Positions 1 through 64,000 of a DNA stretch of 64,000 nucleotides are shown here, piece after piece. The notes beneath the pieces were generated by a model. That model saw only the letters and a list, made by a program, of their open reading frames with translations. It was not told the DNA's origin and did no database searches. A program made the translations under genes and the position numbers. This DNA comes from Glycera tridactyla (lineage: Eukaryota): assembly GCA_965644265.1 (NCBI GenBank), contig OZ286471.1, positions 46,624,001 through 46,688,000 of the forward strand, in the 5' to 3' direction. How positions within the stretch are numbered: the first letter of the stretch is position 1; the number at the start of each line of letters is the position of its first letter.

Positions 1-1422
1 CCAGGAATGTTACAGAAGCCAGATGCTGAATCTAATTCTAAATTCATTAGATGAACAGTTTATGGTGATGTAGCACCTACTTGATTCAAAAAAATGAATA
101 GTTGAGTCGGTTTGTAAATTTCCAAATCTACGATTATATTTTAATGCTTGATTCAAATTTCGACTCAGTAAGGGTATCAGAGCCGGTGGAAAGTTTTCTC
201 CAATGTCAGAATATTTGTATTATTCGAGTTCCATTCTTTTTTTTAAAATACAGAAAAACACATGAAAACACTAATTAAGTATCATATTTCATCCCACATC
301 TTCTTCTGTGATAAGATGTGACCATTGGCAAAATGAAAATTCATGAAAAAGAGAGTTTACAAGCATATCTTTTCAACAATAATAATCCAAGTTTAATTTT
401 GTCTTGTAGTAATCCAGAGATAAAGGATCTAGATTTTGATAGTAAGAAATATTCAGCAGCAGTTTTGGATCTTCGAAGGAGAAACTTCTCACTTACCACT
501 TGAAAACTCAGGATAATAAAATAATGACACTTTTACACAAATAAAAGAAAAGAAAAAGAAAAATTATCACAAATAAATTTAAGTGTTGCCAGACAGCAAG
601 CTAAGATTTTCTAGGTCACATTTCCAAGAACTAAGAAAAAGTAACAATAAGGGAGAGACAAACATATCTCTCCCAATCCCATACAGAATAATTCGAATTA
701 AGCCTATGAGACATACATTGTATTATCCAGGTAATATTGTAATTTAGTTTTTACCAATACCTGGAAATATTTCATTCTATCATGTTATTTTTAACACTTC
801 ACAGACATAGAACAATACAGTAGGTTATAATTTACACCATACTAAAATAAACATGGTCAAACTGGGTCAACATGTTGCATCAGATTTCTAAATTTCTTCG
901 TTTCTACAGTACATTACATTACATGTATTTCTACCTAAGGAATCCTTGGATTCATGCAATAAGAATAATATTCAGTAAATCAATCAACCATGAAACTGAT
1001 TTTAAATTAGCTATAGATTATGTCAAAACAAAGTGAGATGAAGTAAAATAAAAACTTCCTTCAACATGAGGTCAATTAGCTTAAATTTGCATCCCATGCA
1101 AATTGTCCATTTAGACTGAAAAATAAAATAGTACATCATGTAACCAAAAATCCAACCAAATACTTAAATGAAGTTGATGCAATCAATCCCTGTTCATTTT
1201 GATCTAAAAAAGGAAACCGTAAGAAACAGTTTCAATTTTGCCCTCCTTCAGTCAAGTTCAGATTGATTTATTCAAGTTCACCCAATTTACCATGATCCAT
1301 AGGACAGGACATGCTCCAGAAGGGACAAAACGACCACAATTTTGAGTGGAAGGAAATGTCACATCAGGACATGAACAAGCCATTTAACAAAGAGAATTTG
1401 GCTCCCTCAAAGCATCAATCCT

Positions 1423-2292
1423 TTATGCCGACGATGATTTGTTTTGGGCCATCCAAGCATCAAGTATTGGACCAAGTAAATGAAAACATAGAACCCTTTT
1501 CCCATAATTGTTCAAATGAACCCTGTCAGAAGTAATCATTCCTTTCAGGATTTCACCATAACGATTTGGACGAAATTTCTTCCTCGATTTTTCACTGGTA
1601 GGACGAAATGGTCTGAGATACATCTTATGAGGATGGATCATTCTTGGAGCTTTCTTCAAACTATATTTCGAAGGACTTTCACAAATCAACATCGAGATGA
1701 AATTATCGATCCATAATGCAAACAACCTTGAATCGTCTGTCCAGTCAGGATGCCAGAAGATGGGGACAAGATATACTGTGGCACTTTTGAATACTCGCTG
1801 TAAAAGCACCATAAGATTGATGACTTTCGTTTTCACATGTGCGAATCGAGAGGCTTTTTCTTGGGCAAGAATGGCATTCCGTTTCACTGGGTCTATCACC
1901 TTGTGCATTATATGTCTTGCTCTAGTAGCATAGCTGTCAACATCATTGCTTCCAATTATCACCACAATAAAGTTTGGATTTGAACCAGTCTGCTTCAAGT
2001 TTCGCAGGGTATCACCATATTTGTTGCATTTTCTGGGATTTTCACCAAAGTTACCTTGAAGATGATCTTGTATCAAGGACCAATTACTTCCACCAAAACC
2101 ACGAAATTTCCAGGTGTCAAATTGTGATTTCATGTTGACATTTTCAGGCAGATCCCTAACATAGCAACCCAAACGCTCCACATGGCTGTCACCGAGAACC
2201 AGCACCTTTTGACATTCCATGTAGTTCAATCGATTTTGTCGCCTTTTCGCCGGACATTCATGAATGGGAATTTGCGCCCTTCTTTTCGCCAT
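1423..2292 (-). CDS. SGNH/GDSL-type esterase, probably retroelement-encoded
   Basis: Intact ORF (track 1423..2307 uses GTG; first ATG at 2292). SGNH blocks are in order: VLVLGDSH (I), FGG (II), VIIGSND (III), DRVHLN (V, D-x-x-H). It lies about 350 bp downstream of an ORF1-like ORF on the same strand. Confidence 0.85.
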   Translation of the reverse strand: MAKRRAQIPIHECPAKRRQNRLNYMECQKVLVLGDSHVERLGCYVRDLPENVNMKSQFDTWKFRGFGGSNWSLIQDHLQGNFGENPRKCNKYGDTLRNLKQTGSNPNFIVVIIGSNDVDSYATRARHIMHKVIDPVKRNAILAQEKASRFAHVKTKVINLMVLLQRVFKSATVYLVPIFWHPDWTDDSRLFALWIDNFISMLICESPSKYSLKKAPRMIHPHKMYLRPFRPTSEKSRKKFRPNRYGEILKGMITSDRVHLNNYGKRVLCFHLLGPILDAWMAQNKSSSA

Positions 2293-2654
2293 CCTCAGTC
2301 TGGACACCCGGTCAGTCTACAATTACAAACACCACAATGTAACATCTGGGTATGACTTTGGTTTGACATAAACACAGTATGATTGACGACACTTCAGATC
2401 AGGCACGAGATACCATATGTTTCTGTTGGGGGTATTCCTGTTTCATTTCCGGTGTCCCCTCAATGACGTTACAACGCGGGAGCTCCGTAAGGGGTTTGGC
2501 AATTGGGAATTTTTCAAACTGTCGGCACAAGGTGTGTAGAATAAAAGACGTATTCAACAGGACATCAACTCCGTATATAGCCTTACCGGTTCTACATATC
2601 CAGAAAGCCTATTGTTCAATCTAATGGCGCTGACCAACTTTGCCATTGTACGAT

Positions 2655-3555
2655 TTACGCTTCTGCAGACGCTTCGAGAATATTGAAAGCATTCGACAAG
2701 GGGATCGCATGTGTTTCTTCAGCCTTCGGCACTGTTCGATTTGTCCTTTCCGCGAAAGGCGTGTTCACTGGCACGGCCATCGCCCCAGAAGTACAATCGA
2801 TTTGCAATTTTGGTTTCCCGTTGTTGTTATCACCAAGCGGGGTAATTGGTTGCTGTTTAGCGGCAGATATAAGCCCATTAGAACAATCCCCAGTCGATTT
2901 CTCTTTCTCGGTTGTATCGATATCCATGATTTCTTCATTCAATCCATTAGAGGGTTTAGTTTGGAATTTCAGGTTTTGGTTTTTGTTTTTGTTCCAAAAT
3001 TTCCTGGGACGATACTCAGAATCAGTAGTATCTTTCCGTTTGCTCTTTAGGATTGAGTTTAGCCGTTCAATGCTTGGAATTGCGATCTTTTGTTCTTGTG
3101 GACTTCTTGACACAAATACCTGGTCCTGTGATGTCCATACATTGTGTAGATGACACTCGAGTTTGAATTCCATTTTCGATTTCCGTCAAATGTTCTCTTA
3201 TGAAGATTGGTGATTTGCGGAAAAGACCTTTTCTTTGAAGAAGATCCTTTCTAAGGTTGGGATCAACGAACCTGATACGAACAGGACGAACTTTGTTAGG
3301 TTTCTTGGGTCCAAAACGTACGGCCTGTATTATATGCCTGTCGTGAACATCTAAGTCTGTATACGTGTTAATCATTTCTGCAATTTGTTCATGCAAGGAT
3401 ATGTCATCTCGGAATGGAAGACCATCAAATATTAACACTACAAGTCTGTCATTTTTCTTGATCATTTCCATATCCTTCTCTAGTTTTTCGACTCTCACGA
3501 TGTCAATCTTACTCTGTGAATTTCCAACAGGTCGATTTTTGATTGGTAAAGTCAT
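2655..3555 (-). pseudogene. LINE ORF1-like protein (coiled coil, RRM, CTD), frameshifted near 3170-3180
   Basis: ORF 3067..3555 has LVVLIFDGLP, QAVRFGPKKPNKVRPVRIRFVD and IFIREHLT, typical of the L1/CR1/Jockey-type ORF1 RRM. The expected CTD (HNVWTSQDQVFVSRSPQEQKIAIPSIERL) continues in the overlapping frame, ORF 2655..3173. Confidence 0.7.
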
Positions 3556-3681
3556 GGTGATTGCTATTTTACCCTACTAGCCTGAATGAACAGTGTGTTA
3601 TAGGGAGTAGGACGTTCTGTGCTGATGAGAAATTCAGCTGTCCAGTGATAACAGTGTACCTGGTATAGTTACTCCCGCTTG

Positions 3682-5089
3682 TTATTATGTCTCCCGCCTG
3701 ATGGGGGAGACATATAGAATTTGTATTGTCTGTCTGTCCGTCCGTCTGTCCGTCTGTCCATCTGTCTGTCACAAAACCTTGTGAGCACGATTGCAGTGAA
3801 ACTACTCATCCGAATTGGATGAAATTTGGTGGGCACGCCCCTTGGGAGTGTCCAATGAACTGATTTTGGTCCAAGTGACTAATTTTCAAAATCATCAGAG
3901 GCCAAATTTTTAACAAAATTTTGCCAAAGAGGTACCAACTTGAATTAAACTCAGTCTGTATTGTGACTTCTCTGGAATGAACGACTTCTGTTGCCTCTCC
4001 ACTCATGGTTATGTAAGATTCTCCGGTCATTACAATGCTCTTTTGTCATGCTCTTATGACTTTGACCTTGATTTCTTCCTCCCTCTCTCCTCAAACAAAA
4101 ACCCAAACTTAATTAACTTCCCTGTGTGTGTGTGTGTGTGTGTGTGTCTGAGTGTGCATGTGTGTGTGTGTGTGTGCTCACACACATGCATGCATGCACA
4201 CATGTGTGTGCTCCTTGTTGCTACCTGTGAATACCCAATGGTTGTCATACTTGGAATATCGGTATATGATCGCTGTTAGCATTTTGACAGTCATGCCCCC
4301 CCCCCATTGCTTTGGTTCACTGGGTGTGTGTGTGTGCACATCCTCCATGTTGCTACCTGTGAATACCCCATGGCTACCATACATGGGAAATTGGTATCAA
4401 TTTGAGAGTCATGACATTCCCTACCCCCCCCCCCTCCTGTTGGTTGGATGGGTGAGCAGGGTGAGAGGAGATAGCCACCTGCCTGCCCAGGGTAGATTTT
4501 CCAGGGGGGGGCAGGTGGAAAATGATCATAAATGACATGCATATATAAGCAGGGCAGGTGGATTTTCCAGGGGGCAGGTGGATTTTCATGATGTCTTCTC
4601 GCCCCGGTTAGGGGATGAATGTCAGGGCTAGCTTTCTCAAAATTTGTGTACCTGCTCTCTCAGGCTATGGATTTACGCTTGTCGAATTTTCACCATCCAA
4701 CTTGAATCTCGAGGTTCCTGAGTGCATAATGGTTTCCAGACAATAACTTTCAGCGCTAGCCTTCTCAATCTTGGTGTACAGCCTTTTATATACTATGCCA
4801 ACACACCCATTGATTTTTCAGTGGCTATCTCCAATTTCAAGGTCACTGAATGCAAAAAGGTCAAAAGAGTTTCTGGACAATCACTTCATAAATTACAGGG
4901 TTGGCTTTCACAAACTTGGTGTACAGACGTTCCCAGGCTATTGCTAGATTTTGGGGTTGCCATCTCAACTTTGCAGGTCATTGAGTATGAACATGTATTA
5001 CTTTTGTTCATATATTTCACTTTTCTCATTTACTCTTCCTGTGACTCAGCGGGGGCATTCACACCCATTGAGTGCATCTACAGGCTAGT
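3682..5089 (+). mobile_element. Helentron-associated non-autonomous element(s), HINE/DINE-1-like, possibly nested fragments
   Basis: 5' TTATTATGTCTCCCGCC...GGGAGACATA palindrome followed by a (GTCT/GTCC)n microsatellite (3728-3770) and a GAAATTTGGT/GATTTTGG core. 3' subterminal repeat GCGGGGGCATT (5049) is followed by the hairpin GCATTCA-CACCCAT-TGAGTGC and CTAGT. AGGTCA-rich fragments lie inside and next to it. Confidence 0.55.
4122..4210. repeat. (TG)n/(CA)n microsatellite
   Basis: Visible TG and CA runs. Confidence 0.95.
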
Positions 5090-6558
5090 GGTGATACACC
5101 AGCATTATGATGATGTGCCAGAAGGTCAAAGGTCAAGGTCAAAGGAGCTATTTTTAGAATTTGATATTTTTCACTATAATTTGACTAAACCTCAACCAGT
5201 ATGGAGAAATCTCACTTGGTGAATTGTTCTAGTTTCCTAGGTCACCATGACCTGATCAAGGGCCTCCCTTGTCAGCAAGATTCCAGTCAAACTGCTGACC
5301 CAAATTCATCTGAACGTCTCTGATGCCTGGGCATATTCTCGAGGACAAATCCTACCCTAGGAGACCCCCCCCCCTGTACCCCAGTACACCTCATACCCCA
5401 AGACACATTGTCATACTTATGACTAGGTATACTACATCATTGGTCACTCAAATGATAATTGGCAATCAATAAAGTCTAGCTGATCAGTGAGCATACTCAC
5501 TCGAAGATGGATGAGCAAGCAGGTGGGAAGCATGCAGGTAGTGAATAATTACACATCTAGGGGGAGACATATTGAGTGAGGAGGTGCCTCACTAAAATTC
5601 TAGTTGGTTACATGAATATCATGCCAACTTGACAACCCTCGCAATAACGGTTTATGTGAGGTGTGTCTGAACTGTCAGCTACTTCAATCTGACCAGATAC
5701 ACATTACCCGATGATGTTACATGCTTATAGACCCGAATCAAACCATCAATCTCTCGATATGAGAATATTTCTGACTTCGAGGGAATTGCCCCAGTTGGGC
5801 GCAGCAGCGTATGTCGCAGACTAATCATAAAGAGTGGTTCACTGCATGTGTTTTTTTCACGTATCTTGATCTTCTCCAGTTCTATCAAACCTCTAACCAA
5901 TATGTATTGAAATAGGCACTGTGAATACACCGTTGATGAATTGTGACCATGCATGTTGTGCTGGGATGGGATATTTGGCAATTTCTAGATATTAGTAAGT
6001 TTCAAAGACAAGATGTTCATTGTGCAGTACAAGTAGATGTGAATGACTGAGTGAGTATACGAGCATGTGAGCATTTGATAGGTGGGTGGCTGAGTCGTAG
6101 GCCATGGTTCTATTCATCTGTTCAGTCAGTCAGTCAATCAGAGATAGTCAGTTGAGTCAGGAAATGAATCAGATGTGTAACTGAGTATGTGATCGGCTGC
6201 GTGACAAGGTTTGTTACTGGATGGTAGATTGAATGAGTGATGTTAGACCCGATGAGTTGAACATTAGGAGAGTTTAAGCTAGCTGAGATCCTGTGAGGAA
6301 ACTGGAGTTAGAATAAGGCAACACTAGTCGAATCAATGGGACTTGGTTGATCTGGATGATGAATGCCTTTTCAGTGCAAGTTCATTGAGGAATCATATAG
6401 CTTGTTTGAACTAACAGAAAACAAATATCAGATGAGCATCCCAGCTTTGTGATAACAAAGTCAGGAGCATATACTTCTGTGTCACTTTCACCTTCTCTGA
6501 TGGATAGCTTTATCAGTACCAATTTTCCAGAACTGAAACTGCTACTGTATTATTGTAG

Positions 6559-6783
6559 CTTTACCACCTCAATGTACTACCCCTGCACCATCATCGACAT
6601 CCCAGCCATCGACCACCACCGACCCCTGCTACACCATGACCATCAGTGGTCCAGCTGGCAGGGCACGTTGTGTTTTCCCATTTGAATATAAAGGTGTGAC
6701 ATACTGGGAGTGTTCAATCCTCGACAATGATCTCGAACTCTGGTGCTACACTGATAACGACGGCCAGTGGGGCAATTGTGGAC
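6559..6783 (+). CDS. FN2 exon E1
   Basis: tgtag|CT TTA...TGT GGA C|gtgagt, 225 nt; xLPPQC-linker-CYTMTISGPAGRARCVFPFEYKGVTYWECSILDNDLELWCYTDNDGQWGNCG; absent from the ORF track (no ATG). Confidence 0.85.
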
Positions 6784-9700
6784 GTGAGTCTCAATGTTTT
6801 TCCAGTTGATGTCATATGCTGTTCGTGTTGAATGTTGCATGAACATTTCTAAGCATGATCTACATTACGAAAACAAAACATTGGTATGAAAAGGGGTCGG
6901 ACCTTGTCTTTGCCAGTGTTGGTTTGACAATGACCTGGAATCAAATGTTCTGCCAATATACATCCACATTCAGTGCACCATGCATGATATTTTCTGTGAG
7001 TCACTGCATGAATAGTATATCGAAACACCTCCTAGTGGGAATTCATAAGCGACTGCTGCTACTACGAATGTTCTCAAGATGATTGGGCGAATATTCTCGA
7101 TAGATGGACATCACAATACATTGCTAATCCTTCTGGTTTTTGAATATGCGCAATATATGACATTTGCTGAAACATAGCTGTGGCGACCACTCAAAAATAA
7201 TCTTATGTTTGCTACAAAATTCCAGGTTGAATATCTCCCGTCATATTTGTGATTGACAGCCAAATCTGCAAAATGTTGGAAAGGCAGCGTCAATATCTGA
7301 TACCCAAATGTGATGGAATATCACCGAGGTGTGCGGATGGTGTCTTATCCGTAATACGTGAGCAAGTGAAATTAGGTAGAGGTGTGTTTGAACTGTCAGA
7401 TACTTCCACTTGACAACCTTTCAGGTTCCCCATCATCTTGTGAGAGTGATGTCTGCAGGGGAGAGAACATCTAGCTTCCATTAACCAGGAACACACGGCA
7501 TACATAATCCTGTGGGTTGATACATGCCGTAAAACCTAAAAAAAAAATGGCTATTCTATCAGAGATGTCTGCTCATATCGTTCACCCACATCATGCAGCA
7601 GCGATGAGGGATAAATTTTCTTCTCCGATTGAATTGAACCACCATACGAAATACCTCCACTCATTTATTTCATTGCACAATAAGTCAATACTATGACTGT
7701 ATAGTCTGTAGTCACAAAGATGCAGGGAGCAGATGCATGCTTCTTTCCAGTTTTCATCATGACATAGGAGTCAATATGCCTCTCGAGCATGCCACGAGGC
7801 ATTGCTGAGCTTCCGCCATGTATTTCAGCGATGGGATGGGGAGGGTGGATAGTGAAGTTACACACTAGAATATCTTGGAAGAGGCTGCTGCAGCCCGGCA
7901 GGTAAGTCTCAAGCAGATTTAGCTTGATAGTAGAATTATGCCGTGAGATGATACTCATGAAACGAACCAGCGAGGAAAACAACCAGACTTTTGGTTCAGA
8001 TAATGATGACAACCACTCCGAAGAATGCCTCTTAGTCTTCCGTTGTGTCGTGGGAAAGGGGGTATTCAGGGAAGGACGAAGGCAGGGGAGTCCGGATATG
8101 AGCCTGGAGTTCAAGCACTTGCGGTAATTCCTCCCAAAGTTCAAAGTTCAAACCACTTATAGCTTCGCTCTTAATGATGCACGCTCGTATGTGATAGTTG
8201 CACTGTTTTTGCCGCCGTTTGCCTATCTAATGCATATCAATTGCCACGCAGTTTTTAGCGCAACTGACCGAACAAGCACTCACTAAGCTTCCAAACACCC
8301 AAGCATGACGACAACTGCACGAGCCTCATCTTGACCTGTACAGGCATGCCTTTTTTGTGGTGTCCAGATTTGTTCATCTCGAATTGACTGCAGACACTCC
8401 CCCTTGTCTTGAATTGCTAGAGAATGCCATTCCAGATGTATATTTGATCAAAATATCTCAGCCATCGATGAAATATCTAATTTTGAATAAAATCACTGAA
8501 AATTTGAATGGAAAATTATTTGCTGGTGTTTTGTCCTAAGCTGGGATGCATTTGTAATGTCTTACATTTGCTTTCATTCTCTTCACTTTTAGCATCATGC
8601 TTGTGAAGGGTCTCCTGATTCTAGCCCGTATAGAGTATATATAATGGGATTGAAAGTATCTCATTTTCTTAATTCTAATATGATACGGCTTGATTTGAAG
8701 AGGCATTGTGTAGTACACAGCTAATCGGAAAATTCTGGACCAGTAGAATCAAATTTTGAGGGATCGCAATGATTCACATAACAAATAATTACTCATCACA
8801 TAGGGTCAATGAAGGAGCCTTCAGGTATGACCCACTCAGGTATGTGTATGTGTATTCGGTAACCTGGAATTAGCCACTTCTGCCCATGCACTCTTGGTGG
8901 TATACATCATGGGGAGATGTGAATGATACACATTTATAACACACTTGTTGCTTTGGAGCAATATCAGATCTAGAAATGATGCTTTGCATCTACATGTGAA
9001 CTTATTTGCTAACCAAAATCATGCCCTGACCACTTGCAGCCGAGATATGTGGCACAACTACAGATACAACTCCAACCACGGTCACCACCCCAACCACCAT
9101 TACTACTACCACAACCGAACCTCCTACCACTACCAATGACTGTTATACACCCACTGAAAGCGGGGAGAACTGTTTCTTCCCCTTTGTCTACAAAAACAGT
9201 GTCTATCGTGAATGCACCACTGCAGGCCACAACGGAGTCCTCTGGTGCTATACCCGGGCAACATTTGCTAGTGATGAGATTTGGTCAAACTGTTTAGGTG
9301 AGTCACCTTTCTCTTGCGTCCAATCTGTTATGTATGCCTCCAGTAATATATGCGATAATGAATGTCACCGTGGACCACTATTCAGAAGGAGGATAAGGAT
9401 CAAACCCCATCAAAATATTGTGGGTGGGGTGCATCTGCACTATCAGTAACGTCCACTCTACAGCGTTTCTGAATCCTCGTCGGCGTTTTATATTTGTGTG
9501 TAAAGTGCTTGGCGGGGACAATGCATATAGATCTCATGATATTGAAATATGCGGTAAACATGATCCCGTAAGTCGACACATGTCACTGAACGCCGACCAA
9601 TTCAATCCAATAAACAATCATCACAGTAGAATAATTTGCGACCCATGTGTGATTGAAGCCAATACCTCCATTCAGGCGGACTATGGCTTTCTATTCACCG

Positions 9701-12700
9701 TTCTAGGTTCTTTGATTGATCATAGAATGGAGCAAATAGCAAGTATGAATCAGTATCTGAATCCAATCAGACATAGCCTGTTTGAATCACTAATAGTGAG
9801 TTTGATCATATCGATGTGCCTTCTCATACCTTAATCATGTTACATTGCTAGTCATTCGGTTTTCGTGATTGAGATACCCTGAGCATTGAGACACGAGATG
9901 TGGTCGTCATATCCTCATCATTGAACTTTTAGATGAAGTCTGTGGAACAACTCCAACTGTTACAACTACTCTCCCAACCACAAGCACAACAACGGTCACC
10001 ACACCAACAACAACGAATAATTGCTATACACCGGTGGTCGATGGGACAGCGGATCCTGACTCGATTTGTTATTTCCCATTCGTCTATAAGAAAACCACTT
10101 ACTGGAAATGTAGCACAAAAAACAATCGTGACGTCCCTTGGTGTTATGTTGATGAGGACTTCAAAAAATGGGGCAACTGTCAAGGTAAAACCGGTTAAGG
10201 CTACTTTCCCTTAAATTGCATGCCAGCCGATATGCCCGGTTATTTTAGCGATGATGTGTACCAACTGCAACCATGCATTCACATAAGCTTCATTTTAGGT
10301 GAGCCCCCCACCACCATGACAGCTGAACTTGCACAGTGAACGTCTCTCACATATAAGGCTAATATTGCCCAACCATGAGAACTCACTGCAAAATGAGCTA
10401 TGGTACATCGACTGTATTACTCTTTCGAATTCAAGTTCAGAGTTGATAAATTGAATCATGCGGATGTGCTTTTTGCTGCAAACTCTAATCCTCGTTAAGA
10501 GGTAAATTCAGCAATTCGTATCAGAAGTTCGGAAAATGAAGTTCGGGGATTAGTCATTGCCAAGCTCAGATCTGTCTTATCAGCATCGAGATGGGGGGTT
10601 AAGCTTAGATCATTGTCAGAAATATCCCAATTATAACTCATTTTCCAACAGTTATATCGAGGAACATGATCATGACTTGTGTGATCTGTGAGATACCGCT
10701 GTGATAAAGGTGGTCTGAACTAGGTGTGATACCGTCAGTGAATACATGAGTGATTCTGTGAGAGGCTCTTGTTTAGTATGACGCTTGGTGACTGTTGTCA
10801 TTACTGCACTGGAACGAGTAAGCATGTTGCATGCTGTACATACATTTTCACACTGTCTTTTACTTCTATTACTGGTTTTTCCAATGCTCTTGTCTTTCGC
10901 TCCGAAACTGTATTCTCTTCTCAAGCTTACATCCTGAGACGCGGGTGAGTTCCCTTTTTCTTAATTTTCTGAGGTTAGAAACTCACATGGTAGTACGTGA
11001 TCGATTATATCTATACGAAACATATTTGTCACATCAAACCTACTGATCTGAGCTGACTTCGGCCACTATTCTGTCCTTCATGTATCAGCCCAAGATGACA
11101 CAATTATACTGGAGTAGACCCAGCATGATGTATAAGGGCGACGGGTATATTCCTGAAGAAGCGACACTCCTTCAGACATATTTGGCGATATTCCTGCTTA
11201 TCCAGGTTCATTCCATTGTATCTACTCCACCTTTCGGTGCACTTGAATGATTCAGGACCGTGGATCTGTCTAGTGACAAATACGAGAGTTGTAGTTTCTA
11301 TGTTGTCCAGGAAGTACTTGTATTTCCCTGGAGGCCGTAAGAAAAAAGCATCCGGACCAGTGGGAATTTTAGCAGTATGTCTTTGTCCCTGGTATAGTCA
11401 GCACAGTACCTTTTTTGAATGGAACTGGTGTATGCTCTGTGCTCTCGCTGTTAGAGAACATTGGCGGATGAATGGTGAAAGTTCTCATACACAATATGAT
11501 GTGCGCTGGTATCACTCATAAGGTGGGGTTCTGCATCTCCTAGTCCCTTAGGTACAAGATGAGATCTGTCATAATCCAAACGATTGCTCTACATGTGGGA
11601 TTAGAGAAAGAGAGAAAGGCTCATTCTTTGAACATTGAGTCATGAAGTAACATGGAATTAGGTTCATTTAAACGTGATGATTTCTTACAGCCGAGGAATG
11701 CCGTTCATTAGCCATTACATCAGCTACCACGGGATTACCTGCGACTACCGAGACCTGCTATATCAGCACTTTGGGAGGGTCAGCTCATGTCAGCTCCATC
11801 TGTTACTTTCCGTTCTTTTACAAGGGCATAATGTATACTGCCTGCTCTACCGAGGACAATCGGGGCATTCCCTGGTGTTATGTATCACCCGATTATGAGG
11901 ATGACCATTTGTGGGGCATCTGTGAAGGTATATATCATTGGGGTCCATTCCATGACTACAGAATGTCACCTTGAATATCCACATATGTGAATGGGAAAGT
12001 TTAGATTCCTATGCTTCCGAGTTTGAAAATGAAGAGTTTAAGGCTAAAATGTTCACATATTGTATTGTTGTCCAAATATGTAGTAGCGCTGGATGTTCCA
12101 AATGTTGCTTGAAAAAGACCGCTGGCAAAAGACTCAATTATCACATTTTATACATTTGTCCTTGACAGTGAATAGTGACATATTTCAAGGCTTGCCATTT
12201 TAGGAGATTTAGAAGGTTTAGAATGTTTGTCATTTGCTGTCCTTTTTCCATTGCTATTAAATGTCTTGGAATAGTTGCAGTGAAGAGAGATTAGTCACTG
12301 AAGTGACCAGTCAGTTCTCCTAGCTTTGGTGGAAAGTGAGGTTAATAGCTAGTCAGTGACCGTTTCGATGAGGTGGATTCCCCCCCCCCCCCCATTTCAA
12401 AAATATAGTGGTGATTCAAAGATAGTGAGTATTATGACCCATTTGCTTCATGTCGCTTGACATTATCTGAAATTCAATTAGCATATGCACCACCCTGTAT
12501 CCGTTCCAGGTGTGATATGTGACATCACATTTCCGATAACCACTGCTGCTGATGTAACAACAGCACAGACTACCACGGACCTACCAATCATAACGATCCG
12601 AGACTCATCAAGCATCACAACTCAGGCGAGCACACCAGAACTCTGTTTCACTTCCACAATTGGTGGTACAGCACCTGACTATTCTAGGTGTAACTTTCCT

Positions 12701-15700
12701 TTTTCATATAAGGGTGTTCAGTATGACTCCTGTACCATTGTGGATAATGGGCGTACCCCATGGTGCTACACATCAGAAGATCGTCAGTGGGGAAACTGTG
12801 CAGGTACATGTTCAAATTGGATTATTTTGACAGGCATGGGTGCTCAAACTCGATGCACATTTGGGAATTCAAAATGTGCATTTTTTGAAATTGATTTTCT
12901 AGTTAGATTTGGTGTATCACGCACCAAAGCGAGTGAGGTTTGATAGGATAGGTTCGAAAGCATGTGAAGTTTGTTTGTATAGGTCATATTGTTGGTCGTT
13001 CATCAATTTCATCATGTAGCGCACACCACACTCTTCAATTTGACGATATGGTTGTTTTTGTGAGGACTGTACCATATCTCTGAATACCAAAGAAAGTATT
13101 GTTTTAGCTGATTGTTTGTTCCGAAATGATGTTTATTTATATGAGTATTGAACCTCGTTCAATTGGCTAAAAATCGTAGTTTGGATTGCTATACACATTT
13201 CAACGTGTGGTCACTGGCCAGAACAGGATACTCACAGACTTCTCTATGCATTACAGATACAATATGTGGTCCATCTCCTCCGACTACCGACTCCTTGACT
13301 ACCACTGCTCAACCCTCATCCGAAATCCCTTTTTCAACTCAGGAATCAACCACATCCAGCACTGTGATGCAGTCCACCACAACTGAACAGTGTTATGTTT
13401 ATACGAGTGGTGGTACTGCTCCAGACAACTCTGTGTGTTTCTTCCCCTTTCTATATAAGGGTAAAGCATATACCGAATGTATCACACAAAATAACAGAGG
13501 AACGCCATGGTGTTACACATCATCCGATGATGGCAGTTGGGGAAATTGCCAAGGTATGGCTCATCCATGCGTATTCTAATTGAATGTGCATACGATCATG
13601 GAACTTTAATTGTTCGAGAGAGTAACAAATACACCATCTGAAACTGTCAGTCAGAAATGGGGATGGTTCGAATTTGGTCATTATTTCTGTATTATGAAGA
13701 AAAACGATGAATCATTAACTGCTTCACAAATAAAAGCAAGATCCCTGCATTATATCCTTTATTTACCAGCAATTCAACTTGGTATATTTCCATGGAGTTT
13801 GGTCGAAAACATTCAGGGATGGCTAGTGATATTATTCTTATGATAACAATATGATAAAAAAATTCTGTTCATCCAGAAAATAGGCTTGCTCATATTCACA
13901 ATTGCAATGGCCAATCTCTGTTTCATTCGCACTGATGGGAAAGACCAGTTATGGAAACATTTGGGAATGATTGTCACTAGTGTTCTATTGTAACCGAGTA
14001 CGCCCATCGCAGATTACTATGTGATCTTTTGCTAATTTACGACCTTTACAATGTATGAATACATCCTTTCCAGAGGAGGTCTGTGGGTCATTTGTAAGAA
14101 CACCAACTACAAATCTACCTACATCTAGAGAAACAACATCAAGCATATTGATTGAAACAACATCAAGCATATTGACTGAAACGACACCAACACTTGAACT
14201 CAGTACAACAACAAAATCCACGACGAGGTATCATACTACTTTGCTGACCACAGAAGCAGGGACACCTTTGCCTTCCTACTTCAAGCCATGTGTCACCCCC
14301 ACAAGTGGGGGTACAGCAGGGGGCTCCATATGTCTATTCCCTTTCCGCTACCGTGGACGTACCTTCTCCAGTTGTACTGCTCAAAATAACGATGGAGTGG
14401 CATGGTGCTACACAGTGCCAAATGAAGCCGGTGATAGCTTATGGGGGAATTGTCTAGGTAGGTAGGATTCACATATTCAGATATAATCAGTGAATGCTGT
14501 GCTATATAATATAGAGGGAGATCAGGGTAGACATGTGAGTATGGGTATAGTTTTTGCTAGAAGTCAAGTGATACTGGGTAGTTCGAATTTAATAACTGGC
14601 GGAAAAAGGTTCAACATCTTCAAGATGAGAGCCACTATCACAGGAAAGATTGGTAGTGTCAATACACATATTTTTCTGCTCTATACCTGAAATATCAAGA
14701 GTGTTGACTTGTATAGTCGAGTCAATTCAGAGGAGACTCTCCATATGTTTATGTTGAGACATGAATGTCAGCAGAAAGACCTCAAATCATATGCTTAAGT
14801 AGAGGGATTATGTAGAAAGGTTATGGAAGAATACAATCTTGTATGTTGCCCATTTTTATTCTTTCAGAGGAGACCTGCTGCTATACCCCTGCACTGGGTG
14901 GCACAGCAAATGTAGGCATCTGTCTATTCCCGTTCACGTATAAGGGTAGAACATACAGCAACTGTGTGACCAGGGATAATGGAGGCATTCCTTGGTGCTA
15001 CACATCCTCCTCCTACAAGGAGGACAAGTTATGGGCAAACTGCAGAGGTAGCGATTTTCATACGATCAATTCGATTAGGAAACCGAAAAAAATGTAGAGA
15101 TTATATCCATCAAAGATACACATGAAATATTATCCATGCTCGAGTATTCAGATATCAACAGCATGCTGTCCACCAAACCATATCAACCATAAATGTGTGA
15201 TTTCACTCATTTCTTCACCCTTGCTAATGAAGGCCTCGGTTTGACCACGGATCTGTGAAAATAGCCAATTTCCACAACTGTGTTGAAAATGTCATTCGTA
15301 GAAATAGACTTATCTTTTGTCTACCCTACTCAGGACGAACATAGACAATACATTTAACATACAGTCGAACCTCCACTGACGACCACCTCCATAGAGCAAC
15401 CAACGCCTCGTAACGACCACCCATGACCGGCACCGACGTCTTTCACAGCATATTTGACCTCTATATAGCAAACACCTCCCAACTTCAACCAGCGACCGCC
15501 GTGTTTGGTTGGCGAACCTCCCAATAACAACCGCTCATGGCCGGGCAGCCAGCATCGCGGTATCCGAAAGCAGGAGATGCACTCAAACCCTGTTCGCTCG
15601 CGCTCACCTTCCGCTGCCAATCACTTACCCCTTCCAGTAGCCGCCTCAGCTCCACGTGAGACTTTGAAATGCGCTCAGATGCTCACTTGCTCAGCACAGC

Positions 15701-18700
15701 ATCTTCTGCCAGCAAGCAGTTAGCAGTCAGTACCCCCACCTCCTATTCTAGCGACCACCTCGGCTGCAGCTGAGATCATGAAATGTGCTCAGATGCTCGC
15801 TTGCTCGCTGCCCACATTCTTGTGCCACTCACCTTCTTTTAACTTTTTCATGTTTGAATGCAAAATGGACTATATATTTCGTGAGAGAACCACGTCGAAA
15901 TAGCGGACTTCATCACATGCAGACAAGCACATGTTTCGTGCGGACTCAAGTCAAATGGCGATGCACAACTGGGTCTCCTAAGGTATCCTATGAATTTGTC
16001 TTGTTTACAATGATGGTAGACAATGAACTTGCTCTTCCAGCGTGAAGACCGAATCTATCACGTTCCTGGCGAAAATGTCGATATTTCGTCAAATTGTATT
16101 GTAATAGTTGTGAAAGCAACTGACACACATCGATTTGGCAATATTTATTGATAATCGCGAAACCTATGGAACGCCATTGGGGACTTTATTCACCATTTAG
16201 GGTTCTCCCTAATTCGATTTATGGAGAACCATATTTATTTAGGGAGATCCATAAATCATTTAGGGTGTTCCTTAAATCGAATTATGGAGAACCCTAATTA
16301 TTCGAGTATTTAGTGATCTCCCTAAATCGAATTATGGTTCTCACTAAATCAGAATTATGGAGAACCATAAATCGATTTAGGGAAAACCATAAAATGAGAA
16401 ATGAGCTGGTCGAATTAGTGATTTCCCTCCTTGAATTATGGTGATCCCATATTGAATAATGGATTTCGGTATCAAACTCCAAGGATTGCCACGACATTTA
16501 GTGAGAACCATAAATCAATTATGGTATACCCTAAATCACGACTATATGCCAATATCCATATATCATTTAGGGAGTTCCATAAATGAATTATGGAACACCC
16601 TAAATCGAATTAGGGATCTCCCTAAATCGATTTATGGAGTTCCCTAAATCAGGCCAGCCCATGGTGCTGCCATCTTACTTCAAATGAGGGCATTTAGGGA
16701 GATCCCTAATTCGATTTAGTGATCTCCATTAAACGATTTATGGTATTCCTTAATTCATGCCAGTCTATGGTGGTGCCATCTCACTTCAAATGTAGGCATT
16801 TAGGAAGATCCCTAATTCGATTTAGTGATCTCCATAAATCGATTTATGGTTTTCCATAATTCGAATTAGGGATCTCCCTAAATCAATTTATGGAGTTCCC
16901 TAAATCAGGCCAGCCCATGGTGCTGCCATCTTACATCAAATGAAGGCATTTAGGGAGATCCCTTATTCGATTTAGTGATCTCCATAAATCGATTTATGGT
17001 ATTCCTTAATTCATGCCAGTCTATGGTGGTGCCATCTCACTTCAAATGTAGGCATTTAGGGAGATCCCTAATTCGATTTAGTGATCTCCATAAATCGATC
17101 TATGGTTTTCCATAATTCGAATTAGGGATCTCCCTAAATCAATTTATGGAGTTCCCTAAATCAGGCCAGCCCATGGTGCTGCCATCTTACATCAAATGAA
17201 GGCATTTAGGGAGATCCCTAATTCGATTTAGTGATCTCCATTAATCGATTTATGGTTTTCCATAATTCGAATTAGGGATCTCCCTAAATCAATTTATGGA
17301 GTTCCCTAAATCAGGCCAGCCCATGGTGCTGCCATCTTACATCAAATGAAGGCATTTAGGGAGATCCCTAATTCGATTTAGTGATCTCCATTAATCGATT
17401 TATGGTTTTCCATAATTCGAATTAGGGATCTCCCTAAATCAATTTATGGAATTCCCTAAATCAGGCCAGCCCATGGTGCTGCCATCTTACATCAAACAAA
17501 GGCATTTAGGGAGATCCCTAATTCGATTTAGTGATCTCCATACATCGATTTATGGTTTTCCATAATTCGAACTAGGGATCTCCCTGAATCAATTTATGGA
17601 GTTCCCTTAATCAGGCCAGCCCATGGTGCTGCCATCTTACTTCAAATGAAGGCATTTAGGGAGATCCCTAATTCGATTTAGTGATCTCCATAAATCGATT
17701 TATGGTTTTCCATAATTCGAATTAGGGATCTCCCTGAATCAATTTATGGAGTTCCCTTAATCAGGCCAGCCCATGGTGCTGCCATCTTACTTCAAATGAA
17801 GGCATTTAGGGAGATCCCTAATTCGATTTAGTGATCTCCATAAATCGATTTATGGTTTTCCATAATTCGAATTAGGGATCTCCCTAAATCAATTTATGGA
17901 GTTCCCTAAATCAGGCCAGCCCATGGTGCTGCCATCTTACTTCAAATGAAGGCATTTAAGGAGATCCCTAATTCGATTTATGGTATTCCATAATTCGATT
18001 TATGGTATTCCATAATTCGATTTAGGGATCACCCTAAATCGAATTAGGGATCTCCCTAAATGCCTCCATTTGATGTAAGATGGCAGCACCATGGGCTGGC
18101 CTGATCTAGGGAACTCCATAAATTGATTTAGGGAGATCCCTAAATCGAATTATGGAATACCATAAATCGAATTATGGAATACCATAAATCGAATTAGGGA
18201 TCTCCCTGAATGCCTCCATTTGAAGTAAGATGGCAGCACCATGGGCTGGCCTGATTTAGGGAACTCCATAAATTGATTTAGGGAGATCCCTAAATCGATT
18301 TAGGGTGATCACTAATTCAAATTATGGAAAACCATAAATCGATTTATGGAGATCACTAAATCGAATTAGGGAACTCCATAAATTGATTTAGGGAGATCCT
18401 TAAATCGATTTAGGGTGATCCCTAAATCGAATTATGGGAAAACAATAAATTGATTCATGGAGATCACTAAATCGAATTAGGGATCTCCCTAAATGCCTAC
18501 ATTTGAAGTGAGATGGCACCTCCATTGACTGACTTGAATTGAGGAATACCATAAATCGATTTATGGAGATCACTAAATCGAATTAGGGATCTCCCTAAAT
18601 GTCTTTATTTGAAATAAGATGGCAGCACTATGGGCAGGCCTGATGTAGGGAACTCCATAAATTGATTTAGGGAGATCCCTAAATCTATTAAGGGTTCTCC

Positions 18701-21700
18701 CTAATTCGAATTATGGAAAACCATATTTCATTCAGGAAAAACCATAAATGATTTATGGTTCTCCCTATATCTCCGAATTAGGGATCTCCATAAATGATTT
18801 ATGGAGAACCCTAAATAGATTTAGTGATCTCCATAATTATTTAGGGTTTACCCTAATTCATTTATGGAACACGCTAAATGATTTATGGATCTCCCTAAAT
18901 AAATATGGTTCTCCATAAATCGAATTAGGGAGAACCCTAAATGGTGAATAAAGTCCCCAATGGCGTTCCATAGAAACCGGGTTCTTCTTTGCATGGAGAT
19001 GGAAAGATGTTGTACACGCCTAATGTCACTTGCCGACCACAGACGGATTTGAATGTATTTTTCATCACAACCTCTCCATAACGGCCACCTCCCTATAACG
19101 ACCACTTTTGCGTATGACTGGGGGTGGTCGTTATAAGGAGGTTGGACTGTAATCTGAATTACTAGATAGGAGCAGGGAATGACGCTACTCATGATTGTCT
19201 CACTCATACCGGTTGTTTCGAAATCTGTCATATACAAGTTGTTTGGATTGTGATTAATCGACTACAAGAAGTGAACTGTCCTCATTTGCAGAGGAAATAT
19301 GTGACCAGCAAACAACCACCTCGATTTCGACACCCGATCTAACTTCAACAACCAAACCGACACCCGATGTATCTTCAACGATCAAACTGACAAGAGCTAC
19401 ACCATCAACGACAGTGGCAGCTACAAGTTCGCCCCTTACTGTAACTACAGAAATTCCGCAGTTCCCGAGTTCTCTGTCATCAAGGCCAACATCCGAAGCA
19501 ACATACACCAAAGATTCTGTCACAGTACCAACAGTATTCCAGGACTGTATTGTCCCTACTACTGGGGGTACAGCGAATTCCTCTTTCTGTGTGTTTCCAT
19601 TCGACTACAAGGGTCGAATCTATTACGAATGTACCATCAAGGATAATGGAGGAGAACCATGGTGTTACACGCTGCCTGGCAATAATGGAGAAAGGCTATG
19701 GGGCAATTGTTTGGGTACGTTATAGGGTCATAACGTTGGGTATCAGCTATCAGGGTCCCTTATCATTTCTCAGAGGCAGATATCAACATGAATGAAGATC
19801 TTTACACATTTACCAGCCGATCAAACTCGGCATAGGACCTCTTCTGGCATCAACCCGCACTTGTTGGATAATCAAAATGTGTAACACTAGTAGATAATAA
19901 TTCTTATCCGAGGAAAATCGCATTGGAGGTAGAATAACGAGCGAAAGGCACTTCATTCAGATGATTGAACCTTTCATACAAGAGAGCCAGATGTATTGCA
20001 TATCACTCATCTTTTGACCAAAAGGTCAGGATCAATATCTACATATGCTCGTCCATTCTTTCAAAGGAGAATCGCTGTTATCGTCCCGTGATTGGAGGGA
20101 CCGTTGATCAAGGAATATCTTACTCTCATCTCAAATACAAGGGAGACACACAGTACACGTGTGCTATAAGAGACAGTGCAGGGGTGCCTTAGTGCTACAC
20201 CACAGAAACCTACCAGACAGACCGCATCTGGGAAAATTGTTTAAATACCATTTCACATTACACTCTTCTCGAAAAACACCAGAGTAGTTTTCCTTGGTTC
20301 CACCCAAACTCTGCCATTGGGGACTAAATACTGACTTCTGGTACTAGATGTCATTGAAAAGCGGAATTCAGAACTCATGTAGCAATAGGTACCAATATCT
20401 TTCATGAATTCGGATACCCACTGACCACAAACATTGAGTACTTTCACACAAAATATATGCAGTGAGGCAGAGTAATGATATAAGTATGAGCACAGGGAAA
20501 ATGGCATGTATGAAGCAACATGTCATAGTACTGGATTCCTGATAGACTGGATAGAATGTGCATACTTGCAGCTGTCATCTATAGTGGATTCCATCACTTT
20601 AGTAGGATAGTTTTAGGATCATAACGAATGGCACACACCAAATTGTTGAGTATTACAAGTGGGTGTCACAAATAGTTGAGCGATATATGTTGAGTGATAT
20701 GTCATTCAGGCAGTCACCTCAGTCATTGATGTAGTTTGCGGATTTTCTTCTTGCAGCTGAGGTCTGTGGGACTGATTCAACTATCAAGCAAATACCTACC
20801 ACTAGGCTGCCATTACCCTCTACCACGGTTTCTCTATCGACTGCCACTTCTGAAACTCGCATATCAACAATGGGTAGCACGCTAGTTGACTGTGAAACGA
20901 GTGTAATTCTCACAAATGGCGGAACTGCAGGAGAATCTACCTGCTTCTTCCCCTTCCTCTATAAGAAGATTATCTACACATCGTGTGCCACCATAGACAA
21001 CAATGGTGTGCCATGGTGTTACACAACTCCAACTTATGCAGTCGATCAACTCTGGAGCAATTGCATAGGTACTCTTTGTCTTTTTTTATATCACATATCA
21101 TCATTGATGAAATCTAATGAATCTATTGCAGAACAGATACGGCAATCATTTTAGGGATTTGTCCGGCCTATCCACCTGATCTTTATGGATTCTTCATTGT
21201 TATGTTCCAACGAGACTTCAAATTTGGATGCAGTTCGATAGAGCATTTTCCAATCACTCGGACCATTTCATCATCATCTGAAATCCAACCTGGTATCGAT
21301 CATGATTCCATGATAACATCGGGAGAAACACTATTGTTGATTGTCAGCACTGGCCAGATATTCGACAATCAGGGCTATTTCTCGAAAACAAAACACCTGG
21401 GATTGGACGTTAGTGTCACGAAACCAATCAATTTTATACGATAAGCTGTCATCCTGCTCTCTCCCATCCACAATATTCTTCGTTGTCTGAGAGAATCTCG
21501 AAACCATTTCAGATGAAATATGTCGCGGGATGGTAACATATGGTGGCACAGATGGCGAAGGCTACTGTTTGTTCCCATTTTTCCGTAGAGGAACCACATA
21601 TGATGCCTGTACCACACATGACAATTATGGGGTCCTTTGGTGTTAGACCATGACGACAGCGCCGAGGCCCTGGGGGAATTGTCTAGGTATATAGTATGTA

Positions 21701-22261
21701 ATATAGACATCATACTTTCGTAAGCCGCATCTAATCCATTGAGCAATGCTCCATCTCAGAAGGCGATACTATCAAAATTTGTGGTGTGTCTTTCTGCTGC
21801 AGTATAAATATATTGTGTGCGTCTTCCAAACCATTGGACCTCAAGTGTGGACCTCAAATGATTTTTGGTGCGGCTCCATGCGAGACCTATGATTTTATGG
21901 TCAAAATAGTAGCGGACAGATTTGATGGCCACCATGGATATTTGATCATCTTTATGTGTTATTCTCGTGGTCTCAGGATGACTTTTAGACAACTCCGTTT
22001 GGTAAGAAGGAAAGGCATAGTTGCATAAATTCTGCTATCATTGCTGGGGAAACATATGTTGGATGGTCACTCCTTATGTACTCAATATGTTTTTTCATCA
22101 TTCAGCTAGCACATTCTTTTGCTTGCATCGCTCGAACTGACCAAACGTTGTCAAACTTTAATGCCAAACTCCAACTCAATATTTTTTGTAGCGGATCCCT
22201 GTCTGACTCCCGGAACAACAATGGAAGCAACTTCATCATCAACAATAACAACAACACCAGC

Positions 22262-22292
<31 letters not shown>

Positions 22293-25200
22293 TTTACGAA
22301 GGCTATGTCAGCTACACCTGAAATTCGGTCAACATGGACAGCTACAGATATTGAAAGTAGTACTAGTTTAACAACGACAACTACTTCTACCACACCAATA
22401 CCAGATAACTGCTATATTCTGACCACTGGAGGGAGTGCTAGTGGATCAGCTTGTGTATTTCCATTCAAATACAAAGGAATCACTTACAGTGGCTGCATCA
22501 CACTAGATAATAGTGGTATACCATGGTGTTCTACATCAGCTGATTTTGAAGCTGACCGTCTTTGGGGAAACTGCCGAGGTGATCAATTTATCTACTATGG
22601 CTTTCTATAGTTGATGTAATGTAGTGCTAACAAAGCTTCAACTTACTTCAATATATTGAATACAAATATATATGTTTACTTCAGTAAGTGATGAGCTATT
22701 CATGGACATATCTCCCGTCACCACATTAGATATATATATAGAATATGGACAAATCATTGAAACTTCCTAGTTTCACTTGTTCGAAGGATTACCATCAATA
22801 ATGGTTTTGCTTTTACAGTCTCACAACCATCATCAGTGTTTACATCGACTGTATAATGCCTTGAGGTTCTTTGAATTTCATGAATTTTCTTTTCTCACTG
22901 GAGACCCAGAAGGAGGAGTATAGAATGATCCCACTCAAAACCATTTTGCATGGACTTCATAATATTGCACATATGGAACTAATATATCGTCGGGCTCAAC
23001 GAACCAACGAACAAAATTCATCGGTATCTCTTTGCTGCATCATATTTACTGGCAATTGATTCATCTAAAAGTTCACTCTCCTCTAATTTGCAGGAGGTCA
23101 GGTTTGACAGGAAAGAATCCTTTTAGGGCCAATATCTGCTACGACTGCTGTAATGAATCTGTAACATTTCATGAGAATCTCAGAGAATCTCAGTCTTCAC
23201 GAAAATCTCAGTCTTCACGAAAAACTTTTTCAGCCACTCTCCCGTCGGGAGAGCAGACTGGAATAATCACTCTCCCGAAAATAAATTCACTCTCCCGAAT
23301 TAGTTCAAATTGTGTAAGGAAAACAAGCCCAAAATAAGCTATCTTGGGAGCGAGTTATTTGTGTGAGTAAATGCCTTATCATGACGTGATCCATTATGAG
23401 ATTGACTATCTAAACACCAATCTTTTTTGTTCAGGTCCGTACTTCAGAATCAAAATGTGCAGGTATATATGCAAAGTAATCTTGCAGGTGATAGGATTTT
23501 TTGTCCCAGGAGTCAAAATCGCGTGGTTCTGTCTTCACAATAAGTTCATGACTTTATGATCAATTGAGAAATTTACACTCTCCCATCGGGAGATTGAGTT
23601 TAGTCTTTTCACTCTCCCGAAACCAAATTCACCCTCCCCGGGTTTCGGGAGAATGGCTAAATTCGAAGACTGTGAGATATATGAGGCTTATGGCTGAGAT
23701 AATCTCAGGATAGTTGATGAGCATCAGGATTCCCTGTGAGATTCAATTTTTAGAGGGCGGTTGACTAAAGGCTAATATGGAAATATTTTGCAATAAATAT
23801 CAGACATAGCTGTAGGAGCAAGTTCCATACGGGAGTGATGATTACAANNNNNNNNNNNNNNNNNNNNNNNNNNNNNNNNNNNNNNNNNNNNNNNNNNNNN
23901 NNNNNNNNNNNNNNNNNNNNNNNNNNNNNNNNNNNNNNNNNNNNNNNNNNNNNNNNNNNNNNNNNNNNNNNNNNNNNNNNNNNNNNNNNNTGACACACAT
24001 CGTTCCATCTGCCGCTTGTTTGTTTTCTTTTTGAATCTTCCATCGGAAGTCATACATAGAAAGCAATGACGGAAACATATTCTTTAGGCTCGTCATCCAT
24101 ATGAATGTTTGCTTGGACCAGAAAAGAAGTGAAGCAGCAAATCAGGAGAACTCCTGACATCTCTATATAATTGGTTTCAACATATCACAGATTTTCCGGA
24201 TATCCAAATGCGTTCTTTTGATTTCCCTGTCCTTTGGGGCTTGCAAGAAAGTTTGAAGCATTTTTGAACTATATCCAGGTCCTCTCAAAGAGACATTCTT
24301 TTGTGAGTCGGAATGTATATCCTCATTTGAGCTCACTGAATTCATATTCCCTTCAGCTTCCTGTATTGGTTCAGTGGACTAATCCACTCTCGCGGGAAAG
24401 GCGAATTCTGCTGTCCAGTATTATGATGATTGAGTGCAGAAAGTTCCTGCTCACTCTAATCAATTTCTCATACAAGCAATTACCCCTTTCTCGTTCCCAA
24501 AGAGTATCTATATCTTTCCAATATTGGTGATCGTTGTTCATATGTTATCATGAAGGAGAATGCTTATATTCTCACAGCAGCCTAGCCATGCGTTTCACAT
24601 GCTAATCTGGGGCTATAGAATGTTCGGTAACAGGGACATGAATGAACTGGCCCTTCACTTCACGGGGAACCCTCACATACCGGTAGGTAGAACCACTGCT
24701 GCCTATATGTGGCGCGAGGAATGCACTTTTATACATGGGAACAGAGACCGTGACGACACTAACATATCACGAAGGGTAATATCGTGTCTAACTGCACATA
24801 CATCTAACGCACATGTACTAAACATCTACTAATATTTTGATATTGTCAATCAGACCGCCAATTTATATACTCAGCATATTTGTTGATTGCACCCATCCTA
24901 GGCAATATTTGAGACTGTGACGAATGAATGCATTATCATATTCGGGCATTATTGTAAGCTTGTGTGATATGACTTCACTACTTGGATGAGTTATATATGC
25001 ACAATTTCGCTATACACAGCGAATTTTAATAAGAAAACTAAGAATTAAAGGCTAAATCGTGTACTGAAATAACCGATCACGAAAATGATAATATCGCGCC
25101 AATTCTTCGGTATTTGATATGACCATAGTTGCGATCCATTCTGACTTGATTATGACGAAAAGTGAAACCTGATGTTACAGATCCAGTATGTGGATCGATT

Positions 25201-28200
25201 TCTTCTGCACCGCCAACATCTTCTGTGACATCCACCTCATGTTTCACGCCAACAACTGGAGGCAATGCAGTGGACATGTCTCGCTGTTTCTTCCCATTTG
25301 ACTACAAAGGCAAAGAGTATACCTCCTGCACAACACGAGATCATTCTGGCACACCTTGGTGTTACACCACAGCAACATATGCTGTCGATCGTATCTGGGG
25401 AAATTGCATGGGTAAATTCCTCATTCACCTCTATATGAGCAAGTTGGTACATCGAGAGAATATGATTGAAAAGAGATTGCATGGTTTGTTTCTCCATGAT
25501 TTACCTTGCTGTAAATGATAATCATGTGGTCTCAAATATTTGACCTTAGGAACTCAACGTCGAGTTCTTCATTCACCATCAACAGAGTGTTTCAGTTGGT
25601 TTCCGAACTTTCAAACCGTGGATATATATACTGGTCTTTAGTATCTCTATGGAGTGATTGTCTATTAAGGCGTGATCAACTAAAATGATGATCAAATCAG
25701 GAGATATCAGTATCGACAAATATTCGATGTTGAAAATTGATAATATGTACCCAGGAATCTTCGATCATCTCAGCCCAGTTCACTGAAAACTAGGATTTGT
25801 AGCAAGATCCAAGATGTATCGAGAGACCAGAGGAGCACAAAAAGGAAGTAGAGTCCTGATTATTATTGTAACAACTATTGATCATATATTTCGCTAATTG
25901 GCTGTTCCTGGTTGGTTTCAGAGGAAGTCTGCTGCATTGGCACTCCCACTTATGGTGGTACTGCTGGGAACTCTGTGTGTGTATTCCCCTTCACATACAG
26001 GGGAACCACATTTGACAGCTGCACCACACGAGACAATGATGGGGTTCCCTGGTGTTACACGACAGAAGGAAACAGCAGACTTTGGGGGAACTGTTTAGGT
26101 ATCACTCTTTCTCACTTATACGGAAGTGTATTCCAGATCATGATGCATGCATTTTCCTACTGTCATTCAATCCTTGAACATACAAATGTCTCATCTGGAT
26201 GGGGTATTGCGTTAATGAGATTTCATCCGGACATGTTCCCTGGGTTGTCCTCGACTCGTCAGTTCATCAATGAGATGATTGACAGAATCGACCTCGATAT
26301 GTTCTTTGTCAGTTTTCTCTACTCAATCAGTGATCTAATGGTTTATTGACAGGAAATAAAGGTCGCGGTGTCTCAGTAGAATGGCAAGTCCTATTGTGAT
26401 TGGTGTTCTTTCTATCACCAGGATTTTTGGTGCTGAACGTTTCTTGTTCAAACCAGAATATATGTTCACTTCAGAACTTATTCAACCTGCAACAATGATA
26501 CTGGTGGATATCATGCTGTACTGTTGACAGAGCTTCTCATTCACTGAAGTTTGTTATGACCAATTGCAGCTGATCCATGTGCAACACTGATACCAGTAAG
26601 TACTACATCGCCATCCACACCACAATTCACCTCCGACCATACAACAAGTCTCACCACTGGCATGACCACCTCTGACTGCTTGATGACAACCTACGGTGGC
26701 ACAGCTGGCAATGCAGTTTGTTTCTTCCCGTTCCGCTACAGAAACAGGGTCTACACACAATGCACTTCTGTTGACAATGGCGGAGTTCCTTGGTGCTACA
26801 CCACTGAGACATATGCCACTGATCGCCTTTGGGGAAATTGCCGAGGTATTTATGTCATTATTCGATTTTGGTGATTGGTTCCGGTGCTTCAATCATGCAG
26901 ATGGTATTATGCTTTCTAATGGTTGGTGCGATCTGTTGAACAATCAATTAACACAACCACTCACCCATTCATATGATACTCAGATTTGAAACATGATATG
27001 CCACAAGCCGCATTTTCAAGATTGTCAGGATCGAGTCCATACCTCTCTTGCCATATGTCTGCATTATCGTACATTATCCAACCAGAACTACTTCCTATCC
27101 ATAATGGTGATTCATATAGAAAAATGCATATCTTACTATTGACACCCCCTCTAAGCATATTGTAATATCGAGATTGATGATTGACTTATAGGCTTAACAG
27201 GAAGTAGATGAATAATAGGGATCGGAAATCGGCCCTTTCCATCAATGGTTACAGCTTGTATTTGTTCATGCTGTCCACTTCTACTTTGTGGCATGTTCGC
27301 ATCAGGGACATATACATGATAGGGTTATTTGCTAATTGAAGTTTATTCATCTTGGTGTAAAGGATAGGGCCTGGGTCATGTCTCAATGATGCCAAGATCC
27401 CCTTTGGATATTAGAACTGTGTGTTGTTGGCTATAGATTGCCAATTCTCTCATTGAATCCTTCATATTTATCATGATTAAAACAAATCATCTTATAAGTT
27501 TGCATATCACCTGTCTGTTTTTGAATATCACCCCTAAGCATGACCTGGGCCTTTTGACTAATTGACCCTGTGGGATAGGTCATTTGATCATACAATATAT
27601 GGATATGTGCGGCGTAAGAGGCAATATATATGTTAGATTTGGACGTTTTAGTGATCGACCTCAAAAAATTAGTGATTCCTATGATGTCCATAGTGTGTCT
27701 AGAGGTGGAATCAAAGTTGAAGTGTATATATATATCTGCAGGGTAATTCTATTTAGGTTGGCCATTATTCGCTGCAGTAGCTAAGAGAGATAGCCACCCC
27801 ACTAGGATGTATTACTGATGTTGGATACAATCATTTCAGATTATTGTGGAACTCCTCCGACTACCCCTATTCCCATCTCCAGTTCAGAGTCACTAAGCAC
27901 TATATCAGATATCCAGATGACAACGTCTGATGGATGTATCATACCGACCACTGGAGGGACGGCTGGTATAGCATTCTGTGTGTTCCCGTTTGAGTATAAG
28001 GGTGTGCGCTACACCTCATGCACATCCAGGAACAACAATGGCGCCCCCTGGTGTTATACAACTACTGACTATGCAGTCGATCGATTGTGGGGAAACTGTG
28101 GAGGTATGACTTATTGCAACTGCCAACCACTCATATTGAGCTTGTTGGTTGGTGGAGGGTGCTAGCAGGATACGAGACTAGGAAGAATGCCATTGCTCAT

Positions 28201-31200
28201 ATCACCTCACCGCTTAACAAACATTCACTGTGCGGATCGAGTAATTTCATCGGTCTCAAGGTCGTTTGTGCGATTGCACCTCGATGTATTCATAGATAAT
28301 AATAACGAGGCCATTTCCAGTAATCCTGGATACATATAGTGAGATCTTTTCACGAATATAACCCCCATGCCAGTGAAGGGTTGTCGAATATCAACCAGGA
28401 GATCATCCAATCATCAGTTCGCTAATCGGTTTTTGCTTTATGTCCTTTAACTTGTCACCATGCTTCTACAGCACGCTAGGTGGAGGGCCAATAAATGAAG
28501 GATAAGCGTGGCAGTATCCATATAGAGGTGGACTCCCCATTCCTCTAACTTCACTGATGGTTCCGTGTCCCTTGAGAAAGCTGCATTGAACTGATTTGAA
28601 GCTTTAATTTTCACAGTTTTAATTTTGAAGAAGCCATCGCAGAGGAAGGCTGTAACTTTTGGATCAATGGTCCTGATTACACGAGCTCAAAATGGCTCGA
28701 AATGAGCTGTTTCCTGTGACTGCAATAAGACTATGCTTGAAAAGCTCAGAGATATCTTAAGTATATACTGGTGCCCTCACATCCCTAACATATATTGTAT
28801 TTGCTTGGTTGGTTGATTGTTTCACATCCCTTGGCACCATATTGAGACAGCCATACTAGGGGCATAGAAGGGAACAATATAGACTCTTCATTCTGAATCC
28901 TCAGCAGTAGGTGAAAATATTAATTGTATTTGGGTGAATTAGGTGACGTAAAGTACATGTATGAATAATCAATCATACTATTGACAGTGGTCAAGTGAAC
29001 AATGGTGCAAAGAACGAGCACTGGTTTGAATCCTTCTCTTGGTGTGCGAGCCTTATCATATTCGAGATTTATGAGAAGTTGGCTGAAATTTAGGACCTGG
29101 CCTTGGGCCCGGAATAAAGACTTTTTTGATCGGCCCTATATTTCATATAAAGTAAATATGTACGTATGGTCTAGCTTCGACGAATATTTGTTGTATACCA
29201 TAGCTTTCAACTACCAATACACAATATTGGTAAGAGAAATTCAGTGCCATAACCATCGTTGTCGATTATGAGTCTGACACATTTTGGTTGATCATTGTTT
29301 TTCCGACCTCAAAAAATATGTGGTTACTTCATGTCTTGGTCCCATGACATTGTTTTTGGTGCACATTCATTTCTAAGCATTAACTGCTAGAGGTTTCACG
29401 GTGGCTGATTGGTTAGGTTTCATGCTTCGCATGTAGAGAGACCAGGTTCGAATATTGATGGTTCAAGTTTGAGGTCTCCCCACATTGTTGGTTGTGTAGT
29501 AGGTACAACTTGAACTTTGTTTAGCTTGATGTCTCAAAATATCTCACTACTCTGCAGATAGAATGATGATTGCTATGGGAAATGGCTGCACATCAATAGC
29601 GATCAGGCGTATTGCGATTGGTGTCAAAATGCTACATAACCATGGCTTGTGGTGGTTGGTAGATAAACAGCTAATGTATGGTTGACGTGTGCCTTAGTTG
29701 GTTATAGAATATGGCTTATGTGAATTATCAAATGCGGTCTACAGGTAATCCAAGTACACAATCCATAGACCTTGTTTTATGCAAGACAGGTACAATCACC
29801 CTAACCTGGTATAATTGCCTGGTGGTAGCCGTGGAGTAAACATTCAGAAGTATGATTGCCTATATTAATAAATGGTATTAGGATGAAGAAATATGTAAAG
29901 CCGCTAGATCAATATAGCCATTTGACTGTTGTTTGCCAGTATTGTTTCTGAAAATAATGTATCTGATCACAACTCTTGATTCACAGATAGCCGTAAGTAA
30001 TTGGTTGGGAAAAATAGAACGTAAGGTCATAAATAATCTTCGCCCATCCCTGTATGCTGAAATTCCGAATCATGTTCTTACTCCATTGTCATTCAATCTC
30101 GTATCAATCGATCAGCAGGTGGTATATGTAGCATCTCCAGACATATGAACGTTGATATATTTTTACACTTGCCATCTGCTCCACCACAGACACACATTTA
30201 CCTACACATACTCCCGAACATATTTTTATAAGCGAACTTAATATTTCATTAATCATCAACAACGTTAGTCGTAACTCATTGCATGACTACTTGGCAAGCC
30301 ACCAAACAGCAAATGAATAATTCCCGTCGAAAATGATTTGGAGGTTGGTTTCATATGGAACAGTAAGCTGGTGAAGGGTCAGCAAACCAATTCAGAGTGA
30401 TGAGGGAATAGATGGTATGCATCACATGTATCTATCAATGCCCCGGGGTTGCTGGTGAAAGCTCACTTTCCAGGACTTTTTTACGACGTTCTGGACATCG
30501 ATCATGTATCTGAGATCCTCGTTGCAGAGAAGATATGTGGTAGTGTGCCTCCTTTCACCGGAACCACTACAGATAAGATGTCAACACTAACAACAAACCC
30601 ACTCTCGACGATGGATAGCACAAGCAGTATTCAGTCCACCGTTTCGACTACTACATCTTCAACGAGCCGGGTGCCCTCCACTGAGATCTCCTCTCCTGCC
30701 ACCACTGAAAGTGTGTGCTTCACACCTACTACGGGGGGAACTGCTGGGGAGTATTCACGCTGCAGCTTTCCATTTACATACAAAGGAAGTCTATATGCAG
30801 AATGCACAACTCGGAACAATGCAGGAGTACCATGGTGTTACACTGCGTCCACTCCAACGGCGTGGGGAAATTGTTTAGGTAATCCACCTGTTGAGAACCT
30901 TCATCTTGCCAGTATCTCATCCTCAACATATCGTAGATAGAGGTTCCAGCTCCATTGTGTTGTTTCTGACAGTAACAAAGCAGTGAAGTTTATTTCCCCG
31001 ATGTGGTGATGCGAGAAGTTCGGATTCGAGTGATATCAATCACATTCCGATCTATAAAACCTGCTGGGACACCAGGATCAGGGTCCCCGGGACCCGGCAA
31101 TCTGATGCTTGGGTGATCTTGATACGAGGGCAACATTCCTGAGCACTCGCTTATATTAGTCTGAAATCTTCGACAGAATTGTCTGTCAGCCCGGGACAGA

Positions 31201-34200
31201 GAATTATTACTACTCGCAAAGACCACATATTAATGCATGTGTCTTCTCCAAACCTTTTTCATGATATAAGTCATCGTTCATATTTTTAAAAAAAAACATG
31301 GTCAAACAGGCTTGAACATTATCATCCTACTATGTGGTTCTTGGTCGAAACATTTGTAATATTATCACAGCAAAAATCTGAAACCAAATATAGGAGGCTC
31401 AAAACTATAATCATTGAGGTTGATCTCATACATGTTGGTTTGATAAATATAAGAGTGAAGTAAGCCCACGTCGCTGAAGAGTGCTCCTGCTCTTTTCAGA
31501 TGAGGTATGCTGTCTTGGAACACCCACTACTGGTGGGACCGCTGGAGAGTCTTTCTGCATTTTCCCATTCACTTATGAAGGAGTAACTTATGATGAATGC
31601 ACGATGAGGGACAATGGCGGAATTCTCTGGTGCTACACAACGGAGGGCCGAAATCCACTTTGGGGCAACTGTCTAGGTATACACCCTGTGATGTAATATG
31701 TATTTTTCTCCACGAAAGGAGCTCGGGCGCATGGTTCGATTCTAACATTCAGTTTTTCATTTCACAAGAAACTGCGTTCACATCATTCGCAGTGAGAGTT
31801 TCGGATTCAGGGAAGATGTGGCAAATTCGATACCACCATCACTGAGAATGAGCAAAAAAAACGAGTGGCTAAAAGAGTGGAGTGTTGTCATATACCAGTC
31901 AACCGCTGACATGTTTCAGCAAACTGACTGGCCAACAGAACAATCAGCTTTCAAAGTGATCGGCAGAATGATTGACTGTTTGAAAAAAATTCATCAACTC
32001 TCCTGGGGAGGAAGGTAGACCATATCGTCCTCATTCGAGCGAATTTATATTCGATACATGTGGATACAAAATGTAGTGAAAGAGAAAACATGAAAAGGAA
32101 ACTGATCGGAGCCTTGGATATGCTGACATCAGATAAGGTTGATGCCTGCCATACATATTGTGGACATTNNNNNNNNNNNNNNNNNNNNNNNNNNNNNNNN
32201 NNNNNNNNNNNNNNNNNNNNNNNNNNNNNNNNNNNNNNNNNNNNNNNNNNNNNNNNNNNNNNNNNNNNNNNNNNNNNNNNNNNNNNNNNNNNNNNNNNNN
32301 NNNNNNNNNNNNNNNNNNNNNNNNNNNNNNNNNNNNNNNATTGACTAAAACATTGACTGACTGATTGTCTGACTGCATGACCTGTCCTGTTATAGCTACT
32401 GGAAATATATACTCATAAACCTTCTTGCTTCATGGAGGACGTCTTGACATTCCTAACAATATGTGACCACCTTTCAGAGGACCCCTGCGCCATATTCAAA
32501 CCTGGCTCAATTGGTACTACAACATCTACCACAGAATCTCAGGTCACATCAACGGTGCGTTCAACCATGTCTTCAAGCATACCTTCAACTCTCATAGGTG
32601 CATCCACATTGAAAACTTCATCAGTCGTTCCCACAACGACAGCACCTAGCAATTGTTATACACCAACTACTGGTGGAACGGATGGCATATCTGTGTGTGT
32701 CTTCCCCTTCACATACAAGGGCACAGTATATACTGAATGTGCAACACGGGATAATGCAGGGAGACCATGGTGCTATACAACGCAAACTCCGAGGATTGAT
32801 CACCTATGGGGAAACTGTGAAGGTAGATAACCTCAGTTCTGCTACATAACACCCACGCACATTGCTCGCAGCCTCAACATAATGCTTACTGGACCTCCAT
32901 CATGTAAAATCGATGCACGAGGCTAATGTGTTCTCCATTGATGTTTTCGTACCGGTGATGGTAGTTTTTCTCCTCACACATGTTAACTTTGTCAAACTTT
33001 ATCTCTCCAACACCAGGATACAATGTATCATCTGCCATGGGAACTTCATTACATGTCGTTGACCAGATGACCGTATATCGCCAACACAATCAACCACGCC
33101 AGTCCTGTTGACTTTAGAAATATTCATTTCAATTGATGTTGTAGAGAAAAGGTTATGGCACACAATTCTCCTCCAGGAATGCATATTGCACTATCTGCAT
33201 GCCAATGTGAGATCATTTGCATATCACCTGAATTGTAATAACGTTGCAGTCTGGTCAACGTTTGGGAAAATCTGACACATTTAACATCTGTTCTATGAAC
33301 CCCATCATTAGGGCCAATTCTTCAAGCAACATACATGTATTCTCTGGTCATAATACTGACCGGGGGGGGGGGGGGGTTGTGACAATAAACTGCGGATCTG
33401 CAATTTCACTGAAGTCTGTGATTTCAAAGGTTCAGCATACCCTGCTTTTACTGACATTTTCAATTCAAAATCATAGTTGTGTTGGTATACACAAAGTAGT
33501 CCCGTGGACAAAAGGTTTTGCTGTTGGTGAAGGGAGGCTGGTGGCATTTTATTTTTGAAGTACATGTAGTTCCATCGTTTTCTTATTCGGCATTACATTT
33601 TTTCGAATTTTATCACTAACTTGTGATCAATATCACATTTCTTGCCAATTTTAGAAAGGTGTGTATTGTATCACAGAATCTTATGAGATGTATCATGTTG
33701 CGAATCCTGAGTGGATCATTCCATCTTTAGATTATGTATTTCATTGGTAGCATCGTAATTCAAACAAAAGTGAATCCTAGATTTGACAACATTAACTTCA
33801 ACCTAGCAAGGGATTCAGCATTTGTGTGGCATAGCTCGGAATGGTGAGAGTTGCCCTTCTTGGGAGGAGTTCTGTCATTCTTGTTGTAGCTCTCATTCCT
33901 TCATACACCTAAGAAGTGATAACCTACTACTTGTTTTGTGAGGCTTCTGCCTTACAATTATTCTGCAAAGGCTAGCCGGGCATGTCACTTTGGTTGATGA
34001 TATCAATTCGGAAAAGAGAGTGAAGAATGATCATGAACTATGCACAATATGATTTGATAGAGTGCATTGCGATCAGTATTCTGTAGTACTTAATGATTCC
34101 TCCTAAAACAATATTGGGCCTATACTTTAGGTGATCCGTAGCATTTTGCCTTGTGCTTAATATGCAATTGAGAACGATGCACATGCATTGGCACCTTGTA

Positions 34201-37200
34201 TGGATCTCATCCCTATTAGCTCAAGTCTATATGCAAAAGCGAACTATGTGATTAACAAACCTGTGCCACAACTATCACCCTTGTCGCGAACATGAGAAAC
34301 TCAACTTTTGCCTGACATATAATATGCAATCGATAACAATGCTACCAAAGTGGCGTTTTCGTTTCGAGTCACATGTTGGACTATTTCACCCTTATATAAC
34401 CTGCTTTTAAACATTTTTGTGTGACTGGCGTTGGGTTTTACGTCTTGAAGTAGTGTTCTATAATTGCTGCATTAAATGTAGCGAGTTTGTGAGTGAGGCT
34501 CATGTAGTACATTCAGCGATAGCTTTTATCACTTTTCCGAGTGATAGGTCGAGCTCAGTGATTTCCCGACCCTGATATCAATTGACTTGTATTGTACGAC
34601 ATTCAAGATTCAATGATCTGTTATATATCACATTTGTTCAGTCCACCTGAATGACTCCTTTAGGGATTGATAATCATATAATCCTATCAATAACAAGTAA
34701 TAAGATTGACAGAAATAAATACTAGTAAGGAGCTCTTCAGCGCCCATTTTTTTCATCGAATTCGAGATTGTCTCGCAGAATCACAGATTATATATCATAA
34801 TTTCAGATATCATGAATGGTTGAGAAATCTTCCAGGTATTGAGAACTGCAGCCTCTCATGCCATGACTAGGACCTTGCAATTAATTTAGGTGAGAATATG
34901 GGAAGCCCATTCAAATTCACAAAGACGGTTCATCAACCGAGTTAGCCATGGCAAGTGTTAATGAAGGATTGGGCATCCTATGGAGTGAGGTGACAGATCG
35001 TGTGACATTTTGTATTCTCTAGGCTCTCAAGTACAATCCATATATAGGAATATCCAACTGAAACTCACCCATCATTTGATTTAGCAGCAATTCTGGATTC
35101 TTCTCGATAGTTTGTTTCACAGTAAAGAGAAAAACAAAGTGCAATTAGTTTTTTTCTGTCCATAAATGACTATCTAACTCGATTACAGTGGAGGTATGCG
35201 GCACAATAAGCACAGTGACGGGATTGACTGAACAAACTACAAGTCCATTGTCTACCGGACAATCAACGGGTACATCATCATCAACTACCAGCGTCCTCTC
35301 CACCACGATTGATCCAGATACCATTTGCTATACTTTGACATCGGGTGGTAAGGCGGACGATGGCTCCATATGCATCTTTCCATTCACATATAAGGGGACT
35401 ATATATACAGGTTGTACCACCCAAGATAATGGCGGCATCCCATGGTGCTACACAACTTCTACACCAGAGACTGATCATATCTGGGGAAATTGCCAAGGTA
35501 ACTTGAATGAACAAGGCCACCATGTCTATCCTCAATGTTTTATATAGCACATGTATGGACTCCATGATAATTTCGATTGATGTCCCAGATATGATGCAAT
35601 ACATCACAACCTGGTTCAATTGAGCCAGGGAAGATGAGTCTTCAATTCATTAAAAAGAGCAACAATTGCCATATTTTGATGTACTGGGGGTGATGATAGG
35701 TATACGATTTTCAGGCTGTACCATAGGCTTCTTAACTATCGAAATAGGATACAGAAATATTCATCAACAATGTGTAATTGCTCTGGAATTTCCATTTCTG
35801 CACTGATTTGATCCGAATGCTTTATCCAGGCTCTGCGAGATTCATGCTTGCAGGAAATATCGATTCAGTCTCTCATAGTTCTGGAACATAGCATACATAC
35901 CTCAACCTCAAACATACATACCACAACCTCAAACATTAGTATACAACAACAGACCACCTATCCCCAGGTTTGATGTTTCAGAGCAGGTGTGCTGTTTTGG
36001 TATTCCCACAAGTGGTGGCACGGCAGGAGGCGATTACTGCTTGTTCCCATTCTTCTACAGAGGAACTGAGTATGAGGAGTGTACAACGCGGGACAATAGT
36101 GGAGTCCCATGGTGCTATACTTCAGTTGGCCCTAATGAACTTTGGGGGAATTGTCTCGGTACATATCTTCCTCTATTCTTACTAACACCTGGATGTTCAC
36201 TTGATGAAAAATAGGGAAGTGAATTCTTTATGTGATCCTGGTGTTGAAAATATAATAGGTCTGGTGTTAGGCAGCAGTTTTGAAAGTTTTCATGGTGACT
36301 GAGAGGTAGTCGACCCAGAGTATTCTCTTTGGTTTTAACGATCGAATGTCCTGTACGGCATGACATATGCAATGTTTGGAAATTCTTGTCTTGGTACTCT
36401 CGTATATGTTTGAACTAGTGTCGCTGATGAATCTAGTGAGTTGGAATGTGATCCATACAGCAGATTGACTACATAAGCAGAGATGAGATGAACGACCTAC
36501 TTTTCATGCTCAGACGGCCCACGGTTCAATTGCTACAATCCATACATATGTCTTGAAAGGTGTTCAATTCGAAACCCATATGGGTGATATTGAAATGTCT
36601 GCTATACACGTTGGCAGTGATAGGATCCCCTTTGGAATGTATGGGGAGGCGCTGATGAATACATACCCTACTCGAGTATTGAGTGTGATTAATCTATTTC
36701 AATTTCGCGCCAATGCCTGAGACTCGCCCATCAATTCATTGCGTTGACACAGGTTGACAGACAATTAGTCTCAAGGGAGAGATCGTTAGGTGAAACCTGT
36801 CCTGTTATAGCTACTGGAAATATATACTCATAAACCTTCTTGCTTCATGGAGGACGTCTTGACATTCCTAACAATATGTGACCACCTTTCAGAGGACCCC
36901 TGCGCCATATTCAAACCTGGCTCAATTGGTACTACAACATCTACCACAGAATCTCAGGTCACATCAACGGTGCGTTCAACCATGTCTTCAAGCATACCTT
37001 CAACTCTCATAGGTGCATCCACATTGAAAACTTCATCAGTCGTTCCCACAACGACAGCACCTAGCAATTGTTATACACCAACTACTGGTGGAACGGATGG
37101 CATATCTGTGTGTGTCTTCCCCTTCACATACAAGGGCACAGTATATACTGAATGTGCAACACGGGATAATGCAGGGAGACCATGGTGCTATACAACGCAA

Positions 37201-40200
37201 ACTCCGAGGATTGATCACCTATGGGGAAACTGTGAAGGTAGATAACCTCAGTTCTGCTACATAACACCCACGCACATTGCTCGCAGCCTCAACATAATGC
37301 TTACTGGACCTCCATCATGTAAAATCGATGCACGAGGCTAATGTGTTCTCCATTGATGTTTTCGTACCGGTGATGGTAGTTTTTCTCCTCACACATGTTA
37401 ACTTTGTCAAACTTTATCTCTCCAACACCAGGATAAAATGTATCATCTGCCATGGGAACTTCATTACATGTCATTGACCAGATGACCGTATATCGCCAAC
37501 ACAACCAACCATGCCAGTCCTGTTGACCTTAGAAATATTCATTTCAATTGATGTTGTCGAGAAAAGGTATTGGCACACAATTCTCCTCCAGGAATGCATA
37601 TTGCACTATCTGCATGCCAATGTGAGATCATTTGCATATCACCTGAATTGTAATAACGTTGCAGTCTGGTCAACGTTTGGGAAAATCTGACACATTTAAC
37701 ATCTGTTCGATGAACGCCATCATTAAGGCCAATTCTTCAAGCAACATACATGTATTCTCCGGTCATGATACTGACCGGGGGGGGGGGGGGGGGGGGGGTG
37801 ACAATAAACTGCGGATCTGCAATTTCACTGAAGTCTGTGATTTCAAAGGTTCAGCATACCCTGCTTTTACTAATATTTTCAATTCAGAATCATAGTTGTG
37901 TTGGTATACACAAAGTAGTCCCGTGGACAAAAGGTTTTGCTGTTGGTGAAGGGAGGCTGGTGGCATTTCATCTTTGAAGTAGTTCCATCATTTTCTTATT
38001 CGGCATTACATTTTTCGAATTTTATCACTAACTTGTGATCAATATCACATTTCTTGCCAATTTTCAAAAGGTGTGTATTGTATCACAGAATCTTATGAGG
38101 TGTATCATGTTGCAAATCCTGAGTGGATCATTCCATCTTTAGATTATGTATTTCATCGGTCGCATCGTAATTCAAACAAATGTGAATCCTAGATTTGACA
38201 ACATTAACTTCAACCTAGCAAGGGATTCAGCATTTGTGTGGCATCGCTCGAAATGGTGAGAGTCACCCTTCTGGGGAGGAGTTCTGTCATTCTTGTTGTA
38301 GCTCTCATTCCTTCATACACCTAAGAAGTGATAACCTACTACTTGTTTGGTGAGGCTTCTGCCTTACAATTTTCCTGCAAAGGCTAGCCGGGCATGTCAC
38401 TTTGGTTGATGATATCAATTCGGAAAAGTGAGTGAAGAATGATCATGAACTATGCACAATATGATTTGATGGAGTGCATTGCGATCAGTATTCTCTAGTA
38501 CTTAATGATTCCTCCTAAAACAATATTGGGCCTATACTTTGGGTGATCTGTAGCATTTTGTCTTGTGCCTAATATGCAATTGAAAACGATGCACATGAAT
38601 TGGCACCTTGTATGGATCTCATCCCTATTAACTCAAGTCTATTTGCAAAAGCAAACTATGTGATCAACAAACCTGTGCCACAACTATCACCCTATTCACG
38701 AACATGAGAAACTCAACTTTTGCCTGAGATATAACATGCGATTGATAACAATGCTACCAAAGTGGCGTTTCTGTTTGGAGTCACATGTTGGACTATTTCA
38801 CGCTTATATAACCCGCTTTTAAACATTTTTGTGTGACTGGCGTTGGGTTTTACGTCTTGAAGTAGTGTTCTATAATCGCTGCATTAAATGTAGCGAGTTT
38901 GTGAGTGAGGCTCATGTAGTACATTCAGCGATAGCTTTTATCACTTTTCCAAGTGACAGGTCGAGCTCAGTGATTTCCCGACCCTGATATCAATTGACTT
39001 GTATTGTACGACATTCAAGATACAATGATCTGTTATATATCACATTTGTTCAGTCCACCCGAATGACTCCTTTAGGGATTGATGATCATATAATCCTATC
39101 AATAACAAGTAATAAGATTGACAGAAATAAATACTAGTAAAGAGCTCTTTAGCGCCCATTTTTTTCATCGAGTTCGAGATGGTCTCGCAGAATCACAGAT
39201 TATATATCATAATTTCAGATATCATGAATGGTTGAGAAATCTTCCAGGTATTGAGAACTGCAGCCTCTCATGCCATGACTAGGACCTTGCAATTAATTTA
39301 GGTGAGAATATGGGAAGCCCATTCAAATTCACAAAGACGGTTCATCAACCGAGTTAGCCATGGCAAGTGTTAATGAAGGATTGGGCATCCTATGGAGTGA
39401 GGTGACAGATCGTATGACATTTTGTATTCTCTAGGCTCTCAAGTACAATCCATATATAGGAATATCCAACTGAAACTCACCCATCATTTGATTCAGCAGC
39501 AATTCTTGATTCTTCTCGATAGTTTGTTTCACAGTAAAGAGAAAAACAAAGTGCAATTAGTTTTTTTCTGTCCATAAATGACTATCTAACTCGATTACAG
39601 TGGAGGTATGCGGCACAATAAGCACAGTGACGGGATTGACTGAACAAACTACAAGTCCATTGTCTACCGGACAATCAACGAGTACATCATCATCAACTAC
39701 CAGCGTCCTCTCCACCACGATTGATCCAGATACCATTTGCTATACTTTGACTTCGGGTGGTAAGGCGGACGATGGCTCCATATGCATCTTTCCATTCACA
39801 TATAAGGGGACTATATATACAGGTTGTACCACCCAAGATAATGGCGGCGTCCCATGGTGCTACACAACTTCTACACCAGAGACTGATCATATCTGGGGAA
39901 ATTGCCAAGGTAACTTGAATGAACAAGGCCACCATGTCTATCCTCAATGTTTTATATAGCACATGTATGGACTCCATGATAATTTTGATTGATGTCCCAG
40001 ATATGATGCAATACATCACAACCTGGTTCAATTGAGCCAGGGAAGATGAGTCTTTAATTCATTAAAAAGAGCAACAATTGCCATATTTTGATGTACTGGG
40101 GGTGATGATAGGTATACGATTTTCAGGCTGTACCATAGGCTTCTTAACTATCGAAATAGGATACAGAAATATTCATCAACAATGTGTAATTGCTCTGGAA

Positions 40201-43200
40201 TTTCCATTTCTGCACTGATTTGATCCGAATGCTTTATCCAGGGTCTGCGAGATTCATGCTTGCAGGAAACATCGATTCAGTCTCTCATAGTTCTGGAACA
40301 TAGCATACATACCACAACCTCAAACATACATACCACAACCTCAAACATTAGTATACAACAACAGACCACCTATCCCCAGGTTTGATGTTTCAGAGCAGGT
40401 GTGCTGTTTTGGTATTCCCACAAGTGGTGGCACGGCAGGAGGCGATTACTGCTTGTTCCCATTCTTCTACAGAGGAACTGAGTATGAGGAGTGTACAACG
40501 CGGGACAATAGTGGAGTCCCATGGTGCTATACTTCAGTTGGCCCTAATGAACTTTGGGGGAATTGTCTCGGTACATATCTTCCTCTATTCTTACTAACAC
40601 CTGGATGTTCACTTGATGAAAAATAGGGAAGTGAATTCTTTATGTGATCCTGGTGTTGAAAATATAATAGGTCTGGTGTTAGGCAGCAGTTTTGAAAGTT
40701 TTCATGGTGACTGAGAGGTAGTCGACCCAGAGTATTCTCTTTGGTTTTAACGATCGAATGTCCTGTACGGCATGACATATGCAATGTTTGGAAATTCTTG
40801 TCTTGGTACTCTCGTATATGTTTGAACTAGTGTCGCTGATGAATCTAGTGAGTTGGAATGTGATCCATACAGCAGATTGACTACATAAGCAGAGATGAGA
40901 TGAACGACCTACTTTTCATGCTCAGACGGCCCACGGTTCAATTGCTACAATACATACATATGTCTTGAAAGGTGTTCAATTCGAAACCCATATGGGTGAT
41001 ATTGAAATGTCTGCTATACACGTTGGCAGTGATAAGATCCCCTTTGGAATGTATGGGGAGGCGCTGATGAATACATACCCTACTCGAGTATTGAGTGTGA
41101 TTAATCTATTTCAATTTCGCGCCAATGCCTGAGACTCGCCCATCAATTCATTGCGTTGACACAGGTTGACAGACAATTAGTCTCAAGGGAGAGATCGTTA
41201 GGTGAAACCTGTCCTGTTATAGCTACTGGAAATATATACTCATAAACCTTCTTGCTTCATGGAGGACGTCTTGACATTCCTAACAATATGTGACCACCTT
41301 TCAGAGGACCCCTGCGCCATATTCAAACCTGGCTCAATTGGTACTACAACATCTACCACAGAATCTCAGGTCACATCAACGGTGCGTTCAACCATGTCTT
41401 CAAGCATACCTTCAACTCTCATAGGTGCATCCACATTGAAAACTTCATCAGTCGTTCCCACAACGACAGCACCTAGCAATTGTTATACACCAACTACTGG
41501 TGGAACGGATGGCATATCTGTGTGTGTCTTCCCCTTCACATACAAGGGCACAGTATATACTGAATGTGCAACACGGGATAATGCAGGGAGACCATGGTGC
41601 TATACAACGCAAACTCCGAGGATTGATCACCTATGGGGAAACTGTGAAGGTAGATAACCTCAGTTCTGCTACATAACACCCACGCACATTGCTCGCAGCC
41701 TCAACATAATGCTTACTGGACCTCCATCATGTAAAATCGATGCACGAGGCTAATGTGTTCTCCATTGATGTTTTCGTACCGGTGATGGTAGTTTTTCTCC
41801 TCACACATGTTAACTTTGTCAAACTTTATCTCTCCAACACCAGGATAAAATGTATCATCTGCCATGGGAACTTCATTACATGTCATTGACCAGATGACCG
41901 TATATCGCCAACACAACCAACCATGCCAGTCCTGTTGACCTTAGAAATATTCATTTCAATTGATGTTGTCGAGAAAAGGTATTGGCACACAATTCTCCTC
42001 CAGGAATGCATATTGCACTATCTGCATGCCAATGTGAGATCATTTGCATATCACCTGAATTGTAATAACGTTGCAGTCTGGTCAACGTTTGGGAAAATCT
42101 GACACATTTAACATCTGTTCGATGAACGCCATCATTAAGGCCAATTCTTCAAGCAACATACATGTATTCTCCGGTCATGATACTGACCGGGGGGGGGGGG
42201 GTGACAATAAACTGCGGATCTGCAATTTCACTGAAGTCTGTGATTTCAAAAGCTCAGCATACCCTGCTTTTACTAATATTTTCAATTCAGAATCATAGTT
42301 GTGTTGGTATACACAAAGTAGTCCCGTGGACAAAAGGTTTTGCTGTTGGTGAAGGGAGGCTGGTGGCATTTCATCTTTGAAGTAGTTCCATCATTTTCTT
42401 ATTCGGCATTACATTTTTTCGAATTTTATCACTAACTTGTGATCAATATCACATTTCTTGCCAATTTTCAAAAGGTGTGTATTGTATCACAGAATCTTAT
42501 GAGGTGTATTATGTTGCGAATCATGAGTGGATCATTCCATCTTTAGATTATGTATTTCATCGGTCGCATCGTAATTCAAACAAATGTGAATCCTAGATTT
42601 GACAACATTAACTTCAACCTAGCAAGGGATTCAGCATTTGTGTGGCATCGCTCGAAATGGTGAGAGTCACCCTTCTGGGGAGGAGTTCTGTCATTCTTGT
42701 TGTAGCTCTCATTCCTTCATACACCTAAGAAGTGATAACCTACTACTTGTTTGGTGAGGCTTCTGCCTTACAATTATTCCGCAAAGGCTAGCCAGGCATT
42801 TCACTTTGGTTGATGATATCAATTCGGAATAGTGAGTGAAGAATGATCATGAACTATGCACAATATGATTTGATGGAGTGCATTGCGATCAGTATTCTCT
42901 AGTACTTAATGATTCCTCCTAAAACAATATTGGGCCTATACTTTGGGTGATCTGTAGCATTTTGTCTTGTGCCTAATATGCAATTGAAAACGATGCACAT
43001 GAATTGGCACCTTGTATGGATCTCATCCCTATTAACTCAAGTCTATTTGCAAAAGCGAACTATGTGATTAACAAACCTGTGCCACAACTATCACCCTTGT
43101 CGCGAACATGAGGAACTCAACTTTTGCCTGAGATATAATATGCAATTGATAACAATGCTACCAAAGTGGCGTTTTCGTTTCGAGTCACATGTTGGACTAT

Positions 43201-46200
43201 TTCACGCTTATATAACCTGCTTTTAAACATTTTTGTGTGACTGGCGTTGGGTTTTACGTCTTGAAGTAGTGTTCTATAATTGCTGCATTAAATGTAGCGA
43301 GTTTGTGAGTGAGGCTCATGTAGTACATCCAGCGATAGCTTTTTTCACTTTTCCGAGTGATAGGTCGAGCTCAGTGATTTCCCGACCCTGATATCAATTG
43401 ACTTGTATTGTACGACATTCAAGATTCAATGATCTGTTATATATCACATTTGTTCAGTCCACCTGAATGACTCCTTTAGGGATTGATAATCATATAATCC
43501 TATCAATAACAAGTAATAAGATTGACAGAAATAAATACTAGTAAGGAGCTCTTCAGCGCCCATTTTTTTCATCGAATTCGAGATTGTCTCGCAGAATCAC
43601 AGATTATATATCATAATTTCAGATATCATGAATGGTTGAGAAATCTTCCAGGTATTGAGAACTGCAGCCTCTCATGCCATGACTAGGACCTTGCAATTAA
43701 TTGAGGTGAGAATATAGGAATGCCATTCAAATTCACAAAGACGGTTCATCAACCGAGTTAGCCATGGCAAGTGTTAATGAAGGATTGGGCATCCTATGGA
43801 GTGAGGTGACAGATCGTATGACATTTTGTATTCTCTAGGCTCTCAAGTACAATCCATATATAGGAATATCCAACTGAAACTCACCCATCATTTGATTCAG
43901 CAGCAATTCTTGATTCTTCTCGATAGTTTGTTTCACAGTAAAGAGAAAAACAAAGTGCAATTAGTTTTTTTCTGTCCATAAATGACTATCTAACTCGATT
44001 ACAGTGGAGGTATGCGGCACAATAAGCACAGTGACGGGATTGACTGAACAAACTACAAGTCCATTGTCTACCGGACAATCAACGAGTACATCATCATCAA
44101 CTACCAGCGTCCTCTCCACCACGATTGATCCAGATACCATTTGCTATACTTTGACTTCGGGTGGTAAGGCGGACGATGGCTCCATATGCATCTTTCCATT
44201 CACATATAAGGGGACTATATATACAGGTTGTACCACCCAAGATAATGGCGGCGTCCCATGGTGCTACACAACTTCTACACCAGAGACTGATCATATCTGG
44301 GGAAATTGCCAAGGTAACTTGAATGAACAAGGCCACCATGTCTATCCTCAATGTTTTATATAGCACATGTATGGACTCCATGATAATTTCGATTGATGTC
44401 CCAGATATGATGCAATACATCACAACCTGGTTCAAATGAGCCAGGGAAGATGAGTCTTTAATTCATCAAAAAGAGCAACAATTGCCATATTTTTATGTAC
44501 TGGGGGTGATGATAGGTATACGATTTTCAGGCTGTACCATAGGCTTTTTTTAACTATCGAAATAGGATACAGAAATATTCATCAACAACGTGTAATTGCT
44601 CTGGAATTTCCATTTCTGCACTGATTTGATCCGAATGTTATATCCAGGCTCTGCGAGATTCATGCTTGCAGGAAACATCGATTCAGTCTCTCATAGTTCT
44701 GGAGCATAGCATACATACCACAACCTCAAACATACATACCACAACCTCAAACATTAGTATACAACAGACCACCTATCCCCTGGTTTGATGTTTCAGAGCA
44801 GGTGTGCTGTTTTGGTATTCCCACAAGTGGTGGCACGGCAGGAGGCGATTACTGCTTGTTCCCATTCTTCTACAGAGGAACTGAGTATGAGGAGTGTACA
44901 ACGCGGGACAATAGTGGAGTCCCATGGTGCTATACTTCAGTTGGCCCTAATGAACTTTGGGGAAATTGTCTCGGTACATATCTTCCTCTATTCTTACTAT
45001 ACCTGGATGTTCACCTGATGAAAAATAGGGAAGTGAATTCTTTATGTGATCCTGGTGTTGAAAATATAATAGGTCTGGTGTTAGGCAGCAGTTTTGAAAG
45101 TTTTCATGGTGACTAAGAGGTAGTCGACCCAGAGTATTCTCTTTGGTTTTAACGATCAAATGTCCTGTACGGCATGACATATGCAATGTTTGGAAATTCT
45201 TGTCTCGGTACTCTCGTATATGTTTGAACTAGTGTCGCTGATGAATCTAGTGAGTTGGAATGTGATCCATACAGCAGATTGACCACATAAGCAGAGATGA
45301 GATGAACGACCTACTTTTCATGCTCAGACTGCCCACGGTTCAATTGCTACAATCCATACATATGTCTTGAAAGGTGTTCAATTCGAAACCCATATGGGTG
45401 ATATTGAAATGTCTGCTATACACGTTGGCAGTGATAGGATCCCCTTTGGAATGTATGGGGAGGCGCTGATGAATACATACCCCACTTGAGTATTGAGTGT
45501 GATTAATCTATTCCAATTTCGCGCCAATACCTTAGACTTGCCCATCAATTCATTGCGTCAACACAGGTCGACGGACAATTAGTCTCAAAGGAGAGATTGT
45601 TAGGTGAAACACATATATCTTCCAGTATGCTCTTTGCCCTTGTTAGTCCGACCAGGCATCAGTATTTTCTGAATCACTTGATTGGAGCATATAACAATTT
45701 TCTTCCCATAACTTTTCAGAGGATCCATGTGCCAGCATCCATCCTGACATTTCTACCAGTGTTTCAACGACTAGATCGCAGACAGCCACACCACCTGCCA
45801 CATCAAAACACACAACGACTAGTCCATTATCTACTTCCACTGAGCCGTTCTGTTTTATCCCAACATCCAGTGGAAGTGCAGGAAATGCCATCTGTGTGTT
45901 ACCATTCCGTTATAAAGGAACCACATACAATGAATGCACTACACGGGATAATAATGGTGTCTCCTGGTGTTACACAACTACCAATCCCCAACAAGATCAT
46001 CTCTGGGGCAACTGTGAAGGTAGATGTAGTATATATTATGGGTAGGGTACACACTCTCTGACCTCAAACTTCTCTTTGCCCTCTCACCCTTGGCGATATG
46101 CTGAGGATGAGGCATGGTCTGCAACCAGCTAAATCCTCCCAAAATCGCAATGGGCATATTGCTCACGATGGGGAAGGGCCTATGTTTCATTTCCATCCTT

Positions 46201-49200
46201 CAAGAGTTATCCACTGTTCCAGTTAATTATCGGGGTCAATCAGAAGTTGGAGAGTCCGAGAGTGTATGATGAGACATCTAGTATATCTTTTGGTTATCAT
46301 AGAATATGCTTATACTATAATGCTTGGTACTTGCTGGATGAAATTGCTGACCCATGCAATATTCAAGAGGAAGACACCTCAAGTGTCTGTTGATTTCACC
46401 AATCTCCGCCTCCCGTAAGGGACCCAGGAGGATCAGTCTTGAATGATCAACCCATGCTCTTTGCATAGAAGTCAAAATATAGCACCAATGGAGCTGATGT
46501 GACGTTGAATCTCCAACAGATAAACATACAAACTCCCAATTCGGTAACAAAGTTAGAATTCGTGTAGTCGTTTTCATCATCTAATGACTCAAGATTCATT
46601 ACTTATGTGGCAGCCCATGCACGCATAAACATCACTAACCTTCTGAACAATATTTCTAACTTTAAGATGCAGGACGAACTACAAAGATGTTTTCCCAAGA
46701 GCACATCATGTACCTTATCAAATCTTCCCACTCATCCAGTACCTGCGTTCTTTATTTTATTTTTGATAATAAACATCTGAATCGACACAGATAATCAGCA
46801 TACCTGACTGATTCGTGCCAAATTGTCATCCATTCCAGGTTCTTGGGATTGACCCCTGCAGAAAGAACACCCAGTTTCCAAAGATCTGAAGCACATAAGT
46901 TGTTATATGCTGTCAGATTCCAACTAATCGCTGAATCAATCATGTTGTGATTTTGATGAACAATCAACCTTGAACAACTGAACAATGGTGAGAGTGACCG
47001 AGCTGCCTATGGTACATGCATTTATGCATACCAATGCCATTGGTTGTAACACTCATCGATTCGTCAGATATCAATGCTGATCAGTAAGTCAACATAGTTG
47101 CCATATGACTGGTTAATTTTTACAACTGGTCAGAACAGATGGAAAAATATGTGGGTATACTGAGGGACTGCTTGAAGGTTACTACATGGAACCACCAATC
47201 ACATGCCAGTGATGGCTAGATGAGGATTGATCAAGAAATTCAAAGGACCTGTTCTATCGAAGCAAGTGGTGAAATTCCCCTAAATAGAACAAGATGCTCG
47301 AGTGAACAAACATTTGACCCTCATTCAGCACTCGTATTCACATTACTTATCGAAATGATTAGGGGAAGAATGAGTGTATATTACAGAAACAATGAGGGTA
47401 TATATGAATGTGAACATGTTCAATAGTGTATTATACCAGTTTTCTTAACATGCAAATGCATAAATTGCAGAGCAAGTCTGTGGATCACTCCCACCCGGGA
47501 TAACAACCACATCCCTGTCAACTACTCTATCAATAACTTCATCGAAGCCAAGCTCACTTTCAACTGGAGCATCAACAGCCACGCAACAGTTCTGCTATAT
47601 CCCCACAGAAGGCGGCACTGCTGGCAGATCTATATGTTACTTCCCTTTCTCATACAAGGGAAGTGTACATTATGACTGCATCATCCAGAACAATGATGGA
47701 GTACCTTGGTGTTATACAACTGATACACCACAATCAGATCGCCTATGGGGCAACTGTCAAGGTAGATTCTGAATATTCAATTTCACAAGAAGTTCATAAC
47801 AAACTAATGCACGATATCAAATCAATCATTGCACAAGTAGTTAGGCTAAATTGAGTACTAATGAGTGTGCTTGAAGATTACAGCATGGCACCACACTTCG
47901 TTGTCACCAAACTGGTAATGGATTCATTGGCTGGTGTGGTGATGGTGAAGGGTAGGCACTAGTAACCACACTTTCATCATGCCAAATGAAACAATGTGTG
48001 GTGTCGAATCCCGACTTCCCATGTTGTTCAGTATATATTTGGAGAATTACCTATAGTGAACGTGCTGAGTTTTTCTTCTTCTTAGAATTGATTCAACTCA
48101 TTCGATCAGAGCAAGTGGTGATATTGTTTCCAAAAAGAGCAAATTGATTGCATCTACCAAAAAAATGGCACTCACCCTTGCTTTTATTCATACCATCTTC
48201 AAAGATTATCAACGAAACACAGATGAAGGTATATCTTGACACGACCATGTTCAATAGAGTATTACACCAGTTTTCTGAAAATATCCATATGCAATACATT
48301 GCAGATCGAGTCTGTGGATCACTCCCACCCAGGATAACAACCACACCCTTGACAACTACTCTACCAATAACTTCATCGAAGCCAAGCTCACTTTCAACTG
48401 GAGCATCAACAGCCACGCAACAGTTCTGCTATATCCCCACAGAAGGCGGCACTGCTGGCAGATCTATGTGTTACTTCCCTTTCTCATACAAGGGAAGTGT
48501 ACATTATGACTGCATCATCCAGAACAATGATGGAGTACCTTGGTGTTATACAACTGATACACCACAATCAGATCGCCTATGGGGCAACTGTCAAGGTAGA
48601 TTCTGAATATTCAATTTCACAAGAAGTTCATAACAAACTAATGCACGGTATCAAATCAATTATTGCACAAGTAGTTAGGCTAAATTGAGTACTAATGAGT
48701 GTGCTTGAAGATTACAGCATGGCACCACACTTCGTTGTCACCAAACTGGTAATGGATTCATTGGCTGGTGTGGTGATGGTGAAGGGTAGGCACTAGTAAC
48801 CACACTTTCATCATGCCAAATGAAACAATGTGTGGTGTCGAATCCCAACTTCCCATGTTGTTCAGTATATATTTGGAGAATTACCTATAGTGAACGTGCT
48901 GAGTTTTTTTTCTTCTTAGAATTGATTCAACTCATTCGATCAGAGCAAGTGGTGATATTGTTTCCAAAAAGAGCAAATTGATTGCATCTACCAAAAAAAT
49001 GGCACTCACCCTTGCTTTTATTCATACCATCTTCAAAGATTATCAACGAAACACAGATGAAGGTATATCTTGACACGACCATGTTCAATAGAGTATTACA
49101 CCAGTTTTCTGAAAATATCCATATGCAATACATTGCAGATCGAGTCTGTGGATCACTCCCACCCAGGATAACAACCACACCCTTGACAACTACTCTACCA

Positions 49201-52200
49201 ATAACTTCATCGAAGCCAAGCTCACTTTCAACTGGAGCATCAACAGCCACGCAACAGTTCTGCTATATCCCCACAGAAGGCGGCACTGCTGGCAGATCTA
49301 TGTGTTACTTCCCTTTCTCATACAAGGGAAGTGTACATTATGACTGCATCATCCAGAACAATGATGGAGTACCTTGGTGTTATACAATTGATACACCACA
49401 ATCAGATCGCCTATGGGGCAACTGTCAAGGTAGATTCTGAATATTCAATTTCACAAGAAGTTCATAACAAACTAATGCACGGTATCAAATCAATTATTGC
49501 ACAAGTAGTTAGGCTAAATTGAGTACTAATGAGTGTGCTTGAAGATTACAGCATGGCACCACACTTCGTTGTCACCAAACTGGTAATGGATTCATTGGTT
49601 GGTGTGGTGATGGTGAAGGGTAGGCACTAGTAACCACACTTTCATCATGCCAAATGAAACAATGTGTGGTGTCGAATCCCAACTTCCCATGTTATTCAGT
49701 ATATATTTGGAGAATTACCTATAGTGAACGTGCTGAGTTTTTTTTCTTCTTAGAATTGATTCAACTCATTCGATCTGAGCAAGTGGTGATATTGTTTCCA
49801 AAAAGAGCAAATTGATTGCATCTACCAAAAAAATGGCACTCACCCTTGCTTTTATTCATACCATCTTCAAAGATTATCAACGAAACACAGATGAAGGTAT
49901 ATCTTGACACGACCATGTTCAATAGAGTATTACACCAGTTTTCTGAAAATATCCATATGCAATACATTGCAGATCGAGTCTGTGGATCACTCCCACCCAG
50001 GATAACAACCAAACCCTTGACAACTACTCTACCAATAACTTCATCGAAGCCAAGCTCACTTTCAACTGGAGCATCAACAGCCACGCAACAGTTCTGCTAT
50101 ATCCCCACAGAAGGCGGCACTGCTGGCAGATCTATGTGTTACTTCCCTTTCCCATACAAGGGAAGTGTACATTATGACTGCATCATTCAGAACAATGATG
50201 GAGTACCTTGGTGTTATACAACTGATACACCACAATCAGATCGCCTATGGGGCAACTGTCAAGGTAGATTCTGAATATTCAATTTCACAAGAAGTTCATA
50301 ACAAACTAATGCACGATATCAAATCAATCATTGCACAAGTAGTTAGGCTAAATTGAGTACTAATGAGTGTGCTTGAAGATTACAGCATGGCACCACACTT
50401 CGTTGTCACCAAACTGGTAATGGATTCATTGGTTGGTGTGGTGATGGTGAAGGGTAGGCACTAGTAACCACACTTTCATCATGCCAAATGAAACAATGTG
50501 TGGTGTCGAATCCCGACTTCCCATGTTGTTCAGTATATATTTGGAGAATTACCTATAGTGAACGTGCTGAGTTTTTCTTCTTCTTAGAATTGATTCAACT
50601 CATTCGACAGAGCAAGTGGTGATATTGTTTCCAAGAAGAGCAAATTGATTGCATCTACCAAAAAAATGGCACTCACCCTTGCTTTTATTCATACCATCTT
50701 CAAAGATTATCAACGAAACACAGATGAAGGTATATCTTGACACGACCATGTTCAATAGAGTATTACACCAGTTTTCTGAAAATATCCATATGCAATACAT
50801 TGCAGATCGAGTCTGTGGATCACTTCCACCCAAGATAACAACCACACCCTTGACAACCTCAGTGCCCACAACTTCATCGGAGCCAAGCTCACTTTCAACT
50901 GGAGCATCAACAGCCACGGATCAGTTTTGCTATATTCCTACAGAAGGTGGCACTGCTGGCAGATCTATATGTTACTTCCCTTTCTCATACAAGGGTAGTG
51001 TCCATTATGACTGCATCATTCAGAACAATGATGGAGTACTTTGGTGTTATACAACTGATACACCAAAATCAGATCGCCTATGGGGCAACTGTCAAGGTAG
51101 ATTCTGAACATTCAATTTCATAAGAAATTCATAACAAACAAATGCACGATAGTGAATCAATCATTGCACAAGTAGTTAGACTAACCTGAGTACTAATGAG
51201 TGTTGCTATAGGGAAGATAGAGGTATTCATTGATTGATAGGCAGGACCTAGTAAGGTCTTCATCACATGCTTGAAGATTACAGCATGGAACAACACTTCG
51301 TTGTCACCGAACTGATAATTGATTCATTGGTGGGTGTGGTGATGGTTAATAGAATGCACTAGTGACCACCACTTCCATCATGCCAAAAGTAGAAAAAAAG
51401 GAAGCAATGTGTGGTGTCAAATCCTTGACTTCCCATGTAGTTCAGTATATATTTGGGAGAATTACCTCTACCGAACGTGCTGGGTGAATGACGATTGCTC
51501 TGAAAATTGATTCAACTCATTCAACCAAAGCGAGTGGTGATATTGTTTCCGAATAGAGCAAATTGTTTGCATTTATAGAACAATTGCCCTCATTGAACCC
51601 TTGCTTCTATTCATGACATCTTTAAAGATTATCGAAGAAACACCGATGAAGGCATATTTTGACTCAATCATGTTCGAAAGAGTGTCATATTCCCATATGA
51701 ATCAGTATACAATTGGTAAATTACCTATAGTGAATGTGTTGGTTGAATGGGGATTGAATAGAAAATTGATTTAACCTGTTCTATCAAAGCAAGTTGTGAT
51801 AAGGTTTGCAAATGGGATAAATTGCATGCGTATACCGAACAATTGACCCTCATTTCAACCTGGCTTTCATACTATCTTTAGAAATTATTACAGGAACAAT
51901 GATGAGTATATATTTAGGAATGTCCATGTTCAATAAAGAATTATAGCAGTTGTTTGAATATGTATATGCGATACATTGCAGAACAAGTCTGTGGATCACT
52001 CCCACCTAGATTAACAACCACACCCTTGACAACCTCAGTGCCCACAACTTCATCGAAGCCAAGCTCAATTTCAACAGGAGCATCAACAGCCACGGATCAG
52101 TTCTGCTATATCCCTACAGAAGGTGGCACTGCTGGCAGATCTATATGTTACTTCCCTTTCTCATACAAGGGTAGTGTACATTATGACTGCATCATTCAGA

Positions 52201-55200
52201 ACAATGATGGAGTACCTTGGTGTTATACAACTGATACACCAAAATCAGATCGCCTATGGGGCAACTGTCAAGGTAGATTCTGAACATTCAATTTCACCAA
52301 AAGTTCATAACAAACTAATGCACGATATTGAATCTATCATTGCACAAGCAGTTATAATACCGAATCGAGTACTAACGAATGTGGCTGTGGGAAGGATAGT
52401 GGTATACATAAACTGATGGGCAGGACCTCGTAAGGTCTTGATCACATGCTTGAAGGTTCGGGCATGGAACATCACTTTGTTGTCACTAAACTTGTGATAA
52501 ACTCAATGGTAGAAGTGATGATGGTGAAGGGTATGCACTGGTGACCACCACTTCCATCATGCCAGAAGTGGAAAAAAGGAAGCAATGTATTGGGTCAAAT
52601 CCTTGACTGCCAATGTAGCTCAGTATATACTCGGTGATTTATCCATAGTGAACGTGCTGGGTGAATGAGGATTGATCAGGAAATTGATTGAACCTTTTCA
52701 ATCAAAGCAAGTGGTGATATTATTCCAAATAGAGCAAATTGTATGTGTATACCAAACAATTAGCCTTCATTCTACACTTGCTTCTATTCATACCAAGTTG
52801 TGAATAAAGTTATATCTTGAAATGACCGTTTTTCTGAATATGCATATTCAATACATTGCAGATAAAGTCTGTGAATCACTCCCACCTAGGATATCAACCA
52901 CACCCTTGACAACCTCTCTTCCCAAAACTTCATCAGAGCCGAGCCCACTTCTAACAGTTCATAACAAACTAATGCACAATTTCACATGTATTATTGCACT
53001 AGTAGGTACACTAAATTGATTACTATTCAGAATTGCTTTCGAGATAGATGTATGGATACTTGGGCTAGTGTATACTAGGAAACAGTCACGTCTTTATCAC
53101 ATGCTCGAAGGCCACCACAAGGGATTTGTGGTGATGGTAAAGGGTATGCACTTCCAACAAGCAATGTCATTTTGTAACAAACCTATGAAATGCAGCAGAT
53201 TGTATGCTTTAAAAACCTAAATTCCCATATGATTCAGTATATAATTGGTGAAATACCTATAGTGAATGTGTTGGGTGGATAAAGATTGAATAGAAAATTC
53301 ATCTAACCTGTTCAATCAAAGCAAGTGGTAAAAGGTTTACAAATGGGATAAATTGCATGCGTATACAGAACAATTGACCCTCATTTCACCCTGGCTTTCA
53401 TACTATCTTTAGAAATTATTACAGGAACAGTGATGAGTGTATATCTGGAAATAACTATGTTCAATGAAGAATTTTATCAGGTGTTTGAATATATATATAT
53501 ATGTGATACATTGCAGAACAAGTCTGTGGATCACTCCCACCTAGGATAATAACCACAACCTTGACAACCTCAGTGCCCACAACTTCATCAGAGCCGAGCT
53601 CACTTCAGACAGGAGCATCAACAGTCACGGATCAGTTCTGCTATATTCCTACAGAAGGTGGCACTGCTGGCAGATCTATGTGTTACTTCCCTTTCTCATA
53701 CAAGGGAAGTGTACATTATGATTGCATCATTCAGAACAATGATGGAGTACCTTGGTGTTATACAACTGATACACCACAATCAGATCGCCTATGGGGCAAC
53801 TGTCAAGGTAGATTCTGAACATTCACTTTCACAAGGATTTCATAACATACTAATGCACAATATCACATGTATCATCGCACTAGTAGCTACACTAAATTGA
53901 TTACTAATTATAATTGCTTTTGAGAGAGATGTATGCATACATGGACTAGTGTATAGTAGGAACCATCCACATCTTTATCACATGCTCAAAGGCCACCACA
54001 CGGGATCACTATCACTTGTCAGTTCATCAACATACTTAACTGATAATGTGTTGAGAGGGGTTAGTGGTGATCGTGAAGGGTATGCACTGGCAACAACCAA
54101 TGCCACCATGTAACAAACCTATGAAATACAGCAGATTGTATGCTTTAAAATCTAAATTCCCATATGATTCAGTATATAATTGGTGAATAACCTATAGTGA
54201 ATGTGTTGGATGGATAAAGATTAAATAGAAAATTCATTTAACCTGCTCATTCAAAGCAAGTGGCGATAAGGTTTACAAATGGAATGAATTGCATGCGTAT
54301 ACAGAACAATTGACCCTCATTTCAACCTGGCTTTCATACTATCTTTAGAAATTATTAAAGGAACAATGATGAGTGTATATCTGGAAATAACCATGTTCAA
54401 TGAAGAATTATAGCAGTTGTTTGAATATGTATATGCGATACATTGCAGAACAAGTCTGTGGATCACTCCCACCTAGAATAACAACCACACCCTTGACAAC
54501 CTCAGTGCCCACAACTTCATCGGAGCCAAGCTCAATTTCAACAGGAGCATCAACAGTCACGGATCAGTTCTGCTATATTCCTACAGAAGGTGGCACTGCT
54601 GGCAGATCTATATGTTACTTCCCTTTCTCATACAAGGGAAGTGTACATTATGACTGCATCATTCAGAACAATGATGGAGTACCTTGGTGTTATACAACTG
54701 ATACATCAAAATCAGATCGCCTATGGGGCAACTGTCAAGGTAGATTCTGAACATTCAATTTCACAGGAAGTTCATAACAAACTAATGCACGATATCAAAT
54801 CAATCATTGCACAAGTAGTTAGGCTAAATTGAGTACTAATGAGTGTGCTTGAAGATTACAGCATGGAACCACACTTCGTTGTCACCAAACTGGTAATGGA
54901 TTCTTTGGTTGGTGGGGTGATGGTGAAGGGTAGGCACGAGTGACCACACTTCCATCATGCCAGAAGTGGGAGAAATGAAACGATTTGTGGTGTCGAATCC
55001 CGACTTCCCATGTTGTTCAGTATATATTCGGAGAATTACCTATAGTGAACGTGCTGATATTTTTTTCTTAAAATTGATTTGACTCATCCGATCAGAGCAA
55101 GTGGTGATATTGTTTCCAGAAAGAGCAGATTGATTGCATCTACCAAAAAATGACACTCACCCTTGCTTCTTTTCATACCATCTTTTATCAGAGAGACACA

Positions 55201-58200
55201 GATGAAGGTATATCTTGACACGACCATGTTCAATAGAGTATTACACCAGTTTTCTGAAATATCCACATGCAATACATTGCAGATCAAGTCTGTGGATCAC
55301 TCCCACCCAAGATAACAACCACACCCTTGACAACTACTCTGCCGAAAACGTCATCAGAGCCAAGCTCACTTTCAAGAGGAGCATCAACAATCACGGACCA
55401 GTTCTGCTATATTCCTACAGAAGGTGGCACTGCTGGCAGATCTATATGTTACTTCCCTTTCTCATACAAGGGTAGTGTCCATTATGACTGCATCATTCAG
55501 AACAATGATGGAGTACCTTGGTGTTATACAACTGATGCACCAAAATCAGATCGCCAATGGGCCAACTGTCAAGGTAGATTTTGCATATTCTATTCCACAA
55601 GGATTTAATAACAAACTAATGCACAATATCAAATCGATCATTGCACAAGTAGTACTGAATTGAGTACTAACGAATGTGGCTATGTGAAAGACAGTGGTAT
55701 ACATAGACATACAGGGTGAATGAGAATTGATCAGGAAATTGATTGAACCTTTTCAATCAAAGCAAGTGGTGATATTGTTTCCAAATAGAGCAAATTGTAT
55801 GTGTATACCAAACAATTGGCCTTCATTCAACATATGCTTTTATTCATACCTTCTTTAAAAATTATCAAAGAACCGCCGATGAAGGTACATCTTGACACGA
55901 CCATGTTCAATGGAGTATTACACCAGTTTTCTGAATATGCATATGCAATACATTGCAGATCAAGTTTGTGACAACCACATCCTTGACAATCACTCTGCCC
56001 TCAACTTCATCAGAGCCAAGATCACTTCCAGCTGGAGCGTCACCAGTCTCACATCAGGTCTGTCATATCACCACAGAAGGTGGCACTGCTGGCAGATCTA
56101 TAAGTTACTTCCCTTTCTCATACAAGGAATGACTGCATCATTCAGAACAATGATGGAGTACCCTGGTGTTATACCACTGATACACCAAAAACAGTTCGCC
56201 TATGGGGCAACTGTCAAGGTAGATTCTGGACATTCAATCCCATGACAAGTCGATAACATGCTAATGCACAATATCAAATCTATTGGTGCACGAGTAGCTT
56301 CATTTGAATCGAGTACTAACAAATTTGACTATGGGAGAGATGGATGTATGCTTGGACTAGTTGGTAGGAACCAGCTACGTCTTTATCACCTGCTTGAAGG
56401 TTGTTCTACATACATCTTGCCAGTTGATCTTTATTATCACTGGCAACCACCAATGTCATCATGCTTCGAACCTGTGAAATTCAGCAGTATATATGTTGTT
56501 AAAACCTGACTGCTCATGGAGTTCATACTCACGAGGAAAATTCTTGATATTCAATCAAATGCATGGGATAATTTGTGATATGATATCAGATTGCACAAGT
56601 AATCACGCTGAAGTCAGTGCTGATAAGTGCCATATCAATCATGGAATTTAATTGCACTATGCACTGATTTGCGAGACTTTTATGTATGACCGAGTCATGA
56701 TGGAGTTCCTTCGTTTTACTGAAGCAGGATGCACATCTTTATCAGCCAGATATTTTCTTCCCAATGTGGTTGAAGCTTAATTTTCCACATTTGCTAAATT
56801 TGATAAAAATGCATGGCCTGTGATGACAATTTTTAATGGCTCATTTTAAACTGCGAATGAATTTGATTATGCTTACAGAAGAAGTATGTGGTCCACTTTC
56901 AACACAGATTATTACAGCCCCAGTGACGTCACCCCAACTGACCTCAGAATTGACAGCTGCATCAACAGTCACTGAAGAGTATTGTTTCATCCTCACATCA
57001 GGAGGAACATCTGGGCGATCAGTTTGTCTGTTCCCTTTTACATACAGGGGGGAAGTTTACACTACCTGCACACCAAAAGATAACAATGGAATACCATGGT
57101 GTTACACGTCCAATTCACAATATGGCCGTCTATGGGGCAACTGTGAAGGTAGAGTTTACTTCCCTGATACATAGCACCAGAATATTCGGGTAGTATTTGG
57201 GTAGGAGTTGACATATTCAGTCAATACGTCTGGCTTTTTTTATTGAAGATCCTCATCGACACTCTTCACAGAATAATTTAATTAATTCAGGAATTCGAAG
57301 ATCCAGCAATAATGGTACATACAGGTACATTGTCCAGCGCAATTTCATGAATAAAAGGCCAGCACTAAGGTGAAGTAGAGCATTCATCATTGGAAATAAT
57401 CCCCGCACCTCCTCTTGGCATATTATTGCCAACTGAGCGTCGGACTTATTTGTAATATTTATACCTTCATGATGATATATCTGATGGATAGATTGTGACG
57501 TATGCTAATTTGGTAGCATGAGCAGGTCATCATCGCTGACATGATTTTCTGTCATGAATTCTATGATGACGGAACAGTCATGTTTCATTCTAACATCTGG
57601 AGGAACAGCCAGGAGATCAGTCTGTCTGTTTCCTTTCGCATACAGAGGGAATGTTTACACTACCTGTACAACGAAAGATCATGATGGAATATCATTGTGT
57701 TACACAACCAATATCCAAAATGGTCGTCTTTGGGGCAATTGGGAAGGTATAGACCTGAAACCATATCACATGCATTTAGTGAACTGTTCATGCTATTTCT
57801 GTAGAGTAGATGAATAATACTTTGTTACCTTGAGTCAATTGACTACGCATCATCATATGATAGATACAACGATCTAATAAGTTGATGATGCATAGACAGG
57901 AAGGATCTCAAGTGTGCTTTCAAATTAATTGATGAAGTGAAGTTCAGGCTTCCACCATCGATACCAATATAATGATCGCTCGAAATAGGAGTCTGGGTTC
58001 ATGACAGAAGTGTGTGCTATGCTACTCTTCCTTGTCCTCTTCTATATATAGGGGAGAGAGCTTACTATTTGAATGATTTCTCGAACAACAAATAATGCAC
58101 CAATTTACTCAGTTGAAGAAGTAGGAATATTATGAATCTGGAAGGATTGTTTGCGAAAACTAATCGAATCAAGATGTGATACTATTGGTGCTATCATGAC

Positions 58201-61200
58201 TATCGAATTATTGGAATTGGCGATGACAGGTGGTGAGTAATGTCCATGATTGTAAATCCCCATAGATCAGTTCAAATTATGAAAGCATTGATTTTCTTTT
58301 GCAGAGGAAGTATGTGGTTCACTTCCGACTGACATTAGTACCACTACAGTGATCTCGGCTGGACCAATAACTACTGACACCGTGGTGGTATCCACCATAA
58401 CGAACGAGTTGTGTTTCGTCCTCACGTCTGGGGGAACAGCTGGAAATTCAATTTGTTTGTTCCCCTTTGCATACAAAGGAGATGTTTACACGGCTTGTAC
58501 ACCGAAAGATAACAATGGGATACCATGGTGTTATACCACCAGCATACAGAATGGGCGTCTGTGGGGAAATTGTGAAGGTAGAGAGTTTATTTCAATAATT
58601 TTGTGCCAATATCGTGCTCTGGGAAGGGGGATTGGCATGATCATTCTTTTGATATATAACAATTTCACCATCAGCTTCATAAGAGTACAAGGGATATCCT
58701 GATCACTATGAGTGCTGTTATCCCTAAATCATGTATTATCGATATCTGTGTTGTGGAGTGTGATAATGAAGTTAGCAGTCACATCATTTTGTCCTTTAAA
58801 AAAAAATCATCACCACCATATCAGAGAAAGCATTTATGAATCCGTCAGATAAGTGTTCATTCAGATATATTTTATAGCATTGTGATCAGGGGTTAAGGTT
58901 GAAGCCATTGTTTGCTGATGCCTTGCATTGTAGAGGAAGTGTGTGGCACTTTACCAACAGCATTGAATACGACTCCTCCAACACCGACACAGACGACACC
59001 AGCATCGACTGTTACGACTGAGTTTTGCTATACATTCGCATCAGCAGGAACAGCTGGCACATCAGTCTGTGTCTTTCCCTTCTACTACAAAGGCAATCAA
59101 TACAGTGATTGCACAACACGCGACAATGATGGTGTGCCTTGGTGTTATACAACTCGCTCACCTGAGACTGATCACCTTTGGGGAAATTGTGAAGGTAGAC
59201 GTCAAATAGACTTTAAACTCACATCAGTGTGTTTGTTTCCATTTGACCATTTTGGCATAATGAATAGGCCTATTCGACTAGTCGGTTTCGTTGAGTATGG
59301 CCAGTCCGTTGACTACGTTCTGTATAAGGGTAGTTGCCCAACACTTTTTCGATGCGTACGATCTCAACGGTCATTTGACTACATTGATCTCATTAAACGA
59401 ATCCTATTCGGGTTGGCTACGACCGTTGAGTACATTTCTGCAATGAATACTCAATGGAAACTGAACAGTCAAATAGGCCTAATATTCGTTAATGCTACAG
59501 ACAGCTTCAAACTCAACCTTGGGCAGTCTGTTTTGAAAATGCGTTTCAAAGATTTGGCACTCGTCACCATGTAGAATTTGGAGATCATTACCATCGAATC
59601 TGTTGCTGGGATATGCCCGCATGAGTGGATGAGCGAGGTTGAGTCTTTGGTGACTATCCTTCTAGATTGACATATGTAGAGCAGCATATTATGTCCTCCC
59701 GGAAAATTTGAATCCAGGGTTAGGAGCAAGAATGAAAACCATCTGTCTTCGGTCATGTGTTACTAATATCATCCTGATGAAGTCGGAGATAGCTAATTTA
59801 TGGCTATTCCAGTGTCAGTACTGCTAAAGGCAGGTGCAAAGAACAACCTCACGTAGTGTTTGGAACTGCAACTGGTTCCACCAGGAAATGCTATAGCAGT
59901 GTACTGCAAGCAAAGAACAGGGGTCAATAACTGTATTTTCCAAATATCAGCCAAAGCGTGGAGGAAGCTACCCTTGCACGAACGTCAAAATGCATCTAGT
60001 CACCTGCCAGTCTGCGTTCCGATTCTCTTGAAAGTGATACTGGCGGCCCTCAAAGGTTCGAGACACATGACGTGTATGATCCCAAGGATTGATATATCCT
60101 GAAACACCAGCCGATTGACCCAAATTCTTCTGTTATGGACCTCTGGCTTTTTTTCAGAACAGGTCTGTGGGTCACCACCACCAGAATTAACCACGTCGTT
60201 CATGAGCCAAACCTCAACAGATTCAACCAGCTCACATTTGTCATCAGCACAATCGACATCAACTTCTGCTCTGACACTGACCCCTTCCTACTGCTTTACA
60301 CCAACATCTGGGGGGACAGCAGGCAGCTCAGTCTGCACGTTCCCTTTCTCATACAGAGGGAATGTCTATGATGAATGCACGGCCCGCGACAATAATGGAG
60401 TTCCTTGGTGCTACACAACAAGTTCACCTCAGACTGATCACCTATGGGGAAACTGCGAAGGTAGATGAGCGAGATGATTTGTATTCTTTTCCTTAAATGA
60501 TTGTGTTCTGTGTCATAACAAGAATAAGGGAACAAAATAAAAAAAAATGTCCTTGTGTTCTTCCCATTCAAGTCCGATAAGTGATTGAATCATGATGGTG
60601 GGGTGAAGATTGATGTGAGGACAAAACGATCACCCGAATATCCAAAACTCATTGCAGAGCCCAATAGAGACGTGTGCGATTACATGTGACAGGCACGCTG
60701 GTGTTTGGATATGCTAACAGTCATTTTACATGCCCAAACGATCAAGTTTGTCTGCATTGCTGAGGACAATCACCGATCGTCAAATATTTGTTGCATGCCA
60801 ACCTAATAATTTGGTGATGAAAAATGCCCGATCATGTTGATAAGCTGGGTGGTTGCTCACAGTGAGTGACTGATGCGAAATTCTACTATACAAATTTATA
60901 TAGTAAGACAGAACTCATTGGTACGGACTGATGCATCTGCATGGTGTATACTTTCATCAAGAATAACTGATTCTGTTCTTCAATTCTCTTTCTTTGGTGC
61001 GATCTAATTTTCGTTGCTGAATTTGTCCATAGCACAATCATTTCTTTAAAAATACAATGAATCATTTCCAGATGAGGTTTGCTGTTATGGAACACCAACA
61101 ACTGGAGGAACAGCTGGGGAGTCATACTGTGTATTTCCCTTCTCATACAGAGGAGCCACTTACGACGAGTGTACAACGAGAGATAATGAAGGGTTGCTAT

Positions 61201-63192
61201 GGTGTTATACCACTGAGGGCCCGGATCCACTTTGGGGATATTGCCTAGGTACTGCTGCATTCGATCTTAGACCTCGCCATTCCTTCTCACCTTTTTCTTG
61301 TACCGTGCCGTTATCAACAGCTGCGAAATTCTCACTATAATATCGCTGGATCGATGCCTCCATGGTCCTGATCACCTCACACATTAAACGATCGCATTTC
61401 ATTTCTATCCATTCCATGTTACTGCATAATTTGCAACCTCTGGGTCGGCTTGCCCCTAGTTGTCAGTGATTTGGTAATAGGATGATGGATCTCTTTGGGG
61501 GTGCCGTGAACTTATTGGATCTTCTCGCCGAGGTACCCTTGCCCCTTACATATAGTTCACTTTGCAACTCATTTCCATTCCTCAAAGCCACAAGGTCGTC
61601 TATGAATTCTTTATTTGTAATCCCTATCTTGATACAGTTTTCCATATGATTCTTTCATGTCTCGTGATCCATTGCTGATTTCCATTTTTGTGAATGTGGA
61701 TTTCAGCTGATCCATGTGCCACCAACATCAGCACCACATCAACATCTACAAGTACTGCAAATCCATCTATAACTGCATCCACCCCACAGGAGTCATCAAC
61801 AGTGTCACAAATTGCATCTAGCACCACCACATCTGCAACATCAACTTCAATGTCAACATCCATGTCCGCATCTACAGTCACTCAACAATTTTGCTATATT
61901 CCAACAAATGATGGGACATCAGGCGAGTCCATATGTGTATTTCCATTCTGGTATAAGGGGAACAGATACGATACCTGCATCACCCGAGACAATGGTGGAG
62001 TTCCATGGTGCTACACTACCGAACCCGGAATGGATCGCCTCTGGGGCAACTGCGAAGGTACATAACTACATGTCACACTAAAATGGAACACGAACTTGTC
62101 CATCGTTCTCGATTAAAAATGCATCCTTTTTCACCTACTTGTTTCTATGTAACTTATCAGAATACATCCCAAACTATTCCACATTAGGTTTGGATTGTTG
62201 GAAGAAATGACTCTCTTTATGAATTATACATTCATTCTAGGCATACAGGGAAAAATTGATTTCGTACAGGTGAATGTCTCGATGTATCCAACGTATTGAC
62301 AATCAGACCAGAAGGTACTTTCTAACGATACCACATCCCTGATATACATCCCATGAGTTCCCGAGGTGTCTATTTGGACTCATTGACCATCACATCTCAG
62401 TTTTCGTGGCAAAATCACAAACAGTCCCATGAAAATCCTTATCTGTGGTCTCATTTGTATTGGATTATATGTGTGAGAGGTGCTGTCGAGGTATATCACC
62501 ATCGAAAAATGCACCCAGTTAAGCAAATTACTGATCGCAAAGATTGATCTGCATTGTCCTGTGGCGGGAATCAATTATATGGTACCTTGGACTGAATAGT
62601 ATATGTAGATATCAAACACCCTTATCTAGGTGATGAAACCACACATTTCCTTTTGTAATTGTATTAAACGAACAATTGATCATCACCGTCCTGACATCCA
62701 GTTCGGGATATTTGTTGATGGGTAGATATATAGACCTCAGAGCCATATGGTAATTCTATTGTTCCCACCAGTATTCGTATCCGTTTTTGTTATGACAACC
62801 TGTATTTTGGGTTGGAAACGTGTAAAGGTCTAGCTTATGAATAATATGAACGTTCTGTTATGAATTTGTTCACATTTCAGAGGAGGTATGTGGTTCCCCT
62901 CCGCCGGAAATTACCTCTAGCACAATCAAAGTGTCAATGCAATCGCCAGACATTACTACTAGTTCTTTAAGACCATCAGTGCAATCAACTACGCTACTGG
63001 CAACATCATCCTCGACATCGGACTCATGTTTTATTTCCACAATAGGTGGAACAGCAGGCAACTCAATATGCATGTTCCCATTCAAATACAGGGGTACGGT
63101 CTATATTGATTGCACAACACGTGATAATTACGGAGTTGCGTGGTGTTACACAACAAATTCCGGGACTGATCGATTGTGGGGAAATTGTCAAG
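6559..63192 (+). CDS. Partial giant multi-exon gene: tandem FN2 (six-Cys, kringle-like) modules separated by Thr/Ser/Pro mucin-like linkers; 43 intact exons, about 4,028 codons
   Basis: 43 segments each bounded by a pyrimidine-rich AG acceptor and a GT donor, all phase 1-1, all lengths multiples of 3, no in-frame stops. Each carries the FN2 pattern C-x-F-P-F-x-Y-x-G-x-x-Y-x-x-C...W-C-Y-T...W-G-N-C. Splicing was inferred by eye with no transcript evidence. Start and stop exons were not found. Confidence 0.85.
9040..9297 (+). CDS. FN2 exon E2
   Basis: ttgcag|CC GAG ATA TGT...TGT TTA G|gtgagt, 258 nt; EICG-poly-Thr-CYTPTESGENCFFPFVYKNSVYRECTT...LWCYT...IWSNCL. Confidence 0.9.
   Translation, partial: PRYVAQLQIQLQPRSPPQPPLLLPQPNLLPLPMTVIHPLKAGRTVSSPLSTKTVSIVNAPLQATTESSGAIPGQHLLVMRFGQTV
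9933..10184 (+). CDS. FN2 exon E3
   Basis: ttttag|AT GAA GTC TGT...TGT CAA G|gtaaaa, 252 nt; CYTPVVDGTADPDSICYFPFVYKKTTYWKCST...PWCYV...KWGNCQ. Confidence 0.9.
11691..11927 (+). CDS. FN2 exon E4
   Basis: cttacag|CC GAG GAA TGC...TGT GAA G|gtatat, 237 nt; ICYFPFFYKGIMYTACSTEDNRGIPWCYVSPDYEDDHLWGICE. Confidence 0.9.
12510..12803 (+). CDS. FN2 exon E5
   Basis: ttccag|GT GTG ATA TGT...TGT GCA G|gtacat, 294 nt. Confidence 0.9.
13257..13553 (+). CDS. FN2 exon E6
   Basis: ttacag|AT ACA ATA TGT...TGC CAA G|gtatgg, 297 nt. Confidence 0.9.
14074..14457 (+). CDS. FN2 exon E7 (EVCG type)
   Basis: tttccag|AG GAG GTC TGT...TGT CTA G|gtaggt, 384 nt. Confidence 0.9.
14868..15047 (+). CDS. FN2 exon E8 (linkerless CC type)
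   Basis: tttcag|AG GAG ACC TGC TGC TAT...TGC AGA G|gtagcg, 180 nt. Confidence 0.9.
16165..18972. mobile_element. Non-autonomous foldback DNA transposon, IS3EU-like ends, with internal satellite arrays
   Basis: 99-bp perfect TIRs (TATGGAACGCCATTGGGGAC... / ...GTCCCCAATGGCGTTCCATA). GAAACC is duplicated at 16159-16164 and 18973-18978. No substantial ORF. An alternative reading is a 4-bp TSD (AAAC) with ends at 16164/18973. Confidence 0.85.
16646..18700. repeat. Satellite inside the foldback element: 256-bp units x2, then 150-bp units x5-6, then inverted copies
   Basis: The AAATCAGGCCAGCCCATGGTGCTGCC anchor (TAATC... in two copies) starts at 16646, 16902, 17158, 17308, 17458, 17608, 17758 and 17908. 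Reverse-complement units begin after about 18040. Confidence 0.9.
19292..19714 (+). CDS. FN2 exon E9 (longest linker)
   Basis: tttgcag|AG GAA ATA TGT...TGT TTG G|gtacgt, 423 nt. Confidence 0.9.
20065..20244 (+). pseudogene. FN2 pseudo-exon psi1 (decayed CC type)
   Basis: ENRCYRPVIGGTVDQGISYSHLKYKGDTQYTCAIRDSAGVP*CYTTETYQTDRIWENCL: TGG>TAG stop, first FN2 Cys lost, acceptor reads tttcaa| and the donor is lost; 180 nt, same as E8. Confidence 0.85.
20757..21068 (+). CDS. FN2 exon E10 (EVCG type)
   Basis: ttgcag|CT GAG GTC TGT...TGC ATA G|gtactc, 312 nt. Confidence 0.9.
21513..21686 (+). pseudogene. FN2 pseudo-exon psi2 (CC type) with in-frame TAG but intact splice sites
   Basis: atttcag|AT GAA ATA TGT CGC...TGG TGT TAG (21644-21646)...TGT CTA G|gtatat, 174 nt; EICRGMVTYGGTDGEGYCLFPFFRRGTTYDACTTHDNYGVLWC*TMTTAPRPWGNCL. 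Confidence 0.85.
22192..22578 (+). CDS. FN2 exon E11 (DPC type)
   Basis: ttttgtag|CG GAT CCC TGT...TGC CGA G|gtgatc, 387 nt. Confidence 0.9.
23191..23672. mobile_element. Putative MITE with imperfect TIRs and internal ACTCTCCCG repeats
   Basis: Left CAGTCTTC...AGCCACTCTCCCG matches the reverse complement of the right end CGGGAGAATGGCT...GAAGACTG. About six (A/C)CTCTCCC(G) motifs lie inside. No clear TSD. Confidence 0.4.
23848..23990. other. Assembly gap (143 N)
   Basis: Run of N. Confidence 0.99.
25181..25411 (+). CDS. FN2 exon E12 (VCG type)
   Basis: ttacag|AT CCA GTA TGT GGA...TGC ATG G|gtaaat, 231 nt. Confidence 0.9.
25922..26098 (+). CDS. FN2 exon E13 (linkerless CC type)
   Basis: tttcag|AG GAA GTC TGC TGC...TGT TTA G|gtatca, 177 nt. 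Confidence 0.9.
   Translation, partial: RKSAALALPLMVVLLGTLCVYSPSHTGEPHLTAAPHETMMGFPGVTRQKETADFGGTV
26570..26845 (+). CDS. FN2 exon E14 (DPC type)
   Basis: ttgcag|CT GAT CCA TGT...TGC CGA G|gtattt, 276 nt. Confidence 0.9.
27840..28103 (+). CDS. FN2 exon E15
   Basis: tttcag|AT TAT TGT GGA...TGT GGA G|gtatga, 264 nt; the only junction giving C-x3-C. Confidence 0.88.
29399..29455 (+). repeat. tRNA-Ala-like SINE head or tRNA pseudogene fragment
   Basis: A-box-like TGGCTGATTGG, then CATGCTTCGCATGT (resembles the tRNA-Ala CGC anticodon arm), then B-box-like GGTTCGAAT; no acceptor stem. Confidence 0.4.
30528..30878 (+). CDS. FN2 exon E16 (ICG type)
   Basis: gttgcag|AG AAG ATA TGT GGT...TGT TTA G|gtaatc, 351 nt. 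Confidence 0.9.
31500..31676 (+). CDS. FN2 exon E17 (linkerless CC type)
   Basis: ttttcag|AT GAG GTA TGC TGT...TGT CTA G|gtatac, 177 nt. Confidence 0.9.
32169..32339. other. Assembly gap (171 N)
   Basis: Run of N, just upstream of the 4.4-kb triplication. Confidence 0.99.
32478..32822 (+). CDS. FN2 exon E18 (DPC type, copy A1)
   Basis: tttcag|AG GAC CCC TGC...TGT GAA G|gtagat, 345 nt. Confidence 0.9.
35189..35497 (+). CDS. FN2 exon E19 (EVCG type, copy B1)
   Basis: ttacag|TG GAG GTA TGC...TGC CAA G|gtaact, 309 nt. Confidence 0.9.
35982..36158 (+). CDS. FN2 exon E20 (CC type, copy C1)
   Basis: tttcag|AG CAG GTG TGC TGT...TGT CTC G|gtacat, 177 nt. Confidence 0.9.
36893..37237 (+). CDS. FN2 exon E21 (DPC type, copy A2)
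   Basis: Same boundaries as E18, 345 nt. Confidence 0.88.
39601..39909 (+). CDS. FN2 exon E22 (EVCG type, copy B2)
   Basis: Same boundaries as E19, 309 nt; G>S and I>V relative to B1. Confidence 0.88.
40394..40570 (+). CDS. FN2 exon E23 (CC type, copy C2)
   Basis: Same boundaries as E20, 177 nt. Confidence 0.88.
41305..41649 (+). CDS. FN2 exon E24 (DPC type, copy A3)
   Basis: Same boundaries as E18, 345 nt. Confidence 0.88.
44005..44313 (+). CDS. FN2 exon E25 (EVCG type, copy B3)
   Basis: Same boundaries as E19, 309 nt. Confidence 0.88.
44797..44973 (+). CDS. FN2 exon E26 (CC type, copy C3)
   Basis: Same boundaries as E20, 177 nt. Confidence 0.88.
45720..46019 (+). CDS. FN2 exon E27 (DPC type)
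   Basis: ttttcag|AG GAT CCA TGT GCC...TGT GAA G|gtagat, 300 nt; CFIPTSSGSAGNAICVLPFRYKGTTYNECTTRDNNGVSWCYTT...LWGNCE; FN2 frame absent from the ORF track. Confidence 0.9.
47471..47761 (+). CDS. FN2 exon E28 (D1)
   Basis: ttgcag|AG CAA GTC TGT...TGT CAA G|gtagat, 291 nt. Confidence 0.9.
48305..48595 (+). CDS. FN2 exon E29 (D2)
   Basis: ttgcag|AT CGA GTC TGT...TGT CAA G|gtagat, 291 nt. Confidence 0.9.
49139..49429 (+). CDS. FN2 exon E30 (D3)
   Basis: As D2, 291 nt. Confidence 0.88.
49973..50263 (+). CDS. FN2 exon E31 (D4)
   Basis: As D2, 291 nt. Confidence 0.88.
50806..51096 (+). CDS. FN2 exon E32 (D5)
   Basis: As D2, 291 nt. Confidence 0.88.
51982..52272 (+). CDS. FN2 exon E33 (D6)
   Basis: ttgcag|AA CAA GTC TGT...CAA G|gtagat, 291 nt. 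Confidence 0.88.
52862..52956 (+). pseudogene. Pseudo-exon psi3 (D7): FN2 core and donor deleted
   Basis: Intact acceptor and DKVCESLPPRISTTPLTTSLPKTSSEPSPLLT, then a direct jump into downstream-intron sequence GTTCATAACAAAC; about 226 bp missing relative to D8. Confidence 0.85.
53517..53807 (+). CDS. FN2 exon E34 (D8)
   Basis: ttgcag|AA CAA GTC TGT...CAA G|gtagat, 291 nt. Confidence 0.88.
54449..54739 (+). CDS. FN2 exon E35 (D9)
   Basis: ttgcag|AA CAA GTC TGT...CAA G|gtagat, 291 nt. Confidence 0.88.
55283..55573 (+). CDS. FN2 exon E36 (D10)
   Basis: ttgcag|AT CAA GTC TGT...CAA G|gtagat, 291 nt. Confidence 0.88.
55959..56218 (+). pseudogene. Pseudo-exon psi4 (D11): frameshifting deletions, splice sites intact
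   Basis: 260 nt (not a multiple of 3). There are deletions after TGT G and within TACAAGG...ATGACTGC, and the first FN2 Cys codon reads AGT. Confidence 0.85.
56879..57148 (+). CDS. FN2 exon E37
   Basis: cttacag|AA GAA GTA TGT...TGT GAA G|gtagag, 270 nt. Confidence 0.9.
57554..57746 (+). pseudogene. Pseudo-exon psi5: no phase-compatible acceptor, core residues lost
   Basis: CFILTSGGTARRSVCLFPFAYRGNVYTTCTTKDHDGISLCYTTNIQNGRLWGNWE: last Cys>Trp, conserved W>L, EVC head and linker absent, in-frame TGA at 57542. Confidence 0.75.
58305..58577 (+). CDS. FN2 exon E38
   Basis: tttgcag|AG GAA GTA TGT...TGT GAA G|gtagag, 273 nt. Confidence 0.9.
58934..59194 (+). CDS. FN2 exon E39
   Basis: ttgtag|AG GAA GTG TGT...TGT GAA G|gtagac, 261 nt. 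Confidence 0.9.
60158..60460 (+). CDS. FN2 exon E40 (VCG type)
   Basis: ttttcag|AA CAG GTC TGT...TGC GAA G|gtagat, 303 nt. Confidence 0.9.
61072..61248 (+). CDS. FN2 exon E41 (linkerless CC type)
   Basis: tttccag|AT GAG GTT TGC TGT...TGC CTA G|gtactg, 177 nt; FN2 frame absent from the ORF track. Confidence 0.9.
   Translation: MRFAVMEHQQLEEQLGSHTVYFPSHTEEPLTTSVQREIMKGCYGVIPLRARIHFGDIA
61707..62057 (+). CDS. FN2 exon E42 (DPC type)
   Basis: tttcag|CT GAT CCA TGT...TGC GAA G|gtacat, 351 nt. Confidence 0.9.
62881..63192 (+). CDS. FN2 exon E43 (EVCG type)
   Basis: tttcag|AG GAG GTA TGT...TGT CAA G|gtagat, 312 nt; the open donor means the gene continues beyond this exon. Confidence 0.9.
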
Positions 63193-64000
63193 GTAGATGA
63201 ACATTGGATTATGCTTTCTAACCAAAGCATAGCTCCAGTAACACAATTGCATTCCCCAATGAGCAAATTTATATCCTAATCTTTAGTGCACGCGAAATTA
63301 ACCAGATTTTCCATTGCAGAAATTTGCCTCTTTTCATAATATTTTGGAACCATATTTGAAGTTCATCGCTGGATCTGTTGATGATTTGTTGATGACGATG
63401 CAATCACCACCAATGTTTTCAATCGAATGTCACCTTATTAGGACGAAATATATGGGGAAGAAAGTTCTTTCCTGTATTGGATCCATTCATATAGAGGATG
63501 AAGTCTAGCATCATAAATTCAAATGTTCTTATATCTTCAATAAAGTGATTGGCAGGTATTCGTATTATAGATTCCTGATATTCAGATATACATCCACGAT
63601 ATGTTTTGTTGGGTAGACGTATTGACAACATCATACTGGTGATTCCACATTTTCCCCACGATATGTTCAACAATTTCCATCATGCCGTCTTGTACCTTTG
63701 ACTGTGCAATCCTATAAAATATCCCAAACAAATCTGATTATCAACGTCCTTCGTTAGCTTCAGTAATACATGAAAACAGCATACCCACATACTGTGTATA
63801 ATTATCCCATCATCACCAACGCATGTATGTCTCAACATAGCCAAGATGTTGCCGAGAAGATGGGAGACAACCAGCCTCCCAAACTTGTCTGTCAAATTTC
63901 TTTCTCCGACTTTCATCTCATTGTTTCATCTGTTCTCTTTATACAAAGTTTACTTATATCATTATTACAATACTATCCACATAAAATACTTCCTTATATG

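What the first reader, a model, noticed from the sequence alone, without database searches (positions are those of the whole stretch)
6559..63192. Giant beads-on-a-string protein: at least 43 FN2 modules on mucin-like tethers, one per exon
Seen: 43 intact exons, each holding one FN2 core and usually a Thr/Ser/Pro-rich linker. They total about 4,028 codons, and both ends are still open. Known: FN2 modules bind collagen/gelatin (fibronectin, MMP-2/9, mannose-receptor family) or choline phospholipids (seminal BSP proteins), and the familiar vertebrate proteins carry only a few each. Inference: this is a secreted or surface, heavily O-glycosylated, highly multivalent binder (adhesive mucus, matrix cross-linker, or microbe/membrane trap). 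I do not recognise this architecture as a named gene family.
Basis: partly seen in the sequence, partly recalled or inferred. Interest (0 to 1): 0.85.

Follow-up and report, generated by a model that had tools for sequence, protein, structure and literature searches.

The report
Giant FN2-and-mucin-spacer repeat gene, 5' part
This stretch of an animal genome holds 43 intact, same-strand exons that each encode one small collagen-binding-type (FN2) domain, usually on a sugar-carrying spacer. They are very likely the first part of one huge, undescribed secreted repeat protein whose ligand, tissue and expression are still unknown.

Summary
There are 43 intact FN2 exons on the + strand (6559-63192), all AG/GT, all phase 1-1. 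They total 4,028 codons and splice into a stop-free read.

I add these points:
- Four decayed FN2 relics lie in introns.
- Both N gaps are intronic and cannot affect the frame, but they could hide exons.
- The array grew by tandem duplication of a 1-exon unit (834 bp, about 9 copies) and a 3-exon unit (4,415 bp, 3 copies).
- In the youngest copies, FN2 cores differ by 3.5% against 19-23% in introns (pN/pS 0.21), so the exons are under purifying selection.
- The spliced read has exactly 6 Cys per module, with C-x4-C across 41 of 42 junctions.
- A relative in another assembly carries the predicted exon 2/3 junction uninterrupted in one ORF.
- No signal-peptide exon and no gene start was found in the window.

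No protein among 1.84 billion library representatives has more than 24 matched stretches. No paper describing this architecture was found. Smaller unannotated relatives exist.

The FN2 pocket is partly altered, so collagen binding is only a guess. No transcript evidence could be obtained.

The scan already found this gene on adjacent DNA downstream (about 290 more modules, unverified here). This window probably holds the 5' edge of the array.

The parts
6559..6783 (+). FN2 exon 1 (75 codons, 17-aa PTS spacer); most divergent module, lacks the E-E-V-C start
   Evidence: Pfam fn2 E 2e-8; phase 1-1, AG/GT
9040..9297 (+). FN2 exon 2 (86 codons, spacer 30)
   Evidence: Pfam fn2 E 1e-12; phase 1-1
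9933..10184 (+). FN2 exon 3 (84 codons, spacer 26); its tail nearly matches the relative P0146
   Evidence: relative L002
11691..11927 (+). FN2 exon 4 (79 codons, spacer 18)
12510..12803 (+). FN2 exon 5 (98 codons, spacer 41)
13257..13553 (+). FN2 exon 6 (99 codons, spacer 41)
14074..14457 (+). FN2 exon 7 (128 codons, spacer 68)
14868..15047 (+). FN2 exon 8 (60 codons, no spacer, CC type)
   Evidence: Pfam fn2 E 3e-14
19292..19714 (+). FN2 exon 9 (141 codons, spacer 81, the longest)
   Evidence: Pfam fn2 E 1e-11
20076..20240 (+). Decayed FN2 relic in intron 9: in-frame stop in place of the Trp before Cys3, first Cys lost
   Evidence: HMM hits 22.3 + 20.1 bits; translation
20757..21068 (+). FN2 exon 10 (104 codons, spacer 41)
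21530..21685 (+). Decayed short-type FN2 relic in intron 10: stop right after W-C
   Evidence: HMM 52.3 bits; translation
22192..22578 (+). FN2 exon 11 (129 codons, spacer 69, D-P-C start)
23848..23990 (.). Assembly gap 1 (143 N), inside intron 11
   Evidence: the flanking exons are complete and in phase 1
25181..25411 (+). FN2 exon 12 (77 codons, spacer 16)
   Evidence: acceptor 25181 gives the canonical C-x4-C
25922..26098 (+). FN2 exon 13 (59 codons, short CC type)
26570..26845 (+). FN2 exon 14 (92 codons, spacer 32, D-P-C start)
27840..28103 (+). FN2 exon 15 (88 codons, spacer 29); the only junction with C-x3-C
30528..30878 (+). FN2 exon 16 (117 codons, spacer 59)
31500..31676 (+). FN2 exon 17 (59 codons, short CC type)
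32169..32339 (.). Assembly gap 2 (171 N), inside intron 17, 40 bp before the tandem 4,415-bp units
32380..45610 (+). Three tandem 4,415-bp units (97.4-97.9% identical), each holding three exons: D-P-C long, E-V-C-G long, short
   Evidence: self-BLAST
32478..32822 (+). FN2 exon 18 (115 codons, spacer 55)
   Evidence: Pfam fn2 E 3e-13
35189..35497 (+). FN2 exon 19 (103 codons, spacer 42)
35982..36158 (+). FN2 exon 20 (59 codons, short)
36893..37237 (+). FN2 exon 21 (copy of exon 18)
39601..39909 (+). FN2 exon 22 (copy of exon 19)
40394..40570 (+). FN2 exon 23 (copy of exon 20)
41305..41649 (+). FN2 exon 24 (copy of exon 18)
44005..44313 (+). FN2 exon 25 (copy of exon 19)
44797..44973 (+). FN2 exon 26 (copy of exon 20)
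45720..46019 (+). FN2 exon 27 (100 codons, spacer 40, D-P-C start)
47471..47761 (+). FN2 exon 28 (97 codons, spacer 37); first of nine copies of the ~834-bp one-exon unit
48305..48595 (+). FN2 exon 29 (97 codons)
   Evidence: Pfam fn2 E 3e-12
49139..49429 (+). FN2 exon 30 (97 codons)
49973..50263 (+). FN2 exon 31 (97 codons)
50806..51096 (+). FN2 exon 32 (97 codons)
51982..52272 (+). FN2 exon 33 (97 codons)
53517..53807 (+). FN2 exon 34 (97 codons)
54449..54739 (+). FN2 exon 35 (97 codons)
55283..55573 (+). FN2 exon 36 (97 codons)
56061..56217 (+). Decayed copy of the 834-bp unit's exon (frameshift and stop inside the core)
   Evidence: HMM 29.0 + 46.8 bits in two frames
56879..57148 (+). FN2 exon 37 (90 codons, spacer 31)
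57581..57739 (+). Degenerate FN2 relic: open frame, but Trp before Cys3 is Leu, the last Cys is Trp, and the 5' half (Cys + spacer) is missing
   Evidence: HMM 81.9 bits
58305..58577 (+). FN2 exon 38 (91 codons, spacer 32)
58934..59194 (+). FN2 exon 39 (87 codons, spacer 27)
60158..60460 (+). FN2 exon 40 (101 codons, spacer 41)
61072..61248 (+). FN2 exon 41 (59 codons, short CC type)
   Evidence: Pfam fn2 E 1e-12
61707..62057 (+). FN2 exon 42 (117 codons, spacer 58, D-P-C start)
62881..63192 (+). FN2 exon 43 (104 codons, spacer 45); open phase-1 donor, so the array goes on beyond the window
   Evidence: Pfam fn2 E 1e-10
1..6558 (.). FN2-free stretch upstream of exon 1, longer than any intron of the array; no start or signal-peptide exon recognised; repeat-like ORFs and a microsatellite

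Best explanation
The 43 exons are consecutive cassette exons of one large protein-coding gene. They are probably the 5' part of an FN2 array that continues beyond the window.

Build of each exon (shown): each is a symmetric phase-1 unit. It encodes first the closing Cys of the previous module (C-x4-C across the splice junction). Next comes a Thr/Ser/Pro spacer of 0-81 residues. Last comes a five-Cys stretch: one extra Cys about 10-17 residues ahead of a four-Cys FN2 fold.

Product (inferred): an extracellular, disulfide-locked string of rigid FN2 beads on extended, probably O-glycosylated spacers. It would act as a highly multivalent binder or cross-linker of a repetitive extracellular ligand. 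A collagen-like fibril is the first guess and other ligands remain open. Likely settings are mucus, cuticle, tube or matrix. This is functionally analogous to peritrophins (chitin-binding domains alternating with mucin spacers) and to the CysD-interrupted PTS regions of gel-forming mucins.

Dynamics (shown): the array expands by tandem duplication of one-exon and three-exon units. It loses modules by decay, which is tolerated because skipping any 1-1 exon keeps the frame.
For: Shown:
- 43 of 43 exons are intact, on the same strand, AG/GT, phase 1-1, with a stop-free spliced read of 4,028 codons.
- Pfam fn2 matches. PDB profile hits go to the FN2 modules of MMP-9, MMP-2, fibronectin and PDC-109. 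An AF2 model (pLDDT 76.5) matches solved FN2 modules at TM 0.74-0.84 and rmsd 1.6-2.4 A.
- Purifying selection in the youngest paralogues. Pairwise mismatch is 19-23% plus indels in introns, 11.6% in the spacer and 3.5% in the FN2 core. There are no indels in exons. pN/pS is 0.21 in the core and 0.58 in the spacer.
- A constraint that spans the splice junctions. The read has exactly 258 Cys, 6.0 per module, and C-x4-C across 41 of 42 junctions. In the seven spacer-less exons the two extra Cys are adjacent.
- A relative (P0146 on L002, NCBI GCA_013332675.1) carries two modules in one uninterrupted ORF, joined by C-L-D-K-V-C-G. The predicted exon 2/3 splice product here is C-L-D-E-V-C-G.
- No signal-peptide-like phase-1 exon lies on the + strand of the window, so there is no sign of a second gene starting inside.
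- The same one-exon six-Cys FN2 + PTS build occurs in another organism's contig, with 12 modules in 4.2 kb (L003). It also occurs in an intronless 16-module ORF (P0003).

Inferred: secretion, O-glycosylation, multivalent binding.
Against: - No transcript or protein evidence. Two searches with single exons in the 5.8-billion-protein set found nothing, and the genome is not in the contig collection.
- No signal peptide, start codon, stop or other domain type was seen.
- Ligand is unknown. The position 9 residues before the last Cys is Tyr in the aligned gelatinase modules but aromatic in only 8 of 43 modules here. The position just before the last Cys is Phe in the gelatinases (G-F-C) but Asn in 41 of 43 here.
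- The three 4.4-kb units at about 98% identity next to a gap could partly be an assembly artefact of a heterozygous genome.
- Symmetric exons would also allow extensive exon skipping, so the full-length product may never be made.
Confidence: 0.6

Rival explanations
1. A cassette-exon library. The array is one transcription unit, but each mRNA includes only a subset of the 1-1 exons through alternative or stochastic exon skipping. This would give many medium-sized isoforms rather than one giant protein.
For: All exons are symmetric phase 1-1, so any subset stays in frame. Decayed relics lie in introns and must already be skipped. Earlier scan notes report large alternative-exon arrays elsewhere in this genome (unverified).
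Against: The sixth Cys of each module lies in the next exon and C-x4-C is kept at 41 of 42 junctions. Skipping still gives an even Cys count, so this is only weak evidence against. No docking or selector structure was looked for. No RNA data are available.
Confidence: 0.17
2. A cluster of several separate FN2-repeat genes in head-to-tail order, not one gene.
For: The locus is very long according to earlier notes (unverified). Module types change along the window: divergent exons 1-17, the three-exon units 18-26, the one-exon units 28-36. Some exons have an AATAAA or ATTAAA within 400 nt of the stop reached on reading through the donor.
Against: No signal-peptide-like exon with a phase-1 donor lies anywhere on the + strand. 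No exon ends in a stop before its donor. Every junction keeps phase and the C-x4-C motif, including junctions between different module types.
Confidence: 0.13
3. A dead or dying repeat array: a pseudogene or non-expressed exon graveyard.
For: There are four decayed relics. No transcript evidence was found.
Against: 43 of 47 modules are intact with canonical splice sites. The FN2 core diverges 5-6 times less than the neighbouring introns. pN/pS is 0.21 and exons have no indels while introns have many.
Confidence: 0.05
4. The module count is inflated by mis-assembly: haplotypes or collapsed and expanded tandem repeats placed in series.
For: The 3 x 4,415-bp units are 97.4-97.9% identical and begin 40 bp after an assembly gap. 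Exons 28-32 are 95-97.5% identical at the DNA level.
Against: Three roughly equidistant copies cannot come from two haplotypes alone. The nine 834-bp units differ by up to 15% and have different intron lengths, 542-1,244 bp. Even if all three 4.4-kb units collapsed to one, 37 modules would remain.
Confidence: 0.05

Closest known systems
FN2 modules of gelatinases MMP-2/MMP-9 and of fibronectin (PDB 1l6j, 1eak, 1ck7, 1j7m, 2fn2, 3mql)
   Same: Same domain family and fold. The profile aligns end to end (E 4e-38 for the three MMP-9 modules). The model superposes at TM about 0.8. The four Cys, F-P-F, Tyr and both Trp are invariant.
   Different: - Those proteins have 2-3 modules next to catalytic or FN1 domains.
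- Here there are at least 43 modules with PTS spacers, two extra Cys per module and a loop one residue shorter.
- Asn replaces Phe before the last Cys (41 of 43).
- The Tyr of the N-Y-D motif is mostly lost.
- A new invariant Tyr follows W-C (42 of 43).
Unannotated multi-FN2 proteins in public data: Sardina pilchardus XP_062381919.1 (17 matched stretches), Branchiostoma belcheri KAI8499649.1 (19), Macrobrachium nipponense XP_064112099.1 (17)
   Same: Long tandem FN2 arrays. By my reading of its sequence, the amphioxus protein also combines FN2 modules with long Thr/Ser-rich stretches and has a hydrophobic membrane-span-like stretch near its C-terminus.
   Different: - At most 17-24 matched stretches, against 43 in this window alone.
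- The fish protein has no spacers.
- The amphioxus modules have four Cys.
- None of these proteins is characterised.
P0003 (ENA ERZ22147071, 1,552 aa, 16 matched stretches), P0146 (NCBI GCA_013332675.1) and the L003 contig (Logan SRR30767271)
   Same: Same kind of unit: six-Cys FN2 plus a Thr/Ser/Pro spacer, repeated in tandem. L003 has one module per phase-1 exon, as here. The second module of P0146 nearly matches the tail of exon 3.
   Different: - Much smaller as far as seen (2-16 modules).
- P0003 is intronless and has C-x7-C instead of C-x4-C.
- The source organisms are unknown to me.
- No annotation and no literature.
Peritrophins / insect intestinal mucins, and the CysD-interrupted PTS regions of gel-forming mucins (own knowledge)
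   Same: They work alike: small disulfide-knotted binding domains alternate with O-glycosylated PTS spacers. This gives multivalent cross-linking of fibrils or a gel.
   Different: - The binding domains are different (CBM14 or CysD, not FN2).
- There is no homology.
- vWD and cystine-knot ends were not seen here.
Copepod FNII expansion (salmon louse genome preprint, doi 10.1101/2021.03.15.435234)
   Same: It shows that FN2 is not vertebrate-specific and can be strongly expanded in an invertebrate: 192 domains in 74 genes.
   Different: There the domains are spread over many genes, mostly alone or with trypsin. It is not one giant tandem array with mucin-like spacers.

Membership tests
Fibronectin type II domain (Pfam PF00040, fn2) | Profile match above the curated cut-off over the whole 42-position model | tested here: met
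   8 of 8 exons tested scored 34.5-53.1 bits against a cut-off of 22.2, covering positions 1-42/42. An HMM built from the modules hits all 43.
Fibronectin type II domain (Pfam PF00040, fn2) | Four Cys with FN2 spacing and the conserved aromatic core (F-P-F, Tyr, two Trp) | tested here: met
   C-x13-C-x10-C-x10-14-C in 43 of 43 modules. P, F, Y, W and W are invariant in 43 of 43.
Fibronectin type II domain (Pfam PF00040, fn2) | FN2 fold | tested here: met
   AF2 model at pLDDT 76.5. The Foldseek top hits are all FN2 modules (1j7m, 3mql, 2fn2, 5e4k), with TM 0.74-0.84 and rmsd 1.6-2.4 A.
Fibronectin type II domain (Pfam PF00040, fn2) | Binding of gelatin/collagen or phosphorylcholine through the aromatic pocket | not testable with these tools
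   The Tyr position of N-Y-D is aromatic in only 8 of 43 modules. The Phe position of G-F-C is Asn in 41 of 43. Which residues line the pocket is from my own knowledge.
Kringle domain (PF00051) | About 80 residues, three disulfides, and a match to the Kringle profile | tested here: not met
   Pfam reports only fn2 at E <= 0.01. The module is about 56-61 residues. Kringles (HGF, angiostatin) appear only as marginal PDB hits, E 1e-4 to 9e-4. The six-Cys pattern with C-x4-C resembles the outer kringle disulfide, but the pairing was not tested.
Gel-forming mucins | Long PTS domains | tested here: inconclusive
   The spacers are 60% T+S+P but only 16-81 residues long. Glycosylation was not tested.
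Gel-forming mucins | vWD assemblies and a C-terminal cystine knot for polymerisation | tested here: not met
   No domain other than fn2 was found in the exons or in 10 other ORFs of the window. The ends of the gene lie outside the window.
Seminal plasma BSP / ELSPBP1 family | Small secreted proteins with 2-4 FN2 modules | tested here: not met
   At least 43 modules with spacers. BSP and ELSPBP1-like proteins are only lower-ranking library hits.

The most novel reading that the evidence does not exclude
This window holds the 5' edge of a single gene whose FN2 array runs on for about 370 kb. Unverified scan notes list at least 66, 82, about 50, 46 and 47 further modules in the next five windows. 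That gives about 330 six-Cys FN2 modules and about 30,000 residues. Such a protein would rival titin in length and have by far the most copies of one extracellular domain known. It would be a new class of giant FN2 'mucin' of invertebrates.
Probability: 0.35. Interest if true: 0.85.

Novelty: new variant of a known kind. Interest (0 to 1): 0.62.

Why it matters
FN2 is a textbook vertebrate matrix module, known in copies of one to three per protein. Here it is used as the sole building block of an enormous repeat protein, in a six-cysteine form with mucin-like spacers.

If the gene is expressed as one product, three things would follow:
- It would be among the largest proteins known.
- It would be a natural model of how symmetric exons let a gene grow and shrink by tandem duplication and decay.
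- It would be a candidate structural component (mucus, cuticle, tube or glue) with material-science interest.

It also shows that an unannotated family of FN2/PTS arrays exists in several organisms that current annotation and literature do not cover.

Tried and rejected
- Transcript or orthologue search with exon 9 and exon 29 in the 5.8-billion-protein set gave no hits. The length filter and a missing genome probably explain this.
- Organism identification failed by every route. A search with a repeat-derived ORF gave no hits. Rfam over the window gave nothing. Exact look-ups of two window ORFs were not on record. The L002 pattern was absent from the GTDB genomes. The accession did not appear in any paper.
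- Signal-peptide exon: a heuristic scan of 1-6558 gave only weak candidates inside repeat-like sequence. A stricter scan of the whole + strand gave none.
- Seven literature searches for a described FN2 giant or mucin found only the copepod FNII expansion. Searches for 'fibronectin type II' also match 'type III'.
- Homology of the gap-2 flank to the tandem unit: only the exon aligns, at 71%, so the gap cannot be interpreted.
- The module tree is poorly resolved because it rests on 56 columns. Only the short-type clustering and the recent duplicates are supported.
- Pfam on 10 non-FN2 ORFs gave nothing.
- I did not fold a full six-Cys module to test the third disulfide, because the tool returns no coordinates.

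Full report
**1. What is there**

The window is AT-rich (GC 0.34-0.45) and looks like eukaryotic DNA. A pattern scan of the six-frame translation gives 43 FN2-like cores between 6669 and 63188, all on the + strand. Four minus-strand pattern hits are chance. Pfam fn2 (PF00040) matches all eight exons I tested over the full model, at 34.5-53.1 bits against a cut-off of 22.2.

A profile of 31 non-redundant modules (alignment A1) finds the FN2 modules of MMP-9, MMP-2, fibronectin and PDC-109 in the PDB. An AlphaFold model of one module (pLDDT 76.5) superposes on solved FN2 modules at TM 0.74-0.84 and rmsd 1.6-2.4 A. The domain assignment is therefore secure.

**2. Gene model**

- Every core is followed, four bases after its last Cys codon, by a GT donor in the context TGT NNA G|GTA.
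- Every core is preceded by an AG acceptor with a pyrimidine tract, just ahead of a conserved x-x-C.
- All 43 exons are phase 1-1 and multiples of three.
- With the acceptors that keep the conserved start, they total 12,084 nt = 4,028 codons.
- The spliced read has no stop.
- Introns are 356-4,244 bp, median 734.

**3. Assembly gaps (tested first, as asked)**

- Gap 1 (23848-23990) lies inside intron 11. Gap 2 (32169-32339) lies inside intron 17.
- The exons on each side are complete with their own phase-1 sites, so the reading frame does not depend on the gaps. Because all exons are 1-1, hidden exons would not disturb the frame either.
- Physical continuity cannot be tested with the window alone.
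- Gap 2 ends 40 bp before the left edge of three tandem 4,415-bp units (32380-45610, 97.4-97.9% identical). The copy number there is therefore uncertain.

**4. Anatomy of the unit**

- The spliced read has 258 Cys, exactly 6.0 per module. The last FN2 Cys is followed by C-x4-C across 41 of 42 junctions and C-x3-C at the other one.
- Each exon therefore begins with the sixth Cys of the previous module. A spacer follows, then a fifth Cys about 10-17 residues ahead of the four-Cys FN2 core.
- 36 exons have a spacer of 16-81 residues (median 37; T 29.5%, S 20%, P 10%).
- Seven 'short' exons have none, and there the two extra Cys are adjacent.
- This places the spacer between domains. The fixed Cys spacing across the junctions is a constraint that makes sense only if neighbouring exons are joined.
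- Earlier scan notes on downstream windows reached the same C-x4-C reading. I confirm the pattern here, not the disulfide pairing.

**5. Is it a live gene?**

- No RNA evidence could be obtained, so I used selection.
- Among the nine copies of the ~834-bp one-exon unit (exons 28-36), mean pairwise mismatch is 19-23% in introns (with many indels), 11.6% in the spacer and 3.5% in the FN2 core. There are no exon indels. pN/pS is 0.21 in the core and 0.58 in the spacer.
- An HMM scan also finds four decayed modules in introns: 20076-20240, 21530-21685, 56061-56217 and 57581-57739. They carry stops, frameshifts or lost invariant residues.
- So 43 of 47 modules are intact. This is a birth-and-death pattern under purifying selection.

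**6. Independent support for a junction**

- P0146 is a 173-residue ORF on a 1,156-bp contig of NCBI assembly GCA_013332675.1 (L002).
- It contains two six-Cys modules joined without interruption by C-L-D-K-V-C-G. It ends at a GTAAAT donor-like site.
- Its second module ends almost as exon 3 does here.
- The predicted exon 2/3 splice product here reads C-L-D-E-V-C-G.

**7. One gene or several?**

- No exon ends in a stop.
- A scan for Met-initiated hydrophobic exons with a phase-1 donor finds none on the + strand, and only weak candidates in 1-6558.
- There is therefore no sign of a gene start inside the window.
- The first coding exon was not found either.
- The 6,558 bp upstream of exon 1 hold no FN2 trace and are longer than any intron of the array.
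- All FN2 notes of the scan lie downstream.
- The window therefore probably holds the 5' edge of the array. I put this at about 55%.

**8. How the array grew**

- Duplication happened at two scales: a one-exon unit (about 834 bp, nine intact copies plus one decayed) and a three-exon unit (4,415 bp, three copies).
- The three-exon order recurs along the window: a long exon starting D-P-C, a long exon starting E-V-C-G, then a short exon. A D-P-C exon follows every short exon from exon 13 on. It also follows the decayed short relic before exon 11.
- Short modules cluster in a tree, with 0 of 500 shuffles as clustered. Otherwise the tree is poorly resolved.

**9. Comparison with what is known**

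- A profile search of 1.84 billion representative proteins gives 5,373 hits. The top hit has 17 matched stretches (Sardina pilchardus XP_062381919.1). The maximum among the best 150 is 24.
- Any protein with 43 good modules would have topped the list.
- Named relatives are 'uncharacterized' fish, frog and gecko proteins, an amphioxus protein with 19 matched stretches, and a prawn protein. By my reading of its sequence, the amphioxus protein also has long Thr/Ser-rich stretches and a hydrophobic stretch near its C-terminus.
- The same six-Cys FN2 plus PTS unit occurs in an intronless 16-module ORF from an ENA assembly (P0003). It also occurs as 12 one-exon modules within 4.2 kb of a Logan contig (L003).
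- The only relevant paper I found reports an FNII expansion in the salmon louse: 192 domains in 74 genes, not a giant array.
- The architecture therefore exists elsewhere on a small scale but is undescribed. The scale here is new.

**10. Function**

- Shown: FN2 fold, Thr/Ser/Pro-rich spacers, even Cys count, purifying selection.
- Inferred: secretion, O-glycosylation, and multivalent binding of a repetitive extracellular ligand.
- The ligand should not be copied from vertebrates. F-P-F, Tyr and both Trp are invariant. However, the Tyr of the N-Y-D motif is aromatic in only 8 of 43 modules (Pro in 18). The Phe of G-F-C is Asn in 41 of 43. A new Tyr follows W-C in 42 of 43.
- That these positions line the pocket is from my own knowledge.
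- I commit to a cross-linker or gel-former that works like peritrophins or CysD-interrupted mucins. A collagen-like fibril is the first ligand guess, at perhaps 35-40%.

**11. Verdict**

- It is a new variant of a known kind.
- The scan has already reported the same gene on adjacent downstream DNA. I could not check the summed size those notes imply, about 330 modules over about 370 kb.

Noticed in passing
window 6559-63192 (spliced read): N-X-S/T sequons are almost absent: 3 in 4,027 residues, against 40.5 +/- 5.3 in shuffles (minimum 25 of 300). This is despite 28% Ser+Thr. Asn sits almost only in the fixed motifs W-G-N-C and D-N-x-G.
   Followed up: partly
window 16565-18942 (intron 8): A block of ~150-bp tandem repeats (82-95% identical copies) lies inside the longest intron (4,244 bp). 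An earlier scan note calls 16165-18972 a foldback element.
   Followed up: no
window 1423-3555, minus strand: There are ORFs of 294, 172 and 162 aa. By eye the 294-aa one has an SGNH/GDSL-esterase-like G-D-S motif, as in some LINEs. However, there were no Pfam hits and no hits in the protein set.
   Followed up: partly
window ~4050-4400: A (GT/CA)n-type microsatellite gives Cys-Val and His-Thr repeat ORFs on both strands.
   Followed up: no
L002:268-789 (NCBI GCA_013332675.1, JAAUYI010003260.1): In this relative two FN2 modules lie in one exon, with no intron at the module junction. The one-exon-one-module rule is therefore not universal in the family.
   Followed up: partly
L003:229-4022 (Logan SRR30767271 contig): There are 12 six-Cys FN2 modules with 8-20-residue Thr/Ser/Pro spacers in 4.2 kb. 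About 10 of the 12 have a phase-1-type G|GT donor 4 nt after the last Cys codon. Introns are very short, so this is a compact version of the same gene type in another organism.
   Followed up: partly
window exons 11-13, 14-17, 18-26, 40-43: A recurrent three-part order of module types (D-P-C long, E-V-C-G long, short) suggests an old three-exon super-repeat underlying the array.
   Followed up: partly

Follow-up and report, generated by a model that had tools for sequence, protein, structure and literature searches.

How can a gene built from dozens of copies of one disulfide-rich module gain, lose or skip copies without leaving cysteines unpaired? FN2 is the textbook two-disulfide, collagen- and ligand-binding module, and the argument that it descends from kringles dates back to 1984. 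In the window, by which is meant the whole 64,000-nucleotide stretch of Glycera tridactyla DNA analysed here, a long run of exons encodes one FN2 core apiece, and with each core come two cysteines more than the four that FN2 needs. Where are the partners of these two, and does their presence make the module something other than FN2?

The exon array and its reading frame

Scanned in all six frames with a regex motif, the window gave 43 FN2 cores, on the forward strand only and distributed over all three of its frames. A profile built from these 43 cores found 4 further units, one being an intact exon and the other 3 decayed pseudo-exons. Labels E1 to E43 stem from the regex and E27b from the profile, so that 6559-63192 (forward) holds 44 intact-looking FN2 exons, stop-containing E11 included, together with the 3 pseudo-exons; the count refers to the sequenced letters, and the N gaps at 23848-23990 and 32169-32339 may hide exons or repeat copies. 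Below, C1 to C4 are the core cysteines, Ca is the first in-frame cysteine of an exon, Cb the one preceding its core, and Ca' the Ca of the next exon; x4 or x3 gives the number of residues between C4 and Ca'.

6559-6783, forward: E1, first FN2 exon in the window; Ca codon at 6573, 14 nt past the acceptor AG (atypical), Cb codon at 6627; fn2 match at E 2e-8
9040-9297, 9933-10184, 11691-11927, 12510-12803, 13257-13553, 14074-14457, 14868-15047, forward: E2 to E8, phase 1-1, six cysteines each, x4 junctions
14868-15047, forward: E8, linker absent, Ca and Cb adjacent (14876, 14879)
19292-19714, forward: E9, longest Ca-Cb gap, 81 aa
20070-20240, forward: pseudo-exon between E9 and E10, a decayed FN2 matched by the profile in two pieces; C1 lost, a stop replacing the Trp before C3
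20757-21068, forward: E10, Cb 16 residues before C1
21513-21686, forward: E11, defective exon; in-frame stop after C3 (WC*T), Cb replaced, CR instead of CC
22192-22578, forward: E12, six cysteines, Ca-Cb gap 69 aa
23848-23990, no strand: run of N (assembly gap 1) lying in the E12/E13 intron (22579-25180); the 400 nt on each flank are free of FN2 motifs
25181-25411, 25922-26098, 26570-26845, 27840-28103, 30528-30878, 31500-31676, forward: E13 to E18, of which E14 and E18 are linker-less (CC)
32169-32339, no strand: run of N (assembly gap 2) lying in the E18/E19 intron, ending 139 nt before the E19 acceptor
32478-32822, 35189-35497, 35982-36158, forward: E19 to E21, first 4.4-kb unit, E21 linker-less (CC)
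36893-37237, 39601-39909, 40394-40570, forward: E22 to E24, second 4.4-kb unit, E24 linker-less (CC)
41305-41649, 44005-44313, 44797-44973, forward: E25 to E27, third 4.4-kb unit, E27 linker-less (CC)
45720-46019, forward: E27b, intact six-cysteine exon whose core starts CVLPF; profile score 99 bits, usual acceptor and donor rules
47471, 48305, 49139, 49973, 50806, 51982, 53517, 54449 and 55283 (starts; each +290, to 55573), forward: E28 to E36, nine 291-nt exons, a tandem family with a unit of ~0.83 kb
56055-56217, forward: decayed pseudo-exon of the E28-36 family; C1 lost, frameshift at ~56127
56879-57148, forward: E37, six cysteines, x4 junction
57575-57739, forward: decayed pseudo-exon of E37/E38 type; Trp before C3 changed to Leu, C4 to Trp, stops in the linker
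58305-58577, 58934-59194, 60158-60460, 61072-61248, 61707-62057, 62881-63192, forward: E38 to E43, six cysteines each, x4 junctions
61072-61248, forward: E41, linker-less, with CC at 61080 and 61083

The lengths of all 44 exons are multiples of 3 and, with boundaries predicted from the sequence, every one is phase 1-1. All donors follow one scheme, in which C4 and a single further codon are succeeded by G|GT (phase 1), while the acceptor AG is exactly 8 nt before the first in-frame cysteine codon in 42 of the 44 (the offset is 14 in E1 and 5 in E16). Forty-three exons are open with intact splice sites. As all are phase 1-1, and as both gaps are intronic with normal splice sites on their flanks, the reading frame is independent of the N gaps.

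On splicing, 42 of the 43 predicted junctions read W-x-x-C-x4-C, with x3 at E15/E16 alone, where the E16 acceptor is 5 nt before Ca. The original prediction had 41 of 42 and placed an exceptional C-x3-C at 'E14/E15'. This is the E15/E16 junction in the present numbering, and the tallies differ because, evidently, E11 was skipped and the exon at 45720-46019 counted in the prediction. Its other observations on the cysteines recur here. Ca, expected in the first few codons, is the third full codon in all 44 exons (though its offset from the AG differs in E1 and E16). Cb, expected 9-16 and usually 13-14 residues before the core as C-Y or C-F, is present in 43 of 44, having been lost in E11, and has Y or F after it in 36 of these 43; its distance to C1 is 13-14 residues in 41 of them, 9 in E2 and 16 in E10. 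The core motif C-x9-W-C-Y-T is likewise seen in the exon alignment. Spliced units thus have six cysteines in 43 of 44 cases, and divergent exons (45-69% identical) keep the full six. Invariant across 37 distinct exons are C18, F20, P21, F22, Y24, C32, W42, C43, W55 and C58.

What separates Ca from Cb is far less constant. The gap ranges from 0 to 81 residues, being 0 in seven exons (E8, E14, E18, E21, E24, E27 and E41), and the linkers, which total 1,466 residues, are free of any other cysteine to an extent far beyond chance. With 29% Thr, 20% Ser and 10% Pro, no cysteine and variable length, they have the characteristics of mucin-like PTS spacers, and from this composition they are presumably O-glycosylated.

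Is the x4 spacing a product of splice-site choice? An exhaustive profile search identified P0148 (GCA_013332675.1) as the closest relative, whose second core closely resembles that of E3. The genomic contig of P0148, L001 (JAAUYI010003260.1 of that assembly), has two six-cysteine FN2 modules in one exon at 318-781. The acceptor there is the same as that of the window gene (cag|AA CCG GTT TGT GG) and the donor is read through, TGC GAA G|gtaaat. P0148 shares the x4 junction of the window gene, but the inter-module intron is absent from its genome: no intron separates the two units and the DNA reads C4-L-D-K-V-C-G uninterrupted. Accordingly x4 is a real feature of the protein and not an artefact of splice-site choice, and the presence of an intron at this site varies between lineages.

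E1 also has two cysteines before its core, and for its Ca-like cysteine no partner was identified; should no coding FN2 exon precede E1, that cysteine would be left unpaired. A search upstream of E1 in the window for a leader or signal-peptide exon gave none, apart from one weak candidate at 2417-2486 inside a transposon-like stretch. The minus strand there (1423-3555) has ORFs of 294, 172 and 162 aa that look transposon-derived. GDSL/SGNH-like matches of the 294-aa ORF are all sub-threshold, and an indexed search for its homologues found none. At about 4050-4250 there is a (CA/TG)n-type microsatellite, which reads as Cys-Val / His-Thr repeats in the list of ORFs. No RNA family was found in an Rfam scan of the window.

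Turnover within the array

From 32478 to 45719 a three-exon unit of 4.4 kb (E19-E27) is present three times, its copies about 98% identical. When these are aligned the exons mismatch at 0.32% versus 2.4% for introns, i.e., exons are 7.5 times more conserved, and to judge by that difference selection is visible in them. Gap 2 is at the upstream edge of the repeat, and so the copy number there is uncertain. The nine one-exon units of ~0.83 kb that contain E28-E36 (47471-55573) have nearly identical cores and varying linkers. Exons of this young family differ more than its introns do, 4.7% versus 2.7%, because the mucin linkers change fast; the raw counts of nonsynonymous and synonymous codon changes are 116 and 118 for the module against 229 and 142 for the linker.

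What of E11? Its sequence is that of an exon that may be dying and skipped, and if it is skipped the frame is preserved and E10 joins E12 with x4 spacing. The three decayed FN2 pseudo-exons in introns point to birth-and-death turnover within the array. The 4.2-kb E8/E9 intron has weak profile matches every 150 or 256 nt at 16600-18000, indicative of a tandem satellite.

FN2 or kringle

Does the third pair of cysteines mark a departure from FN2 towards the kringle? The original prediction took the module to be a six-cysteine FN2/mini-kringle, perhaps an FN2-kringle intermediate, and proposed scoring the junction-spanning unit against the profiles of both families. Five intact exons match Pfam fn2 (PF00040) at 34-52 bits, versus a gathering cutoff of 22.2, over model positions 1-42 of 42; E is about 1e-8 to 5e-14 for exon translations, and no other Pfam family matched. 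Even E11, read as far as its stop, has 22.9 bits over model positions 1-26. Pfam Kringle (PF00051) gave no match at E<=10 with the exons or with the complete six-cysteine (Cb-to-Ca') units of relatives, and for the latter fn2 is the sole Pfam match. When profiles of the module were run against PDB sequences, the FN2 modules of MMP-9, MMP-2 and fibronectin scored E 1e-38 to 1e-45, and kringles E 4e-4 to 2.6 over the C-terminal half only. Nor do the flanking cysteines improve the kringle scores, which are E 4e-4 to 0.7 without them and 0.006-2.6 with Cb and Ca' added.

Folds were compared by way of models of P0148, a relative ~40-50% identical to the window's modules. Its AlphaFold model superimposes on FN2 1J7M with Z 9.4 and rmsd 1.6 A over 58 of 60 residues (VIA-align). 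Against solved FN2 modules in general its models reach a Foldseek target TM of 0.85 and VIA-align Z of 8-10, while the best kringles (3E6P_L, 2HPQ_P) have Z 2.0-2.2 and rmsd about 5 A.

A kringle is about 80 residues long, has C1-C2 near 20 residues and a long C2-C3 loop, and pairs its cysteines 1-6, 2-4 and 3-5. The Cb-to-Ca' unit is about 62-64 residues, with Cb-C1 13-14 and C1-C2 13, and its inner disulfide pairs are assumed from FN2 homology. What the window gene has in common with kringles (of plasminogen, apolipoprotein(a), prothrombin and neurotrypsin) is the C-x4-C ending, the P-W-C-Y-T core and the putative C1-C6 topology; it differs in length, 62-64 versus ~80 residues, and in having 13-14 residues from Cb to C1 where kringles have ~20 from C1 to C2. 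With the FN2 modules of MMP-2/MMP-9, fibronectin, PDC-109/BSP and the mannose-receptor family it shares the full-length fn2 match, the four core cysteines, the aromatic FPF/Y/W/W cluster, and a gene plan in which each phase 1-1 exon holds a single module. Unlike them it has two extra strictly conserved flanking cysteines, the sixth cysteine on the next exon, mucin-like spacers, 44 modules within the window by itself, and a W-C-Y-T motif in place of the W-C-A/S/G-T found in most FN2. To our knowledge, all described FN2 have only two disulfides (four cysteines) per module.

By every test applied, Pfam, PDB sequences and the modelled fold of a relative, the module is FN2, and the status of FN2/kringle hybrid or mini-kringle is not supported. 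The original prediction's intermediate finds no support, given a Pfam match to fn2 only, Z 8-10 for FN2 against about 2 for kringles, and relatives that are mostly x3. Its further proposal, that the duplicated unit is a circular permutation of the structural unit, is supported in that exon and structural unit are most likely offset but too strong as to permutation, for only the last 4 residues of the module are on the next exon. The kringle INTERMEDIATE reading is unlikely (no Kringle HMM match, Z about 2, x4 not general, Cb-C1 13-14 versus ~20). What the window encodes is a genuine FN2 domain, belonging to a kind with two extra cysteines that is widespread among invertebrates. FN2 and kringle are nevertheless relatives, members of one SCOP kringle-like superfamily, and the relationship between them is established (PMC8373733).

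Partners of the extra cysteines

The pairing to which the cysteine layout and the models of a relative point is that of Cb with Ca', the Ca of the next exon, in an outer third disulfide that would clasp each FN2. It is probable, though short of secure. The original prediction's central idea, an outer disulfide using a cysteine of the next exon, emerges as the most likely pairing on account of the linker-less exons, the range of gaps, the ends of related arrays and the relative's models. In the seven exons where Ca and Cb are adjacent a bond between them would be a strained vicinal disulfide, whereas under the clasp they merely mark the place where one module stops and its neighbour begins. A Ca-Cb gap of 0-81 residues with no other cysteine is the behaviour of an inter-module linker, not of a loop closed by a disulfide.

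Where does an array of such modules start and stop? If cysteines pair across the core, an end of the array should betray it, and database arrays with two cysteines per inter-core segment were examined for cysteines before their first and after their last FN2. With both array classes (see below) pooled and several close Lepeophtheirus paralogues included, one cysteine precedes the first unit in 9 of 14 testable N-termini, and one lone cysteine, often the final residue of the protein, follows the last unit in 20 of 23 testable C-termini. The clasp class and the coral arrays give opposite end patterns, and so the test discriminates a clasp from an N-terminal loop. In class A, the clasp type as defined here, Ca' is 1-7 residues after C4, Cb is 7-15 before C1, and the Ca'-Cb gap is variable (2 to 79 in the database arrays); its members are Lepeophtheirus and Caligus proteins, P0020 and P0135. 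In class B there is a fixed C-x8-C abutting C1, with two extra cysteines before the first unit and none after the last; its members are from the corals Acropora, Oculina, Stylophora and Pocillopora (P0035, P0050, P0086, P0106, P0126). With x4 (x3 once), Cb at 13-14 (range 9-16) and a gap of 0-81 aa, the predicted cysteine layout of the window gene is that of class A.

The copepod arrays (Lepeophtheirus salmonis XP_040577333, XP_040579601 and XP_040579517; Caligus) resemble the window gene in having Ca' soon after C4, a Thr/Pro-rich linker of variable length and an upstream Cb; their first unit is preceded by a single Cb, and their last is followed by a single Ca'. They differ in being x3 with Cb 7 before C1, versus x4 and 13-14, and in having 3-9 modules. 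Their annotations are uncharacterised, 'MMP9-like' or 'epididymal sperm-binding protein 1-like'. The coral arrays (Acropora muricata XP_067041766, Oculina patagonica XP_078375989, Stylophora/Pocillopora 'fibropellin-like') also have two extra cysteines per FN2, but in the fixed C-x8-C and with neither after the last unit. By this arrangement the coral class probably has an N-terminal mini-loop, not a clasp, and as an FN2 subtype it appears to be undescribed. Closest in layout to the window gene are P0148 and P0020, with Cb 13-15 before C1 in a G-G-T/N-x-G arm and Thr-rich linkers. P0020 (Logan SRR14460572 transcript, 975 aa) has a signal peptide, 6 FN2 and C-terminal PAN/apple-like domains. 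Unlike the window gene it is x2-x3, and at two places a single Cb and a single Ca' enclose a pair of FN2 cores with a Cys-free middle linker, so that one clasp may extend over two modules. An index search with P0148 for an annotated product returned P0148 itself and one weak match only. Among 162 six-cysteine units of relatives the C4-to-Ca' spacing is x3 in 111, x4 in 25, x2 in 18 and x5 in 8, and a fuller look at array proteins revealed x1 and x7 too. As far as these sequences go, the kringle-like x4 is not general among six-cysteine FN2 arrays, most related units being x3.

The AlphaFold model of a single P0148 unit has a pLDDT of 86.8, with values below 50 at residues 1-3 and 66-68 only, Cb being residue 4 and Ca' residue 65. 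A register of i+j=69 relates its strands 9-11 and 57-60; if these are antiparallel, as we infer them to be in the model, residue 4 would face residue 65. The two-unit model has the same register (19+80 = 24+75) and disordered linkers. At Cb and Ca' themselves pLDDT in the P0148 models is moderate, roughly 70-80 as estimated from block means. In FXII FnII the Zn sites use both flanks of the module but involve two different ions, and the closeness of N- and C-terminal arms receives weak support from this.

Even with a clasp accepted, was it inherited? The module would then be a true evolutionary intermediate, its outer disulfide retained from kringle C1-C6, a mini-kringle on the way to the four-cysteine FN2 of vertebrates. 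The topology is the same, the window gene has the C-Y/F start, the P-W-C-Y-T core and the W-x-x-C-x4-C end, and six-cysteine FN2 in cnidarians and arthropods implies that the form is old. In addition, once Ca' is in the profile the weak kringle alignments reach the last kringle cysteine (2PK4 46-80), and the weak structural match to prothrombin kringle 2 covers model residues 4..66. However, the absence of any Kringle match at E<=10, the failure of Cb and Ca' to better the kringle E, Z about 2 for kringles versus 8-10 for FN2, and 13-14 residues where kringles have about 20 make this reading unlikely. Relatives have x1 to x7 after C4, x3 being commonest, and the coral subtype places both extra cysteines differently. 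This variable spacing and coral placement make the flanking cysteines look evolutionarily labile, with independent gain at least as likely as inheritance. The related proposition, that clasp-type six-cysteine FN2 is the ancestral form, keeping the kringle C1-C6 bridge, and that the four-cysteine FN2 of vertebrates was derived by loss, is likewise doubtful.

Should Ca and Cb of one exon instead pair with each other, the mucin spacer would be closed into a loop and a normal four-cysteine FN2 left. Cysteine parity per exon is satisfied equally by this, and the coral subtype does appear to pair its two extra cysteines together upstream of the core. It would need a vicinal Cys-Cys disulfide in seven exons, though, and an unconstrained gap of 0-81 aa is quite a contrast to the coral loop type, where the gap is fixed at 8 residues. 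In arrays with the window gene's layout a single Cb comes before the first unit and a single Ca' after the last, and in the P0148 models it is the linkers that are disordered and the Cb and Ca' arms that are ordered, so that such a loop is improbable. Little probability attaches either to the extra cysteines being free, or linking separate chains into a polymer in the manner of gel-forming mucins, even with a mucin-like product and an E1 whose extra cysteine has no identified partner. Gel-forming mucins polymerise via terminal domains and not via every repeat, about 88 unpaired cysteines at strictly conserved positions close to every domain would be unusual, and the lone terminal cysteines of relatives sit exactly where an intramolecular partner exists. 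Might the array simply be decaying and non-functional, with a cysteine pattern that reflects recent duplication only? The stop in E11, three pseudo-exons and many young exon copies could be so construed, but the idea is scarcely credible given 43 open exons with intact splice sites, six cysteines kept in exons only 45-69% identical, a 7.5-fold greater conservation of exons over introns within the 4.4-kb units, and module codons that change less than linker codons.

The window probably covers the 5' end region of a very large gene, whose product would be a beads-on-a-string glycoprotein, presumably secreted. Each predicted exon encodes, in order, what would be the last four residues of the preceding module ending in Ca, a spacer of 0-81 residues, the arm that begins with Cb, and the FN2 core. 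In the predicted spliced protein each FN2 is flanked by a Cb 13-14 residues upstream and by the Ca of the next exon 4 residues downstream. With Cb and Ca' as partners, the clasp would tie together the N- and C-terminal arms in the topology of the kringle C1-C6 bridge, each bead being a closed six-cysteine knot and the spacers lying outside every disulfide loop. Since the aromatic pocket is conserved, the beads may still bind ligands as FN2 modules usually do, and a role of the protein in matrix or mucus may be envisaged. Since a symmetric exon brings one closing and one opening cysteine, its tandem duplication, deletion or skipping, or an unequal crossover, would keep both frame and cysteine pairing, and such gain and loss fits the expansion of the array and its pseudo-exon debris.

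A literature search for six-cysteine or three-disulfide FN2 found nothing relevant, and a conserved third disulfide of kringle topology in invertebrate FN2 appears to be undescribed in the literature searched. If the clasp is real, the boundaries of FN2 in domain databases would shift, as the Pfam model stops at C4, and it would bear on the order of events in the evolution of kringles and FN2. Were the six-cysteine form to prove ancestral, it would be a missing step in the descent of FN2 from kringles, with the window gene as its largest living example. For the animal, the product of the host gene is probably a major component of matrix or mucus. The rule of one closing and one opening cysteine per symmetric exon would let a disulfide-rich array grow, shrink and be alternatively spliced without an unpaired cysteine.
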